A stretch of 62,721 nt of DNA, counting the filler, from Atractiella rhizophila (taxonomy: Eukaryota), in NCBI GenBank assembly GCA_021432655.1. It is 3 parts of 3 records of this genome, joined end to end, with 100 filler letters (N's around TTAATTAATTAA, not from the genome) between each part and the next. Parts side by side here need not be neighbours in the genome. Positions count along the whole stretch, not along the records: positions 28,643 to 57,090 come from MU271733.1; 2 more parts are not named here. One strand, written 5' to 3'. Below are positions 1 to 62,721 of the stretch, piece by piece (within the stretch, counting starts at the first letter, position 1; the number at the start of each line of letters is the position of its first letter). Both the position numbers and the translations under genes were made by a program. The notes beneath the pieces were generated by a model. The model was given only the letters and a program-made list of their open reading frames with translations, made no database searches and had not been told where the DNA came from.

Positions 1-537
1 TCCTAAGAGGAGGAGAGAGAAAGAAGCCTTCATCTGTCTATATGGCGAGGTGGTTGGAGTTCGTTGCTGATTTTGAGGAGTAGATATAGTAGTGAGTTCA
101 CTCCACTGATAAAGTCTCGCACAAGCCTCCCATCCGCTAGTTATCCCGCTTCGCGCTGCTCATTCAATTGGCCAGGAGAACGAAGGATGTTTCCTGTTGC
201 CCCTGATTCGCCCTACTATACAGCTTAGATATTGTACACGTACGCATCTGTTACAAGCACCATTGCCAGAAGGTTTTCTAAGCATTCCGAGGGGTTATGT
301 CGTGGAATGTGCGAAGTTACGACCGGGTAGTCTACTTCTTGAGCTTCGACGCAATTGCAATGGTTGGAGGAGGTGGAGTCTTCACCCCACACTACATGTG
401 CATCGTAATACTAGTGCCTCAGCATTCGGTCCTAAGGAGTGAATGAAATTTCTGAACTTTTCACCTGTCAGTGCCGCAGAACAACATCTTTAAAAGGGAT
501 TGCTTCAGCTCTCCTTTCGTTTCCACAAGCTTGCATC

Positions 538-1043
538 ATGTTGGCTCTCCATGTTGTTACCCTCCTCGCTTGCATCACATCCGCTATTGAAAGAGCTCAA
601 GGAGCAAGAGTGACGCGTCAATCCGAAATGGACTGCCCTAATTCTTTCCCCATCGAAGATGTCGCGAACGACCCAACTCCAATTAACGGATTCTGCGGTT
701 TCAGCAACTACATCCCTTATCCTGTAAATGCTGTCGGAGCAACATTTCGCACTCTCGTAAGCTCTTTCAATTTTGACCTCACATCTCATACTCATTCCTC
801 CTGTAGGATTCAGAAACCTGCGACGGGATCAACAATGTTACCAATATTCTGAGCATCGAGCTCCCCGCGGAATCTTTGGCTGAGCGGCATGTTATCAGCG
901 AACCAGGTCAAACGGCTACCCTCAGCGCAGCCTCGAGCAAGGTTGACAGGTCGAAAGTTTCACTGTTTGCAGGAGTGTTTGAAGGGGTGGACGTCTGTGG
1001 GAGGATAGATTTTTGGAAAGCACAAATATCCTTCCGGTTCTAG
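538..1043 (+). CDS. Small secreted cysteine-containing protein (~151 aa, 2 exons)
   Basis: Hydrophobic N-terminus MLALHVVTLLACITSA; GT-AG intron 757-806 joins in frame to an exon ending at TAG 1043. Confidence 0.6.
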
Positions 1044-4015
1044 GCAGGAGAAGAACACATTTTCATCTTATTATTGTGCAGTAGTGACAGAACTGAAGAA
1101 CCCATCGGGTAACAGTTTAACATCAGACAGCATGGCAATGCATCACATAGCTTGGGGCGATAGCAACGTTGAGCGTTGAGTTTTCACAACCAGCATTGCG
1201 AGTGAGATTGCAACTGTACGCAAACTTTAAGCACTACACACTCCCGCCGAGCTGGACACAATATTCTTTCTCTCGAAGCATCTTTCAACGTTTGGAGCCT
1301 CTTCGACTTTCAAACGCCACCATCTGCTTTGCTGAAGTCGTCATGTGTAATTTTGCACACAAACAAATCTATCTCCGATGGCAAGGAAAGCTTTGATTCA
1401 TCAAATCAAAGAGTATAAATCATCGTTGGTAATGACACCAAAACGTTAGAACTTGGAATTACACTACCCCCGTTAGACACAACCACTCACCTAATTTTGT
1501 TACTACATTGACATGACGACGCCTTCGTGTAACGATGGGCCAGGCGACAATGCTCAAATCTAATCATCATCTATCATCCTGAACTTTGTCAGCTTTGTTT
1601 GGTTAGAAGGCTGTGAGTGAGATGGATTAGCTTGAAGCTAGAAAGATGACAATTTGGATGACTGACTATTTAGATGACTACTTGAGCCTGGTGGGCTGCA
1701 GATGACTTTGGGTTATGGGACATGGTGGAACGCGACTAAAGGATATTCTGGTGCGTTTTCGCTTCGCAGGGTTATCTCGACGCGACGTTGCTTTGTCTGG
1801 CTACAAGTTACTAGTCGTCTTGCGAGCACACGCAATGTTCAATCAAATCGAACTCGAAAATAATTAGCTACAGTACGTCAAGGCCGATGGTGATGGGACA
1901 TAGTGCATAACTGTTGTTGGTTGCCAACTCAAGGTCATCGCGTCATCCCATACAAAAACAGTCATTCGAGTCCTGATTTGAGTCTATGCATTGTCCGGTG
2001 GTTGAGTGGTGGAACCCTCAAGGCGACTGGGGCACGGGAATAGCGAAAAAATAACGTACTGTATAATCTATCCTCTGTCGCTCAGAGGTCTAGTCGGTAG
2101 AGGTTTCACTTGCCACGAGTTGGTAGCAATTTGAAAGAACAAATGGAGGGCACGTGTTGGGTTCCACGTTAACTCGTCAATTATATTTGTGCCTGAATTA
2201 TTAATGAAAGTTTGACCTTTTATAAGCTCTTTTGCTTGGACAAAAATTGTAGCATAAGCTTACCCGAACCGACTTCACACTCAGGATTTCATGGCTGCGA
2301 CACCGCTATGCGCTGGTGGTACTATTACAAGCCCCTTCATAGTCTTTCTTAGTGCCCGTGCAATATGTGGGTCCCATAGAAGGTGGCGGTCAGGTTTTTG
2401 GCCCCGATAACGGACTCCATGAGCGCTTTTATGGCTACGACTCAGTCTTCTGGGACGCTAGCATCGTAATAGCAAATCTAGTTAAAAAGACCAGGTGTGC
2501 GGAAGGCTGAAAAGAGCAGCTTGCAAAGCCACGAATTCGAAGCGTTTCTGAACATATGAAGCCACCTTGGCGATAAGTTCTGCCTGTGGATTCTAATTCT
2601 ACATCATGGAAAGAGGTTGGGTACACGAGGGGAGAAGAGAGAACCATTTCATAGGCTACTTATTCTCCTTTTGATCTTCTTAACGATAACCACAAGAAGC
2701 GGGAAGTGGTCAAATGGCAAGATTGTTCTCATAAAAATAATCGTTAGACGAGTCCAGAATACATCGTGCAAAGATTGGTATGAAAAAATGACTAGTCAGC
2801 TCCTGCATCTCATTGCAGCTCCGGTGCAATCGCTGTCATTCGTTGAACATTTTCTTCAGCAGCCGAGGAAGGTTGATGACAATAAACCAGTTCTGGAATG
2901 AATGGTTGCAGTACCTTCTCTCTTTGCCACAAAGGACGCCGCTCTGAACCAGAGTTCTCTGCTCTCCTCACACTTGGGTCATCCACGGATCTAAGAAAAA
3001 CCCATCAAATTTCCATTTCTCATAATTTTGGCCATACTATCGTCACCAGGAGCTGTTCTCGGATGCACACTGTCGTTTCATGCTAACGTAATAATCTTGT
3101 CGTCTACGTGGCCCATCAACGAGCGTTCTTGTTCCAGAGCTCTGCGAATCCGTTTCGTTATTTTTGTCAGCTTGGCATTTATACTCTGACAACTTCGAGT
3201 TGCTGTCGTCAGCACCCTCCGCCTCGCATTTCTGTTAGCTTGGTTGTTCAACTTTCAACTACTGTAGCACCGTAAACGCCTACTGCGATCCTCGAATACA
3301 CTGGTGTCCTTCTGAGGCTCCCGATAGAGGCGTTCTCCCTCTGGCCTTCCGAGTCTAGTCCAAAAAGCTTTCGTCCTTCGTCTCTCCTCGTTCAGTCAGA
3401 TTCAGTCGTTGCAAGCTGCCGGTGTAGTTCCTTTGGCCACGAACCAAGTTGAACCCAAGGTGTTCTAAGCTCCTCTCCAGATTCGTCTTCTGCTTCTTCT
3501 CCACATTTTCGACGTTCTGACGTACAACGCTCCGTTGCAACAACACGCCTTGACCACGCCGAAATCCATCCTGATCCAACAGGAAGGACGAGGCTGGAGA
3601 AGGCTGAAATGAGTTCCAAATTGGAAGATCACGCCTTCCTATCCCCCAGGACCTTATGTACCTTCACGAACGAGTCTGTGGAGGTTTGGCTGGGGGAGTT
3701 GGAAGTCGAAAAACGAATGACAGGATTGCATTGAAGGCATTGAAGGGCTTACCTACTTCTTTGATTGCTCTTGGCAGCAGCAGCAATAGAAACAGTCCCA
3801 ACTTTGCGGAAAGAAAGTGCAGATCGGGAGATCTTGGGAGATCGACACAGATCTGACCGCTGATTTGGTTCCAGAAGTCAAGCTCAGTTCTCATTATTTT
3901 TTGACGCGTTCACTTGGTGTCCATCGTCCATCACACCCTCAATACGTCCCCCTTTAATACCCCTTTCTCCACAACATCATCCTCAGCGCTTACCACTGAC
4001 ACGAATGCAGCAGAG

Positions 4016-6510
4016 ATGGATTTCTTACCTCCTCTCCTCCTTCAGAACCCGTCAGCAAGGTCGCCGTTGGAGATCGATTACGTTCACACCTTGACTCTGA
4101 CCGCAACCCTCGCCGTGGCGCTTTGGGATTGGGGAAGCAACTTTGGCAGGGAGAGGAGGTGGATTTGGGATGGGAAAGGTGCTATGAGAGCTACCGTGTT
4201 GGGGAGTCGGTGAGTGATCTCTGTCTCGTTTTGCAGGACGAAAGAGAACGGAATGTGCTCTGAGCAATAGAGGAAAAGGGGAAAGCCTTGCTTTGGAAAT
4301 CTAGTGCTTTTCTCTATTCTACAGTGGGGCAGGGGAGCAGCCTGTATGTAGAAGAGGCTTGTGAGGAGCACCAGCCCTGTTCATCAGGGTTCTCCTTTTA
4401 CGTCATCCCTCCGGAGCAGTAAACCACTTCTTCCTACCTCCATTATAACGTCTATTGCTCGTTGCGTTGCCATAACAGTTGGAAACACTAGCATGCCGCC
4501 GCTAACATGAATTGACAGTTACACCTGCCTCGTCGTCATCTTTCTCTATACAATCTTCTTCGTGATCGCGCACCAGCCCTCGCCTACAGACTCTGCTCGT
4601 CTCTCATGTTCTCTTCTCCGCCTGTGGCCGTTCGGTTTCACTTTCCTTAGCATTGGGACGCACATTATCATGTCGTTGAGGATTCGTGCGCTATACGTGG
4701 ATCGAGGCAACAAATACGTCATTTTTTGTTTTGCTGCAGGTGCCTTAAGTGCAGTTATCGGTTGGTCATCTCTCACGGTTTGCTCAGGTTTGCTTGAAAT
4801 TGGCTCATCAGAGACATGTAGAACTAGTAGCTGATTTTTCTGTGCAACGTGAGTATTCACTGCCTTCCTCGAATCTGCACTCAGAAGGGAGGTTCAGCTT
4901 ATTTGATCGAAGTTCCCGGCAATAATTCTTCAACTTGCCTTCTCCTTCCTTCGTCCAAACTTTTCGCTCTCACATTCGTCGTTCCTTCCGTTTATCATCA
5001 CATTCTTCTCGGTTTGACAATTTGGAAGTGTTTTGAACGGTGGGAGGTTCGTCTCCCTCCTCTACTTCCCAACTCTATTGCTGAGCACGATCAATTCTAC
5101 AGGAAGTACGAGACTTCCCCGCCATTAGGAATGAAGTTATGGACAAAATCAAGAACAATCAAGTAGTTTACGTTCTCGTGAGTTGAATGTTCGACGTTTT
5201 ACGACCTGAGTCTGACGTGTGATGTAGACAATCTGTCTTATCAATCTCGTGAATGTCGTATTAGTCTTGCAGCCTGGACAGTTTCCATACAAGTTCGTTT
5301 CTCCTCAAGTCATTATACGCCTGTAACATCGATGACAGGATGGTGAACATGTTACCTTCCTTCGTCCTTACACAAATCTTCATCTCTCGCATCATCTTCT
5401 CTGTCAGGGCGTACTCAACGAAACATTCCGTCTCCAACTTTACCTCTACAGCAATCATTGATCCTCCACACACTGGCCCAACGGTGGAACAAAAGCGTCG
5501 TCCATCTGCAATACCCCTGTATCAAAATCCAGAGAGCCTTTCAATCTATGACGGCAACAGCCAACGGGACAGGAAGTGTTCGGATGCGTCTCTCCCAATA
5601 ACCAACGTGGGAGAATACCAAGTTCACCTTGGCTCGGCTAGACCGTCTGGATCTCCTCGAGATCCATCTTGGATCCGTACCCCGAATGCACCATTCGGTA
5701 CCCCTCCGGATAGTCCATCATTTTCAAACTACTCAATCACCTCTCCCAATCCGGGATTCCCTGATAAAAACGTATCCACACCTTCTTCTTCTCGCTTACC
5801 CTACTCCTTCCCTCCGAGGAAAGACAGTGGACCGGACACCCTCGTAGGCAGCCCTCCAGGAAGTAGACGTCCAAGTTCCAAAGAATTTGAGAGGAAGGTG
5901 AATGGAAGCGATCCAGGTACTAGTGGCAGGAAAGGAAGTTGGCATGGGAGGCCCAATGAGGTCAGCCTTGCATTTTCAGACCAGGCGGAGTCGAACCGCT
6001 CCCTACCTGCGCTTCAGTTTGAGCGATCGGCTTCTCTGGACGATGTGGTCGCCGAAGAACAGGAACGAGAGACGGATTCCCCTATTCTTCCTTCCCATCC
6101 TTACGCTTCCCATCCTGCGCACTCAAAAACTATTGCAATAGATCCTCAAACCCACAGGCCTCAGTCTTCTCCTCAACTGCACATCTCTCCCAGAACTCCT
6201 GTCGCTTCTCTTCCCTTTCAGAAGGATATTCAAAGATGGAGGCCACGCACGGCTCCTGAATCCGACGTGGAGGATGATGGGCTAGATTGGGTCCCTCCTC
6301 ACACCTGGGAAACATCGAACGTTGCCCCGGATGGAAGCGTGAGGAACTCGTCAGGTTCTCAGTCAGGACATTCGCAGTCGACTACCCAAGCTCCTCCGCC
6401 TCAAAAAGGAAAAATCTCCAGGCCGTCGTCTCCTCTCTCTGGTATAGGAAATCGCGTCAGAGGTTTGTTTGGACCCCAATCGAACGCTTCTCCCAACCAG
6501 TCGCCGACGG
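4016..6510 (+). CDS. Multi-pass membrane protein (DUF6533-like) with long S/P-rich C-terminal tail; runs into N gap
   Basis: LAVALWDW..NF.RE.RWIW and LRIRALY motifs, several hydrophobic exons, final exon ORF 5340 to the gap. Confidence 0.65.
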
Positions 6511-6811
6511 NNNNNNNNNNNNNNNNNNNNNNNNNNNNNNNNNNNNNNNNNNNNNNNNNNNNNNNNNNNNNNNNNNNNNNNNNNNNNNNNNNNNNNNNNN
6601 NNNNNNNNNNNNNNNNNNNNNNNNNNNNNNNNNNNNNNNNNNNNNNNNNNNNNNNNNNNNNNNNNNNNNNNNNNNNNNNNNNNNNNNNNNNNNNNNNNNN
6701 NNNNNNNNNNNNNNNNNNNNNNNNNNNNNNNNNNNNNNNNNNNNNNNNNNNNNNNNNNNNNNNNNNNNNNNNNNNNNNNNNNNNNNNNNNNNNNNNNNNN
6801 NGTTTTGTGAA
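6511..6811. other. Assembly gap (N run)
   Basis: Run of N. Confidence 1.
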
Positions 6812-6845
6812 TGGATCCCAGAAAACCTGCCCCAAGAAAGGTTAA

Positions 6846-9010
6846 TCATCTGCTTTCCATATCTACATCCCGACAGTATAAGCCTTGCAATAATTGAGAT
6901 TGATTCCCCCCTTTGGTTCCCAATCCTGCCTTTCTATTAACTAGCGGACTTCTAGCATGCTCGAATCTAGTCCTCTTGACCGGTAAATCAGCCACTTCCG
7001 CACTGACACCTGCTCGCTTTCTCTTCCGCAGGATTCTCTCCCCTTGTTCGTCCTCGAGAACGTCATAATAACTCATGACATTCTTCTCCGGTTCGCTCAT
7101 GCGTCCCAAAGCTCCCTCAAGAATTGCACCCTCCAGACAGTTCTCTCCTTCCCCTTTGGCCCTGGCATTCCCTCCTTCGCTGTCTCCTGAGCCGACCCTG
7201 GGGGCGGCGTTCAAGAGAACTATTAGTGCTAGTGGTGAAAGCCGTGGTGCGGCTAAGGAGAGACTACTGCGTCTTCGCGATGGAACTGAGTTTCTCGTGT
7301 GCAGGAAGGAAGGACGTCTATTCTCGAAATTTCACAAGAAACCGTGGGGGGGAAGTGGAACCAGATGTCCCTGTCCTCCTTGCTGAATCGGCCTGATCGA
7401 ATGAAAAGCCTCTAAAGACATCTCTGCCTTGCGAATCAGTCGAGCCTTCTGGGGGGAAGCCCAAGTCAGGTTCAGGGTCAGGTTCTTCGTCGTCGAGCTG
7501 AAAGTTACTTGTGTCCAAAGCATCCCGATTTGTCGATATTCGGAACCCAAGGAGGCGTATATCGTTTTTGGGAGACCCTAGGCAAGGTGAGCTAAGCTGG
7601 TTTAGGTTTGAGATGAAACACGCACTCTACCCATCTCACGCATGAAAAATATGCATGTTGCCGAATACCATTTTCTGAGTATCGACGTGTAGGGGATTTC
7701 TTTAATAATCCATTAATAAGATCTTGCGCGACCATATTCACAACTTTGCCCTCCGGGAACACTACTTTGGCAGAAACGATGAGAGTATGCACCAGGGTCG
7801 TATCAGTTGAACCATGGGGTTCGAAAGGTCTCTGTATGTAAAAGAGTGATGCGACACAGTTTCCAAAAGCAATGAAATGACAAAAAAAAAACGTACGCTC
7901 CCTACCAACAATTCAAAAAAGGACAATTCCAAAGCTCCACCATCTACTCCATAACTATACTCCCTGCGTAATATGATCTCGGGGGCAGTGTAGAATGGAG
8001 TACCAACCAAGGAATTGGTCCTTTGATTCGACGAATCGCGATTGAGCAGTTTACTGAGACCGAAATCGGTGATGACGATGTGGCCACTGGCGTCGATGAG
8101 GATGTTCTCCGGTTTGATGTCTCTGCAATGACTTCAGACAATGGAACCTCAGTAGTAAGTAAGTCATACCGATGGACGACTCCTGCCTTGTGCAAGTGCG
8201 AAATGCCATCAACGAGCTCTGAGGCATAAAAACGCGCCAAAGCCTTGGATAAGCGCCTTCTCCGTCGTAGCAATTCTCCAAGGTCGCCCCCAGCATAGAA
8301 GTCGAGGACAAGATAGAGACGCTCCAAGTCCTGGGAACATTGTTTGAATGCACCTATGGAGAAAGACAGCTTGCTTGGAATGCCCACTGAAGCTTTGCGA
8401 TGAAAGGTTTGTCGACCATGAGTTCAAGGATTCTTTTCTCATCCATGGTGCAGCGAAGCTCGCCAAACTGCAGGACGCGACGTTTCCTCAACACTTTCAT
8501 CGCGTACGCCTTTCCGCTACCGATGTGCTTTACAAGAGATACCTGACAAATCCATTCATCATTCACTCCCTTCTTCAATCAAGCGAGGGAAAACACGTAC
8601 AACTCCACTGTAACCCTTACCCACCAACTCTATCTCCTCGAAATCGTCCTACAAACCTTTCTGTTTCCCACTTCCCGGTCACCTTTGTCGCTCAGATATG
8701 AGACTGCTTTGTTCCCTTCCTCAATAGGTGCAGCTCGCTGCTTTCTGTCCTCACGTGAACCTCTAACTACAACGACTTGTTCTTCCATTTCTGGGTATGT
8801 TTGAACCAAACCGCGGTATTTATTAAAATATTTGTGGTATTTTGAGACCTTGTGTTTGCGATATTGTAGAGGAGGAGCACGAGGTGGTCGTATTTGACGA
8901 GAAGGAACAAGGGAATGTGACGGGCGGTAGGAGCAACTCAGCACAAACTGGAACTCCTTCCATGTTCTAATGAGGTAGAGACATAACTGGAGGATAGTTG
9001 CGATTGCCAA
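6846..9010 (-). pseudogene. AGC-family Ser/Thr kinase, frameshifted
   Basis: GKGYSG, YAMKVL, HRDIKPEN, DFGLSK, GTPFYTAPE and the FRGFSF hydrophobic motif; compensating frameshifts in the DWWSFGIVL region (~7915-7943) and another near 7533. Start uncertain. Confidence 0.75.
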
Positions 9011-9810
9011 CCAATTTAGACAGATATATGGGCGAAATTACGGCAGCATTTGAAGGCAACTGTCTTCAATGAATTAATCATTGTTGCAGCTGCTCTTCCG
9101 ATTGTCGTCGTGCGTTAGAGAAACTACAAGGCGCCGCATATTCAACAATAAACCCAAATTGTAACATTTTCGTTTCAAATCGGCATATGATGAGAGAATA
9201 ATTAGAGAAGCCTTTTCTTTAGATGAAGAAAGACCCTGTCTCACCGATCGTATTCAGGCGAGAATGGCTTATCATAACATCACGCAGAACAAGATTCCCT
9301 AGACCACTCTCGATTCCACCGCTCTAACTGCAGGTTACATCATGTTCTCAATGCACTTCCTTGCACTATGGAGTTTCAAAGCGCAACGCAAGCTGAATGA
9401 AGTGATTTTCAGGTAGATACAACGCGTTAGATAACTCGTCCCACGGTGGTTCACCTCAAGCATAATTCTTACATTTACATAAACAAGCACAGTGGGTTGT
9501 CTTTGATATCCTTGAAAGAGCCCCAGGGCGACTGGTGAGTTATAAGCGTGAGAGGTCGAGGCACAACTGACCTAGCGCCGTCGCTTCCGTTTTTTGCCAT
9601 CATGCTTCTATATAGCGGCGGTCCACAATGACCATAGAAACCCCATGATGCTCTAAGCAGAACCAACCCACGTACGACGTTCTTTCACATTTCACCTACA
9701 TCACCCAGTATCTCTTGATACCATCTGTTCGACCGCATATATATCTGCAACAGCGCACTGCGACCTTAGAGTGCATATAGATAAATCGAGTTTAATGCAA
9801 GGATTACACC

Positions 9811-10516
9811 AGTTGTACGTGCTGCGTCCGGAACGTTCGCTCACAACACCACTGCTGGCGCTTCGCGTCCATGGAGTCGTCTCCCTCTACGCTACCTACT
9901 GGGCTAGGTAAGCAGAGTCCCCAGGTCGACCTGGTCATAGCTGACGGTCAGCTTAGGAAATGCAGTTTCGATCAGGAGCTCGACGGCGAGCATTCTGACA
10001 AACCGCGTTTCCTTTTGCGTAAGTCGTTTTTGTTGAAAGTGCTGGGTGCACTGTTAACAAGACGTGGGGCCCTTGCGCAGCTACAAAAGGAGGTCACGAT
10101 CGGATCCCTCCTTCCGTCCAGCTGCTCGCAACCACCAACGTCGTCGTTGAAGTCGAACAGCACTTTTCCTGTTAGGTATGTTAGCTGCTCGCAACCACCA
10201 ACGTCGTCGTTGAAGCTAACAGCACTTTTTTACTGCCCTGCCCTCCTCTCCCATAGTTTCTCTCTGTTTGTCTTCTTGTTTACTTTCGGATCTTGTATTA
10301 CTATGCCTTGGGTCTCGGTTCGCTCGTCTTACTTTTACGGATATGCTGCTACTTGCCTTTTCACTCATGTATAAAATTCTATCGTTCTCCTCAGAGGAGT
10401 ACTTCATCTTATCTGGTTGCTTGTATGTACAGCCTATCGTCGTCCGCTACATCGAACGTGCAACTACCGTAGTCTAAACCTATCCTCATCCTCGTCCACA
10501 GCTAGCACGTCCAACA
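9811..10516. mobile_element. Possible solo LTR upstream of the P450
   Basis: Imperfect inverted termini (GTTGTACGTGCT ... AGCACGTCCAACA), internal ~33-bp direct repeat (10120/10183), TATA-like 10369; no clear TSD. Confidence 0.3.
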
Positions 10517-10774
10517 GTCAGAAGACACAGGTAGTCACGTGGTACAGTAAGATGGAGTTGTGAGTCACAAAACAATATCCGACGTACCCGTACGGCGTCT
10601 GGGCGGCCTCTCAACTTCTATCCCGTCTCCCGCGTCACTCACCCTGGCGTATAAGAGTGCTCTTCCCGACTGATGCTCCCCCTTTGCCATCTCAGATATT
10701 CCATCAAATATTCTCAATCTGGAGGTTCCTTTGCTATATCCAGGTAAATATTGCTAGATACATCAAAGATACAG

Positions 10775-13093
10775 GCACACAACAATCCGATCCACCTCGT
10801 ACTCCTCACACCACCACTTATCCTCCTCTGGGTTCTCTTCCACACTTTTGTCTACTCGCGCTGGCTCAGCGTATATAAAAACCTGCCAGGACCTAACTTT
10901 CCGCGAAAAGTGCGTTATTTGCCTTTCCGCCATGTTCGAACATTCGAGGAGGGCTGATGTCATGCTATGCTCGTTTAGGGAGAGGACTGGGAGACGGACT
11001 GGCATCCCCTCTTCGGACAGTTCGGTACCATTCTTCGAGCCGAGGCCGGAGTGAAACAAGCGGAATGGGCAAAGAAATACGGGGGAGAGAAAGGGGTTGT
11101 TCGAGTCGTTGGTCCTTTTGGTGTATGTTCTTTGCCTTCCCACTTTGAATCTATGTGTGCGGAGAATCTGATTGCGTGTTTAGTTCGAACGTTTGATGTT
11201 TACACGGCCGCAAGCTTATCAGCAGATTTGGATCGACAAAGCATCTTCTTTTGTCAGACCTGACTTTATGACTGGCGTTTTGAGGTCTGTGGTGGGAGAT
11301 GGGCTGTTGACAAAAGAAGGAGAGGAGCATAGGCGGTTTAGGAGGGTGTTGGGCCCTGGTCAGTCTTTTGTCCCACGAGCATTTGCCGCTTTCTGAGAGT
11401 AGCCCAAACAGCTTTCGCGCCTGCTCATCTCGCTGATCGTAAGCTGCGCCTGCTATCCCGGAATGATGGGAGAACTTACAATCTGACAGTGGTACCCGAA
11501 TTCTATCCCATCCTGAACAACGCGTCCAACATATTGAACGAAAAGCTAAAGGAGTCAGGAGAAGCCATCATCGACATGTACGACATAATGTCACGTACGA
11601 CAGTGAGTCTTTTCCATTCGCTTTCTCCCTTCCTGATCATTGCAAAAAATAGTTAGACATAATCTGTTGGACCTCATTCGGCTACAAGTGCGATTCGCTC
11701 CTAACGCACTCCAACGAACTCGCGTCCGCATACGAGCAGCTCATCTCACTCCAAAGCGGATCGAACCTCTCCATCCTCATCCTCGTCAACTTCATCCCTC
11801 TCGCACCTCGCCTCATTCCCTACATTGGAAAGCTCGGCGCCTACCTCCGTCCCTCTTCCAAAGACGCTGATCCACATTACATGGCTCCTGGACTCAAGGG
11901 CAGACTCGACCAGAGGCTGAGAGTCATTGGAATGTTTTCGGATGCCATGACGAGGATCAAGAAGGTTTCTGCTGAGATTATGGACCAAAAGAGGAGGGAG
12001 GTGAAGCAGGATGCTCGTACGTGGTCTCCATTCTTTCTGCGAGTGATATCAATATGAAGCTGACAATGCGACCTGTGCTAACAGAAGGAGGTTCAGAAGG
12101 ATGGAGAAAGGATATTATGTCCTTACTCGTCAAGTCGAACGTTGGACAAGGTATAGGAGCACGAGGAGGAGGACTGACAGAGGACGAGATGATGGATCAG
12201 ATTCTTATGACTCTCGGAGCGGGACACGAGACGACAGCTTCTGGGTGCGCTCTCGCCCTTCATCCCCCTCGCTCTCGAATGAGCTAATCGTACTTGACCC
12301 GGAACAGCATGACTTGGACCCTCCTGCTCCTAGCACAGAATCCACGCGTACAGTCTAAGCTCCGTAACGAGCTCGCAGGGATGTTGGAACGCAATATGGA
12401 GCCGGATATGAAGGAGCTGAACGAGTTACAGTATCTCGATGCCGTTGTTCGGTTCGTCCTCTCCTTCTTCCCTTCCATCAAATCGGAACCCAACTGATGG
12501 ATTCGGTGGACACAGTGAGAGCTTGAGGGTTCGACCACCCGTACCAATGACTTTCCGGAAAGCACTAGAAGACGTTGTGATAGATGGCACTTATGTTAAG
12601 GCTGGAACAGTCTGCTACATGGGCATTCGGGTCATTAGTAAGGCTTTTCACTTTCAATTGAACAATGATTGACACAGGCCGGGAAAGATAACTCGCCTGA
12701 GATATGGGGAGAGGACGCTGCAGAGTGGGTTTCCTTCCTTTTACCATGGGGCGAAATATGAACGATTTACAGGTTCAAGCCTGAGCGATGGCTCAACTTG
12801 CCACCGGACCACCCAGCACAAGCATTCCAATCTTTTATCCACGGTCCACATCAATGCATAGGGAACAAGATGGCGCTCATAGAGCTGAAAGCCATGGTTC
12901 TGCATTTGGTGGGCAAGTACGAATACGAGCTGGTGTCTCCGGATCAGTACGCCCCACCTTTCTCCTTTCGGAGTCTCTGACCTGAGATACTTTCAGGGTT
13001 ATCACCCCTACATCGGCAGTGACAATGAAGCCGAAAGAGGGACTTCATTTACGAGTGAGGAAGACAAAGTTAGCAGCAAACCTGGTGTCATAG
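10775..13093 (+). CDS. Cytochrome P450 (multi-exon; true start uncertain)
   Basis: N-terminal TM anchor plus LPGP, I-helix GAGHETT, ESLR (ExxR), PERW, heme motif FIHGPHQCIG; stop at 13093. Confidence 0.92.
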
Positions 13094-13515
13094 TGTAGGA
13101 CTATTTTGTATTGTTTCTTCTTCTATTCGAGCACGGTGGATTAGTGTATATGAGTTCCTTGTAGACTGGGCAGCAATAATCTTTAACATTTACAGAGAAT
13201 AAATGCATCTCCCAACTTGAACGAGCTGGGTTCTCAAACAGAGTTCTCGAAGATAACAATTCCACGACACTGTACAATGACACCTGCACTCTATCGCCTG
13301 GATGGAAGGTCGTGTGGACAAGAAAGGTCAATTGCTTCTAGTGTTCAGAGTTGCAGCTACTAGAACGGGTTAGGCTCAACCAATTCAGGAATTGTTGTCA
13401 CTTTCACTTTCTTCTTCGTGTCGATGAGTTGCCTCAAGGGAGGCAATCACGGAGGCTGAATCGCCGAACAATCAAGTGCAGAGCCAAAGAGAACCTATGT
13501 TCTCACACATGTAAC

Positions 13516-14309
13516 ATGTCCATCACCATTGCGAATCTACTCGACAACGCGATACTTCCTGCCGGTACTCAACTCGTGGATGTAACCGACCCAACCAGCT
13601 CTACGAGTCCCGAAAATTTCAGGTCAACCTATGCCAAGCATAGACCCTATCACCTCCGCTATCAACCAAACTTCCTTGAGAACATTTGCCTGGCAACTGA
13701 CACAACCCTGGGTTCTAAGCAGGCTTCAGAGCAGCTACCATCTGAAATCCAGTTTCTTCTCCGCCTCATTGTCGATAGTCCTGTCGGAGACGAGACCATC
13801 GCTAATACAAATGTTTTCGCCCTCTGGTTCGCTGCTGTAAAGCTAGCGCACAAAGATGCAACGTCGCTGGGCCTAGAATATGAACGAGATCCTACCAGCC
13901 TCAGTGCCCGAAGTGACGGCCAGTTCACTGTCAACAAGAGAACAAAAGTCCAAGTCGAGCTCAAAGGCACGAACATCTACACCACCTTGGGGTGAGGAAA
14001 TTGTCGCAATGGGGAAGGGCGAAAATGGGATGGGGACTGAGTTGTACTCTGAAGGCGACGGAAGGGAAGAAGGAGCACGATCCACCATCACCAAAGTACG
14101 TGCACTTCATCCTTCTGTTACTTTCTCATTATCCCCAAGCTCGGGAAAAGGATGTCAACAAACGACGCACCTTTCGGCCTACTCTTCAGTGGAAAATCCT
14201 TCATCTTTTTCCAACGAGTCACGGCGCATATCGACCAGAATAGCAAATAGTGAGCAGATCAGAATCGATAACGTAAGTCATCGAGTTACCAGCGTTGGAA
14301 TGCTGTTTA
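13516..14309 (+). pseudogene. N-terminal PD-(D/E)XK (REase-like) part of a disrupted nuclease-kinase gene
   Basis: RSDG..VQVELKG followed by KLGKRM....PFGLLFSGKSFIFFQR; frameshift ~13990; interrupted by a MITE at 14310. Confidence 0.5.
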
Positions 14310-14810
14310 GAGCCTGTTTGGCAACTCCCAAATTCGAAATCCTGGCTAACGTCAATTGGACGCGAATCCAGAACCACTAATCAACAACTGCTCAAACACC
14401 TAGCCTTTCTTCTATGCATCCAAACCGAATACTCACGCCTTCTGATAAGTGCAACTCACCCCATATTAACAGTCCACCGACGACAATACCAATGCTGCCC
14501 ACAAACCCCGCGACTCCAATAGCAGCCCACTTTGCTGTTCCCTTTGCCGAAACGGACAGCTGCCGCCGTTGGAGGCGTTGGAAATGCGAATGTGAGTGAA
14601 ACACGCAGGAAAAACGCGACTGAGGACGCAGTCGCGGACGAAGCTGGAACGGCCAAGCGAAGGCAAGTCAGAAGTTTTCCAAATCAGAATGAAGATGGGC
14701 AACAGCGAGTACACTCAAATTCTCAATTCAGGAAGCTGCTTGAATTGGATTCCCAATTCAGGCAATTCACAAAATTCGAACTCAGGCAGAATTGACAGCC
14801 AAACGGGAAC
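14310..14810. mobile_element. PIF/Harbinger-like non-autonomous element (MITE)
   Basis: 13-bp imperfect TIRs GAGCCTGTTTGGC / GCCAAACGGGAAC flanked by TTA on both sides; right ~200 bp recurs inverted at 42477-42680. Confidence 0.75.
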
Positions 14811-14847
14811 TTAGACAATATGGACCGTCAATCAAGTCAACAGTCAC

Positions 14848-17800
14848 TAAGGCATCGACACGGTTTTGACTATCGCGAAGACCGTGCTCCCCGCCCGCGA
14901 TCGTACCTCGTACGGGTGTCCCCACGGGGCAGCTGTGTCCCCCGTGAGACGGGGACGGTGCGAGTGATGGTCTTGAGTTGTGAGCAAGATGGCAACCGCG
15001 GTCAACCGTGGGGATCGACAAGGGTACGAGTTTATGGGTGGAGGTACAGTGCGGGAAGACAACCACGAATTTACGAGGGTAGCAAGGATTGGTGGTTCTT
15101 AGAGCATGATGTTATATAGTATGGTCAAATTTTTTTGCAACATTGTCCGTCCATCCTTGCGCTCTCAACATGTCCCCTCCTCTCGCTCTCTGCCAACAGC
15201 CTGTCACCCATTCAAATGATGTTGTAGACCTCACCAGCCCAGACACCTCTGCCGTCGAAAAGCGGTCACGTTTGCACTCTGACTCTGAGAATGATGAAAG
15301 TGGCGATGATGCTGAGGCAGCTGGCTATGGTGCAGCATTTACCAGGAAGCTTCCAGAAGGGGTAAAGAGTATTGTTGGCTATGATGCCATAGTGGGCTGG
15401 TCTGACCGAGAAATAATCTGTAAGTACTGAGATTGCATGGGCTACACAGAGGTGACAGGGGTTCAATAGCGACCGATCTTACCCGTTGGAAGCAGTCTCA
15501 GTGCTACAAACACTTTAAGCTGGTGCCAACCCTGGAGCGGACCCAGTTCGAGAAGACCATTCAAGCCGGAAAGACAGGCGACTTGCGAATTAGGTACACA
15601 TGGACATGCAAGCATGACCCATCACATAAATTCAGCCGCTTTCGAGATCAGACCAGCACAAAAGATATGACAGCAGATGTCAAAAAATGTGTCGTCCGTG
15701 TTTCATCATCTCATCGACCGTGCTGAGCATTAGCTGCATTTCATAGGAACGGCTTGCGAAGAAGCAGGCTAAGCTCGTTACCACGGAAGGCTCAGTGACA
15801 ATATCTGAACAGTTTTCACTTGAAGACCGGACTCTCGCCTCCCGTGTCTATCACGTCCTTTGGTGTGCCACAAAAGCACGACCGTTTGCAATCACAAAGG
15901 ATGATTATTACCGCAAGATCCACCTCGAGATCGACCAAACTGAGGAAGAGCTCATTCCTTATCCTGAACAGATTTCTGAGGATGCCAAGGTACTGCATTT
16001 CAGATGCAAAGATATCGTTAAACAGAAGTTACAGGTTTGCACCTTCCACTTTCCCTATCAGAATTAAACCTGAGTAAAAATGTAGGCATTAGAACATGTC
16101 AAGTTTTTCTCATTGGGACTTGACGGATGGACTTCACCAATGGGATACTCTTATGTAGCGGTCTTGCTTTATTATCATGATCATGGCAAGATGAGACATA
16201 CAGGATTGGGCTTTGTGAGGTATGTTCTTGCGTTTCAAGAGATTATCACTGATCCAAACTCAAGGATGGCAGAGTCACACACAGGTTACAATCTTGCTAG
16301 GAACATCCATGATGTGGTGGTGGAATATGAGCTAGAAGCCAAAGTGCGTTTGCGTTAGTTCCTTTCAGATAGCTGTACTTCCTCAATTGGTCCCCCAGAT
16401 CTTCTGCGCAATTGCTGACAATGCTGCCAACAACAACACCTTTGTGGAAGCCCTAGCTGACTATCCAGGTATGACTGCATTCCAGGGAGAGAAGACACGG
16501 ATACGTTGTTTTGATCATATTTTAAATCTTGTCATGGCTGTATGATATTTCGTTTTGCCTTACCTACATCTAATTGATGACATTACAGGGATTTTTTAGT
16601 CGCTTTGGAAAGCCTCTTATAAAGAGAAGCACACGGATGGGAACAAACATGCTGGAGCCAGATGAGAAAGCCTTGGCAGAGCTGGAGCAGGAGCTTGCAG
16701 ATGATGTCGCAGAGGCACTAGAAGGTGAAGGTGAGCTTCCTTCATTTATATGAACAGTGCGGAAGTCACTCCGTGTTTCCAGAGCGTGGGCAACTTACAT
16801 TTGAAGACAATGTGATTGAAGAAAGTAGAAAGGAAATTGCCCAGAAGGATACTGCTATCCGTGGCCCACATGGGGTGCATGTCCCGGAGAAGGATGCAAA
16901 GCAGGCCCGCTTCACCCTTACCAAGGTAAGCTCCACACCACACCAATTCATATAATCACATGGTTGATCTATGATGAAGCTTACCGGCATATCCAAACGT
17001 GCCCGTGACAGTGACAAGATCTCCACAGCTCTCATCCGCACCATCAAAACTGCAAAGGAACTCAATCCAGACGGACCGCTGAAAGAGGTAGATGATGAAC
17101 TGAAGTTGGTTCGACATTGTCCAACTAGATGGAATGGTAAAGGTGACATGATTGAAAGAGCACTCAAAATGGAGCATGCTATCATTCAGATTTGTGCTGA
17201 TCCAACTCTCAATTTGGATGTCTGCAGGTTAACAGCAGCAGAATGGAAGATCCTCAAGGAGATGCGGCCAACCCTTGCTGTATGTATCTCTCTGCCTTTT
17301 ACAGGGCTTTTTTATAACTATAGTTAGATGGCCAAGAAAATCACCTTAGAATTTTCAAAGACGGACACATCAAACCTTGGAGAGATTGTAGTTCTGTTCA
17401 ACAATATTGCCATGCATCTCTCGCACATCTACGAGGAGTATAAAGATCCTGTTACCAAAATGATTGTCAAGCCAACAGCACACACAGCAATTCAAGCTGG
17501 TGCTCAGATTGCTCACAGGGTCCTTGACAAATACTATCTGAAATGTGCTGATCAATCGCACATCTATATCTGGGCATTATGTATGTCAATTTGTCCCTGA
17601 GCTTGTTTGTTGTTAATTAATGGCTGACTGTAACACCATAGTGCTGCATCCACAGCGTCGCATGGAGTATCTGAAGATGATAAACTGGGACGAGGAATGG
17701 ATGAATGATGCTGAAAAAACACTTTACAATTTTTGGGATACACATTACAAACCAGCTGCAACTGAGACATTGAGTGAAGCTGTCAATGTTGCCGTGTCGT

Positions 17801-18661
17801 CTGAGGTGGTATTTTAAGTGCTGATTGTGGAAATGTGCTGATAACTTGAGGGAAAAGGATTTCAATACACTGGCTCAGTATGATCCTCAGCTGGCCGCTA
17901 CATCTGTAGATGTTACATGCAGCATTGAGAATCCGGTCAATACCTTCATCCATGCCAAACCTGATCCGTTGTGGCGCAAGGTCAATGGAAAGCCAGTTAT
18001 GAAGAAAATTGACCCTCTTCGGTACCACTATCAACGCTACAAGAAAGCGCCGGATGCTGTTGAGAGGAGTTTCCATCAGTGCGCAATGGACATTTCCGCG
18101 GTCCCAGGTAAGTAATTAGTTGTCAATCTGCTCGTGCGGCTCACATGAACATCAGCACACACGGCCGACATCGAACGTAGCTTCTCAGATGGAGGGGAAA
18201 TTGCCACTTTCCTCCGCCTTTCCATGAAAGACGAGACTTTCCGCTCTCAGACCATGTTGAGATTGTGGCATGAACAGGGCATGCTCCCCAGTTTGCCTGG
18301 GCTTATAGGGATGTTGAAGGCTGAGAAGGCAGACAAGATGGAGAAAAGGCCTAAGAAGAAGCAAAAGACCAATGAGAAGGAAGTGATATCCCTATGAGAC
18401 TCCAGAGAACATTTAAAATTATTTTATTTTAATGACATCTTACTAGTACCCTAATCAGCAGTCAATTACAGCCACGTTTACGCAACTTTGTCACCTTTGA
18501 TACACGTCACCGTGGGCTCCCCGCCTCCTCGTACGGTTCCTCGCCGGGGGTACGGAGTCCTCGTCGAAGGAGACGAGGACGGATTGCGGTCTGGACTTGG
18601 GGGCCACGAAACCGCACGGTTACCCCCGCGTCCCCCCGCGGTGGACCGTGTCGATGCCTTA
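14848..18661 (+). mobile_element. hAT DNA transposon
   Basis: Perfect 17-bp TIR TAAGGCATCGACACGGT; 8-bp TSD ACAGTCAC/CCAGTCAC (7/8); GC-rich subterminal repeats. Confidence 0.95.
15170..18397 (+). CDS. hAT transposase (multi-exon)
   Basis: LDGWTSP, ADNAANN, RCFDHILNL, PTRWN and ADIERSFS motifs. Confidence 0.9.
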
Positions 18662-18962
18662 CCAGTCACCCTGCCCTCCCAACTCAAGTCTCTCAATCAA
18701 CACTGCAGGTCGGATCTTCTACAAGCATTCTTCCGACTCGCAATCGTGATGAAAAGAAAGACACGACCGCCGAACAAGGAGTAAGGACACGAGTAAGTGG
18801 TCCAATTTTGCTACACAGTAGTTAACAACAACTTATAGCCGGATTTGAATGTGGCCTTTACCAAGACTGTCCTCAGCTCCAAGCTTTACCCAGTTCGTGC
18901 TATTGGGACACTAGTTCGTCACTGTCTTCTCCGCTCTTCTTTGCACTGACGTATTTCTCTAG

Positions 18963-19595
18963 TCGGAGCCTTGCGAGGAGGTTTTGGAAATTGGAGAAGA
19001 AATAGGCTGGGGAGCATTTGCGACGGTCTTTAAGGCTAACTGGGGGAAAAGAACGGTGGCCGTGAAGTACTTTGACGGTTCGCGAAAGATGCAAGATCCT
19101 AGTCAAACTAATATGGACTACTTTCGAAGAGAAGTACAGGTGTATGAGTGGCTTTCCAGTCTGCAAGGGAAGTACATTCCTAAGGTTTATGGAAGCTACG
19201 AACGAGTGGAGGAGAGATTCGGGAGGGAGGAGAGGTTTGGAATTGTCGTGATGGAGGTACTTACAGGAGCATTTCAGGATGACATTGAGACGGTGTCGTT
19301 GGAAGCTAGGTAGGATTGAACTGTCCGGCTGAGCTATATTTGATGCGCGGCGATTAGACAAAAGGCACTCGTAGCGCTGAAGAAAGTGCACGAAATCGGG
19401 GTGCTTCAGGGCGATATTCGAGTTCAAAACTTTTATTTTGGCTCGGAGAAAGAGTATCTCATCGACTTCTCACATTCTCGAGTTTCGGAATACGGGAGGG
19501 AGTTGAACTTTGAGGAGGAGAAGGCAAAAGTCTGTCTGGGACTAGGCGAAACTACCTCAAGAAGAAATCGGCCAGCTTCTACACGCGAACATGAG
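18963..19595 (+). CDS. Protein kinase domain (C-terminal part of the disrupted nuclease-kinase gene)
   Basis: IGWGAFATVF, VAVK, RREVQVY..L..LQG.YIP, VLQGDIRVQNF, LIDFSHS. Confidence 0.8.
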
Positions 19596-19643
19596 GTATC
19601 GAACCGTTTTGTGTTCTTGACGACTCAATTGACGTTCTCTCAG

Positions 19644-20960
19644 ATGTCATCCATGTCGTGGCTTGAACCCAACAGTGAGCCCAATAGAGGTTTGGAATGG
19701 GTAGAGACATTGTTCGGCTTTGAGCCCAAATGGAAGGAATCCCCTGAGATTACTACTCTAACAACTCTTGCGCGTCGCGTCCTCTCGCTGCCCTCGACCT
19801 CATCGTGCTCCGTCTCCTTCCTTGCCGCAGGCGCCTTCAACAAGTTGTACACCATCTACCACTCTTCCTCCGAGTCCTCGGCTTCAGAATTGTCGCAGGA
19901 TAGAGAACAACAACGTGTGCTCCGTGTTGCACTTCCTGTCGATCCAAAATTCAAGGTACTTTCGGAAGTCGCCACGCTCACGTTCCTTTGTCAATTCTCC
20001 AAACTTGTGCCTGAGCCGCTGGAATACGATGACGGGAGGGATAACGAAGTTGGCTTCGAATGGATGTTGATGAGCAAGGTTGAAGGATTGCCCATCGAGG
20101 AAAGCTGGCGAGCCCTAAATTGGGAGGAGAAGGAAAGAGTCGTTAATGATGTGGTGACATTCTTGGCGGATTTGTTCAACAGACGATTTGAAGGAATCGG
20201 GAGTTTGTTTTGCGATCGTGAAGGGAAAAAGGAAAGCAGTTTCAAGGTCGGAAGAATCGTCTCGATGATTTTCTTCTGGCACAATCACCTCCAATATCCG
20301 ATACCTCGAGGCCCTTTTCGCTCTTCGCACGACTGGTTGGACGCTCGCCTCTCCATCCATCACCTCGACGCCCAAAACATTATTGAAACATGCAAGGATG
20401 ACGACGAAGTTGAATTCGCGCGTGAGACACAAAAACGGCTCGTCCGCCTTCGCACCTTACTTCCGCTCCTTTTCCCCCCTCCTTCCAACGGTGCAAGCGA
20501 AGAAACTGCGCTGTACCACGCCGACCTCTCTTGGCACAACCTCCTCGTTTCTCCCACGCAAAAGACCCTATCCGGAATCGTAGACTGAGAGTGTGCCTGC
20601 ACGCTACCGCTGTGGAAGGTCTGTTCGCTCCCTTCGTTCCTGCTAGGAAGGGAGCGGGAAGAGGAACCAAAGGCCCTTCAATACACGTCTGAAGAGACGG
20701 GTTTGGTGTCAGACTTGTTTGAGGAGCATACGCGAGAGTTTGAGCAGACCAAGTTGCGAAGGTTCTTTTTAGAGAAGATGGAAGAGATAAAGCCAGAATG
20801 GACTCGGGTATATAGGAATGAGATGAGAAGGAGAGACTTTGAAATAGCGATAGAGTATTGCGACAATGAGTTTTGCGCGAATGGAGTGGATCGATGGATT
20901 GAAGCAGTTGAAAGGGGAGACGAGCCGGGGCAGTCTTTGCTTGAAAGATTGCTTTTTTGA
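19644..20960 (+). pseudogene. APH/choline-kinase-like phosphotransferase with in-frame TGA
   Basis: GAFNKLY, SEVATL, HADLSWHNLLV, GIVD*E (TGA 20586-20588 where W is expected); frame continues to stop at 20960. Confidence 0.8.
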
Positions 20961-21419
20961 CAAGTTGTCAGTTGACTTCCTTTTTCGACCAAGGTAGAGA
21001 ATCTTTCATTTTTGCACATACATCTCATTCATCGAGAAGACCACGGGCAGTATGAGCTGCATCAATAGAGAGAACGTAAAAACTCACTGACTAGCAATGC
21101 GCTGATCAGAGTTGTGATCACACCTTGATGCACATGTAACACTTTCCCTTCGTTTGCAGCGAAAGTCAGGTCATGTTGTCATCAGCAGAACCTCAGATTA
21201 ACGTTTAACACTGGTCGACATTCGCCTGTATCAGCTGCACACTGTAAACAATAAACAAGAATATCTGAGCAAGGCGACGCGGAGCGGCATTGTAAATCAT
21301 TCAAGGAGACTTTTCGTTCCTCTCCTACTGTAAAGAAGTTAGGAGGTTCTCCCTTTATGCCTTAACGATTAGATAATGAACGAATTGAAATAATTGTTTC
21401 CTCAACTAGTCAACGTCAG

Positions 21420-23967
21420 CCAGAATGTCAGCCCGCACTGTTGCAAACAATTCCACTCTTGGAGGGAAGCCATGTTGAAAGCTTGAACCCACACCCGCTT
21501 TACACATCTTTCTGACTGGACAATACGTGGGCGTATGAGAAGCGAAAACACATCGCCAGTCTGGCTCTTTGGCAGACAAAAAAAGGTTGCGGACCAGAAT
21601 ACTGTTTTGAATTAACCCCTTCTATTCCCCAAATCGAACCCACTCAACGACAACAATCATTATTTCATACGATTCAATCACTCCTCGCCCTACTCCAATC
21701 CATGTCTTTGACCTCGACCACTGTTCGCCATTTGCTCCAACATCCAGTTTGGCGCCTTCGAACCAAACAAACCACTCTTCGACCACGATCAATTTTGCCT
21801 CTCAGAGGACCTTTCGCAAGGAGCACACCGATCAGGAGTTACACGCAGGATACAAAGATGGAGGAATTGAAAGGTTACGACCCAGTTCAGGTGAGTGGCT
21901 GATGTCGTGCGGAAACTTTGCGATCTGGGAATGCTCGTAACATCTGAACATGTTGCTTGCTGGGTTTCAACACAAGAGAAAGAAACTGGATTTTGTAGAG
22001 CTGCTAAAATGAAACGGTGTCTAGATTGTCTGCCGCGTGTGCAATTGCAGTCGATATGTTTCTTCGAGATGAACCCATACCGAGTTTCATAGTAGGCAAA
22101 CCATTCTTGCATCCATTCAGAGAGGCAGAGGTCGAATGTCTGTGCGAAGGGAGATTCGAAGCGGCCTTCATGGATAGCCAAAGTTTGAGTCTTCTAGACT
22201 ATCTGAGTTGCGTTATTTAAGTGAGCTGGACTAAATTCCACACTATGAGCTTAGCTAGCTCACACTTGCTTCCCTCTCACATTGCTTTGTTCTACTTGTG
22301 GGAGAGAAAGATGAAATGGAGGTAGCTAAAAGGATTCCCGAGTCCTGGGTTTTCGACCAGGAACACGCTTTCTACGTGAATGCACCCCATTCGGCTTGAG
22401 CTTACTTTCATTCGTTGGCTTGTAACGCGAGCACCTACGGCCGCTACCGGTGAAAATGTTGACCTGTAGACTGCTCGTTGATTATGAGCTGATCAAGTCC
22501 CGTGCTTTGCGTTAAACATCTGCCCTGATGCTACACTTCACAGGTTTCCCTCATGTCTGAGCGCCTCATCATGGTGACGCCAGACGATGTTCCGACAGGC
22601 TCAGACTCAAAAGTGAACGGGCACCTCATGTCCAACATCCTCCCTCCCAAGTCTTATCTCCATCGAGCCTTCAGCGCCTTCATCTTCCGGCCTACCAGAA
22701 TGTCAGCCAGCACTGTTGCAAACAATTCCACTCTTGGAGGGAACCATGTCGAAAGCTTGAACCCACACCCGCTTTACACATCTTTCTGACTGCACAATAC
22801 GTGCGCGTATGAGAAGCGAAAACACATCGCCAGCCTGGCTCTTGGGCAGACAAAAAAGGTTGCGGACCAGAATACTGTTTTGAATTAACCCCTTCTCTTC
22901 CCCAAATCGAACCCACCCAACGACAACAATCATTATTTCATAAGATTCAATCACTCCTCGCCCTACTCCAATCCATGTCTTTGACCTCGACCAGTGTTCG
23001 CCATTTGCTCCAACAACCAGTTTGGCGCCTTCGAACCAAACAAACCACCCTTCGACCACGATCAATTTTGCCTCTCAGAGGACCTTTCGCAAGGAGCACA
23101 CTGATCAGGAGTTACACGCAGGATACAAAGATGGAGGAATTGAAAGGTTATGACCCAGTTCAGGTGAGTGGCTGATGTCGTGTTGAAACTTCGCGATCTG
23201 GGAATGCTCGTAACATCTGACCATGTTGCTTGCTGGGTTTCAACACAAAAGAAAGAAACTGGGTTTTGTAGAGCTGCTAAAATGAAACGGTGTCTGGATT
23301 GTCTGCCGCGTGTGCAATTGCAGTCGATATGTTTCTTCGAGATGAACCCATACCGAGTTTCAGAGTAGGCAAACCATTCTTTCATCCATTCAGAGAGGCA
23401 GAGGTCGAATGTCTGTGCGAAGGGAGATTCGACGAGGCCTTCATGGATAGCCAAAGTTTGAGTCTTCTAGACTATCTGAGTTGCGTTATTTAAGTGAGCT
23501 GGACTAAATTCCACACTATGAGCTTAGCTAGCTCACACTTGCTTCCCTCTCACATTGCTTTGTTCTACTTGTGGGAGAGAAAGATGAAATGGAGGTAGCT
23601 AAAAGGATTCCCGAGTCCTGGGTTTTCGACCAGGAACACGCTTTCTACGTGAATGCACCCCATTCGGCTTGAGCTTACTTTCATTCGTTGGCTTGTAACG
23701 CGAGCACCTACGGCCGCTACCGGTGAAAATGTTGACCTGTAGACTGCTCGTTGATTATGAGCTGATCAAGTCCCCGTGCTTTGCGTTAAACATCTGCCCT
23801 GATGCTACACTTCACGGGTTTCCCTCATGTCTGAGCGTCTCATCATGGTGACGCCAGATGATGTTCCGACAGGCTCAGACTCAAAAGTGAACGGGCACCT
23901 CATGTCCAACATCCTCCCTCCCAAGTCTTATCTCCATCGAGCCTTCAGCGCCTTCATCTTCCGGCCT
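21420..23967 (+). repeat. Tandem duplication, ~1.27-kb unit (21420-22693 / 22695-23967) of the IDI1 5' region
   Basis: Near-identical promoter, exon 1, intron 1 and start of exon 2. Confidence 0.97.
21702..22693 (+). pseudogene. IDI1: 3'-truncated IDI1 duplicate
   Basis: Exon 1 and exon 2 up to HRAFSAFIFRP, then the junction into the second unit. Confidence 0.85.
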
Positions 23968-24612
23968 TCCGATGGTCGTTTGCTCCTTCAGAAGAGGGCA
24001 GACGAGAAGATCACGTTCCCTTCGATGTGGACAAACACCTGCTGTTCGCATCCTCTCTGGCTTGATGCAGAGCGCGAAGAAAAAGGCCAGATGGGCGTGC
24101 GTAGAGCTGTACAGAGGAAGTTGCTTCATGAGCTAGGCATACCGTTGGAGACGATCAAATTGGACGAAATGGTTTATGTTACGAGGATTCACTATCTCGC
24201 TCCGAGTGATGGGAAGTGGGGAGAGCACGAGAGTAGGTCTTGCCCTCTGTCAGGTGGGTGAGTGGAGGATGCTAACAAAGGCATGAAATAGTCGACTATG
24301 TTATGTTCATCGTTGCCGATGTTCCCCTTGAACCAAGCCCGAACGAGGTCTCTGATACGAAGTATGTATCGAAAGACGAATTAGAGGCGTTTTTCAAAGA
24401 TCCGCGTAAGTTCTCTGCTGTAAAGGTGTCTGCGTCTATTGAAACTGAGAATAGAAAACTCTTTTACTCCCTGGTTCAAGCTGATTGCTCAATCTTTCCT
24501 TTACAAATGGTGGGACCATCTACTCGAAGGTGGCAAGGCGGATTTGGAACGCGTCAAAGGATTAATCGAAAGTGGGGGCGAGCGTGATACTATTCAGAGA
24601 ATGGTGGAATGA
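22975..24612 (+). CDS. IDI1: Isopentenyl-diphosphate delta-isomerase (type 1)
   Basis: LHRAFS, LLLQKRADEKITFPSMWTNTCCSHP, WGEHEIDY, FTPWFKLI; introns 23164-23817, 24233-24291, 24406-24454; intron-1 acceptor reads CGG. Confidence 0.95.
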
Positions 24613-24987
24613 AACCTGCCGTGAATTTATTGGGACTACATTTACCTTTAATGGAATTCAAGGAATTATTTGCGTTGTCATACGTTGTGCATTCGCGACT
24701 GTTATCAATGACTAAGTCTCGGTTCACGGCGCTCCCATTGATGACCCAAATTATTGTTTGCAGGACAAAGGGAAGGAAAGAGAACGTATTCCAGCGTGGT
24801 ACCGAAAAAACTTTTAACAAATCCGAGACGATGAGAAAAACACGAGGAACATAACATCTCTGATGTTGCGCAGAAATCGAAACAAACCCGAGTCTCAATA
24901 TTAAGCGATATATACTAGTACCGTACATCATCAAGTATAACGATAACAATTCACCCAATTTCGATTGTTTCATTTCGTTGAGAAAGC

Positions 24988-26580
24988 TCAAGATGTGATG
25001 GACGAAGTGCGAGATATTTGAGGATACGACACTTGATAAGCGTTTGGATTGCTCGATATATCCTTCCCTCCAGTGAAGCCAGGTCCCTTGATGGGGACAG
25101 CCTTCTCGTCGTCACCCAACTCTTCTGCAGCTGAATGTTCCTACTCCCCGATAAGCTGTGATGGAAATAAGGATTGAATACGAACTCTTTCGACCTGTAC
25201 GATCGTTTCATGCTGGACCGAAATGGCATTCATGAGCATGCTCGGTGGGTTTGCCATTGACTTCGGGCCACTAGTATTTCCCGGCGTAGTGAGGGATTCC
25301 CTCATCAAGAGATTCACAAGCAAGGTGATGGAGTAGGCACGGCCAAGATTAAAAAGAATGCCCGTCGGTACATTACTGAGATATATCAGCAGAGGACGTA
25401 GCCGGGAGCAAGGTACATACGTTGCATTGTTCTGCAAGTAAGTTATCAATGCTGTGACGGCAATCTGAAGAGAAACGTCAGTCCAAGTTAACCTGAAGGG
25501 ATGCGACATACTACGGCTGTTGGTGTACTAGTCTCGATTGCAAGCAAGCACAATGCTGCAATCAGTTTTCTAGTCTCTGTATAAGTAGGATATGTCAGAT
25601 ATCAGTCCAGAGAAGAAAGCGAAATCCGACGCACGTTGAAGTTGCTGCCAAGATCGGTAACGCAGAAGGTGAATAATCAAGGTAGCAGCAATCACGACAT
25701 CTAAACTCAAAATCAGAAGGTTTGTAAGTCACATAGATCGACTAACCACAGAGAGCCTTTGTTCCTGCCCATAGAATTGCCGGAATTTTGATATGGCCTC
25801 TTTCCGTGTATTCCGTGTACTTGATAACTGTGGCAGAGAGCGCGATAGAACCTGCAAAAGCGAGGAGGGCTAGAACTGCCAATAGGCCAGTGACGATGGG
25901 GTTGCGTGATAGGCGGAGGTAACGCTGAATGAAATAGCTCTGAACAATGATGGCGACGCTGGCTAGGGTGGGGTCAGGTACTGGCTTTTCGTTTGAAAAA
26001 GTATGAACCTGTAAGAAGAACGTATGCGGGAAATTGCCACCCTGCAGTCTATTTGTCAGACTTCACTGACACAATAGAACAAGACTTACCTTGACGTAGT
26101 AGATATGCTTCATTTCCCCAATTTGTTACCGTGTACCCATAAACGCCTGACGGTGGTCAGAAAAAGAAAACAAAAAGAAAGGAACCTACAAGACATTGTC
26201 ACAGCAGTACACGCCGTATCGAGGATACCGCACTGAGCCACCATCAGTTCGCACTCAAAAATGCGAGAAATGGACGGACGAGAGCAACAGCCGTTCGCAA
26301 CAGGAATCCGTCCCTCGAACGTGACCTCGAATAGTACAGGTACACCATGCACCTGTGCAGTCGAATTAGACGACCATCAAAAGATACAATAAGCAGATAC
26401 ATTTCCAAACCCCATAAAGCGGCGTTTGTCCTGTTACAGGTCAGCAAACTGCTTAATCACCGCAGTGCACTTCTCACCAGGTCCCAATGACTGTAAAGAC
26501 GTCAGACGGTATCCCACAAAAAGTGAAGCCTTCGACTCACCGATGGGAATAACCACCACTTTTAAGGCTTCAGAGGGCAT
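24988..26580 (-). CDS. DUF6534-like multi-pass membrane protein
   Basis: Spliced N-terminus MPSEALKVVVIPIVIGTWTNAALWGLEMCMVYLYY; C-terminal YSITLLVNLLMRESL; TATA at ~26660. Confidence 0.7.
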
Positions 26581-28542
26581 ATCGAAAACGTCAACGATGG
26601 TTGCTTGAGATGAGAGAGGGACTGTGGTTGCCTGGTTCGACGTAGAATTTTTCACCCCTTATATATGAATGGGCACATTACTGAGCTGTCGCTTCACTCT
26701 CCAGATCCTACAAGGCTAAATCCACTTGTTCTGTTGCTCTTCGGTACGAAATAAATGGCTTGTGGTGCTACTCCACCACGATCTGTCAGGGGAACCAAAG
26801 TTGTTCTGTCGATCTGCAGTAGTGTTGCCTGAATGGACATCTGGGCCTTCGGTGCACAGTTCTGGACGATTCTGGACGACTGTGCCTGAGCGGAGGTTGC
26901 AACGGATGATGGGTGATCGGGTGGATGACTCTGAGAACCTACCCACATCGCCCCGTTGACCTCCGTGATAAACAGAGATGGATGTAGTGAAGATGGTTAG
27001 ATGGTTAGAAGGGTTAGAAGGAAGACTTAAGTTCTGAAATTTGAATCCATAAAGATAGATCAATACATTGTCAGCCAAACTGGGCTCGGCCTGGTCAGTG
27101 TAACTAATGACGCCAAGGGTGATTCCGAAGTCCCTCGAAATGAGGAAGAGCCAGAACCGAAGGGTTTGACATTTGAAAGTGATGACTGTTCTGCTTATCA
27201 GTCGATCCTTCTCCATTCAAGCACTTCATGAAGGAGGACTCGCGGAGTATCATGAGCTCAACAAATTCGATGGGCTAGACTGACCCTAGCCGTACTCTAG
27301 ACGACAAAATCTGATTTCTTGGAGCAGAAGCATCTCGAAGTTGTTGCAGTTCACTACCATTGTCAGCCCTTCTGCATTACTCATACCCGATTCTCTTCTG
27401 CTACTTCCGTGATCGCCCTTTCAAGCGGATGATTGCTCCGTGCACCACACAATGGCTTCAAATACATCAACATCCACTGGTAATACCGACGGAGGTCACT
27501 ACATGCATATTCTAGCTTGAGAAAGCTCAGTGAGAAAAGCTCAAATTTGCAGGTATCAGAAAAACAAGCTCCAAATTTCTGCTAGCACTCACTCGCTCAG
27601 ACAAGTGAAACTTTCAGGACCGGATCAATCAGCCGTTCAGCGTTCACTGGTGATAACAAACTTGTCCAATAATGAATGCGGTCACGTGGGGTCCGTTTAA
27701 CAGCTTGTAAAAGCCAAGTGTAGAGTGCCACACAAATGCAAAGTAGCAGGCAGGCAATATCAATCAAGTTTCATAGGACTCCAACCCAGCCATACTGATG
27801 CCCGCAATTCCGAATGATGTCGCATATGTAACACGCACCCATATGTTGCAGATATCTTTGTGCGATGTAGACATGTTTTGAGGTCAACCTGCTTCCAGCA
27901 AACTCTCTCCGCGAAAGTAAGACACCGTCCCGACTCCAGTCTGAAATATGCACTGGTGGAGGCTTGAGCTCACCAAGAGAAGGTTGTTTTCCGCGCATGC
28001 TTGGCGGAACCGAAACAACTTTCGGCTTGAAGCTTGATGGGTGGGACAGAGGACTCGTTCTTGCTTCCTTAGAGGTCTAGGACGTGATCAAGAGATGAAA
28101 CAGGGCGAAATGGAGCATTGGCGAAGGACGTGAGTGATGAGTACGCCTTTACATCATGATCTTGGTTTCGTTGCAGTGGGCATTAGAACGCATCTACGGG
28201 CCTGCAAGTCCCTATTTCCCATTCTACCTCATGGACCCGATTCTTATAAAAGCCAAACTTGAACCCCAAGATCTGCTAGGGTTTCATCTGCACTTCTGTC
28301 ACCCCGATTCAAATGGTCTAGGGTTACCTGTATGTTTATGTTATGAGGAAACCTGCTCCTTTATGCTGTACCTGGTGCTCCTTCCATAGTAGCGCAGATT
28401 GCGCTCATTTTGATGGCTGCATGAAAAGTTGAAGAGAGACGAGTAGCAATAGGCTGGTAAAAGCCTTTTCTTCATGAATCGAACAGTTGTAATCCGCCGA
28501 TGTCCAACATAAACACATTGCAAGACGGCTGTTTATCCAAGT

Positions 28543-28642
28543 NNNNNNNNNNNNNNNNNNNNNNNNNNNNNNNNNNNNNNNNNNNNTTAATTAATTAANN
28601 NNNNNNNNNNNNNNNNNNNNNNNNNNNNNNNNNNNNNNNNNN
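28543..28642. other. Gap with artificial TTAATTAATTAA linker
   Basis: N runs flanking an all-frame stop spacer. Confidence 0.95.
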
Positions 28643-28644
28643 TT

Positions 28645-28848
28645 CGATACAAAGGGTATTCACCATCTGAAGACGAGTGGATCAACATCACAGATCTAGA
28701 AAACTCACAAGATGCCATAAAAGACTATCACACTGCACATCCCCTCGCAGTTCGTCCCGATTCCATACCGAACTCCGCCAAAAATCGCCCAAATGCACGT
28801 TTCCGTAACCTTCGACGAAAACGCGCTGAAGGGTCTTCTTCACTTTAA
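28645..28848 (+). CDS. Pol C-terminal chromodomain (partial)
   Basis: RYKGYSPSEDEWINITDLENSQDAIKDYH...*. Confidence 0.85.
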   Translation, partial: RYKGYSPSEDEWINITDLENSQDAIKDYHTAHPLAVRPDSIPNSAKNRPNARFRNLRRKRAEGSSSL

Positions 28849-29212
28849 GGGGTCCAACACCCCTATATGCCTTGCCGGGTGAAATCCTAGTCTTTGATAC
28901 TTAGGTCAAGGCAAGGCGCCGACTTGTTCCTCAACGGACAAGTCGGCGACTTGGTCGTTGGTGAGTCCATTCGACGCCCGTCAAAGACGAATGCTCATTG
29001 CGTTCTCGCACCATCACCAATGTCGCATTTACGAAAATCGCCCTCAATCGCGAGGTCCCCTCCCCCTCACTTTAAGAGGTCCTACTCCTCTACATGCCTC
29101 GCTGGGTGAATCCCTAGTCACATTGTTGAACATAGGTCTAGGCGAGGCGCCGGTCTGTTCCTCAACGGACAGATCGGCGACCGGTTTGTTGGTGAGTCAC
29201 TCACGCCAGTTC
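28841..29212 (+). ncRNA. Two tandem copies of a candidate structured RNA element (28841-28982; 29068-29212)
   Basis: Multi-hairpin fold with compensatory substitutions between copies. Confidence 0.6.
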
Positions 29213-29691
29213 CGCAAAAACGGTTGCTTATTGCACGAAAACAACACCGGTCAAATCCCAAAAAATCCCTCAATTGCGAGGTACACAACGCCCCCTTTCA
29301 TCTCACGCCCTGTTCTGGTTTTGATGTTTATGGTGTTCTATTTTTTGCTTTTATCCTTTTTGTTTCCCATTTTTGTTCGCTCGACAACACACTATCCCAC
29401 AAAAAAGACAGACCGGCGGCGAACATGCAAACCGCCGACACGTTATACTGCGCGTTGTGTCCACGAACGCGTGGCCCAGGCCTATTTGGTTGCGAGCTCC
29501 ATAATAAGCTTGGGTAGCTAGTGGGAGGAACGCCTGAGGGTCCTCCCCTAGACAGGGGAGTGTGAGTCCCGCATCACTCACTTTGCCATTGATCTCCCCA
29601 CTCACCACAATGCCTTATGCCATCACAACACGATTTACGCTTGTCGCCGCCTGGCAATTCGCCGCTAATACGGAGTCACAAAACATACATT

Positions 29692-31397
29692 TCAAAGCTC
29701 AAAATCGCCGCTCCGAATAGATTCCTCACTATCACTACTACTCGAAACAGAATCAGAATACACATCGAAATTGGAATTATCATAAGCCTCCTGAGCCAAC
29801 GAAGGTTTCAAGTCGCCGAGTCGGAACTCGATTTCGCCGATGCGACGACTTTTGTACAGCTGGCGACGAGTTAGGTGCCCTACGATGCCTAAACAAACAT
29901 CTGGAGAATCAGACGGATCGCCGAAAAAACAGATGAACTCACCCTACCAGTCACATCGGCTATCACACCTTCCAGCACAGAACCCTCACTAGCCCCATCC
30001 TCCGCAACACGTTCATCCTGCCTCCTTTTAAACAATTCCATTTGCAACTCGGCGGCCTTAAGAGCATCCGCCGCCGCTTGCGCATTTAACCTGGCGGCCT
30101 CGAGCATCGTGCGTGCGAAATCCATGCTGAATGCTTCGGAGTACAACCGGGCGTCGCTCAGCATAGAATGCGAGGGAGAGTCCTCGTCGGCGTCCGACAC
30201 ATTCTCATAATTGCTCTCGGCGAAAGCTGACGGACGTTTTCTCCCGTCGCCGATGCGTTTAGGATGGAAGGTAGTCGACATCACGACCAGCATAGAGAGT
30301 TCCCGCAAATAACCCAAAGGCAAGACCTCACACCTCTTTCGCGAACTGTGACAACGCGAACAAACCCGACCGAACGCGGTTGCAACATGCCCAGCGGAGA
30401 AGTCACACACTTGAGATTCGTTGTCGGCCTTAGCCTTCTTTTTCGCCGCTTTGACAGGTGCCGCTCGAATTTTTCCGGTACAATTACTACATCGCTGCGT
30501 TCCGATGCTTGCTAACGTGGGGAGGATGCGCGGGTTCGCCCGAGGAGTCATGATAACCAATTCGAGTTCCAATTCACCCAGATTGATGTTCGCCGCAGCA
30601 TGAGAATAAGCCTCACGGGTACCTGGCCAGAAGTAACGATATTTCGCCGCATCTAATTCCTTGTCGCCGATTCGCACTTTTCCGTCGCGCACTACGAATT
30701 CGGCGACCGGCGCACCGGCGAACGGATTTCGATCCCCCAACGCTGCAGGCAGAACAAAGGTTGTCGCAGTAACCAGATGGTCAGATAGAGTCCTCACAAC
30801 CCCAACCTCGGGTCCTTTCACCGCCGAAATCGACTTTTGAGCACGCAAATTTTCTTCCGCCGCTCGTCGTTTATTTTCAAGCGCCACCCGTTTGCGTTCC
30901 TCTTCTTCCTTCGCCAAGCGTTTTTTTCGTGTCGGACAAGAAAAGCTCTCGTTCTTTCCTCCGCAAAACAGGGTCGCCATTCGCCGACTCGGAGGGCTGA
31001 AACCCGAGTCTCACCGCTTCCTCCTCGACGAGCGCCGCTTGTTCGGCCCAAAGACGAAGTTCATCACACAACGCCTGCAGACCTTCCACAGGCATATGCA
31101 GAGGAAATGACAAAACCCGTCCATCACCGAAACCTTTGGCAGCCTCATAAGCCATTCGCACCTTCCCATCGCCGACGAGTTACCACACAAAATATACGAG
31201 ACAAGAAAACTCACCTCTGCCTGCACCTCATCACAAAATTTGACATACAGAGGGTAGCACCTTTTCCCCCACTCCAGCACATCGGCGAAACGCCCAAAGT
31301 TCACCTCCTTCGCTTTCTCCACGTCCCAGAAAATGGTGCTCTCCTTCCTATCCTTGTTCGCCAGAACGAAGTCGAAGAGTTGCGCATCGGTCGACAT
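29692..31397 (-). CDS. Antisense spliced gene inside the retrotransposon; coiled coil plus Zn2Cys6-like motif
   Basis: MSTDAQLFDF..., GT donors at ~31214 and ~29945, CSNC-x24-C-x14-CSRC-x6-C; one frameshift in an A7 run (30921-30927). Confidence 0.65.
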
Positions 31398-31520
31398 TTT
31401 TGCAAGAGTAGACGGAGGGTGATGGTGGTAGAACTGGAAAATTTTTCGCCCAAGCTAGCCGCAAACCTTAACTTTAAAATTCCGTGACTCACGTACACGA
31501 GTCAGAAATTTGGGGGGTGT

Positions 31521-32010
31521 TGTCAGGCTTGCCCCTACGCATTACCGAAACGCACCATCTGAAGTCACGTGACCCACTTTACCATGCCATAGGACCACGC
31601 GCCTGCCCATCGCCGCTTTGCTCACGTTCTTGCTGATCGCCGCCTTCCCCTGTCTCACACGAATCGCCGCTCAGCGAACCTTATACATTTCGCCGGTCTG
31701 CACCGTCTCCATTAATGCTTTATTGTCCTTTCTCACTTGTACTGCTCAGTATGTCTTATTTCCGAGTTTTCCTTTTATTGCTTTCCTGATCTAGCTATCT
31801 TACATGTTTCAAGAAACTTATGATACAGTTTATGGCAGTGCTTTTACATATGTATATATACATCGAGATGTAGTGGTGGTGACCTCAGAGTATTCTCTTA
31901 GGTTTACCTCCACTACAGGTTAGTCTTCTCATGCCATACTATTCCCTTAGGTTTACCTCCACTACAGACGCATCGCCCATCGGCGACCGCACATAGTGTC
32001 AGCCCTAACA
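31521..32010 (+). repeat. 3' LTR
   Basis: TGTCAGG...CCCTAACA after the PPT; 3' part shared with 32742-33218. Confidence 0.85.
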
Positions 32011-32575
32011 TATAGGCATCCGCCTCTGCCATCACTGTCCCTCCTATGTACACTTGAGTACCTCGAACTTGCTGATATCTGTCCACTCTGTTCCTCCATC
32101 TTAGACCACCCTCTGCCACCTCTTCTAGAAGAGCTCAGAGTCCTGCTCACCCCCTTCTCTGCCGATGGAAAGACCTCCATCCTACCCACTCCGCTCGACC
32201 TATCACACCTCACATGCCTCACCAAGCTGATCCTGGACAGAGGCAAGAAATTCAAACCTTGTTCCTTGCCAGTTCTTCAACACTCTCAAAAACACAACTG
32301 GGATGTGTACAATACGGCTTGTGTACTGTGTGGTGGACTCATCTGACTGCCCAGACTTCATCCGCTGGTTCTTTGGGGATTGGTGGGTGAGGGGAGCTGA
32401 GCAGGGGGATCAGGTCGATGAAGACGAGATAGAATGGGATTCTGAGGTTTGTTTATTCTTTGGGGAGTGGAGCGAGGATGAGATTGTGAATGCGAGGAGT
32501 AGGGTGGAAAAGTATACATGGAATGAGCAGTCTGGCATTTGGGATCCTGGGGAGGGGCTGGAGTACATTCCGTAG
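32011..32575 (+). pseudogene. F-box/LRR family C-terminal fragment cut by the LTR
   Basis: PPLPSLSL..LPPLLEELRVLL..GKTSILPTP..FIRWFFGDW, homologous to the other copies; frameshifted. Confidence 0.85.
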
Positions 32576-32741
32576 AAGGCACAGTCTGATCCAGGCTCCA
32601 AGTACGAACCGGCTGCATCAAACTCCTAGCTCTCATATTCTACTCAGTAGCCCTCGATTGAAGGAGGTCCAGTGAACATGAAATACCTTAGAGTACATTT
32701 CCAACCATTTTGTATGAGTAGAACACTGTTGATCCTACCTA

Positions 32742-33218
32742 TGTCGGGCTGAAAAGGTATCAGGTTTGCATCTTACGCAAATCGGTGCCTGTTTGCCGGA
32801 CTGCGTCTTCTATCGCCCATTTGTGTTCCCCACGAATCGGCGCCCGTTTGCCCGTTTGTATTCAACACAAATCTGCGTCCTGTCGCCTATTTGCATGCCG
32901 GTCGCCCGTTCGCCTATTTGCAGCTGCATCACCACTTAGCCCAACTGTGTCTATTCTCCTCTTATTAACTCCACGTAATCCCACTGTCACTTCCCCCTTT
33001 TTAGTTCTCTTACGTATTTCATCTGCTCTCCTCTACACTCTGTGGCAGTGTTATTCCACTTGTATATATAGATCGGAGGGTAGTGGAGGTGACCTTAGGG
33101 TATTCTCTTAGGTTTATCTCCACTACAGGTTAGTCTTCATGTCATATCATGTACTTTGGTTTATCTCCACTATAGATGCATCGCCTGTCGGCGACCGCAC
33201 ATAGTGTCAGCCCTAACA
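32742..33218 (+). mobile_element. Solo LTR related to 31521-32010
   Basis: TGTCGGGCTG...CAGCCCTAACA; last ~180 bp closely similar to the other LTR; no TSD. Confidence 0.75.
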
Positions 33219-34841
33219 AAAGGATTACATACGAACAAATATGGAAGCCTTTGTTCAATCTCCAGTTCTTCAAATTAATGGCCACATCCATCTCTTTGCT
33301 TTGTCTTCATTCACTGTTAGAGAATCTAGAAGAATGGAGCTAGTCTGTGAGTATATCACCGTAGTGTTTCACCAATAAGGAGAGCCAGCGGAGTCAGTGG
33401 TCGAGCAGCTCCTTTGGCAGCGAAGCCTTAAAACAATCTGGTTAGATATTGAAGGGAACTTAGCATCATCTGGAAGATGAACCCGTATGGAACCGTGCAA
33501 ACCGATATAGACCTTCGGTGCAATGATTGTGTCCCTTCCATTCAAAGTCTCACATATCCTGCACCTCTTGCAGCTTTACATCTACGATTAAACCGGCGTC
33601 TTGAGGAATGGCATGGTAATTGTTCTTGCCTCTCATGCTGTAGGCTGTGGATCCCCTCTAGCTTGCAAAGTAACATTATGGGCTGCGCTGGCGAGAATAT
33701 CTTCCTGGCATTATCAGAATGGAGCAGCGCCAGCGTGTTCCTCGTCACCATTGGACTGCTCACCATCTACAGACGCATCATAGATGGCCTCAAGCTGTTT
33801 GAGAATAGGCTCAGAAGTACATTATCTTTCATCCTTGGAAAGAATCTTGGGATAGTCGCTGATTGTTTGTCTCTCCCAGTCTTCGAGGTGGGAAACAGAT
33901 ACTTATTTCCTTTCGAATGGCCTCATCACTTCCTCACTTGATGCGAGGCAGAAGATGAGCTTGGAGTCATCTCGACTGAGCGAGTCCTTCCTCCTCTCCT
34001 TCGACGAATGACCGCCGTTTGAGACAGCAGCAAAACAATGCCTCACAATCCTGGATAGTCTTACGGCTCACTCTCTCAGGACAGGAAGAGGGAAGTACGC
34101 GAAGGAGAAAGACGACTGAGCTGGTCATGTAAGGTATTGTAGTTCGAACGTGAAATGAAGGATGATGAGAGATGGAGTGGAGGATGACAAAAGTGATAAA
34201 GGATACTGAGTAGTTAGGGACACATAGCTGAAGGCGAAGGGAAAGTCAGAGAAACGTAGATGGAAGAGGGAGCAATTTGCTGGATGTCATTCGTGAGTAA
34301 TTAAGACCACAATATCTTGCGAACATACTTCTCTCAAACCCAAACTGAGACTGATATTTCCTCTTCAAGGCCTTCTTCTCCTCTGCCAAATGGCGCGAAC
34401 CTCTCAACAACATCAACTCCTCTTGTCCACTGCTTCGCCTTCTATCCATGAGAGAACCACCGCGGCGTTCATTATCAGGTCCCCTTCCTCCTCCAGCAAT
34501 TGGTGAACTAAGTCAACTGCTCATTGCAGCGTGGGAAAGGCGACGGAGGAGTAACAAACCAAGGTGTTCACAACTGGAGGTACGGAATCTTTGCAGACAG
34601 GTCGAACATTCGTTCCCCACATCCCCTTGAATCACTTCATTCATTCTCAGAGTCACCCTTTGCGCACACCATCTGAAAACTTGTCGTCGTCCTCCTGAAG
34701 TCCAAGTTTTCCGCTTTAAATAACGATGTCCCTCTATCGCTAACAAGAACTGATCCACCTGTCTCCCCATTCTTCTTCATTCTCCCAAGAACCTGTTCAT
34801 CCAGTTAGTTTCGCGGCTCGGTGGATCTTTGTTGTCAAATC

Positions 34842-36468
34842 ATGGTCTCAGTCGTCAGGATGAGAAGGAAGATGAGAAGAGTGATTTGGATGAGAAGGCT
34901 GACGATGAGGATGCCAAAGGCTTATGATGTGATTAAGGCACAATTTATTCTCCACCTTCTTTCTTCACTTCTAATGTGGGTCATGGGATTAGTCTGCCGT
35001 GTCTTCTCAAAAGATGAAGGCACTTGTCCATGTCATCACCACAAACGACCTCCCAGATTTGATTTACCTCTCCATTCTTCCATCTTTCCTGTCTCGCCTG
35101 CCTCCGTCAGCTCGCACGCTCTGGATTTCATTTGGTTCATTGGGTTCCGAGTGGAAATTTGGAAAGCGGCCCTCACGATTGTCCTATTTATCACTTGAAC
35201 GGGTCGAGAATGTGGTCGACAAGGATGGCGCAATTAATCTTCGTGTTACTATCCACGACGGAAACGTCACAGTAACCTTTTTGGACGTTGAAGGGCAGCA
35301 GTCGGCTGTCAACAGAGCTATCAAAAGAGTTTTGCGTGATTCACGTGGCGAACAGTATTGTTATTCTTGCGTGTTTCCTTATGTTCGCGAGAATGCTATA
35401 TTCGCCCGCATAGCCTCATATTCCGAAGACAAACGGTGCTTCGTCCCCGTCAGTGGCCACGATTCGTCACGCTTCCCACCCTTCCACGCAGCCAGTATCA
35501 TACAGCTCTCTTTTCCACCTCCACATGTTACTTCATGCTCGATCTCATCCTTGCCTGTGGAGGTCCTCTCTCTCATATTTAGTTTCTCCGACCCTGCTCT
35601 CACCCTTTCTGCCGTATGCAAGCTCTGGAAGGCCGTTGCAGTTCCTTATTTGCAGGAACCTGGTTCTGTGGCAGAAAAGTATGAGGTGTTGAAAAGCTAT
35701 CCTGGTGCAGGACGACTGTGGGATAACCTGAGGTTTAACACAAGGATGGATCATGGGACGGTGAAAAAGGTCATCGCAGGCTCGCCGAATGTCACAAAAG
35801 CAGATATAAGCGCATATTGGAATGAAGCGGAGGCGAAGATTCTGTTGAATGCAATTGAAGGCTTGCAAGGGCTGGATGATGTCACGTTTTGGCAGGGTTC
35901 GAGAAAGTGGAGGAAGGAGGAGATCGTGAACTTTGTTCGGAGGATGGGTGACAGGATCAAACGGCTCTCTGTTTACGGCGCGGAGGACTCTCCCGCTTCA
36001 GCTTCAGCAGGCCTTCACTTATCTTCTTGCCTCGAATACCTAGACCTCTCCAATTACCCGCCTGTCCCATCGCTCTCCCTCCCACGCACCATCAAGCACC
36101 TCGAACTCCTCAATATGTGTCCACTCCCTTCTTCCATCTCAGAATACCCTCTGCCGCCTCTTCTGGAACATCTCACAATTGTGCTCGTCCCCTTCTTTGC
36201 CGATGGAAAGACCTCCATCCTACCCACTCCTTTCGACTTCTCACACCTCACACATCTTACCGAGCTGTACCTCGACGGGGGTGAAGAGACGTCAAACCTC
36301 CTTTCTCACCAGTTCTTCAGCACTTTTAAAAATGCAACGGTGCTACGTCTGATAAGGCTTGAGTACTGCGTAGTCGGCTCGTTGGAATTCCCACGCTTCG
36401 CCCGCTGGTTCGTTGGGGATGAGTCCATCAAAATAAGGAAACGGGTTAATGGAAATGGCATAAGGTGA
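34842..36468 (+). CDS. F-box/LRR protein, copy with a premature TGA near the C-terminus
   Basis: SLPVEVLSLIFSF..VCKLWK F-box, LxxLxL repeats; putative exon 1 34842-34937; homologous frame continues past TGA 36468. Confidence 0.85.
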
Positions 36469-36599
36469 CGTCTTCAGGTTCGTTTATTCTTTGGAGAGTG
36501 GAGCGAGGAGGAGATTGTGATTGGAATGAGTGCCGTGGGGATGCGCAGAAGGAGCGAAGGGTCAGGCGTTTGGGAGGGTGGGGAGGACAACCACTTGTG

Positions 36600-39500
36600 G
36601 AGACATAACGGGGCTTGACATAGGACTCCGGACTCGTCACTCTCGCTTGCCGTACCTGACGACTGTCATTGGACACGACAGAACCCCCTTCTACCGCCAT
36701 GCTACCATTTAGATCACGACCCGTTGGTTAACTAATGCATATACAGCGTGGCACAGAGTGGCACCTTTCCCTTTCCGTGAATGTGGAACAAGGCATCTCA
36801 TTCACACCGCTGGCATGGTGGGTGTGAAAGCAATAAGGAGGCAGTTCTGCCACTTGTTCTTCTTAGGAACGAGTCCAAGGGGTTAGGGTAGCACGCATGA
36901 AAGAGATTTTGAATGTATGTAGTTTAAAGAACAACCGTGATCAGAGGGAAGTACATCTGCTCACCTGCTGAAGGAAGATTAATGCTTGGTATGCCTGGAG
37001 TTCCTTACAATTGCCTTACATCTGAGTTGAAGAATTGAAGAATGGTGCATAGAACTTTAGATTGAGTTGGCGACACTCCCCTTACTAGCAGGCAAGCCCC
37101 TTGGTCCATGCAAGCTTCATCCGATCTGCTCTGCCCAATTGGGCATTGGAAGGAGAGCTATGTTGGAGATACAGCAGATTCCTCCCGGATTGGTCACTTG
37201 TTTGATTTGACGTGAGATCCCCAAAGGCATCAAAGAAAAACTTCAAGACTTCTGCCTGGAGACCAACATGCGAGTTGTGCGCTCAATATAAAGACCACAG
37301 GTTCTTCGGTAACAGCACTTCGGTTTAAAGCATAAGATGGAATTGAAGTGCATAGTTGCCTACAGACATAACCCGTCCACTAGCCCCACCACCGATTTCT
37401 TCTTCTTGGTGCTCTTGTCAATGACCTCCACCTTCAGACCTTCCCCAGATAACACCACTGACCAACACCGCAAACTCGAAGAGAGGACTTCCCTGGAGGA
37501 CTCTGTTGAGCTTCTCTGGCAACAAGAACGAGAGTGTAAAGGTAATTTAAGCATCGGATCCTGAACTTAGTGGCGGGTTGTGTGGAATCGAGGGTTGGTT
37601 TCTTGGTGGCGGAGGCGACTGATGGTTTGGCGTTTGCGGTGGATACTTGCGCTTTATGCGAGGGGCCGAAGACGTCAAGGCGAGCATGGAGTCCGCACGC
37701 GCACATCTTCAGAAGGTTGCGCACCATGCTGTCTACTCCTGATTACTCCTCTTTCACTCATTAGTTTGTTGTCTGCGTGGGATGATGACGCTTTGACAAA
37801 GCGTTGGAAGTCGAAAGGATGAATGAGCGGTTAACTTTGCGTGATCCCGGGATGGCTGGAGTCCAACAAGTCGCCGCGTGGAGGTGACGAGGCGCGTTGC
37901 GGGAACGGATGGTAGACCTAGCCGCACAACGTTGGAATTGAGAGAAGAGCTGGGCGCTGTGGCGCTGTGACACTGAGCAATTCGGAACGAGTACTATTTT
38001 GAATGCTGGAATGACGTCGTCCTCCTCTCCTTCGACAACCCAAAGTCTTTCGTCCCTCCCACCTCGCGGTCCCAAACCACTCTCCACCACGCAAATACGA
38101 ACCACTCTTCGAGTCCAGCTTCGAGTCCTCGCTAACTTGAACCATCACCTCTCTCCACACTTAAATCCTGTCTCCACCCACCTACATCGTCAACGCCGTC
38201 TCTTTCGCCTTCACTTTCGCTCTTGACGTGCCGCACCCGACGTACCCAGGTGCTTCCAACGAGTACACGAAGCGGATCTACTCCCACCGCGCGACCGAAT
38301 ACCACAGGAACACTCCATCCTTTCTCCTTCCCTTTTGTCCGGATGGAGCCGCGGGAGCTGTCTTTCTGTCAAGATGGTTTGAAAGGTGGCAAAGGGAGGT
38401 GGAGGGACGGCGAGATGGATCAGCCGAGGTGGGCTTGGTGACGGAGAAACCGTAGGAGGAGGCGGGCAGGTTTCTGTTGGACGGAGGTGTGGTGAGGAGC
38501 AGGGGTTGAGGAGCATAGGGGCGGCGAGTGCTGGAGAGGGGACAACATCGCACCACTTACTGTCCGTCTGCTCTTTCGCCTGAGGGCGTCACATAACTGA
38601 CCGCAGTTCTCTGTAGGACATTGGTATGGACGACGTCTCTCGTGAACCGTTCTGCACACCGAACATCCTGCCCTCCACTATCCTCCTCTCTCTCCACTTT
38701 GAGAACTCAGTGAGAGACACGTCGAGGGACCACCTTTCGCTTTTGCCATTCAGCCCTCCGACTTCCCCCAACCGGCTCGCTGGAACCATTCGGGGAAAGG
38801 CCCCCTCATTCTCTATGTCTTTATTAGAAGAGGCGACGGGCGGGATTCCGGAAGTGGGGAGGAGGAGGGGAATTCTTTGGAAAGCGGGAGCAGGTGTTGA
38901 GATGGAGAGTGATGTCGAGGAAATGAGAGGATGAGAGGATGAGGATGGATTTAAGAAAGGATCGACCAGGAGGAAAGGGAGTCGGGATCGGAGGGTTGCA
39001 TGGGAGAGAACAGGTGCTGCATTGGTGCTGCTTCTTTCAGAATGAAGAGCCCTAGGCCGCTTAACGTGATGCGATAGCGATTGCGTGGCTCTCTGGTTGA
39101 CGAATGAGGATGGGGAGATGGAACCGGGAAGGTCATACGAATCACTCTCTCTTCAGTTTTCCGTACATTTACCCTCTTTCGTCTTCACAACGCTGATACA
39201 AGCGATGTGATGGAACAGGATACAGGAGCTGACATTGCGAATCTCTGGCGCCTGGGACGTTTTCCAAAGGGGATGACTCACACGTTCGTGTCAGCAGTGC
39301 CGGCTTCCCCAAGGATATTCACATATGCGACAACGTAGGAGCATGAAAAGATGAATGGCCCACCCGGAGGCGATTCGAAAGATGGCACACATAATGTTTC
39401 CTGCTGCCATTGAAGTTTCAAGCACTGCTATTCTCATATCGCCCTATATCAGAGCACGGAACTCCATCCTTCAACAATCGTATAAGAACTCATGCAACAG

Positions 39501-40310
39501 CCCGTTAAGATTCCTGTCGGAGGTTATAAAACATTCATATTCCAGCGCGAACTCCGTTTTGTCATCCATTGTGTTGGAGTGCCATCTTTCGTGGGATTGT
39601 CATCTTCTTATCCAGGTGTGCATTGCTCTCGCGTTGCTACTAGACGGATTCAGAAACTGACGAAGTCTAATGAGTGGTCAGGGACACATTGCTGAAGGTA
39701 AAGGGAAGACAGAGAAACGAAGAGGGAAGAGGGAGCAATTTGCTGGATGTCATTTGTGAGTAATTCAGACTCCAATATCTTGCAAACACACTTCTCTCAA
39801 ACCCAAACTGAGACTGATGTTTCCTCTTCATGGCCTTCTTCTACTCCGCCAAATGGCACGAAGCTCTCAACTCCATCATCTCTCCTCTCGTCATCTGCTT
39901 AGCCTTCTATGCATGAGGGAATCACCGCGGCATTCATCATCATGTTCCCTTCCTCCTCCAGCAATTTGTGGGCTAAGTCAACTGGTCATTGCAGTGTGGG
40001 GAAGGGAGAGGAGTATCAAACCGAGGTGTTCACGACTGGAGGTACGGAAATCTTTGCTGCCAGCCAGGTTCAACGTCCGTTCCCCACATCCACCGCTTAA
40101 ATCACTTCATTCATTCTCAGAGTCACCTTCTGCGGACGCCATCTTGAAAACCTGTCGTCGTCCTCCTAAAGTCCAAGTTTTCCGTTTGAATAACAACGCC
40201 GTTCCATCACCAACAACAAACGATCCATCTGTCTCCCCATTCTCCTTCATTCTCCCAAGAATTTGTTCATCTAGGTAGTCTCGCTGCTCGGGGGATCTTT
40301 GTCGTCAAAT
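36600..40310. repeat. Inter-F-box spacer with decayed minus-strand gene(s); homologous to ~44650-47480 and ~51350-55220
   Basis: Collinear similarity, e.g. 38400-38800 vs 53250-53650; 39700-40300 vs 34230-34840 and 54600-55220. Confidence 0.85.
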
Positions 40311-40311
40311 C

Positions 40312-42088
40312 ATGGTCTCAGTTGTCAGGCATGTCAGGGAAGAAAGGAAGTTGAGAAGGAAGATGACATGGCTGTGGAGGATGGCAAAGGCTTATGAGGC
40401 GATTGAGGCAAGAACTATTCTCTACCTTCAGCTTTCTTCTTCTCTTCTAATGTGGGTTACGGGGGTAGTCTGCCGTGTCCTCTCAAAAGATGAAGGCTCT
40501 GGTCCATGTCCATGTCATCACTCCAAGTCGTTCGCCCAAGTCGATTCACCTCTCCATTCTTCCCTCTTTCCTATCTCGCCTGCCGCTGTCAGCTCACACG
40601 CTCCGGATTTCGTTACGTTCATTTGACCAGGATTGGAGATCGCGAGTGATGCCCACAAAATTGTCTCATTTATCACTTGAACGGTTCGAGAATGTGGTCG
40701 ACAAGGATGGTGCAATCAATCTTCATGTTATTATACACAACGGAAATGTCTTTTTGAACATTGAAAGGCAGCGGTCTGCTGTCAAGAGAGCTATCATTAG
40801 AGCTTTGGATGATTCACGTGGCGACCAGTATTGTTATTCTTGCACGTTTCCTCGTGTTCGCGAGAATGCTATATTCGCCCACATAGCCTCATATTCCGAA
40901 AACAAAGAGCGCTTTGTCCCCGTCAGTGGCGACGATTCGTCATCCTTCCCACCCCTCGACACAGCCAGTATCATCCAGCTCTCTTTTCCACCTCCACATG
41001 TTACTTCATGCTCAATCTCATCCTTGCCTGTGGAGCTCCTCTCTCTCATATTCAGTTTCTTCGACGATGTTTCCGCCGTTTCTGATGTATGCAAGCTCTG
41101 GAAGACCATTGCAGTTCCCTACTGGCGTGAACCTGGTTCTGTGGAGGAAAAGTATGAGTTGTTGAAACGCTATCCTGGTGCTGGCCGACTGTGGAACAAC
41201 CTGTGGTTTAATGAAGGTATGGATGTTGGGATAGCGAAAGAGCTCATCGTGGGCTCGCCGAATGTCATGACAGTGCGGATGGACGCATTTTGGGATGAAG
41301 AGGAGGTGAAGATTGTGTTGAATGCAATCGAAGGCTTGAAACGGGTGGATCGCGTCAGGTTTGGAGGTTGGGGTTCGAGAAAGTGGAGCAAGGTGGAGAT
41401 TGAGGACTTTATGCGGAGGATGGGTGACAGGATCAGACGGCTCACTGTTTACGACGTGGAGGACTCCCCTGCTTCAGCCTCAGCAGGCCTTCACTTATCT
41501 TCTCACCTCGAATACCTGGACCTTTACAAGTACCTGCCTCTCCCATCGCTCTCCGAGTCCCTCCCACGCACCCTCAAGTACCTCAAACTCTCCAATATGT
41601 GTCCACTCCCTTCCTCCATCTTCAACTACCCTCTGCCGCCTCTTCTAGAAGAGCTCAGAGTCCTGCTCGCTCCCTTCTCCGCTGATGGAAAGACCTCCAT
41701 CCTACCTACTCCGCTCGACTTATCGCACCTCACACACCTCACTCACCTGAGGCTCGACGGGGGTGAAGAAACGTCAAACCTCGTTTCTCGCCACTTCTTC
41801 AGCACACTCAAAAACGCAACTGTGATACGTACTATACGCCTAGAGTACTGTATGGTGGACTCATCCGACTGCCCAGACTTCATCCGCTGGTTCTTTGGGG
41901 ATTGGCGGAGGAGGGGAGCTGAGAAGGGGGATCGGGTTGATGGAAGGGTGATAGGGTGGCATCTTGAGGTGCATTTATTCTTTGGAGAGTGGAGCGAGGA
42001 GGACATCACTTCTGCAAGGACGATGATGGAAAAGTCTACAAGGAGCAAGAGGTCAGGCTTTTGGGTGCTTCAGGAGGGGGAGGAATGA
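40312..42088 (+). CDS. F-box/LRR protein (apparently intact)
   Basis: 537-aa open exon with F-box SLPVELLSLIFSF..VCKLWK; putative exon 1 40312-40407. Confidence 0.9.
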
Positions 42089-42476
42089 TGTGGAAGGCAC
42101 AGTCTGATTCAGGCTCGTTACTGGATCAGACTCCGGACTCTCACATCGCTCTGAGCAGCCCATGATTGATGGCGGTGGCCGTGAACATGAAAGAGTTCGC
42201 GAGTGGGACTTGTACACTCGTTTTTGCTAGCCAAGTAAATGCTTAGATTACGAGTTGGGAGGATACCACTAGGGCATCCCGACGTTCAAATGATTGTTAA
42301 CTAACTCGTTGAAAAATTGTACATCAAAGGTCTTTCGCTGAGAGGATCCTTTGAACTGTGAATAATATGATCTACAGGAGCAAGCAAAGAAGAGGCCTCT
42401 CATAAGTCCAGTCAAGTCCAAAGCTGGCCATTTAGCTCCGCCATCAGCGCATTGGAGATGAACTCATTCACGCTTA

Positions 42477-42680
42477 GAGCCCGTTTGGCTGCCAATTCAG
42501 CCTGAATTCGAATTTTGTGAATTGCCTGAATTGGGAATCCAATTCAAGCAGCTTCCTGAATTGAGAATTTGAATTCAAGCTGTTGCCAAACGCAATTCTG
42601 ATTTGGAAAATTTGCTTGCATTCGCTTGGCCGTGAGCATGCCGCAACTGAGTCCTCACCCGCATTTTTTTGGTGTTTCAA
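42477..42680 (-). mobile_element. PIF/Harbinger MITE end (same family as 14310-14810)
   Basis: TTA|GAGCCCGTTTGGC terminus; inverted match to ~14600-14810. Confidence 0.75.
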
Positions 42681-43667
42681 TATATTCCATGTGTGGGGAG
42701 GGAGATAAATGATATTGACAATGTCGTGAAGGTTTTGTCAGACATAGCGAATAATGAGTGCCGATGCATGGGAACCATAACCGTCAAGGATGAGAAGACA
42801 AGGACGATTTGGATCAGGTCGACTTTTGACAAAAGGGACATAAACCAGTGTGAACCATAGATAGCCTAGCACCACATCCATCCATCCATTCTCTGATATG
42901 CTGACACTAGAGTGAAGCTCTGAGCATACATAAAAGCACTTAAGCTGAAGACCAAAAAGGTGTACAAAATGCCATTCTTTTGTGCTTCTGTCAAACCCTC
43001 TAGCCAGTTCTTCATAAAACGCTTGCCGGAGAAGATAAAAAGCGAAGGCAGAGAATTCCCATTTGCAGTGACACATTCAATAAGTGTAACCAGCTTGAAC
43101 GAAGTCAGACAAGCTCGATATAGCGATTCCCTCTCACCGATAACACGCCGTTTCCCCAACTTTCGACCTCCTCCCAGTTACAATCCCTTCTCGTCCATAT
43201 TTCTAACAGCACACCATCTTATGCTTGTGCATTGTCTCCTCAATCAAATGAAAATAAGAATTCTGAACTTCTTCCATTTCATGAAACTGGGATACCACTT
43301 CTTCCCTGGTACTCTTCCAATAATCTTCTTGACCACTAAGTTCAAGCCGCTCCGGTGAACAGGTAGGCCAGAATCACCAACCCATCGAAGGCACCTGACA
43401 AGGGCATCTTCTTTTGGTGCGACTTAAGCCTCCTTGACACCACTGCCTTAGTGTACCATAATTCATGTAAACAATCCCTCCCTTGCCATTTGGATAGGAG
43501 TACCAGCATGATAGCTCTCTGAAGGAGATGATACACTTCGGGTTATTCGTCCTCTTAGCCTCCTCTCTCCTTTCGAAATAAATTTGTATGGCCTCAACAA
43601 AATCCTTTTCTTTCTGGGCAGCTACCTCCGGAGTGTCTGTCAGACCTTTCATCTTCCAACGAGGCAT
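42681..43667 (-). pseudogene. Tc1/mariner pogo/Fot1-like transposase remnant
   Basis: NMDEKG, TLIECVTANG..P..IFSGK, SENGWMD, LLILDGYGSH, LPPHT; frameshifted and truncated. Confidence 0.88.
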
Positions 43668-43745
43668 TTGGAGGATGGTGGAAAGTGTGAGGGAAAGACG
43701 GAAGGTTGCGTTGCGTGAAAGAAGACAATCAAAGACATTCAAACA

Positions 43746-43768
43746 GTTGTTGTTGTTGTTGTTGTTGT
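43746..43768. repeat. (GTT)n microsatellite
   Basis: About 7 GTT units. Confidence 0.9.
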
Positions 43769-43942
43769 GATCATATTTCAGAGCTGTCAGACTATAGTCA
43801 ACGTAGCTCTACATTCTGGTGTTCCGCTTGCACGTGACCCAAAAGCGTGTCATGCTGCGCACTTTGACTCTAATTTGCGCACTTCGCCTCTTCAAGTTGA
43901 ATTGCCTTCAACAGGCTGTCTTTCAGCAACTTGCAGTCAGAT

Positions 43943-44378
43943 CGAGGGAGGGTAGAGAATTGCGTCCCTCGCTCCGGATGATCCCTCGCGCCCCCAAGGT
44001 GGAACCTGAAGGCCCCTCGCACACGTGAGCGGAATACGAATGCCTGAAAAATATTTAAAATGCGTAATAATGAGCCTTTGAAGGCTTCATAGGCATAATA
44101 CTGGCAAAGATAAATTAAGGAAAGCAAGGATGGGGTGGGGAAAAGGTCTTCGTTGAGTTTTTGATGATATAAAGGGTCAAGAACTTGTTTCAGGTGCTTT
44201 TGAGGTTAAACAAAGCCTCTGAAGTGATGTCAATTGCAGAAAATGGTGTCTTGCTCGTGCTAGAAGTTGGCGAAAATAGTTACACGACGCGCCAGTGAAA
44301 CCTGGGGGGCCTGCAGGTTCCACCTTGGGGAGTCCAACGATCATCCGGAGCGGCAAAAGTTTTCTTGACCCTCCCTCG
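43943..44378. repeat. Inverted repeat with ~74-bp arms (MITE-like)
   Basis: Arms 43943-44016 and 44306-44378. Confidence 0.75.
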
Positions 44379-46372
44379 TTCATTGCACTCCTACAAAAAA
44401 TTCTAACCACCCCTTCTAAGGGCCACATCCAGCTTTCCCTTCGCCGCAGGCGAGGCAATTCGACTGCATTCTTATTGACAGCATCAAAGCCATCCTCCCC
44501 CGTCTTCTTCCAGCTTTCGACAACCTCTCCGCTGCCTCCTTACCGCCTCTGGCCTCTAGCCACAGGTGGGGATCACGCAGTGCGCTGTGTTCTCGCTGAC
44601 TCGCTTGAGGGAAAGGTGAGGCGTGTAGAGCAGAATGGCGACTGAAGACGCCCTAAGAGTCGGTACTGCGCTGGAGTCAGGCGTACAATGCGGGGAAGGA
44701 GCTCGAAGGAGAAGGAGAAGTCGGGACGAGAAGCCGGAGGAAGATCGAGGAGGAGGGGGTGAATGGGGAGATGAATGGAGCGGCTAACTCGAATGCGCCG
44801 CGGCGCAGAGGATCAACTACGTCATTCAACTTGCAGGCCATGATCGAGGACCGCGAAACGGTGGAATCCGCCAAGGCGGCAGTCCTGACCGCAACCTGTT
44901 CCACTGCAGCCATTCCTGTCATCCCCTCCCACGTCCATGGCTCCTCTTCATCCCTCCGACCTCCGGCCCAGGATCCCAACGCATTCCCCCCCGCGCAAGT
45001 GCAAACCACTCTCCTACTCCTCACCAAGCCCCCATCTCTCTCCATACTGCACTCAAATTTCACCTCCACCATCCAGCTTCTCCGTCATGTCCCCTGTCGC
45101 CATCTCCTTCACTTTCGCTTTCTTTGACGTACCACCACCAGACATACGGCAAAGGTCTTTACGGCCCCTTCGGAATATCGACTCGCGTCGCACAAGAGCA
45201 AATGCCGCATCATCCACGTCGTTTCTCTCTTTCCTCCTTCGCTTTATTCAACATTCATTTGGTAGAGCGGCTAAAGCTCGTCAAGGGATGCCGCAGAGGG
45301 AGGATAAGGAAGGGCGAGGAGGGAGATGGGTTGGTTGGTCGAAGTCGGCCTCGTGACAAGAGCTAGAGGATCGGTTTCAAGCTAGGTGCACATCCCGAGG
45401 AGGAGAAGGTGAGGACCGGAGCGAGAGCAGTGGTGGAGAGGAGTGGAAACATCCCACCACGTACCCTCTCTCTGCTCGTTCGCCGGCAGGCATCACATAA
45501 CAGTTCAACGGGTTCTCTGGAGGACATTGGCATGGAAGACCTCCCGCTGCTCAACCATCCTGTCCGCCCCAAATCCCGTCCCTCCCTATCTGCTAGCTCC
45601 CCTTTCTGCTTCGACAAAGTAGCGAGGAATGCGTCGAGCGTCCGTCTTTCCTCTTCGACAATCATCTCTCCGGCTGCCCTCGCGTGCTGGCAGGAGCAAC
45701 GTGGGATATTCGGTGAGGGGCACGCTTCCTCACTTCCTCATGTCTTTGTTCGGTGCGAGTGGTCACTGGCAAGATTCCGGATGCAGCAGGGAGAGAAGAA
45801 TGGATGGAATGTGGGAGTACACGTGGAGACGGAGGACTGATGTCGGAGAAGGGGAAGTAGGGGAGGATGAAGAAGGGTTGAAGAATGGTCCCGAGGAGGG
45901 AAGGAGTCTAGATGATAGGTGGTGTGGGAGAGACTCGGTGCAGCATCGTGCTGAACGAGGGCTCCTAGCGAGGGTGATGTGATGTGATAATGATTGAGCG
46001 GCGGTCTGTGAAGGATGAGGAAATGGAAGCGGATGGTTATGCTAATTGACCATGTGGTACGTCCTCCTTACTTTCACACTCTGTTGTCTTCACCAGCAGA
46101 TGGAGGATGTTGACATTGTCTGTGTTTCCCAAAGGGGGATGGCTCTCACCTTGTCAGCAGTGCTGGCTGGCTACGGAGTATTCACATCTGTGGTAAGGCG
46201 ACAGGATCAAATACGAAACCATGGTTTGTACGCCCTCCTTTCCGATAGCAAGGGAGATTGATGACCGCGGCTGGACTCCGGCGCTAGACAAACTGACCGT
46301 CCGTATTGTGACATACTGGTAGCTATACCTGCGACCCCCTCCACTCATCCCATCCGACATACGCAACAGGTC

Positions 46373-47450
46373 CAAGCTGAAGAAGCAGACGTATCAGCAG
46401 CCGCGCGCACCTATGCCGATCCCTCCAAACCCGTCCGATGCTCCCAGATGCAACAAGCTTGCTGCTCTACGCAGGCGGAATCCCTTCGGCTTGGGGAAGG
46501 ACATTTGGGTAGCCCGGCGCCACTCAGCCCAACCTTCTCACGCCAGTTCCTCCTTACTAACCGTCTGTAGCTGCTAGAGCCGAGTTAGATGTGTCCGAAG
46601 ACCCATGAGAAAGGAAAGCCCGACCTATGGCTCAAGGCAATAGTAATGCTTCAGTAACGCTCCACGGTCTTCTTGCTCGCTGCCTTAAGAGATGGAAGAG
46701 GGAAGAGGGAAGACGAAGGAGAATTTCCGACTCAGTTCGTGGTGCAGAGGTGAATGAATGAGGATGAGGGGCGCAGGGAGGAAGACGAAAGTATGGAAGA
46801 TGTAGAGCCGTAGCGATACGTAGCTGGGGGCGAGGCTCAGGAGGAGAAAGGGGAAAGTGAAGAAGGATCAATTCACTGGATGTCATTCGTACGCTACTCG
46901 CGCTCTGATAAAAAACAAGCTGAAGAAGCAGACGTATCAGCAGCCGCGCGCACCTATGCCGATCCCTCCAAACCCGTCCGATGCTCCCAGATGCAACAAG
47001 CTTGCTGCTCCACGCAGGCGGAATCCCTTCGGCTTGGGGAAGGACATTTTTGGGTAGCCCGGCGCCACTCAGCACTACCAACCTTCTCACGCCAGTTCCT
47101 CCTTACTACCCGTCTGTAGCTGCTACAGCCGAGTTAGATGTGTCCGAAGACCCATGAGAAAGGAAGCCCGACCTATGGCTCAAGGCAATAGTAATGCTTC
47201 AGTGATGCTTCACGGTCTTCTTGCTCGCTGCCTAAGAGATGGAAGAGGGAAGAGGAACGAGAATTTCCGACGCGGTTCGTGGTGCAGAGGTGAATGAAGG
47301 AGGATGAGGGGTGCAAGGAGGAAGACGAAAGTATGGAAGATGTAGAGCCGTAGCGATACGTAGCTGGGGGCGAAGCGCAGGAGGAGAAAGGGGAAAGTGA
47401 AGAAGGATCAATTCACTGGATGTCATTCGTATGCTACTCGCGCTCTGATA
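46373..47450. repeat. Tandem duplication of ~540 bp
   Basis: 46373-46910 vs 46916-47450, near identical. Confidence 0.95.
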
Positions 47451-48910
47451 TCTTGCGTGCACACTTCTCTCAAAGCCGAAGCTTGAGCTAGCGCGCTCTC
47501 CTCACTTCAAGGGTCACATCCACCCCAGAACGACTACGAGTCTCCCAACTCCCTCATCTGTCCTTTTGTCATCTGCGAGTACACCACCCATCCACAAGGG
47601 AACGACGGCAGGGGACAATTTATTCTACTGGTCTTTACAGCGCGGGAAAGGAAGGAAGGGGTATCGAGCCGTGAATTATGGCTGTGGGTATGGAAGCCTG
47701 CCTTTCCAAAGAACATGCATTATTTTGATTCCAACTTGTGTAGCAGCAGCATCATTCGTCCGATCCCACGTACTCCGCTTGCAAGCGAGCGGGTTGGGGA
47801 GCACCAAAAAATTAGGCTGACGGCTGTGAGCTGGAAGAGAGGGAGCAAGAGCGCGAGCGCCATTCTGCGCGTTCACGTTTGGTTTAATACGAGGATACAT
47901 TGAACAGAAAGGTGAGGAAAGACAGACCTGGAGACCGGGAGCGTTTCTCTTCCTGTCTCTGTCTCTAGAAGGGGAGCGGGGCATCTTCCTCCTCTTCTCT
48001 ATCCGCTTCTCCCTGGAACGAGAACGAGAGCGTCTCCTTCCCTCTCGCTCTCTGTGACTGTGACGTTCACGCGACGCTAATACGCATGAACTACCGTCCT
48101 CAATCTGTATGGAATCTCCAGGTCCATTCTGTCCTTCTCACACTCTCCTCCTTCCCCTCCCCTCACTCTCACGGTGATCCTTTTTCCGCTCTCCCCAGTC
48201 TCCATCTCTGTCTCTGCCCGATAAAATGTCCCAGGACCGGGATCTCTTCCCATTTTGCTCAGGTCAAAACTGGCCAAGTTGTTTGTAGACGGAGTTGCGG
48301 ACGCTATGATGTGTTTTGTTTGTTTGTTGGCTTTTTGATGGCAAAACGTCAATCAACAAGCAATTTAACTGTGTAGTAGGCCTGATCAGGACCACATTTC
48401 ATCGGAACATTCATCCGAACACTCGTACATCGATGTATGAACCCTACCTTCCTTTGTCAGCAACGGTACCTACTCTCTCCGTGGCGGAACGACAACATCT
48501 TCAATCAGTATTTCTCTTCCTCCTCAGAACATTCGTGAACTAGCTCGACTTGCTATGGTCGTGTGTGGGAAGTAAGGAGCATTGAAATACAGGATCATGG
48601 TACGGCCTTGCACGCTTTCTTGCTTCCACTAAACAACCTAACCAAATCCAGGCCCCTGAATCGCTGCGTTCATTAATCACAGAAGGTCAATTCTGGGTGC
48701 CCAACATGAACCACACGGTGGTCCTCCGAGTTCTCCACATCATGAATAAAGGCAGGCGACATCCTTCAATCCCCAGCCACGAAACATTACATCGACCGTG
48801 CCTTCCGCCTGGATTCTCCAGCTAACAGGGCATCTTGGTAGTCTCACAGCTCACAATTTGGACCTCGGTTCATCTTCTTCAACCTTTGTCAGAGTTTAGA
48901 TCTTGCCAAG

Positions 48911-51330
48911 ATGAGAAGGGTCAGGAGGAGGTTGGATGCTGCTGATGAGGCGACTCAGGCATGATTTCATCTTCACCGCAGGTTTTCTTTCTTCTCAGCT
49001 AACTCGGGTTATCCCTCTAGCCTGATGTCTTTTCTCAAAACGTGATGGAGCATCAATCTTCTAGCCCACACAAGGACTCTCAAGGACCAAACTCGAGGGC
49101 AGTTATCAATGTCATTGGCGCAAGCAATAAGCCCGATTTGATCCACCTCTCCATTCTTCCGTCTTTCCTATCTCGCCTCCCGCCGTCAATCCACACCCTT
49201 CGGATCTCGTTTGACTTGTCTCGATCAATACGGAGGTTGGACCTTGCACGGATGATCTCAAAATTGTCTTATTTATCACTTGAATGGGTCAAGAATGATG
49301 TCGACAAGGATGGTGCAATCAATCTTCACATTACCATCACCAGCAAAAATGTCTCAGTAACCTTTGGGCGTGTGCGTCGACTTTCAAAAGAGCTGTCAAA
49401 TCAAATGTCTCCCCGCTTGCTTCATATGGCCATCGATTTACTCGCACAATTCCTTTCTTTCGCGAGAATGCCATCATCATCCCCTTAGCTTCATACTCAC
49501 ATCTTGAAAGATTCTTCATCCCCATCGGTGACGACGAATCATCGTCCCTCTGGTCCCTCGGCACAGCTAGCATCATCCAACTCTCTGTCCCACCTCCAGA
49601 TGTTATTCCATGCCCCATCTCACGCTTGCCTGTGGAGCTCCTCTTTGTCATATTCAGTTTCATCAACGACAACGACAGTTCCATTCTTGAAGTTGTGGGT
49701 GACGTGTGCCAGCGGAAGCTGCTTCAGCTCAGTTTCAGGAACTAAACTCGAGGGGACTCGTCCATGTCATCACCCCAGAGGACTATCCGAATTGGATCCA
49801 CCTCTCCATTCTTCCCTCTTTCCTCTCTTTCCTGTCTCGCCTACCTCCATCAATTCACACACGCCAGATTTCGTTTGCCTCATCTCGATCATTGCAGAGG
49901 AGCAATCTTGTAGAGATGACATCAAAATTGTCTTATTTATCACTTGAACGGGTCAAGAATGCAGTCGACAAGGATGGTGTAATCAATCTTCACATTACCA
50001 CCAACCTTGAAAATGTCACAATAACCGTTTTAGAGGTTGAAGGGCACGCGTCGACTGTCGAAAAAGATGCCAAATCAGAGGGTGACCTGCTTTCTTCGTC
50101 TGGCGATCCATATACTCGCACATTTCCTCTCCTGCGCGAGACTGCCACATTCGCTCCCATAGCTGCATACTCCAAACATGAAGGATGCTTCCTCCCCATC
50201 GGTGAGGACAAATCGTCATCCCTCCCATCCCTCAGCAAAGCTAGTATCATCCAACTCTCTGTCCCACCTCCAGATGTTATTCCGCGCTCCATCTCGCGCT
50301 TGCCTGTTGAGCTCCTCTCTGTCATATTCAGTTTCGTCGACAACAGGTCCATTTTTGAAGTTGTCCCTGACGTGTGCAAGCTTTGGGAGGCGGTTTCGGC
50401 TGCATATTGGCGTGAACCTGGTCAGATGGCAGAAAAGTATGAGCGGTTGAAACTCTATCCTCGTGCTGGACGACTGTGGGTCAGCCTGATGTGGAAAGAA
50501 AGCATAGATGTTGGGATTATAAAGGAGGTCATCGCGGGGTCACCCAACATCACGAAAGTGTGGATGGGTGCATTTTGGAACACAGAGGAGGCTAAGATTG
50601 TGTTGAATGCAATCGTAGACTTGAAACGGGTAGATGACGTCACATTTGGAGAAGGCTCGAGAAATTGGAGGAGGGAGGAAATTGAGAACTTTATGCGGAG
50701 GATGGGTGACAGGATCAGAGAGTTCAGAGTTTGGGACGTGGAAGACTCTCCCGCTTCAGCCTCAGAAGGTCTTCACTTATCCTCTCACCTCGAAGAGCTA
50801 TGGCTTCTCAGGTACCCGCCTCTCCCATCGCTCTCCCTCCCACACACCCTCCGGCGCCTCGATCTCGCCGATATGTGTCCACTCCCTTCCTCCATCTCAG
50901 AGTCCCCTCTGCCGCCTCTTCTGGAATGGCTCTCGATCGAGCTCGCCCCCTTCTCCGCTGAAGGGAAGACCTCCATCCTGCCAACTCCGGTCCACTTATC
51001 GCACCTCAGGCACCTCACTCGCCTGATCCTCACAACTTCTTCAGCACACTCAAAAATGCAACTGGGATTTTTGAGATAACCCTCAAGTACTGTGTGGTGT
51101 ACTCGTTCGACTTCCCCCAATTCATCCGCTGGTTCTTTGGGGATTGGCGGGTGAGGGGGATCGAGAAGGGGAATCGGGTTGATGGAGAGGGGATGGGGAA
51201 ACATCTTGAGGTCCGTTTATTCTTTGGAGAGTGGAGTGAGGAGGAGATCGTGATCGCGCGGAGGACGATGGGAGAGTACGCGACAAGGGAAACGAGCAGG
51301 TGGTCAGGTGTTTGGGAGGCGGGGGAATGA
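48911..51330 (+). pseudogene. F-box/LRR copy with duplicated N-terminal domain and frameshifts
   Basis: N-domain plus partial F-box at 49021-49710 repeated at ~49735-50380; deletion and frameshift near 51030. Confidence 0.85.
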
Positions 51331-54300
51331 GCAGGAGTATTGGTGAAAGCACAATGGCGTTTGAGGTCGGACTCTAGACTCTCATATCACTCTCACTCGC
51401 AGTACCTGACGCTTGTCTTGGACACGACAGAAGCCTTCTCCTGCCATGCTACCATTAGATTGCGACGATTTGGGGCTGTACCAGATACCAGCCATCAACT
51501 GCTGCATAGAGCAACAGAAGTGGCACCTTGCCGCGAATTCGAAATGAGGCATCATTCACCACTGGAATCGAGGGTGAAAGGGATGAGGACCCTTGTTCTT
51601 CTTAGGATCGAGTCCAAAGGATTAGAGGTAGCGCGCATGTAAGAGCATTTAAATGTATGTCGTTCAAAAAACAACCGTGATCGGACGGAAGGACAGGATG
51701 CCTGGAGTTTCGTTGAATAATGAAGAGTGGTGCATTGAACTCGGGACTGCGCTGGCGACCCTTGCCTTACTAGCAGGCAAGCTCTTTGCCTAGTATATAA
51801 TACTCCCATGCAAGTGTTCCCTGCTCTGCCGCTAAGTTGGGGAGATAGCAGCGCTCTTCCCGGATTGAGTCATTGTTTGAGTGAGATCAACCCAAAGTAA
51901 AGCTTCCAGAGGTTGCGCCTGGTGCGCTCGATAAGACGATCACAGCGTCTTCGGTAACAACACTTCGGTGCGAAACATATGATAAATCGATCGTATAGTT
52001 GCATACATACATAATCCCGTCCAACGAGCCTCACAACACACTCCTTCTTGGTGCTCTTACCATTCTTCCCCAATCACTCCCATCACTCCAACTTTGGTCA
52101 ACACTATAAACGCGAAGAGAGGTCTTACCCGGGTGGAGACTCTGCTTGAGCTTCTCTGCCTTCTCGCCATCAGCAAGCGCGAGTGTGCAATGGTATTTTG
52201 AGTATCGGATCTTGGACTTGGTGATCGACGGAATCGAAGGCTCTGGATTTCTTGATGGAGGGGGGGAACTGAGGGTCTGGCGCTTGCGGGGGATACGTAC
52301 GCTTTATGCGAGCGGCTGCATCGTGGAGTTATCCGTTATGGGAGTGAGGGGGAAGGAGAGAAGAGGCGCTTGGCATACTTTCATCGAGCAATATCAAGGA
52401 GCGTGTACTGGCAAGTTTCAGATTCCGGTACCCACAAATGGCAAACACGAACAGCCTCATGTGCTTAATTCCCCTGCGTCACCAGTCTAATGTCGCCGCT
52501 AAACCAAGCCAACAAGAGGGCGGAAGATTCCAGGCTAACTTGCAGTTCGCACTTGCTCAATCGTAGAAAGGGTTCGCACCATACGACCAGTATTTACTCC
52601 TCCTGATTACTCCTCCTTCACTAATCAGCTCATCGTCCGCACGATGTCGGTGACACTTTGTGAGGCTTGGAAGTCGATGATCGGTGAGGGAATGAATGGA
52701 GCGGCTAACCTTGCAGAAAGCGGGATCGACTACGTCATTCAAGTGAGAATTGGCGATGTGGTATTCCTTTATTCCTTCCGAATCCACAGCGCCAGCTCTT
52801 CCGTTGACTGCGACCAGGTCTACCATCCGTTCCCGCAAAGCGCCTCGTCAGCCGTCCACACCGCAACTTGTTTGACTCCATTCCAGCTTCTCTCCTTCCA
52901 CAACCCACAGCCATTTCGTCCTTCCCACCTCGCGGTCCCAAACCACTCTCCCCCACGCAAATGCGAAACACCCTTCGGCTCCTCACCAACCACTGCCTCT
53001 CTCCACACTCAAATCCTACCTCCAATTCCACGTTCTGTGCCGTCTCCTTCGCCTTCACTTTCACTCGTGAGGTACTGCACCCCGACGTACCGCAGGTACT
53101 CCCACCACGTACACGAAGCGGATCTACTCGCACCGCGCGAGCAAATGCCCCAGGATCTCTCCACCTCTTCGCTCTCCTTCCTCCTTCCCTTTTGTCCAGA
53201 TAGAGCCGCTAGAGCAAGACGCTTTGGCAGAGGGAGGTGTTGGGATAGCAAGATGGATTAGTCGAGGTGGGCTTGGTGAGAGAGAAACCGTAGGAGGACA
53301 GCGGCCAGGTTTTTGTTTGAAGGAGGTGTGCTGAGGAGCAGGGGTTGAGGAGCATAGGGGCGGCAAGTGCTGGAGAGGAGGGGACAACATCGCACTCCGT
53401 ACACTCTGTCTGCTCTTTCGCCTGCAGGACATCGCATAACTGACCCGCAGTCCTCTATAGGACATTGGCATGGACGCCTCTCTCCTCAACCTGTACACCC
53501 AACATCCTGCCCTCCCCTATCCTCCCTCCTTCACTTTGACAATTTGGCGAGGGACTCGTAGAGCGATCCACCTTTCGCTTCCGCAATTGAGCTCTCTGGC
53601 TTCCCCAGCTGGCTCGCTGGAACCATTCGGGGAAAGGGCTTCCTCATTCTCTAATGCCTTTGTCAGGAGAGGGGACGGGCGGGATTCCGGATTGAGCAGG
53701 AGGACGGGAATCCCATGGAAAGTGGGAGTAGATGGTGCGATGGAGAGGTGTTGTCGCGGAAAGGGGTGGGGGTGGGGGTGAGAGGGTGAGGATGGATTGA
53801 AGAAGGGTATCCAGGAGGAGGAAATGGAGTCAAGAAGGGAGGTCGCATGGTAGAGAACCGGCGCAGCATTGATGCTGCTTCTTTCGGAATGAAGAGTACG
53901 AGCCAGCGTGATTTCATGAGAAGACGATTGAGTGGCACTCTGGTCGACGAATGAGGGATGAGGAGATGGAACGGGGAAGGGAACACTAATCTACTTTGTT
54001 ATCAGTCTTCCTTCCTTTACACTCTTTCGCGTTCACAACGCTGATCCCATGCGATGCGATGGAGCAGGACGTAGGAGCTGACATTGTCGACTCTCTCGCG
54101 CGTTTTCTAAGGGTGGACGACTCTCAGCTTCTCGTTAGCAGTGCCAGCTTCCCCCGAATCTTCACATATATGATAAGGTAGGAGCATGAAAAGACGAAAT
54201 CGCACGATTTGTACGTCTCCCTTTCCTAGGGCGAGTGGGGATTGATGACAGTGGCTGCACGCAGATTGTGGACGGACGGCCCATCCAAAAGCGATTCGAA

Positions 54301-55226
54301 AGATGGCCCACCTAACGCTTCTCGCTGCCGTTCAAGTTTCAAGCCCTGCTGTTCTCATATCGCCCTATATCAGGTCACGAAACAGCTCCATTCTTCAACA
54401 GTCCTAGGAGAACTCATGCAACAGCCCTCGTCATGATTCCTTTCGGAGGTTATAAAACACTTCCCATTTTCCAGCGCGACCTCCCTGTTGTCATCCATTG
54501 TGTTGGAGTGCCATTTTTCGTGGGATTGTCATCTTCTATCCAGGCCTACATTGCTATTGCGCTGCTGCTAGATGGATTCGGAAACTAATGAAGGATACTG
54601 AGTGGTTAGGGACATATAGCTGAAGGCGAAGCCGAAGACAGAGAGAAGAGGGAGCCATTTGCTGGATGTCATTTGTGAGTAATTCAGACTGCAATATCTT
54701 TCAAACACACTACTCTCAAACCCAAACTGAGACTGATGTTTCCTCTTCAAGCCCTTCTACTCCGCCAAATGGTGCGAACCTCTCAACTCCATCATCTCTC
54801 CTCTTGTCTCCTGCTTAGCTTCTATCCACGAGGGAACCACCGCGGGATTCATTATCATGTTCCCTTCCTCCTCCAACAATTTGTGAACTAAGTCAAGTCA
54901 ACGGGTCATTGCAGCGTGGGTAAGGGGAGCAGTATCAAACCGAGGTGTTCAAGACTGGAGGTACGGAAATCTTTGCTGCCAGCCAGGTTCAACGTCCGTT
55001 CCCCACATCCACCGCTTAAATCACTTCATTCATTCTCAGAGTCGCCTTCTGCGCGCGCCATCTTGAAAACCTGTCGTCGTCCTCCTGAAGTCCAAGTTTT
55101 CCGTTTGAATAACAACGCCGTTCTATCACCAACAACAAACGATCCATCTGTCTCCCGATTCTCCTTCATTCTCCCAAGAACTTGTTCATCTAGCTAGTAT
55201 CGCTGCTGGGGGGATCTTTGTCATTC

Positions 55227-57090
55227 ATGGTCTCAGTTGTTAGGATTGGAAGGAAGATGAGAAGGAAGATGAGAAGAATCATTTGGATGAGGAGGAAGAT
55301 GAGAAGAATCATTCGGATGAGAAGGCTGACAATGAGGATGGCAAAGGCATATGATGTGATTAAGGCACAATTTATTCTCCACCTTCAGCTTCCTTCCAAC
55401 TCTAATGTGGGTTATGGGGATTAGTCTGCCGTGTCTTCTCAAAAGATGAAGGCACTTGTCCATGTCATTGCCACAAATGACTATCTAGATTTGATTTACC
55501 TCTCCATTCTTCCATCTTTCCTATCTCGCCTCCCTGCGTCAGCACGCACCCTCCGGATTTCATACGGTTCATTGGGTTCCGAGTGGAAACCTGAAACGCG
55601 GTCCTCACAATTGTCCGATTTATCACTTGAACGGGTCAAAAATGTGGTCGACAAGGCAGGTGTAATCAATCTTCACGTTACCATCGACAGTGGAAATGTC
55701 ACAGTAACCTTTTTGGAAGAGCATGCATCGGCTGTCGAAAGAGCAGTCAAATCAGATGTCGACTCCCTTGCTTCATATGGTGATTCATATATCGGCACAT
55801 TTCCTTTCTCTTGCGAGAATGCCATATTCGCCCCCTTATCACAATATGACTTAAGATTCGTCAGTGGTAAGGAGGCCCTCTACAGAGCTAGCATCATCCA
55901 ACTCTCTGTCCCACCTCCAGATTTTATTCCAGGCTCCATCTTGCGCTTGCCTGTGCGGCTCCTCTCTCGCATATTTAGGTTCCTCGACGACCGTTCCCCC
56001 TTCTCTAGTGTGTGCAAGCTGTGGAGGGAAGTTTCAGCTGCTTATTGGCGCGAACCCCATTCTGAGGCAGAAAAGTATGAGCGGTTGAAACGCTATCCGG
56101 GTGCGGGGCGTCTGTGGAACAAACTGAGGCTTAACAAAAGCATGGATGCTGGGATCGTGAAAGAGCTCATTGCAGGCTCACCGAATGTCTGGAAAGTGGA
56201 TATCAGTGCATTTTGGAATGAAGAGGAGGCGAAGATGGTGTTGAATGCAATCGAAGGCTTGAAACAGGTGGATAACGTCAGGTTTGAAAGAGGTTCGACA
56301 AAGTGGAGGAAGGAGGAGATCGAGAACTTTGTGCAGAGGATGGGTGACAGGATCAGACGGCTCAAAGTTTACGATGTGGAAGACTCTCCCGTTTCAGCCT
56401 CAGCAGATCTTCACTTATCCTCTCGCCTCGAATACCTATGGCTAGCCAAGTACCCGCCTCTCCCATCGCTCTCCCTTCCACGTACCCTCCGGCACCTCGA
56501 ACTCTGCAATATGTGTCCACTCCCTTCCTCCATCTCAGACTACCGTCTGCCACCTCTTCTGGAAGATCTCACAGTCGTCCTCGCCTCCTTCTCCGCCAAT
56601 GTAAAGACCTCCATCCTACTCTCTCCGTTCGACTTATCGCACCTCACACACCTCACTTACCTGATTCTTGACGGGGGCGAAGAAACGTCAAACCTCGTTT
56701 CCCGCGAGTTCTTCAGCACCCTCAAAAATGCAAAGTGGATATGCCGGATAGAACTCCGGTTCTGCGTGATGTATTCGTCCGACTTCCCAGACTTCATCCG
56801 CTGGTTCTTTGGGGATTGGCGGGTGAGGGGGATCGAGCAATGGGTTGATAGAAAGGCGATAGGTAGGCATCTTGAGGTTCGTTTATTCTTTGGAGAATGG
56901 AGCGAGGACGAGATTGTGATTGCGCGGAGGACAATGGGAGATTGCACAACGGGCGTAACGACTTCACGTTCAGGTGTTTGGGAGCCCGGGGAGGGTACTA
57001 GTAGTCGTGAAGGCACAACGGGGCTTGACGCCCGACTCCGGGACGACTGGTCACTCTCACTCTCAATACCTGACCACTGGTTGTGGACAC
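55227..57090 (+). CDS. F-box/LRR protein (open into the gap)
   Basis: RLPVRLLSRIFRFL..VCKLWR; full LRR region; putative exon 1 55227-55364. Confidence 0.88.
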
Positions 57091-57190
57091 NNNNNNNNNN
57101 NNNNNNNNNNNNNNNNNNNNNNNNNNNNNNNNNNTTAATTAATTAANNNNNNNNNNNNNNNNNNNNNNNNNNNNNNNNNNNNNNNNNNNN
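57091..57190. other. Gap with artificial TTAATTAATTAA linker
   Basis: N runs plus spacer. Confidence 0.95.
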
Positions 57191-57261
57191 ATCATATCAT
57201 CATCCCTCTGGGTCGCTGGTTGAGTCGCCTCATAGTCTTCCTGTGTCATAGGTATCTCCAT
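57191..57261 (-). CDS. N-terminus of a TQ-cluster protein (possibly Rad53/Cds1/Chk2-like), cut by the gap
   Basis: MEIPMTQEDYEATQPATQRDDDM has 3 TQ motifs; MCB-like sites upstream. Confidence 0.4.
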
Positions 57262-57308
57262 GATCTAGTCGTTTTTACTGGGTTGTGTAGAGGGAATCAA
57301 TGGGCTCT

Positions 57309-57389
57309 ACGCGTTTGAAGCTCGAGTTGGTGGTGCCAGTGTTTCTGATGTTGGTCGTTTTAACGTGGCGTGTGATGAATTCGCGCGTC
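57309..57389. promoter_or_regulatory. MCB-like elements
   Basis: ACGCGT 57309-57314; CGCGCGTC 57382-57389. Confidence 0.45.
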
Positions 57390-57657
57390 TTTTGTGAGGG
57401 GGGGGGATGAAGACGAGGAAGGGAGACAAGGGATGCTGACAATAGTGTTGGTGTTGGTCGAAGAAAGTTCACGTCGCTGCTAACTCAACTTTATTTTTCC
57501 TTGTTTCATTCGGAGCCGACGCAGCAAACAGCTACGTTCTTCTTTTTTGTCACTTTTGTGGGGAGGAAAGCGGTTTCGGCACGCTGAAAATTGCAGAAAA
57601 ATGCATTACAAGTAGATGCGAAGAAAAGTGTTTTCTAATCCCGGCCGAATGCAGCCC

Positions 57658-58270
57658 TCATTCCGCCGCCGCTATCTTTTGCTTGCTCAGCTTTTTCATC
57701 CGTCGAATGTAGCTAAAATGGTTGGCATAAGTATGAGTCTCTGTGACGCCAAATAGAATCTCACTCGTCGTATTGGCACCTATGAAACGGGAACATAAGG
57801 GAGTGCGGAAGGGATGGAGAGCAGGGGCTTACTGTTCGTAGGTGTGCCTTCCAACCAGAATGTAGGATTAGCATTTGAAGGCTAATAGGACCAGAAGAAT
57901 GCCAAACCTCTCATGACCGCACTCTGCATGAAGCGTTAGCTAGCTTGTCCAAAGAAAGATGACGGGACAAAACTCACTCCAATTTAGGTAGTTGTTCTTC
58001 TGACGACATTTGTTCAAGTCGATTAGAAGACTTCCCACGATACCTGAGTCAAGACATTGGCTGAAAAAACAAGGAACGCACGCAGAACAAGCATCGCGAT
58101 ACCTTTTTATGTTGCAGTGAGTCTCGGTATTTTTTGCAACTGTTTAGAAAAAAATCTCACTCTAGAGGAATTCTATGCTTTACGGCATCCTCCCTCGTCG
58201 CCATGTAGCTTCCTTCGGCAGCAGTCATGATTCCAAAGCTTTCTTCGTCGTTGCCTCCACTTGTGCTCAT
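57658..58270 (-). CDS. NDUFB7: NADH:ubiquinone oxidoreductase B18 subunit (micro-exons)
   Basis: Spliced MATREDAVKHRIPLEYRDACSALLIDLNKCRQKNNYLNWKCGHERHTYEQCQYDDYIRRMK (twin CX9C); start codon uncertain. Confidence 0.9.
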
Positions 58271-58464
58271 GATTTGGCCACGTGATAGTGGCGCAGTGCG
58301 TCGCAGTGTCGCAAGCTTCATTTGGCGACGGTGACACCTTCGACTTGTCTGCCTTTGTCTCACTTTGCAGCGTCAGAAACCCTCGAAAGTGCCTGCAGGT
58401 TTACTGAAAGGTTCGAAGGAGCGCGCAAATAAACTTGAAAGAATTACTGAAAGTCGTTCGAGAC

Positions 58465-58470
58465 ACGCGT
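58465..58470. promoter_or_regulatory. MCB element in the MBP1/NDUFB7 divergent promoter
   Basis: ACGCGT about 60 bp upstream of the ATG. Confidence 0.4.
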
Positions 58471-58527
58471 ACCGCCTTTTTCACCCCTCGACGTGACCGC
58501 GACTTCTATCGCGCTCCCATTGAGAGA

Positions 58528-60774
58528 ATGGCGTCCACGATCTTCAAAGCGACTTATTCTGGTGTGCCGGTCTACGAAATGTGAGTTTTCGTACTGAATT
58601 CGATGCCGACCCCTTGTTGAAGGAGTTTATATCGCGCAGGCCGTGCAAAGGAGTCGCGGTGATGAGACGGCGCGCGGACAGCTGGATCAACGCGACTCAA
58701 ATTCTCAAGGTTGCGGGTTTCGATAAGCCCCAGAGGACTAGAGTATTGGAGAGGGAAGTTCAGAAGGGAACACACGAGAAGGTGCAGGGAGGATATGGGA
58801 AGTATCAAGGTACGTCACGTCCTATTTCGAATGCGTATAGAATGTATGCTGATTTCAGGCGCGCGTATTGAAGGAACATGGGTCCCAATGGATCGAGGAA
58901 TAGCTCTCTCCCAACAATACGGCGTCGATCATCTCCTCCAACCAATCTTCGACTTCGTCCCCACTCAAGATTCTCCACCGCAAGCTCCGAAACACCTCAC
59001 TGCTGCACCCGCGACGCGAACCAAAAAGACTCCATTTGAATCCAACAAAGTGAGGAGCGCAGCCCGTCGGTCGCCTTCTCCCTCCACGCCACTCCTTCCT
59101 CCTCCGGACATACCTCAAGATCGCGACTCTCCAGCCCCTTCCGAGGAAAAATCACTCTCACCAACGCCAAGTGATGGAGAATCTGAACCATCAAGGACGC
59201 CAAGTCCTATCATGGAGGATGGCGACTCGGACGCAGGCCCAGGGAAGAAGAAGGGGAAGAAGAGGAAGCGGAAAGCGCCAGCGGCTCAGGGTCCAGTTCC
59301 TGACTTCGAAGAGGGACATAACCATAAAGTCGGATCCGAAGCATACGGCAACATGATGCTTGATTACTTCGTTTCGGAATCCACCCAAATCCCTGCCTTC
59401 CTTATCAATCCTCCGCCCGACTTTGATCCCAATGTTCCAATCGACGATGACGGCCATACCGCCTTGCATTGGGCCGCGGCTATGGGTCGGATTCGCGTCG
59501 TGCGCCTTCTTCTCACTGCCGGAGCAGATATCTTTCGTACAAATATTAGTGGTCAAACTCCACTGATGAGAAGCGTCATGTTTTCAAACAACTACGATTT
59601 GAGGAAGTTTCCGGAACTTTTCGAGTTGCTGCAGAGATCTACTATCAACCTTGATAAGGCGGACAGAACCGTATTTCACTATATCGTCGATATAGCTTTA
59701 CAGAAGGGGAAGACGCATGCAGCAAGATATTACGCTACGGTGGTCCTCGAGCGCTTATCAGCATATCCTCCCGAAGTCGCGAGCATCTTGAATTTTCAGG
59801 ATGAAGATGGAGAGACTGCACTGACGTTGGCTGCAAGAGCGCGGAGCAAGCGTTTGGTGAAGATTCTGTTGGATTATGGAGCGGATCCACGAATTGTCAA
59901 TCGAGATGGGAAGAGCGCGGAGGACTACATCCTCGAAGATCAAAGGTATCGAGCTCCTTCGGCTGGCCCGCATTCTGGAGTTCACGTTCCCGGTCTTGGT
60001 CCCTACATCCCCCAACTGCATTATTCCGAAACGGGACAGAGGATCAGTGGCCGATGTATCCCGCAAATGGTCGAGATGCTCGAGAACCTTGCTCACTCTT
60101 TTGATACCGAGTTGGAGGAGAAGGAGAGGGATCTCAGTCAGGCGACGTCGCTGTTGACGAACATCCGAACGGAGATCTTGGAGTCGCAGAGGAAGGTGAT
60201 AAAGCTCAAGATGCAGGCGAAGCAGTTGGATGTTATTGAGATGAAGGAGAAGGAGTTGGAAGCAAAGCTAAAAGAAAAGATTGGGGCAAGGTTCAGGTTG
60301 GGATGGGAAAAGTACATTCGGGACGAGGACGCGCGAACAAAGGATTTTCTCCAGAATGGCGACCCGTCTGATCCAAGGAACTCAGACCTCATTGATATAC
60401 TTAAACCTCGTGATTCTCCGACACTACGGGTGGAAGAAGAGACACTGAAGCGGGATCTGAAGGATTTGAGGCTGAAAAGAGATAATCTAACTGATATGTT
60501 CGTAACCCTTCAGAAGGAGTCAGGTTCCACGGAGAAGATGAACGAGATGAAGAAAGTCATTTCTCTCGGCTGTGCGGTAGATATCAAGTTGGTTGATACT
60601 CTGGTGGACGAATTAATTCTGCATAAGGACGACGGGATATTCGGTCTTGGAGATATCGATGGGGCAGGAGAACTAAATGGTGGCGCGTTGGGGGGAATGG
60701 CGATGGAGGTGGATCAGCATACGCTTGGCATCAGTAATGCCAATGGCTTAGGAACTGCAACTCTCGGTTTCTGA
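58528..60774 (+). CDS. MBP1: MBF/SBF DNA-binding subunit (APSES plus ankyrin repeats; Mbp1/Res1/Res2 family)
   Basis: [54 protein letters not shown]; two introns. Confidence 0.95.
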
Positions 60775-61166
60775 ATTATGGGCATTTGTTCGATCAGTTT
60801 GTCGCGTAAGAAGTATCTCAGTTCTTTCTTTGCATTGATGATAAGGTCAAGCTCGAGTTTGAAACATGCAGTAGATATTGTATTATAATCTGTTGCCTGT
60901 TGTGAATCAAAATCATCTTAACATGCACAACAACTTATCGACCATTGGTTCATGGGAGAGGAAAAGCGAAAGAGTTCTTTAAGATGGATATGTGCCTGTA
61001 TGACAAGAGCGAAAGCTCAAGTTAAGCTAAGATTGGCCATAAGTTGGCCGCTGCTAGATGATATCTTTTGAACACAAGTCACAATTCATTTCACCATGTT
61101 CGATGGATCGAGAATGCAATGGTGAATGAGTGTCGATTACCAAGTTATAAGCGCAAAGAAAAAAAA

Positions 61167-62721
61167 TTAAGGACAGAGGTTCTGGTAAGCATAAACAGAA
61201 GAATCGCTTGCTTTGATGTTCAGGAATTCTGATCCGATTTATTCAGCTCCTGTGACACTGGCATGACGACGACATGAAATCTTACCGGCCCTTCCATCTC
61301 CATTTAGGTCTGCGAATTGGATGCCCCAGCCACCTGGAAGGCCAGAAAATGTGTCTCCGGAGGCTAAAAGGCGAGGCGGGAAAGGATGCCTGCAGAAATC
61401 TGTTCAAATTCCGGGACGAAGAAGCGTAAAACACAAACCAGCCCCAGTCGCAAAAATTGCGAGTGACATCTGTGAGGCAGCCCGGGTCCTTAGGCCCAAC
61501 GTTGATCATTAAGTAGACTTTGCCTCCTTCCCGATCGACAAGAAGGTAGTCTGCGCGACCATCTAATACGCCAGTTAGATGGAATACAAGTTCGAAAGAA
61601 GAGAAAGTAGACCTCCGGTAACATCCTTCAAGATAATTGATTCGCGAGTAAAGCCTGGTCATCATTCAGCGGCCTGCGCACTTTCGACGAATCAGAAGGG
61701 TACCTGCTCCAGTTGCGATAACGCCCTTAGGGTACCAAGCCACTTTGCAAGCGTTAGAGCCCGCATCTTGGGAATGATGATTGTGGTACATGGTAAGCGC
61801 TCCAGCTGTAGGATGAATCCAAATGTATTCTGCTCTTCCGTCTCCATCCATATCAGCAAAACGGACGCCTAGTTACGGCGCGAAATCAGCTTGAGTTAAA
61901 ATCACGTAGCAATTAAATACCTGCTCCATCGTAGACGTTTCCATCGCCAGTGGGAATTCCAGAAGCAATTTCATTCTGTGCAATCCAGTTTCGGTATAAC
62001 TTATCTTGAGGTTTACCTGGGTCCCGTCCAGGCAAGATATCTAAACACGTTTCAGCAAGTGGATGAGCAAAAGAAGTTAAGCGGACCGCCATTGAGGTAG
62101 CAGTCGACAGCGCCGTTGGGTTTGACAATAAGAAAACTATTGTCTTCTTCAGTTTCTAGTTCTAATGAGCAATAGCTTGCGTACTCTTCTCGCTTGTCGC
62201 CATTCATATCCGCGAAGTGAATTTGTTGCCTCGTCGCGCCAGCACCTCCCAGAATTTCGCCTGATGGCTCCCAGACATCGAAATTGCTGTCACCATAGTT
62301 CCAGTATCCTTGCGTTTTCCCATCCGATGCGACGTAAAGGTAGTCTGCTCGGCCATCTGTAGATGCAAACGTCAGAATCTTCAAGGAAGAAGAGGAACTA
62401 AACATGCCACCGTCGAGATCGGCAAATCTTACCCCAGAGCTCTTATCACTCTGCAGGCTGCAACTCGCGCCATATTTCTTGTGATTGACCTCCTTCCCAT
62501 CCGCTGTAGTGCAGACGCAGTTGTTATCGTCCTCAGGGCTGCCCATTGCTCAGTATATTATACAAGGAAGCCAAAGCTCTTACTCATTCAGGCACGCAAG
62601 CGCATTACTTCCTAGTGCTCCATTCGGGCCATTACCTCCACCATTTGCTATCCAACCTCTGGGATTCCAGTCAGGTAGGGAGTCGCACTTTTCTGGTGTT
62701 CCTAAATTTGTTGGGGTTTTT
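61167..62721 (-). CDS. FG-GAP/VCBS-repeat protein, C-terminal part
   Basis: Repeated FAD(L/M)(D/N)GDGRA(D/E)Y motifs across exons; ends YAYQNLCP*. Confidence 0.8.

Follow-up and report, generated by a model that had tools for sequence, protein, structure and literature searches.

Tandem exonuclease-resistant RNAs (xrRNAs) are found behind the polyprotein stop codon of flaviviruses, the xrRNAs of plant viruses form a pseudoknot between a loop and downstream sequence, and the CTE of MPMV has a two-fold internal repetition. Structured RNAs in the spacer that separates the ORF from the LTR can decide the mobility of a retrotransposon; a recent example is the ENE of Evade, described as a structured RNA in an unusually long ORF-LTR spacer which makes the RNA more stable and increases mobility (PMC12501189). 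For plant Tat/Ogre elements, tandem repeats in the 3′ UTR have been ascribed to illegitimate recombination or abnormal strand transfer (PMC7004042). As for fungi, TE-borne RNA motifs are largely unmapped; a published screen of RNA structure is described as having avoided transposable elements (PMC8216456), and a term search of a second one gave no mention of them (PMC5640933). In the titles and abstract openings of the papers returned by literature searches, no element of the kind reported below is described for fungal chromoviruses.

We analyzed a stretch of 62,721 nucleotides, filler included, from Atractiella rhizophila (GCA_021432655.1), referred to here as the window. It holds a structured module, present twice in tandem, between the end of a retrotransposon ORF and the presumed 3′ LTR. 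As a kind, structured cis-acting RNAs located in the 3′ spacer of LTR retroelements are known, and the fold of this module matches no described family. The reading that we favor, with a probability of about 0.4, is that of a selected cis-acting element of the genomic RNA, which would most likely serve RNA stability, export or expression.

Genomic setting and tandem units

The middle contig of the window (MU271733.1) begins at 28643, with the structured repeat at its very start, and all that it shows of the element is the final 67 codons, about 700 nt of spacer and the first part of the 3′ LTR. The features of this region are (positions are those of the window):

28543..28642, no strand: contig linker N44-TTAATTAATTAA-N44 (sequence); sequence left of it does not physically adjoin the repeat
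28645..28848, + strand: ORF fragment, 67 codons plus TAA stop, chromodomain end (Pfam and library matches)
29041..29056, + strand: 3′ end motif of unit 1, CCCTCAATCGCGAGGT (MAFFT)
29267..29282, + strand: 3′ end motif of unit 2, CCCTCAATTGCGAGGT (MAFFT)
29283..29522, + strand: rest of the spacer, with a U-rich tract (about 29340-29385), not significantly structured
29523..29547, + strand: 7-bp hairpin GGGAGGA / TCCTCCC just 5′ of the polypurine tract (sequence)
29550..29560, + strand: polypurine-tract-like AGACAGGGGAG (putative, from sequence)
29561..29858, + strand: presumed 3′ LTR start, TGTGAG... (depth drop and divergence of copies from 29562/29563)
57091-57190, no strand: second identical linker (sequence)

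The codons of the ORF fragment occupy 28645-28845, and its TAA stop 28846-28848. Residues 1-29 of the fragment align with the C-terminal half of the Pfam chromodomain (Chromo, E 2e-4); the score of 21.7 bits is under the cutoff of 25.1 because the contig start cuts the domain. A HMMER search of 1.84 billion representative proteins gave nine matches to the fragment at E<=1e-3, the best at 2e-10. PF00385 is present in seven of the nine, and in two of them SH3_Tf2-1, the SH3 domain of Tf2-type integrases, lies just N-terminal of the matched part. The word-index search among longer proteins returned no homologue of the fragment. We read it as the probable integrase C-terminus of a chromovirus-type Ty3/gypsy element. 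The original prediction had placed the structured RNA right after a retrotransposon Pol stop: the stop is there, and what can be seen of Pol is merely the 67-codon chromodomain fragment at the contig start.

A polypurine tract followed by TG is the usual start of a 3′ LTR. Downstream of the ORF, AGACAGGGGAG is directly followed by TGTGAG (29550-29566), and the presumed start of the 3′ LTR was placed there from one LTR. Position 29858 is merely a possible ...ACA end of this LTR. Given the end of a chromodomain ORF and a PPT-TG arrangement downstream of it, the host element is therefore best read as a high-copy LTR retrotransposon, probably a Ty3/gypsy element of the chromovirus type. Elsewhere in the window are tandem F-box-like genes and one ankyrin-repeat gene, and a nearby APH-like ORF resembles fungal protein clusters of Ascomycota and Basidiomycota alike.

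Between the ORF stop (28846-28848) and the PPT-like tract (29550-29560) we find two tandem units of ~227 nt each, at 28841-29067 and 29068-29290. When the region was compared with the window by blastn, 28840-29001 aligned with 29067-29234 (77.06% over 170 columns, E 1.25e-28); MAFFT gave the same register and extended the homology to a unit of about 227 nt. Within the unit, the 5′ ~130-145 nt are well conserved, and the tail of ~85 nt is poorly conserved apart from a 3′ motif common to both tails, CCCTCAAT.GCGAGGT (29041-29056 and 29267-29282). The unit starts 5-8 nt upstream of the stop codon, so that copy 2 carries a silent copy of TCACTTTAA. The duplication was not reported by Tandem Repeats Finder, and it is absent from the 20 of 36 direct-repeat families listed. 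The sequences quoted in the original prediction are all found where it located them, and its two copies are real; their length of ~145 nt has to be replaced by a repeat period of ~227 nt (28841 to 29068). Two coding explanations were rejected. Readthrough of the stop would add 13 codons before a TAG, and a coding repeat is incompatible with a period of 227 nt, which is not a multiple of 3, and with indels of 4 and 2 nt which shift the frame.

Fold of the module and known RNA families

Folding of the single copies and of their consensus gave the following elements:

28839..28965, + strand: module copy 1 (single-copy and consensus folds; z -5.03)
28839-28844 with 28960-28965, + strand: copy 1 P0, tentative (predicted)
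28848-28852 with 28860-28864, + strand: copy 1 H1 (predicted)
28869-28876 with 28910-28917, + strand: copy 1 H2 (predicted)
28918-28929 with 28936-28947, + strand: copy 1 H3, loop CUCAAC (predicted)
28968..28993, + strand: tail hairpin of unit 1, CATTCG / CGAATG (sequence)
29066..29196, + strand: module copy 2 (single-copy and consensus folds; covariance-model match of 164.5 bits, by construction)
29066-29071 with 29191-29196, + strand: copy 2 P0, tentative (predicted)
29075-29079 with 29087-29091, + strand: copy 2 H1 (predicted)
29096-29103 with 29141-29148, + strand: copy 2 H2 (predicted)
29149-29160 with 29167-29178, + strand: copy 2 H3 (predicted)

H1 (5 bp), the outer stem of H2 (8 bp) and H3 (12 bp) are predicted in each copy and in the RNAalifold consensus of the two. 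H3 starts immediately after H2, the interior of which is inconsistently predicted. P0 pairs YUCACU with GGUGAG and appears once a few upstream bases are added to the fold; its 5′ strand corresponds to the last two sense codons, and the stop codon lies between P0 and H1. It is absent from the predicted fold of all 465 nt, and for this reason we regard it as tentative. Each module would thus be a multi-helix junction made of H1, H2 and a 12-bp H3 stacked directly on H2, followed by a small hairpin; P0 may close the junction, in which case the stop codon would sit inside it. The 465-nt tandem region folds with z -6.32, and none of 100 shuffled sequences folds as well, versus z -1.42 and 14 of 200 shuffles for the rest of the spacer.

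The loops of H1 are UCCAACA and UCCUACU, and that of H3 is CUCAAC. These loops bear on the possibility that the module is a replication signal, acting in packaging, in dimerization or as an aid to reverse transcription (strand transfer, primer docking or 5′-3′ cyclization). Such a role could claim the same structural evidence as one in stability or export; in addition, the module is located next to the PPT, in a 3′ part of the genomic RNA that is single-copy, and two copies could mediate RNA-RNA contacts between co-packaged genomes. It is also known that 3′ cis signals of Ty-type elements occur near the PPT. However, neither the H1 nor the H3 loops include a self-complementary one, and none contains the G that is typical of nucleocapsid-binding loops. 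We consider a replication signal unlikely, albeit the most probable of the rivals to the stability, export or expression element.

In both copies, CAAC of the H3 loop can pair with a GUUG located 21 nt 3′ of H3; all four pairs are invariant and so provide no evidence for or against a pseudoknot. A stem-loop whose loop pairs downstream could stall a 5′-3′ exonuclease and leave a stable 3′ fragment, as xrRNAs do, and the tandem arrangement of the modules, starting at the stop codon, as well as the possibility of the CAAC/GUUG pairing in both copies, would fit this idea. Against it, the four pseudoknot pairs never vary, and no xrRNA family was matched at E<=10; we consider an exonuclease-resistant RNA very unlikely. 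A T-loop-like hairpin had also been proposed: the GGGTGAA(A/T)(T/C)CC words are indeed retained, and they do not form a hairpin of their own in the consensus fold.

The suggestion that the module belongs to no described family holds in Rfam 15, which gave no match at the gathering threshold over the whole window. With the threshold relaxed to E<=10 on 28643-29700, just two minus-strand matches appeared, both meaningless and far below gathering (PsiU6-40, 23 versus 48 bits; mir-1677, 16.6 versus 84 bits); no ribozyme, xrRNA or ENE-type model matched the module even at this level. A self-cleaving ribozyme may come to mind, the module being a compact multi-helix junction of ~130 nt carried by a retroelement, and hammerhead or HDV-like ribozymes are present in other retroelements (PMC4209133, PMC5680766). 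Nevertheless, besides the lack of a match to any ribozyme family at E<=10, known catalytic core words were not seen by eye, and the template for replication would be destroyed if the RNA were cut upstream of the PPT and 3′ LTR; a ribozyme is exceedingly improbable. A tRNA-like element was rejected, as ARAGORN found no tRNA or tRNA-like gene in the window and the GGGUGAA.. word is no separate hairpin in the consensus, and so was an ENE triple-helix element, the consensus fold being without a U-rich internal loop. The U-rich tract at 29340-29385 falls in a large unpaired loop of the fold with z -1.42.

Compensatory change and copies of the family

Across H1, H2 and H3, all 25 pairs are canonical in both copies, with four double changes (G-C to A-U, U-A to C-G, C-G to U-A and U-A to C-G), two one-sided changes to G-U and no broken pair; P0 contributes one further change, from U-G to C-G. 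The two sequences behind this covariation are the two tandem copies. Taking the minimum free energy (MFE) structure of copy 1 as an unbiased structure of 40 pairs, copy 2 keeps 33 of them and breaks 7, which are located in the inner part of H2 and in the last small helix, neither of which is conserved. In 200,000 simulations on this structure, with substitutions matched to the 25 observed differences (15 transitions), the probability of at least four double changes was 0.0017 and that of at most seven broken pairs 0.19. For the three main stems, which were chosen post hoc, 500,000 simulations gave P = 4e-4 for no broken pair and a joint P of 4e-6 with at least four double changes. The shuffle control of the covariation tool has a floor of 25/500 with two sequences. 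The differing columns number 18 of 80 among paired and 7 of 47 among unpaired positions; the stems differ as often as unpaired columns, so the constraint is on pairing and not on sequence. These results demonstrate, for the two copies, that selection kept pairing rather than sequence, and they bear out the earlier claim that the helices are preserved by paired changes.

The strand is indicated by the same fold. The consensus energy is −50.4 kcal/mol on the + strand versus −40.35 on the − strand, and copy 2 alone gives −50.1 versus −41.0. On the − strand, 24/25 and 22/25 pairs are canonical, with 1 and 3 of 25 becoming A-C. The + strand of the fold is the sense strand of the ORF. Thus, the original proposal that G-U pairs favor the + strand agrees with a consensus that is ~10 kcal/mol better on this strand and with the A-C mismatches on the other.

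Copies of the element were examined in Logan contigs of four public sequencing runs, X1 (organism A), X3 (a soil metagenome), X5 (organism B) and X7 (organism C), aligned to 28643-29900 at a likeness of at least 80%. In total, 17 public runs matched, none of them recorded as RNA. X1 was the best (0.51 of words); it may be the window's own source sample, so it is not independent, and the contigs of X3, X5 and X7 are short and of low depth; stretches left uncovered by X5 and X7 carry no information. On 28643-29900 we counted 642 X1 contigs, whose summed word depth was 21,000-40,000 in the ORF part, 24,000-45,000 over 28853-29188, 4,500-9,800 over 29189-29356, 11,000-20,000 over 29441-29566 and 1,800-7,100 over 29567-29900. 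The hairpin at 29523..29547 sits in a local peak of this depth. One contig joint starts at 29562/29563, and several loose ends are found near there. The element family is thus very abundant; likeness among the copies is greatest across the modules and the PPT region, with divergence setting in at the presumed LTR start.

This profile is relevant to the idea that the LTR starts right after the stop codon and that the units are duplicated promoter or enhancer DNA of U3. Tandem repeats in U3 are common in LTR elements, and the units have 1.1-1.7 times the depth of the ORF part. On the other hand, there is no PPT followed by TG at 28830-28850 and a good one at 29550-29562, where the copies begin to diverge; moreover, compensatory and G-U changes point to RNA pairing and not to protein-binding DNA. 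U3 enhancer repeats are therefore highly improbable.

A two-unit layout is a trait of the family, given a 300-nt soil contig (X3) covering 28841-29140 with 5 differences and several X1 contigs which cross the junction of units 1 and 2. In addition, a 297-nt X5 contig covers 28711-28999 with 7 differences, and an X7 contig of 191 nt matches 29064-29197 without a difference before running into another tail; over the module, these short X3, X5 and X7 contigs show 95-100% identity. The alternative tail of X7 is a 6-bp hairpin (TGTCCA...TGGACA), and the same tail occurs in 5 X1 contigs. A hairpin therefore follows the module, and the sequence of its stem differs between variants. Among the 20 of 663 pieces listed, one X1 contig skips 28784-28989.

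Turning to single positions, the 40 best-supported of 124 variants are listed, and among these 9 fall in the 198-nt ORF part, all 9 at third codon positions, indicating that the family evolved under coding constraint. Another 3 lie within the 372 nt of 28841-29212, whereas the next 688 nt downstream contain 28; the low density in the module rests on these 40 of 124 variants, the ranking of which is unstated. C at 28839, present at all X1 depth and also in X5, changes the outer P0 pair from U-G to C-G, and T at 28974 (all X1, X3 and X5) gives the tail hairpin CATTCG/CGAATG a seventh pair. C at 28927 is the commonest base in X1 (10,500 of a depth of 16,160) and is found also in X3; it turns the tenth H3 pair into a C-A mismatch, unless the partner change is among the variants beyond the 40 listed.

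With these data, the possibility can be weighed that the repeat is a by-product, that is, that the palindromes are functionless and the paired changes arose by chance or by template-directed correction of quasi-palindromes. In Ty3/gypsy elements, template switching in the course of replication often lets tandem repeats build up in the 3′ spacer. The possibility gains from the fact that 3′ UTR repeats are reported as common in plant Tat/Ogre elements (PMC7004042), that there are two copies only, and that the shuffle control reaches just 25/500. However, the double-change rate (P = 0.0017) argues against it, as do the one-sided changes, which are all G-U on the + strand and A-C on the − strand and are not expected from the perfecting of a DNA palindrome. 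Furthermore, the listed variants give no sign of hypervariability of the region within the family (3 of 40 in 372 nt), and the window and the soil contig share 98% in each unit, against a distance of 23% from one unit to the other. Altogether, a functionless tandem repeat seems rather improbable compared with the selected element.

Finally, the variable tails are bounded by G|GTGAGT (28961/28962 and 29192/29193) and CTCAAT.GCGAG| (ending at 29054 and 29280), which raises the possibility of a spliceosomal intron or, for GGUGAGU, of a U1 snRNP site. Both units carry a perfect, unchanged heptamer resembling a 5′ splice site, and a conserved CTCAA..AG follows ~90 nt downstream with a variable interior. 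Nevertheless, the 3′ site would be GAG instead of YAG, the branch-like word is off the consensus, and P0 offers another explanation for GGUGAG, as its 3′ strand; a weaker argument is that 0 of 7 joints in the DNA contigs remove the tail intervals. An intron or U1 site is thus very doubtful indeed.

Searches for relatives beyond these runs gave the following results. The covariance model R1 found just the two copies in the window. Three 16-mers had 21, 16 and 5 loci in viral contigs, all seed-length only by blastn or the covariance model, and a gapped pattern had none there. In metagenome contigs a gapped pattern of this kind gave 16 loci, of which one was aligned by blastn over a 22-nt, seed-length stretch; three G+C-rich soil contigs scored 10-14 bits with the covariance model, driven by the seeded words. 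The single locus in GTDB genome contigs, in an Anaerolineae MAG, had no covariance-model match, and none of 33 matches of the ORF-fragment protein pattern in viral contigs was confirmed. Two of the search patterns (viral and metagenome) demanded T at 28927, where most X1 contigs have C, and the metagenome scan may therefore miss relatives.

Proposed role and comparison with known systems

From the structure and its position, established above, we infer that the module functions as a cis-acting signal. The two units would be tandem copies, now diverged, of one structured module that acts in cis and that the full-length (+) RNA carries after its pol/integrase ORF and before the PPT and 3′ LTR. 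By binding a protein of the host or of the element, the module would act post-transcriptionally on the intronless full-length RNA and enhance its stability, its nuclear export or its expression, and two copies would add avidity. A post-transcriptional role is ranked first because known structured elements at this position, the ENE, CTE and MTE elements of other LTR retroelements, act in this way. The rivals follow, in descending order of probability: replication signal, functionless tandem repeat, xrRNA, intron or U1 site, U3 enhancer and ribozyme.

If the module supports stability or export, it would represent a new portable post-transcriptional element for fungi and a handle on the expression of intronless retroelement RNAs; it is compact, duplicated and carried by a very abundant family. 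In several basidiomycetes, expression has been reported to depend on introns (PMC3744415, PMC4935854, PMC8379801), and in view of this dependence a role of the module as an intron substitute would be attractive. A bolder version, which we regard as quite improbable, is that the modules are a new class of decay-blocking RNA, either halting 5′-3′ decay at the stop codon in an xrRNA-like manner or recruiting U1 snRNP through GGUGAGU. If so, it would be the first such device described in a fungal LTR retrotransposon, and, for the U1 branch, it would let an intronless retroelement RNA survive in a fungus disfavoring intronless transcripts.

Compared with described systems, the proposed stability, export or expression element comes close to several without coinciding with any. 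Like the ENE of Arabidopsis Copia93/Evade and of other plant and fungal TEs, reported to have repeated sub-elements (PMC12501189), it is a structured spacer RNA. However, the ENE consists of U-rich internal loops flanked by G-C pairs which clamp poly(A), and such loops are absent from the module, which is therefore no ENE. With the xrRNAs of flaviviruses and plant viruses it shares duplicated modules at a stop codon and an apical loop that can pair downstream, but no model matches, size and helix count are different, and the pseudoknot is putative. The tandem duplication between the coding region and the 3′ LTR, which probably arose via template switching, resembles that of plant Tat/Ogre Ty3/gypsy elements (PMC7004042). 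In the Tat/Ogre arrays, though, monomers are hypervariable in both sequence and number, and no conserved fold has been reported for them, whereas here the family retains two units that show compensatory changes and contain few of the common variants listed. Finally, the module is similar to MPMV CTE, IAP RTE and MusD MTE in being a structured cis-RNA near the 3′ end of an unspliced genomic RNA; these elements are mammalian and bind NXF1-type factors, whereas the present one is fungal and has no sequence or model similarity to them.

Third-position variants and hairpins among the family copies

Among copies of the retrotransposon, all nine common variants listed for the terminal ORF fragment (28704-28839) fall in third codon positions, a pattern that points to the chromodomain tail being under purifying selection in these copies. 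Beyond the ORF, the tail of unit 2, the second of the two tandem repeats that each carry the structured RNA module, is replaced by a different sequence in many family copies from 29197 onward, as seen in loose ends of contigs from the public sequencing runs X1 and X7. In the 30 letters seen, this alternative tail folds into its own 6-bp hairpin (TGTCCA...TGGACA), whose loop is similar to that of the unit-1 tail hairpin; judged on these letters, it may represent further covariation. Another hairpin lies close to the presumed 3' LTR, within a local conservation peak among family copies:

29523-29547, perfect 7-bp hairpin GGGAGGA / TCCTCCC, directly upstream of the polypurine tract

Repeated DNA beside the presumed LTR

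29889-31454, minus strand, two ORFs (373 and 147 codons)

No Pfam match was found for either of these ORFs. The DNA that holds them is rich in TCGCCG words and highly repeated in X1, with a summed depth of 3,500-5,500 at 29819-29900. This region may be another mobile element, adjoining the LTR or lying under it.

Composition of the window and its other repeats

6511-6801, gap of 291 N
28543-28642, linker N44-TTAATTAATTAA-N44
57091-57190, the same linker

As the two linkers show, at least three contigs are joined in the window; features on opposite sides of a linker are not genomic neighbours. At 21579-23970 there are direct repeats, 300 and 198 nt long, that are 97-98% identical and separated by 1273-1274 nt; either this stretch was duplicated locally in recent time, or it is a small element flanked by repeats. 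Between 32000 and 57000, an F-box-like gene family is present as four to five diverged tandem copies, spaced about 4.0-9.3 kb and 62-90% identical to one another. Finally, a 100-nt inverted repeat with 94% complementarity, shared by 14715-14814 and 42473-42572 on two different contigs, is probably a dispersed repeat.

What the first reader, a model, noticed from the sequence alone, without database searches (positions are those of the whole stretch)
29692..31397. Chromovirus carries an antisense, intron-containing gene with a Zn2Cys6-like motif
A minus-strand gene lies between pol and the PPT, starting ~120 bp from the 3' LTR. It has GT-AG introns, a charged coiled coil and CxxC-x24-C-x14-CxxC-x6-C, resembling a fungal binuclear cluster with an expanded first loop. 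Antisense orientation would let the introns survive reverse transcription. It may be an element-encoded regulator or anti-silencing factor (inference). The single frameshift is in a homopolymer and may be a sequencing error.
Basis: partly seen in the sequence, partly recalled or inferred. Interest (0 to 1): 0.7.

Follow-up and report, generated by a model that had tools for sequence, protein, structure and literature searches.

The report
Backwards regulator-like gene in fungal retrotransposon
A jumping gene of a root fungus carries a conserved, intron-containing extra gene on its reverse strand and is studded with one symmetrical DNA word kept by selection, which suggests, without proving, that the element makes its own regulator; backwards extra genes are known, this pairing is not.

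Summary
The gene is real. It is a three-exon antisense gene (31397-29692) in the 3' part of a chromodomain Ty3/Gypsy family of Atractiella rhizophila. Across 21 aligned copies dN/dS is 0.05-0.13, and 17 of 20 copies keep all six cysteines. The window's 1-nt frameshift is probably an assembly error. The protein is an orphan: no Pfam Zn2Cys6 match, no relative outside this species, no confident fold.

Two further facts matter. A 6.5-kb sister form lacks the gene yet has open gag and pol, and it appears to recombine with the long form in integrase. Both forms carry a near-palindromic site (C-NNN-KCGSCGM-NNN-G) at about 6-7 per kb. It is written into codons in all frames, conserved at synonymous positions, and not enriched in 36 other integrase-centred loci.

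Best reading (0.4): the protein is a zinc-binding regulator that reads this site in trans, like plant VANC. The link is untested, and the gene-less form keeps the sites. Antisense extra genes are known (Botrytis brtn, plant Grande/Retand). The scan already noted this gene and motif on other copies in this genome.

The parts
28645..28848 (+). 3' end of pol (chromodomain); the rest of this copy lies in the assembly gap
   Evidence: Pfam Chromo E=2e-4; full pol domain set in sister copies
28840..29001 (+). 3' UTR repeat 1, with a hairpin whose stem is made of two copies of the motif; shared by long and short forms
   Evidence: 77% repeat; fold -30.9 kcal/mol and a compensatory pair between copies
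29067..29234 (+). 3' UTR repeat 2, same hairpin and loop
29692..29888 (-). exon 3, acidic Ser-rich tail with stop (may start at 29859)
   Evidence: dN/dS 0.13, 2 stops in 1036 codons
29889..29947 (-). intron 2 (alternative ends 29942-29860)
   Evidence: 55-60 nt in 17 copies, GT/AG conserved; inferred, no RNA
29948..31161 (-). exon 2 (about 404 codons)
   Evidence: dN/dS 0.12; open in several copies
30000..30176 (-). C-terminal Ala-rich helix, possible dimerisation segment
   Evidence: AF2 helix 335-393, pLDDT about 40-55; role inferred
30330..30491 (-). six-cysteine cluster C-x2-C-x24-C-x14-C-x2-C-x6-C, with a Lys-rich first loop
   Evidence: all six Cys in 17 of 20 covering copies
30822..30972 (-). 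E/K/R-rich long helix
   Evidence: AF2 helix 70-119, pLDDT 73-85 over residues 71-110
30921..30927 (-). A-run with a 1-nt indel that breaks exon 2 in this assembly
31162..31214 (-). intron 1, 53 nt
   Evidence: 51-64 nt among 16 copies, GT..AAG
31215..31397 (-). exon 1, 61 codons from ATG
   Evidence: dN/dS 0.05
31512..31520 (+). G-rich polypurine tract
   Evidence: sequence directly before the LTR
31521..32010 (+). 3' LTR (TG..CA, 490 bp), long-form U3
   Evidence: matches both LTRs of full-length copies
31606..31674 (+). three motif sites 27 bp apart in U3
   Evidence: cores at 31610, 31637, 31664
28916..31986 (.). 25 dispersed KCGSCGM cores (candidate binding sites) over the visible element
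   Evidence: 15 cores in 57.9 kb of the rest of the window

Best explanation
The long form of this chromovirus family encodes, antisense to gag-pol, a spliced nuclear accessory protein of about 520-530 aa. Shown: the gene is conserved by selection and travels with its introns. Inferred: the introns survive because the genomic RNA is the opposite strand. Inferred: the Cys6 cluster binds zinc and, as a dimer, reads the near-palindromic dsDNA site C-NNN-K-CG-S-CG-M-NNN-G. That site is built into U3, gag, pol and the gene itself, so the protein would coat the whole element and keep it transcribed against CpG-methylation silencing (activator or anti-silencer). The protein works in trans, so the gene-less short form, which keeps the sites and swaps integrase sequence with the long form, rides on it.
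For: Selection on the protein: dN/dS 0.05/0.12/0.13 against 0.97-2.7 in four other frames, close to pol at 0.06-0.09. Motif: TCGCCG 51 times in a full copy against 2.8 expected; 34 against 6.2 after synonymous shuffling, in all frames and both strands. Fourfold sites inside the motif differ at 0.06-0.11 against 0.18-0.27 outside; site-level Fisher p=0.009 in pol and 0.013 in the antisense exon. Synonymous CpG transitions in the motif (0.068) are at the level of amino-acid-changing ones (0.057-0.068) and below other synonymous CpGs (0.12). The symmetry is statistical, not within sites, and site-to-site RNA pairing is not above control (19 of 58 against 13-32 in 8 shuffles), which fits a dimeric protein on dsDNA. 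Motif and Cys6 ORF occur in this family only, among 36 other integrase-centred loci. Density is highest in the long-only segment (9.0 against 5.1-7.1 per kb). On the integrase tree long and short forms are intermixed (9 changes against 9.9 shuffled; 4 forced by strong branches). CpG hypermutation shows methylation pressure (C>T 0.16-0.20 against 0.06-0.13).
Against: The gene-less form keeps 19 of 20 pol sites at dS 0.34 and has sites in its own U3, which fits a host or Gag/Pol reader equally well. Gene and motif co-occur in one family only (n=1). There is no Pfam Zn_clus match, although 40 host matches were found in this genome, and no relative outside the species. Motif CpGs are not visibly protected from mutation (0.057 against 0.068 at amino-acid-changing sites). 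Each site holds one CGG, not the paired CGG of Gal4-type sites (recalled). Two 3' UTR hairpins built from the motif show a compensatory change, so some sites act at single-strand level. VANC sites lie in non-coding tandem repeats (PMC5735166, passages), unlike these. The integrase tree is largely star-like (11 of 30 inner branches strong).
Confidence: 0.4

Rival explanations
1. Gene and motif are unrelated. The protein is an accessory factor for another step (RNA export, particle or pre-integration complex handling, chromatin tethering). The motif is read by a host factor or by Gag/integrase, common to both forms.
For: The short form keeps the sites under selection without the gene. Motif-built hairpins in the shared 3' UTR covary. 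No homology shows DNA binding. Plant antisense ORFs are proposed to be retrovirus-like accessory factors (PMC7264820, parts 1-2 of 3 read).
Against: Other elements in the same host show no such load, which a host reader would be expected to favour elsewhere too. Site density peaks in the long-only segment. Dispersed sites do not pair above control.
Confidence: 0.35
2. The protein binds the site but represses or caps copy number (self-restraint), or the antisense transcript itself feeds RNA silencing.
For: Sites lie inside coding regions, where bound protein could impede transcription. A gene-less form exists that could be an escape variant. Antisense RNA regulation is discussed in PMC7264820.
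Against: The gene-bearing copies are the youngest: LTR pairs 96.7-100% (5 long copies) against 86-96% (4 short copies). An escape form should lose sites, yet it keeps them. An RNA-only role does not explain dN/dS near 0.1.
Confidence: 0.15
3. A captured host gene carried as a passenger, or one that benefits the host rather than the element.
For: It has ordinary fungal introns, and the inverted capture of a host gene would give this layout.
Against: Protein matches in the genome fall almost all on contigs that also matched the element's DNA (a few weak ones were not inspected). No host paralogue or outside relative was found. Selection acts along the element's lineages, and the gene's dS (0.77) exceeds pol's (0.24) for the same pair of elements, so it is a long-term resident.
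Confidence: 0.05

Closest known systems
brtn of Boty/BcGypsy1 elements, Botrytis cinerea and Sclerotinia (Zhao 2011; seen only as cited in PMC7264820 and PMC8365987 passages)
   Same: Extra antisense gene between pol and the 3' LTR of a fungal Ty3/Gypsy element; function unknown.
   Different: Ascomycete against Pucciniomycotina host. No Botrytis protein appeared in my searches. No target motif or gene-less partner is described in the passages I read; the original paper was not read.
Plant antisense aORFs: Grande gene23, RIRE2, Retand TRP28 (PMC7264820 parts 1-2 of 3; PMC11963269 passages)
   Same: Position, orientation, conservation similar to gag/pol, proposed nuclear regulatory or DNA-binding role.
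   Different: Retand is a non-chromovirus plant lineage. No TRP28 or SMC match here. This gene has two introns and a Cys6 cluster, and the repeated word is dispersed through codons, not in tandem arrays.
VANC/VANDAL anti-silencing system of Arabidopsis (PMC5735166, passages)
   Same: Transposon-encoded extra protein plus a family-specific short motif accumulated in the element; can act in trans on elements that carry the motif.
   Different: VANDALs are DNA transposons (recalled) with motifs in non-coding tandem repeats and demonstrated binding and demethylation. Here it is an LTR element, the motif is near-palindromic and inside coding sequence, no homology was seen, and binding is untested.
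Fungal Zn2Cys6 (Gal4-type) factors, Pfam PF00172
   Same: Six Cys in the order CxxC..C..CxxC-x6-C, basic residues, nearby helices; the candidate site holds CGG.
   Different: First loop 24 residues instead of 6 (recalled), second loop 14; no profile match; the cluster is mid-protein.

Membership tests
Chromovirus (Ty3/Gypsy) | gag, then PR-RT-RH-IN with a C-terminal chromodomain, between LTRs | tested here: met
   Pfam on two sister copies; LTR pairs; window chromodomain
Antisense aORF between pol and 3' LTR (brtn/Grande class) | antisense ORF in that position, present in many copies and conserved | tested here: met
Antisense aORF between pol and 3' LTR (brtn/Grande class) | antisense transcription from its own promoter | not testable with these tools
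   no RNA run was available to lay
brtn protein family | sequence homology to brtn | tested here: inconclusive
   no Botrytis hit; brtn itself was not available for direct comparison
Zn2Cys6 (PF00172) | canonical spacing with a 6-residue first loop and a profile match | tested here: not met
   loop is 24 residues; no match at E<=10; not among 40 genome matches
Zn2Cys6 (PF00172) | binuclear zinc cluster fold | tested here: inconclusive
   models at pLDDT 41 and 50; best Z 2.4
DUF3716 (PF12511) | profile match | tested here: not met
   only weak Atlas leads, 0.75 and 0.83; no match in the genome at E<=0.1
VANC-type anti-silencing system | family-specific short motif accumulated in the element | tested here: met
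VANC-type anti-silencing system | motifs concentrated in non-coding tandem repeats | tested here: not met
   sites lie throughout gag, pol and the gene; only U3 shows a 27-bp repeat of three
VANC-type anti-silencing system | protein binds the motif and removes methylation | not testable with these tools
   needs binding and methylome data; the indirect mutation test showed no clear protection

The most novel reading that the evidence does not exclude
A fungal LTR retrotransposon has evolved a self-recognition system. An antisense, spliced, expanded zinc-cluster protein binds a 15-bp palindrome that selection has written into the codons of the whole element, and so shields the family from CpG silencing. 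A gene-less sister form free-rides on the protein and recombines with the producer. This would be a VANC-like system evolved independently in another kingdom and another class of element.
Probability: 0.25. Interest if true: 0.8.

Novelty: new variant of a known kind. Interest (0 to 1): 0.55.

Why it matters
The function of antisense extra genes in LTR retrotransposons is an open question (PMC7264820, PMC11963269). This family offers a candidate protein, a candidate site kept by selection even inside codons, and a natural gene-less control, so one binding assay can test the regulator idea. If the link fails, the selected element-wide palindrome still needs a reader, and the gene is one more orphan of a known class.

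Tried and rejected
Homologue searches found only A. rhizophila copies: 6 of 7999 candidates and 1 of 45 shorter ones. The 1.84-billion profile search gave 3 family members plus one unconvincing E=9e-4 match outside the Cys region. ESM Atlas hits were all under 0.9, leads only. AF2 models were low-confidence and the fold search gave nothing above Z 2.4. The homodimer-with-zinc job gave no verdict. No RNA holder was listed. Small-share runs X6 and X9 were laid but not used. One of the multi-copy host Zn_clus matches proved an ordinary duplicated transcription-factor gene, and a second showed no element features (3 loci read of 8 first wanted). General RNA pairing as the cause of the motif was not supported. 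TpCpG-specific hypermutation was not seen; all CpG contexts are similar. An earlier purine tract at about 29550 was considered as the PPT and rejected, because LTR pairs place the LTR at 31521. Nine paper searches (listings only) showed no description of this family or motif; the library lacks most subscription journals. No supplements were read.

Full report
Setting. Window places 28643-57090 are the start of one contig of a 51-Mb fungal assembly. Source labels on protein hits name Atractiella rhizophila. The element's 5' part is lost in the gap at 28543-28642. What remains is the chromodomain end of pol, a 3' region of 2.7 kb and a 490-bp LTR at 31521-32010. A DNA search of the genome gave 80 matches from 40 scored of 418 candidates, the long ones at 82-98% identity. 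Full-length copies of about 8.7-8.9 kb have gag, PR-RT-RH-IN-chromo and LTR pairs 96.7-100% identical.

The gene is real. I aligned the window and 20 copies whose match was at least 900 bp (shorter matches dropped). Nei-Gojobori dN/dS is 0.052, 0.119 and 0.129 for the three exons (112, 204 and 116 pairs; pairs with under 40 codons, or pS under 0.05 or over 0.7, dropped; pairs are not independent). Four other frames give 0.97-2.7. The antiparallel shadow frame gives 0.15-0.21 with many more stops. Pol gives 0.06-0.09. Indel lengths mark the introns: intron 1 is 51-64 nt in 16 copies, and the intron-2 region 55-60 nt in 17. Intron 2 has two frame-compatible readings. A donor at 29942 varies as GTRAGT, which looks canonical; the 29 nt after 29889 showed no indels in the copies displayed, which looks coding. 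RNA is needed. Four of 11 copies spanning all exons are open; the rest are broken as dead copies are. All six cysteines are kept in 17 of 20 covering copies. The window's break is one base in an A-run. Contigs of one run show only shorter runs there; those of the second run of the same sample are less clear. An assembly error is likely, not proven.

The protein is an orphan. Searches return only copies from this species. Pfam gives nothing significant, and Zn_clus finds 40 host matches but not this gene. AlphaFold supports only the charged N-terminal helix. The Cys region could not be folded or matched. So 'Zn2Cys6-like' is a pattern resemblance, and membership fails on loop length and profile.

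A gene-less sister form. Many elements share gag, pol and about 650 bp of 3' sequence, then go straight to an LTR with a different U3; they are about 6.5 kb. One has open gag and pol and near-identical LTRs. I labelled 15 long and 17 short loci by hand. On an RT tree (29 rows) the forms mostly separate: 3 label changes against 8.2 shuffled. On an integrase-chromodomain tree (33 rows) they are intermixed: 9 against 9.9, with 4 changes forced by strong branches. That tree is weakly resolved, but the contrast fits recurrent recombination and hence activity in the same cells. For one pair of long elements the gene's dS (0.77) is three times pol's (0.24), so the gene is an old resident. Whether the short form is ancestral or derived is not resolved, as there is no outgroup.

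An element-wide site. TCGCCG occurs 51 times in a full copy against 2.8 expected from the rest of the window. The window has 8, 9 and 7 per kb over the element and 17 in the other 57.9 kb. In the three ORFs of one copy it occurs 34 times against 6.2 after synonymous shuffling, in all frames; another Gypsy family and six host ORFs show no excess. Among 36 other integrase-centred loci none shows it (0-1.5 per kb against 4.7-5.5) and none has a credible Cys6 ORF (one repeat-derived false match; split or broken genes would be missed, and some loci are the same family or lack an element ORF). Flanks extend it to C-NNN-K-CG-S-CG-M-NNN-G: 35 and 34 of 58 cores have the outer C and G. The 15-base length was prompted by an earlier scan note and checked here. 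Fourfold positions in the site are conserved about two- to three-fold better than others, in both forms, and synonymous CpG transitions in it fall to the amino-acid-changing level. Symmetry does not covary within sites, and pairing between sites is within the control range. This points to a protein reading double-stranded DNA. An exception is two 3' UTR hairpins built from site pairs, with a compensatory change.

Mechanism. Shown: a selected antisense gene, retained introns, a selected palindromic site, CpG hypermutation, a gene-less form. Inferred: zinc binding, dimer binding to the site, activation or anti-silencing, supply in trans. For: gene and site are both confined to this family among those sampled, density peaks in the long-only segment (9.0 per kb), U3 holds three sites 27 bp apart, and gene-bearing copies are the youngest. 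Against: the short form keeps 19 of 20 pol sites, the co-occurrence is a single case, site CpGs are not clearly protected from mutation, and nothing shows that the protein binds DNA. I give the linked reading 0.4, an unlinked accessory role 0.35 and a repressive role 0.15.

Comparison and novelty. Antisense extra genes at this position are known in plants and in Botrytis Boty, with unknown function (PMC7264820, parts 1-2 of 3 read; PMC8365987 and PMC11963269, passages). VANC proteins bind family-specific motifs in non-coding tandem repeats and remove methylation (PMC5735166, passages). Passages of PMC3248453 held no 'antisense' or 'Zn2Cys6'; PMC2864245 mentions an additional ORF of unknown function in a figure legend and has no 'antisense'. 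Nine paper searches (listings only) showed no account of this family. The layout is therefore a known kind; the orphan Cys6 protein, the codon-embedded selected palindrome and the recombining gene-less form make it a new variant. The scan had already noted the gene on several other copies in this genome and the motif twice, and similar antisense Cys-rich genes in two other genomes; these are unchecked notes, not support. My own motif count and VANC idea came before that look-up.

Noticed in passing
window 32758-33218: Solo LTR of the short, gene-less form with a 5-bp target duplication (AAAGG), 750 bp downstream of the long element's 3' LTR.
   Followed up: partly
window 31887-31896; L021 and L022 just after the 5' LTR: The sequence after the 5' LTR is complementary over 10 nt to the LTR just downstream of a TATA-like run, as in self-priming Tf1-type elements (mechanism recalled, mentioned in PMC2864245).
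   Followed up: partly
window 28895-28965 and 29130-29200: Two hairpins with the same loop, a compensatory base-pair change among copies, and stems formed from the motif; present in long and short forms. Possible packaging or dimerisation signals.
   Followed up: partly
window 32011-57100: Tandem array of about five F-box genes; the element sits directly against a fragment of one copy.
   Followed up: partly
window 21420-23970: 1.27-kb tandem duplication at 97.5% identity that runs into a gene resembling isopentenyl-diphosphate isomerase (read by eye, name recalled); may be an assembly artefact.
   Followed up: no
decayed copies L023, L028, L082, L083, L087, L088, L089: C>T changes are raised at CpG in all four contexts (0.16-0.20), not only TpCpG.
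   Followed up: partly
L080, L086, L072: Elements with mixed long-type and short-type LTRs or nested insertions of family members.
   Followed up: no
L096 (G000:C44): Integrase-bearing open frame of 2672 codons in another repeated element.
   Followed up: no
window 28543-28642, 57091-57190: Scaffold gaps with a TTAATTAATTAA linker; not biological.
   Followed up: yes

What the first reader, a model, noticed from the sequence alone, without database searches (positions are those of the whole stretch)
32011..57090. F-box/LRR gene array with hypervariable LRR strand residues: candidate SCF-based non-self recognition system
Seen: five copies (intact, truncated, frameshifted) share conserved scaffold segments (EDSPASAS.GLHLSS, MCPLPSSI, LPPLLE, GKTSILPTP, FIRWFFGDW), while the x positions of successive LxxLxL strands differ between copies: KHLELL/KYLKLS/RRLDLA/RHLELC/EYLELA; EHLTIV/EELRVL/EWLSIE/EDLTVV; TELYL/THLRL/TRLIL/TYLIL/TKLIL; RLIRLEY/RTIRLEY/FEITLKY/CRIELRF; EYLDLSN/EYLDLYK/EELWLLR/EYLWLAK. 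Established: this pattern marks diversified ligand surfaces in plant NLR LRRs, and rapidly evolving F-box families serve recognition (S-locus F-box proteins). Inference: a fungal birth-and-death repertoire that sends varied foreign targets (viral, TE or competitor proteins) to SCF.
Basis: partly seen in the sequence, partly recalled or inferred. Interest (0 to 1): 0.82.

Follow-up and report, generated by a model that had tools for sequence, protein, structure and literature searches.

The report
Fast-diversifying fungal F-box/LRR gene array
A tandem array of fungal genes for probable ubiquitin-ligase adaptors keeps a rigid leucine-rich-repeat scaffold while the exposed residues of its binding face change faster than neutral, the pattern seen in immune-type receptor families, although what the proteins bind is unknown.

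Summary
The window holds five copies plus a sixth partial one of an F-box-like + LRR gene. Two copies are open (c3, c5), one has a premature stop (c2), one is frameshifted (c4) and one is a fragment (c1).

Database names place the family in Atractiella rhizophila. All 68 of 68 profile hits carry that name.

An AlphaFold model shows nine LRR strands and resembles COI1, TIR1, FBXL17 and Skp2.

Across 38 paralogs, the two strand positions flanking the central leucine (x3, x5) share 13% identity. The rest of the LRR domain shares 65%.

My own codon models on four window copies give omega 4.0 at x3/x5, significantly above 1 (p about 1e-11 with shared rates, 0.006 with the local rate left free). The rest of the LRR gives 0.45. 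M2a and M8 are also favoured (p about 1e-6).

Copy c3 occurs in spliced form in sequencing-run contigs.

Supported: a birth-and-death family of putative SCF adaptors under diversifying selection on the LRR strand face.

Not shown: Skp1 binding, and any target, foreign or self. Comparable selection on expanded F-box families is known in nematodes. I found no fungal report.

The parts
32011..32563 (+). c1: 5'-truncated pseudogene fragment (LRR5-9 and tail, equal to ORF aa 346-532 of c3), with a 2-nt deletion that shifts the frame
   Evidence: tblastn in two frames; indel list
34842..36468 (+). c2: exon 1 34842-34937, GC-AG intron 34938-34992, exon 2 34993-36468. A premature in-frame stop removes the conserved C-terminal tail; homology continues to about 36585. 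It equals annotated protein P0004 (523 aa).
38022..40311 (+). Duplicated upstream segment of the c3 unit. Contigs show spliced forms here (joints 38561/38617, 39023/39077, 39162/39219, 39612/39679, 39755/39864). No conserved long ORF was found; it is a leader or a separate transcript.
   Evidence: self-BLAST; joints; spliced translation
40312..42088 (+). c3: intact gene. Exon 1 40312-40407, 61-nt GC-AG intron 40408-40468, exon 2 40469-42088. It equals annotated protein P0001 (571 aa): basic N-terminal helix, unknown beta-rich domain (aa 40-214), F-box-like motif (about aa 215-250), nine LRRs (aa 270-496) and a W/F-rich tail.
42741..43076 (-). Fragment of a DDE_1 transposase ORF between c3 and c4 (weak match, below the Pfam threshold)
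   Evidence: Pfam E 2e-4, 21.4 bits against a cut-off of 22
49045..49735 (+). c4n: partial duplicate of the N-terminal roughly 200 codons, broken, lying directly upstream of c4
49760..51327 (+). c4: copy with a 34-nt deletion (frameshift) inside LRR8; the longest ORF is 387 aa
52887..55226 (+). Duplicated upstream segment of the c5 unit, homologous to 38022-40311, with joints 53398/53461 and 54000/54068
55227..57090 (+). c5: open copy. Exon 1 55227-55364, GC-AG intron 55365-55424, exon 2 from 55425. The frame is still open at the N gap (57091), so the 3' end is unknown. Its F-box scores just under the Pfam threshold (24.1 against 24.3).

Best explanation
The region is one tandem array of a large family found here only under the name Atractiella rhizophila. 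The proteins are intracellular and combine an F-box-like motif with LRRs. Each has a basic N-terminal helix, an unknown beta-rich domain, an F-box-like motif, nine LRRs and a conserved W/F-rich tail.

Shown: the family evolves by duplication and decay, with 2 open and 4 damaged pieces in this window. The LRR scaffold, loops included, is held nearly constant. The alternate, outward-pointing strand residues (x3, x5, and less so x7) are driven apart by positive diversifying selection.

Inferred: the F-box docks on Skp1-Cul1. The beta-sheet face of the LRR arc binds a protein, different for each paralog, which is then ubiquitinated. The near-saturated divergence of that face even between close paralogs points to targets that are themselves diverse or fast-changing. 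Their identity (foreign or self) is open.
For: Copies and damage.

F-box:
- PF12937 scores 30.2 bits (c3) and 29.2 bits (c2) against a cut-off of 24.3.
- L218, P219, L223 and W243 are invariant, and E221, F227, V239 and C240 are at least 90% conserved, in 38 paralogs.
- The only sequence matches to solved structures are F-box motifs of Dia2, FBH1, Fbw7, Skp2 and FBXL5, at E 0.007-0.39.

Fold:
- The AF2 model is well predicted over residues 250-490 and shows nine strands.
- Foldseek's top hits are COI1-ASK1 (E 7.8e-4) and TIR1-ASK1, with Rad7-Elc1, FBXL17, Skp2, D3 and MAX2 in the list.
- Atlas look-alikes are F-box/FBXL clusters.

Family-level variability:
- Mean entropy is 3.16 bits at x3/x5, 1.03 at non-core LRR positions and 0.56 at core positions. 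17 of 18 x3/x5 columns reach 2.6 bits.
- Over 703 pairs, identity is 13% at x3/x5 and 65% in the rest of the LRR.
- The ten closest pairs (82-85% in the rest of the LRR) share only 11-39% at x3/x5.
- 38 of 38 x3/x5 residue codes are distinct.
- x3/x5 positions are enriched in aromatic residues (22% against 9%) and charged residues (39% against 23%).

Codon level (c2, c3, c4, c5; 483 of 531 codons complete in all four):
- M1a versus M2a: 2dlnL 25.6, p 2.8e-6, omega2 4.65 in 8% of sites. M7 versus M8: 27.0. M8a versus M8: 24.9. 4 of the 6 sites with P>0.8 are x3/x5.
- A-priori partition: omega 3.97 at x3/x5 (2dlnL 46.4 against omega=1), 1.88 at x2/x7, 0.45 in the rest of the LRR. The result is stable over the three topologies.
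- Register profile: omega 3.25, 5.05 and 2.97 at offsets -1, +1 and +3; at most 1.14 at all 18 other offsets. 300 random 17-codon sets reach at most 1.51.
- With the local rate left free: r 0.78-1.09, omega 5.1 or 3.3, p 0.005-0.006.
- Without the frameshifted copy: omega 3.39, p 8e-7.
- Simulation under omega=1: maximum omega estimate 1.65 and maximum 2dlnL 13.6 in 400 runs.

Spliced form: the joint 40405/40467, which is the annotated c3 intron, is present in contigs of runs X2 and X1. 10 of the 15 listed joints in X2 have GT..AG ends.

Family range: 56 of 56 hits and 68 of 68 hits are named Atractiella rhizophila. By shared contig length, several contigs carry 4-6 members each.

Location in the cell: 36 of 38 N-termini have no signal-peptide-like hydrophobic stretch.
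Against: - Overall constraint is weak. M0 omega is 0.81, about 70% of sites fall in the omega=1 class, and omega is 0.98 in the N-terminal domain and 0.90 in the tail.
- The F-box core (aa 217-250) has omega 0.92 among the four window copies. c5 and c4 score below the Pfam threshold. Purifying selection on the Skp1-docking part is therefore not shown at codon level.
- No Pfam LRR model matched at E <= 1. The LRR assignment rests on the predicted fold.
- Codon tests use only four tandem paralogs, two of them damaged, and my own implementation rather than PAML or HyPhy.
- One segment (LRR1-4) prefers another topology by 3.2 lnL units. Some gene conversion is therefore likely, and it can inflate site-model tests.
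- One of six pairs (c2-c5) shows no excess in the Fisher test (p 0.18).
'Concave face' therefore follows from strand register and general LRR geometry, not from measured exposure.
- Skp1 binding and targets were not tested.
Confidence: 0.7

Rival explanations
1. One reading: the diversified adaptors recognise non-self proteins (mycoviral, transposon-encoded, or toxins and effectors of competitors) and send them to SCF for destruction. This would be an innate-immunity-like degradative repertoire.
For: - Receptor-type signature: omega 3-5 on the strand face, near-saturated divergence between close paralogs, and enrichment for aromatic and charged residues.
- Tandem birth-and-death arrays.
- Restricted to one species name.
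- The nematode precedent: positive selection in the substrate domain of F-box paralogs and a suggested link of SCF to antimicrobial immunity (passages of PMC8120010).
- Known fungal NLR-like repertoires lack LRRs (passages of PMC4986451), so this niche is unfilled.
Against: No target, induction by challenge, or link to viruses or TEs was tested. The only TE trace in the array is a weak DDE_1 fragment. Diversifying selection between paralogs also arises in intragenomic conflicts or by neofunctionalisation on self targets.
Confidence: 0.25
2. The adaptors serve endogenous regulation: each paralog degrades a different self protein (development, signalling). This has been proposed for the F-box expansions of mushroom-forming fungi.
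For: Passages of PMC10282164 report a 'remarkable expansion' of F-box, BTB and RING genes in Agaricomycetes (citing Krizsan et al. 2019) and call F-box proteins fast-evolving. c3 occurs in spliced form in contigs.
Against: No relative under any other organism's name was found. There is a high rate of copy decay (4 of 6 pieces damaged). Binding-face identity of 11-39% between paralogs that are 82-85% identical elsewhere is hard to reconcile with stable endogenous partners.
Confidence: 0.25
3. The family is decaying or neutral: the variation is merely relaxed constraint on exposed residues of redundant or pseudogenising copies.
For: Gene-wide omega is 0.5-0.8 (NG86) or 0.81 (M0). About 70% of sites are in the omega=1 class. 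Three of five copies are damaged.
Against: - Omega at x3/x5 is significantly above 1 in every test, including with the local rate left free, and lies outside 400 null simulations.
- Loops and core are near-invariant across 38 paralogs.
- Long ORFs are maintained in dozens of members.
- A spliced form of c3 exists.
Confidence: 0.07
4. The proteins are effectors delivered into the plant host that hijack plant SCF, as the F-box/LRR GALA effectors of Ralstonia do.
For: Paper titles and abstracts listed place the fungus in plant rhizosphere and root microbiomes. The best fold matches are plant F-box/LRR receptors. GALA effectors are reported as a diversified effector family (PMC3263339, title and search listing only).
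Against: 36 of 38 N-termini lack a signal-peptide-like hydrophobic stretch, and many are strongly basic. The fold matches are generic to F-box/LRR proteins of animals, yeast and plants alike.
Confidence: 0.04
5. A targeted mutational process (local hypermutation, or patchy gene conversion from other paralogs), not selection, creates the strand variability.
For: There is mild topological mosaicism along the gene. Many paralogs are available as conversion donors.
Against: The fitted local synonymous rate at the x codons is not raised (r 0.78-1.09; LRT for r=1 gives p 0.63-0.85). The excess is confined to single alternating codons flanked by invariant leucine codons, which conversion tracts would not give.
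Confidence: 0.04

Closest known systems
Expanded F-box families of nematodes (Thomas 2006, as described in PMC8120010; passages read)
   Same: Tandem duplication, many paralogs, and positive selection located in the substrate-recognition domain; proposed adaptive diversification of SCF substrates.
   Different: The nematode families use FTH/FBA domains, not LRRs (PMC8120010 passages). There, the F-box itself is under purifying selection; here the F-box core gave omega 0.92 in four copies, although key residues are invariant across the family. This one is fungal and carries an unknown N-terminal domain before the F-box.
F-box/LRR (FBXL-type) SCF adaptors: Skp2, FBXL17, TIR1, COI1, yeast Dia2
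   Same: An F-box followed by an LRR arc. These are the best fold matches and the best F-box motif matches.
   Different: Those are conserved, single-copy orthologs with defined substrates. This family has no sequence-detectable LRR relatives (no Pfam LRR hit; PDB profile hits only in the F-box). It has about 175 extra N-terminal residues of unknown fold and hypervariable strand residues.
[quoted passage not shown] 2019, as cited in PMC10282164; passages read)
   Same: Large, fast-evolving fungal F-box gene families in Basidiomycota.
   Different: Those are reported at the level of family counts and developmental expression. The passages I read say nothing about site-specific selection on an LRR face. 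This family is from a different subphylum (recalled placement: Pucciniomycotina) and is confined to one species name in the databases searched.
Fungal NLR-like (STAND) repertoires with hypervariable WD40/ANK/TPR repeats (Dyrka et al. 2014, PMC4986451; passages read)
   Same: Fungal paralog repertoires whose repeat-domain binding surfaces are under positive selection; proposed non-self recognition.
   Different: No NACHT or NB-ARC domain is present here (Pfam). The repeats are LRRs, which that survey did not find in fungal NLRs. The repeats within one protein are not near-identical to each other, so diversification is between paralogs rather than by repeat shuffling. The output would be ubiquitination, not oligomerisation or cell death.
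Plant NLR LRR domains and S-locus F-box proteins (recalled general knowledge; the NLR point is also in the PMC4986451 introduction)
   Same: Hypervariable solvent-exposed residues in the LxxLxL strands (NLRs); F-box-based recognition repertoires in tandem arrays (SLF).
   Different: There is no nucleotide-binding domain. There is no linked S-RNase-like partner or mating locus evidence. SLFs use an FBA-type domain rather than LRRs (recalled).

Membership tests
F-box protein (SCF substrate adaptor) | F-box motif recognised by curated profile | tested here: met
   PF12937 scores 30.2 bits (c3) and 29.2 bits (c2) against a cut-off of 24.3. c5 (24.1) and c4 (20.4) fall below it. L218, P219, L223 and W243 are invariant, and E221, F227, V239 and C240 are at least 90% conserved, in 38 paralogs.
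F-box protein (SCF substrate adaptor) | Binds Skp1 and assembles with Cul1 | not testable with these tools
No complex job was sent.
F-box/LRR (FBXL-type) subclass | LRR solenoid C-terminal to the F-box | tested here: met
   AF2 model with nine strands in LxxLxL register and pLDDT mostly 80-95 over residues 250-490. Foldseek hits COI1, TIR1, FBXL17, Skp2, D3 and MAX2. Atlas FBXL clusters.
F-box/LRR (FBXL-type) subclass | LRRs recognised by sequence profiles | tested here: not met
   No Pfam LRR family matched at E <= 1; only a sub-threshold FNIP hit (E 0.1) in c3. PDB profile search hits lie only in the F-box.
Adaptively diversifying F-box expansion (nematode/plant type) | Tandem lineage-specific expansion with copy decay | tested here: met
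   Six pieces in the window, 4 damaged. 68 of 68 profile hits come from one species, several per contig.
Adaptively diversifying F-box expansion (nematode/plant type) | Positive selection in the substrate-binding domain | tested here: met
   Omega 3.97 at x3/x5. LRTs give p 1e-11 (shared rates), 0.006 (local rate free) and 8e-7 (three copies without the frameshifted one). M2a/M8 give p about 1e-6.
Adaptively diversifying F-box expansion (nematode/plant type) | Purifying selection on the F-box | tested here: inconclusive
   Omega is 0.92 for aa 217-250 in four copies, but the motif residues are invariant or at least 90% conserved in 38 paralogs.
NLR / fungal NLR-like STAND receptors | Central NACHT or NB-ARC nucleotide-binding domain | tested here: not met
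   The Pfam scan of four copies lists only F-box families and sub-threshold noise.
Secreted effector | N-terminal signal peptide | tested here: not met
   Crude hydrophobicity scan: 2 of 38 N-termini have a 10-residue window with mean KD >= 2.0, and one of the two lies in the conserved mature motif. No dedicated predictor was available.

The most novel reading that the evidence does not exclude
Fungi, whose known NLR-like receptors lack LRRs, possess in this lineage an LRR-based intracellular recognition repertoire wired directly to the ubiquitin system. Dozens of F-box/LRR paralogs, each with a unique binding face kept diverse by selection, would capture non-self or selfish-element proteins (mycovirus, transposon, microbial effectors) and destroy them through SCF. 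This would be a degradative counterpart of NLR immunity.
Probability: 0.22. Interest if true: 0.85.

Novelty: new variant of a known kind. Interest (0 to 1): 0.62.

Why it matters
Expanded F-box families under positive selection are a long-standing puzzle in nematodes and plants, with few substrates known. In fungi the expansions have been noted but not dissected. This family offers an unusually clean case: a rigid, nearly invariant scaffold carries about 18-27 exposed positions that are close to randomised between paralogs, with omega about 3-5. That makes the binding face obvious and directly testable by substrate trapping or by swapping the face between paralogs. It would also add an LRR-based repertoire to fungal recognition systems, which are described as using WD40, ANK and TPR repeats and no LRRs (PMC4986451). 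If the targets prove to be endogenous, it is still a new fungal member of a known evolutionary pattern.

Tried and rejected
- Whole genome: none is held for this window. Codon analysis was therefore limited to the window's copies; DNA of the other paralogs could not be fetched.
Names were instead obtained from the search for homologous proteins.
- RNA runs: no RNA holder is listed. Both runs are Logan contigs of unrecorded or guessed kind, so neither level nor strand can be read. c2 lay outside the laid stretch. The c5 intron joint was not among the 15 of 23 joints shown.
- N-terminal domain (aa 40-214): there is no Pfam hit. Atlas feature scores are at most 0.80 and the structural rows are unrelated bacterial enzymes at TM 0.43-0.54. 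No assignment was made. A separate fold of this domain was not run.
- Upstream spliced region 38000-40300: splicing it together gave no conserved long ORF continuous with c3. It is left as a leader or separate transcript.
- Earlier findings of this scan: nothing by place, words or sequence.
- Literature: searches (terms on Atractiella rhizophila; F-box with fungi/positive selection, basidiomycete/LRR, Pucciniomycotina, hypervariable/concave) listed no paper on this family or on site-specific selection on a fungal F-box LRR face. The library lacks most subscription journals. Thomas 2006 and Krizsan 2019 were seen only as cited by others. No supplements were read.
- Complex prediction was not used, because no Skp1 sequence was available.
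- Relaxed-constraint and mutational-hotspot readings were tested and disfavoured.
Full report
**What is there.** A tblastn search with the longest ORF (40490-42088) finds five homologous copies on the + strand between 32011 and 56996, plus a sixth partial one. A reference-frame codon alignment and gene-model checks give their state:
- c1 (32011-32563) is a 5'-truncated fragment with a 2-nt deletion.
- c2 (34842-36468) is complete except for an in-frame stop that removes the last 40 or so codons.
- c3 (40312-42088) is intact and equals the annotated 571-aa protein P0001.
- c4 (49760-51327) has a 34-nt deletion in the LRR region. A broken duplicate of the N-terminal roughly 200 codons (c4n, 49045-49735) lies directly upstream of it.
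- c5 (55227 to at least 57090) is open up to the N gap, so its end is unknown.

c2, c3 and c5 share a short first exon that encodes an arginine-rich helix, followed by a 55-61-nt GC-AG intron. DNA identity between copies is 68-82% and extends into the upstream flanks. The units are therefore segmental tandem duplicates.

**What the protein is.**
- Pfam finds F-box-like (PF12937) at residues 176-213 of the ORF. It is above threshold in c3 (30.2 bits) and c2 (29.2), and just below in c5 (24.1) and c4 (20.4). No LRR model hits.
- An AlphaFold2 model of P0001 was built with an alignment of 38 paralogs: 37 of the 56 hits, plus c5. The 19 truncated or fused hits were left out. Mean pLDDT is 71, and mostly 80-95 over residues 250-490.
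- The model shows F-box helices followed by nine beta-strands spaced 22-31 residues apart. The first four alternate with helices.
- Foldseek against the PDB ranks COI1-ASK1 and TIR1-ASK1 first (E about 8e-4). Its list also includes Rad7-Elc1, FBXL17-SKP1, Skp2-Skp1, D3 and MAX2, alongside generic LRR proteins.
- The Atlas gives F-box/FBXL clusters.
- A profile search of PDB sequences matches only F-box motifs (Dia2, FBH1, Fbw7, Skp2, FBXL5), weakly.
- The 175 residues before the F-box are beta-rich and match nothing informative.
- 36 of 38 N-termini lack a signal-peptide-like stretch.

The architecture is therefore that of an intracellular F-box/LRR adaptor with an unknown extra N-terminal domain. 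Skp1 binding is inferred, not shown.

**Family.** All 56 of 56 hits of the single-sequence search and all 68 of 68 hits of the profile search are named Atractiella rhizophila. So is a weaker second-tier hit, P0087. An exhaustive HMM search of 1.84 billion representatives gives 107 hits at E <= 1e-3 and 43 at E <= 1e-30. That library has no names. The weakest hits match the F-box only. By shared contig length, several contigs carry 4-6 members each, so arrays like this one are the rule. Some models are fusions: P0002 has a second LRR block, and P0061 carries TPRs.

**Hypervariability at family level.** I took the central hydrophobic residue of each of the nine strands as L4 (P0001 residues 277, 301, 328, 357, 382, 404, 428, 459, 488). 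The two flanking positions, x3 and x5, behave as follows:
- Mean entropy is 3.16 bits (minimum 2.58), with 17 of 18 columns at or above 2.6. Other non-core LRR positions average 1.03 and core positions 0.56.
- 15 of the 18 most variable of the 227 LRR columns are x3/x5, and all 18 x3/x5 positions lie in the top 27.
- The loops between strands are nearly invariant.
- Over 703 pairs, identity is 13% at x3/x5 against 65% in the rest of the LRR.
- The ten most similar pairs (82-85% elsewhere) share only 11-39% at x3/x5.
- All 38 x3/x5 residue codes differ.
- These columns are enriched in aromatic and charged residues.

**Selection.**
- Pairwise NG86 over the whole gene gives omega 0.49-0.81. The LRR region as a whole is not the most divergent part.
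- The split by register is sharp. At x3/x5, pN is 0.37-0.72, against 0.09-0.23 for the rest of the LRR.
- I wrote GY94-type codon models (F3x4) and applied them to c2, c3, c4 and c5, using the 483 of 531 codons complete in all four.
- M0 omega is 0.81.
- M2a beats M1a (2dlnL 25.6, p 2.8e-6; omega 4.65 in 8% of sites). M8 beats M7 (27.0) and M8a (24.9). 4 of the 6 sites with posterior above 0.8 are x3/x5.
- With sites assigned a priori by strand register, omega is 3.97 at x3/x5 (2dlnL 46.4 against omega=1), 1.88 at x2/x7, 0.45 in the rest of the LRR, 0.98 in the N-terminal domain, 0.83 in the F-box region and 0.90 in the tail. All three topologies give the same answer.
- A per-offset profile gives omega 3.25, 5.05 and 2.97 at -1, +1 and +3. 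It gives 0.17-0.59 at the core positions and at most 1.14 at every other offset from -8 to +12. 300 random 17-codon sets never exceed 1.51.
- Letting the local rate float gives r 0.78-1.09, so there is no mutational hotspot. Omega is 5.1 or 3.3, with p 0.005-0.006.
- Dropping the frameshifted copy keeps omega at 3.39 (p 8e-7).
- 400 simulations under omega=1 give a maximum estimate of 1.65 and a maximum 2dlnL of 13.6. Simulations at omega=4 reproduce the observed statistic.
- In Fisher tests of pN at x3/x5/x7 against gene-wide pS, five of six pairs are significant. c2-c5 is not (p 0.18).
- Upstream flanks are less diverged (K 0.12-0.21) than synonymous sites (0.25-0.40), so dS is not artificially low.

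**Caveats.**
- Only four sequences were analysed, and two of them are damaged.
- The implementation is my own, not PAML or HyPhy.
- One segment prefers another topology by 3.2 lnL units, which hints at some gene conversion.
- The F-box core shows omega 0.92 in these copies.
- About 70% of sites behave neutrally.

**Expression.** No run on record as RNA holds the stretch. Contigs of run X2 nevertheless show 23 joints on the laid 20 kb. 10 of the 15 listed joints have GT..AG ends and skip 52-108 nt, which is what spliced RNA gives. The joint 40405/40467 is exactly the annotated c3 intron (GC-AG after the 2-nt shift) and is seen in both X2 and X1. This shows that a spliced form of an intact copy exists. 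It says nothing about level, strand or conditions.

**Interpretation.** The parts that are shown fit a birth-and-death family of F-box/LRR adaptors whose strand face is under diversifying selection. The mechanism is inferred from what F-box/LRR proteins do elsewhere: the F-box docks on Skp1-Cul1, the LRR face captures a paralog-specific protein, and the protein is ubiquitinated. The analogy rests on two readings:
- Nematode F-box paralogs show positive selection in the substrate domain, with a suggested immune link (PMC8120010 passages).
- Fungal NLR-like repertoires show selected repeat surfaces but no LRRs (PMC4986451 passages).

Endogenous targets remain a live rival, as proposed for Agaricomycete F-box expansions (PMC10282164 passages). 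Neutral decay, a mutational hotspot and secreted-effector readings are disfavoured.

**Novelty.** The kind of system, expanded F-box adaptors with a selected substrate domain, is known. This one differs in four ways:
- It is fungal.
- It is LRR-based, with an exceptionally clean scaffold-versus-face contrast.
- It has an unknown N-terminal domain.
- It has no detectable relatives under any other organism's name.

My six literature searches listed no description of it. The library misses most subscription journals.

Noticed in passing
window 34938-34992, 40408-40468, 55365-55424: The single short intron of c2, c3 and c5 has a GC donor (GC-AG) in all three copies. The c3 intron is confirmed by a contig joint.
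   Followed up: partly
window 38022-40311 and 52887-55226: The 2.3-kb segments upstream of c3 and c5 are duplicated with the genes and carry several small spliced introns in contigs. They have no conserved long ORF and are less diverged (K 0.12-0.21) than the genes' synonymous sites (0.25-0.40). They may be a conserved leader, a regulatory region or a non-coding transcript, or they may be homogenised by gene conversion.
   Followed up: partly
window 38561 joined to 53461 (run X2): One contig joins the donor of the c3-unit upstream intron to the acceptor of the c5-unit paralog, skipping 14.9 kb. This is most likely an assembly chimera between paralogous transcripts.
   Followed up: no
window 42741-43076 (-), and 14597-14807 versus 42480-42679: A weak DDE_1 transposase fragment lies between c3 and c4. 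Beside it is a 211-bp element repeated in inverted orientation (83% identity) 28 kb upstream.
   Followed up: partly
window 21420-22696 / 22695-23970, and 46373-46910 / 46916-47450: Two young direct tandem duplications: 1.28 kb at 97.5% identity and 0.54 kb at 94% identity. Their content was not examined.
   Followed up: no
proteins P0002 (752 aa) and P0061 (1169 aa): Family members elsewhere in the genome occur as fusions. P0002 carries a second LRR block after the tail. P0061 joins TPR domains to the family's LRR and tail region. Either could be a real fusion or a merged gene model.
   Followed up: no
window 58795-60774 (+) and 19644-20588 (+): Neighbouring genes: an ankyrin-repeat protein of 659 aa just downstream of the array, and an APH-type phosphotransferase ORF upstream (Pfam).
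   Followed up: partly
P0001 residues 1-39 and paralogs: Exon 1 encodes a strongly basic helix (10-13 K/R in the first 40 residues in several members; RRKMRR repeats, expanded in c5). It could be a nuclear or nucleolar targeting signal. This was not tested.
   Followed up: no
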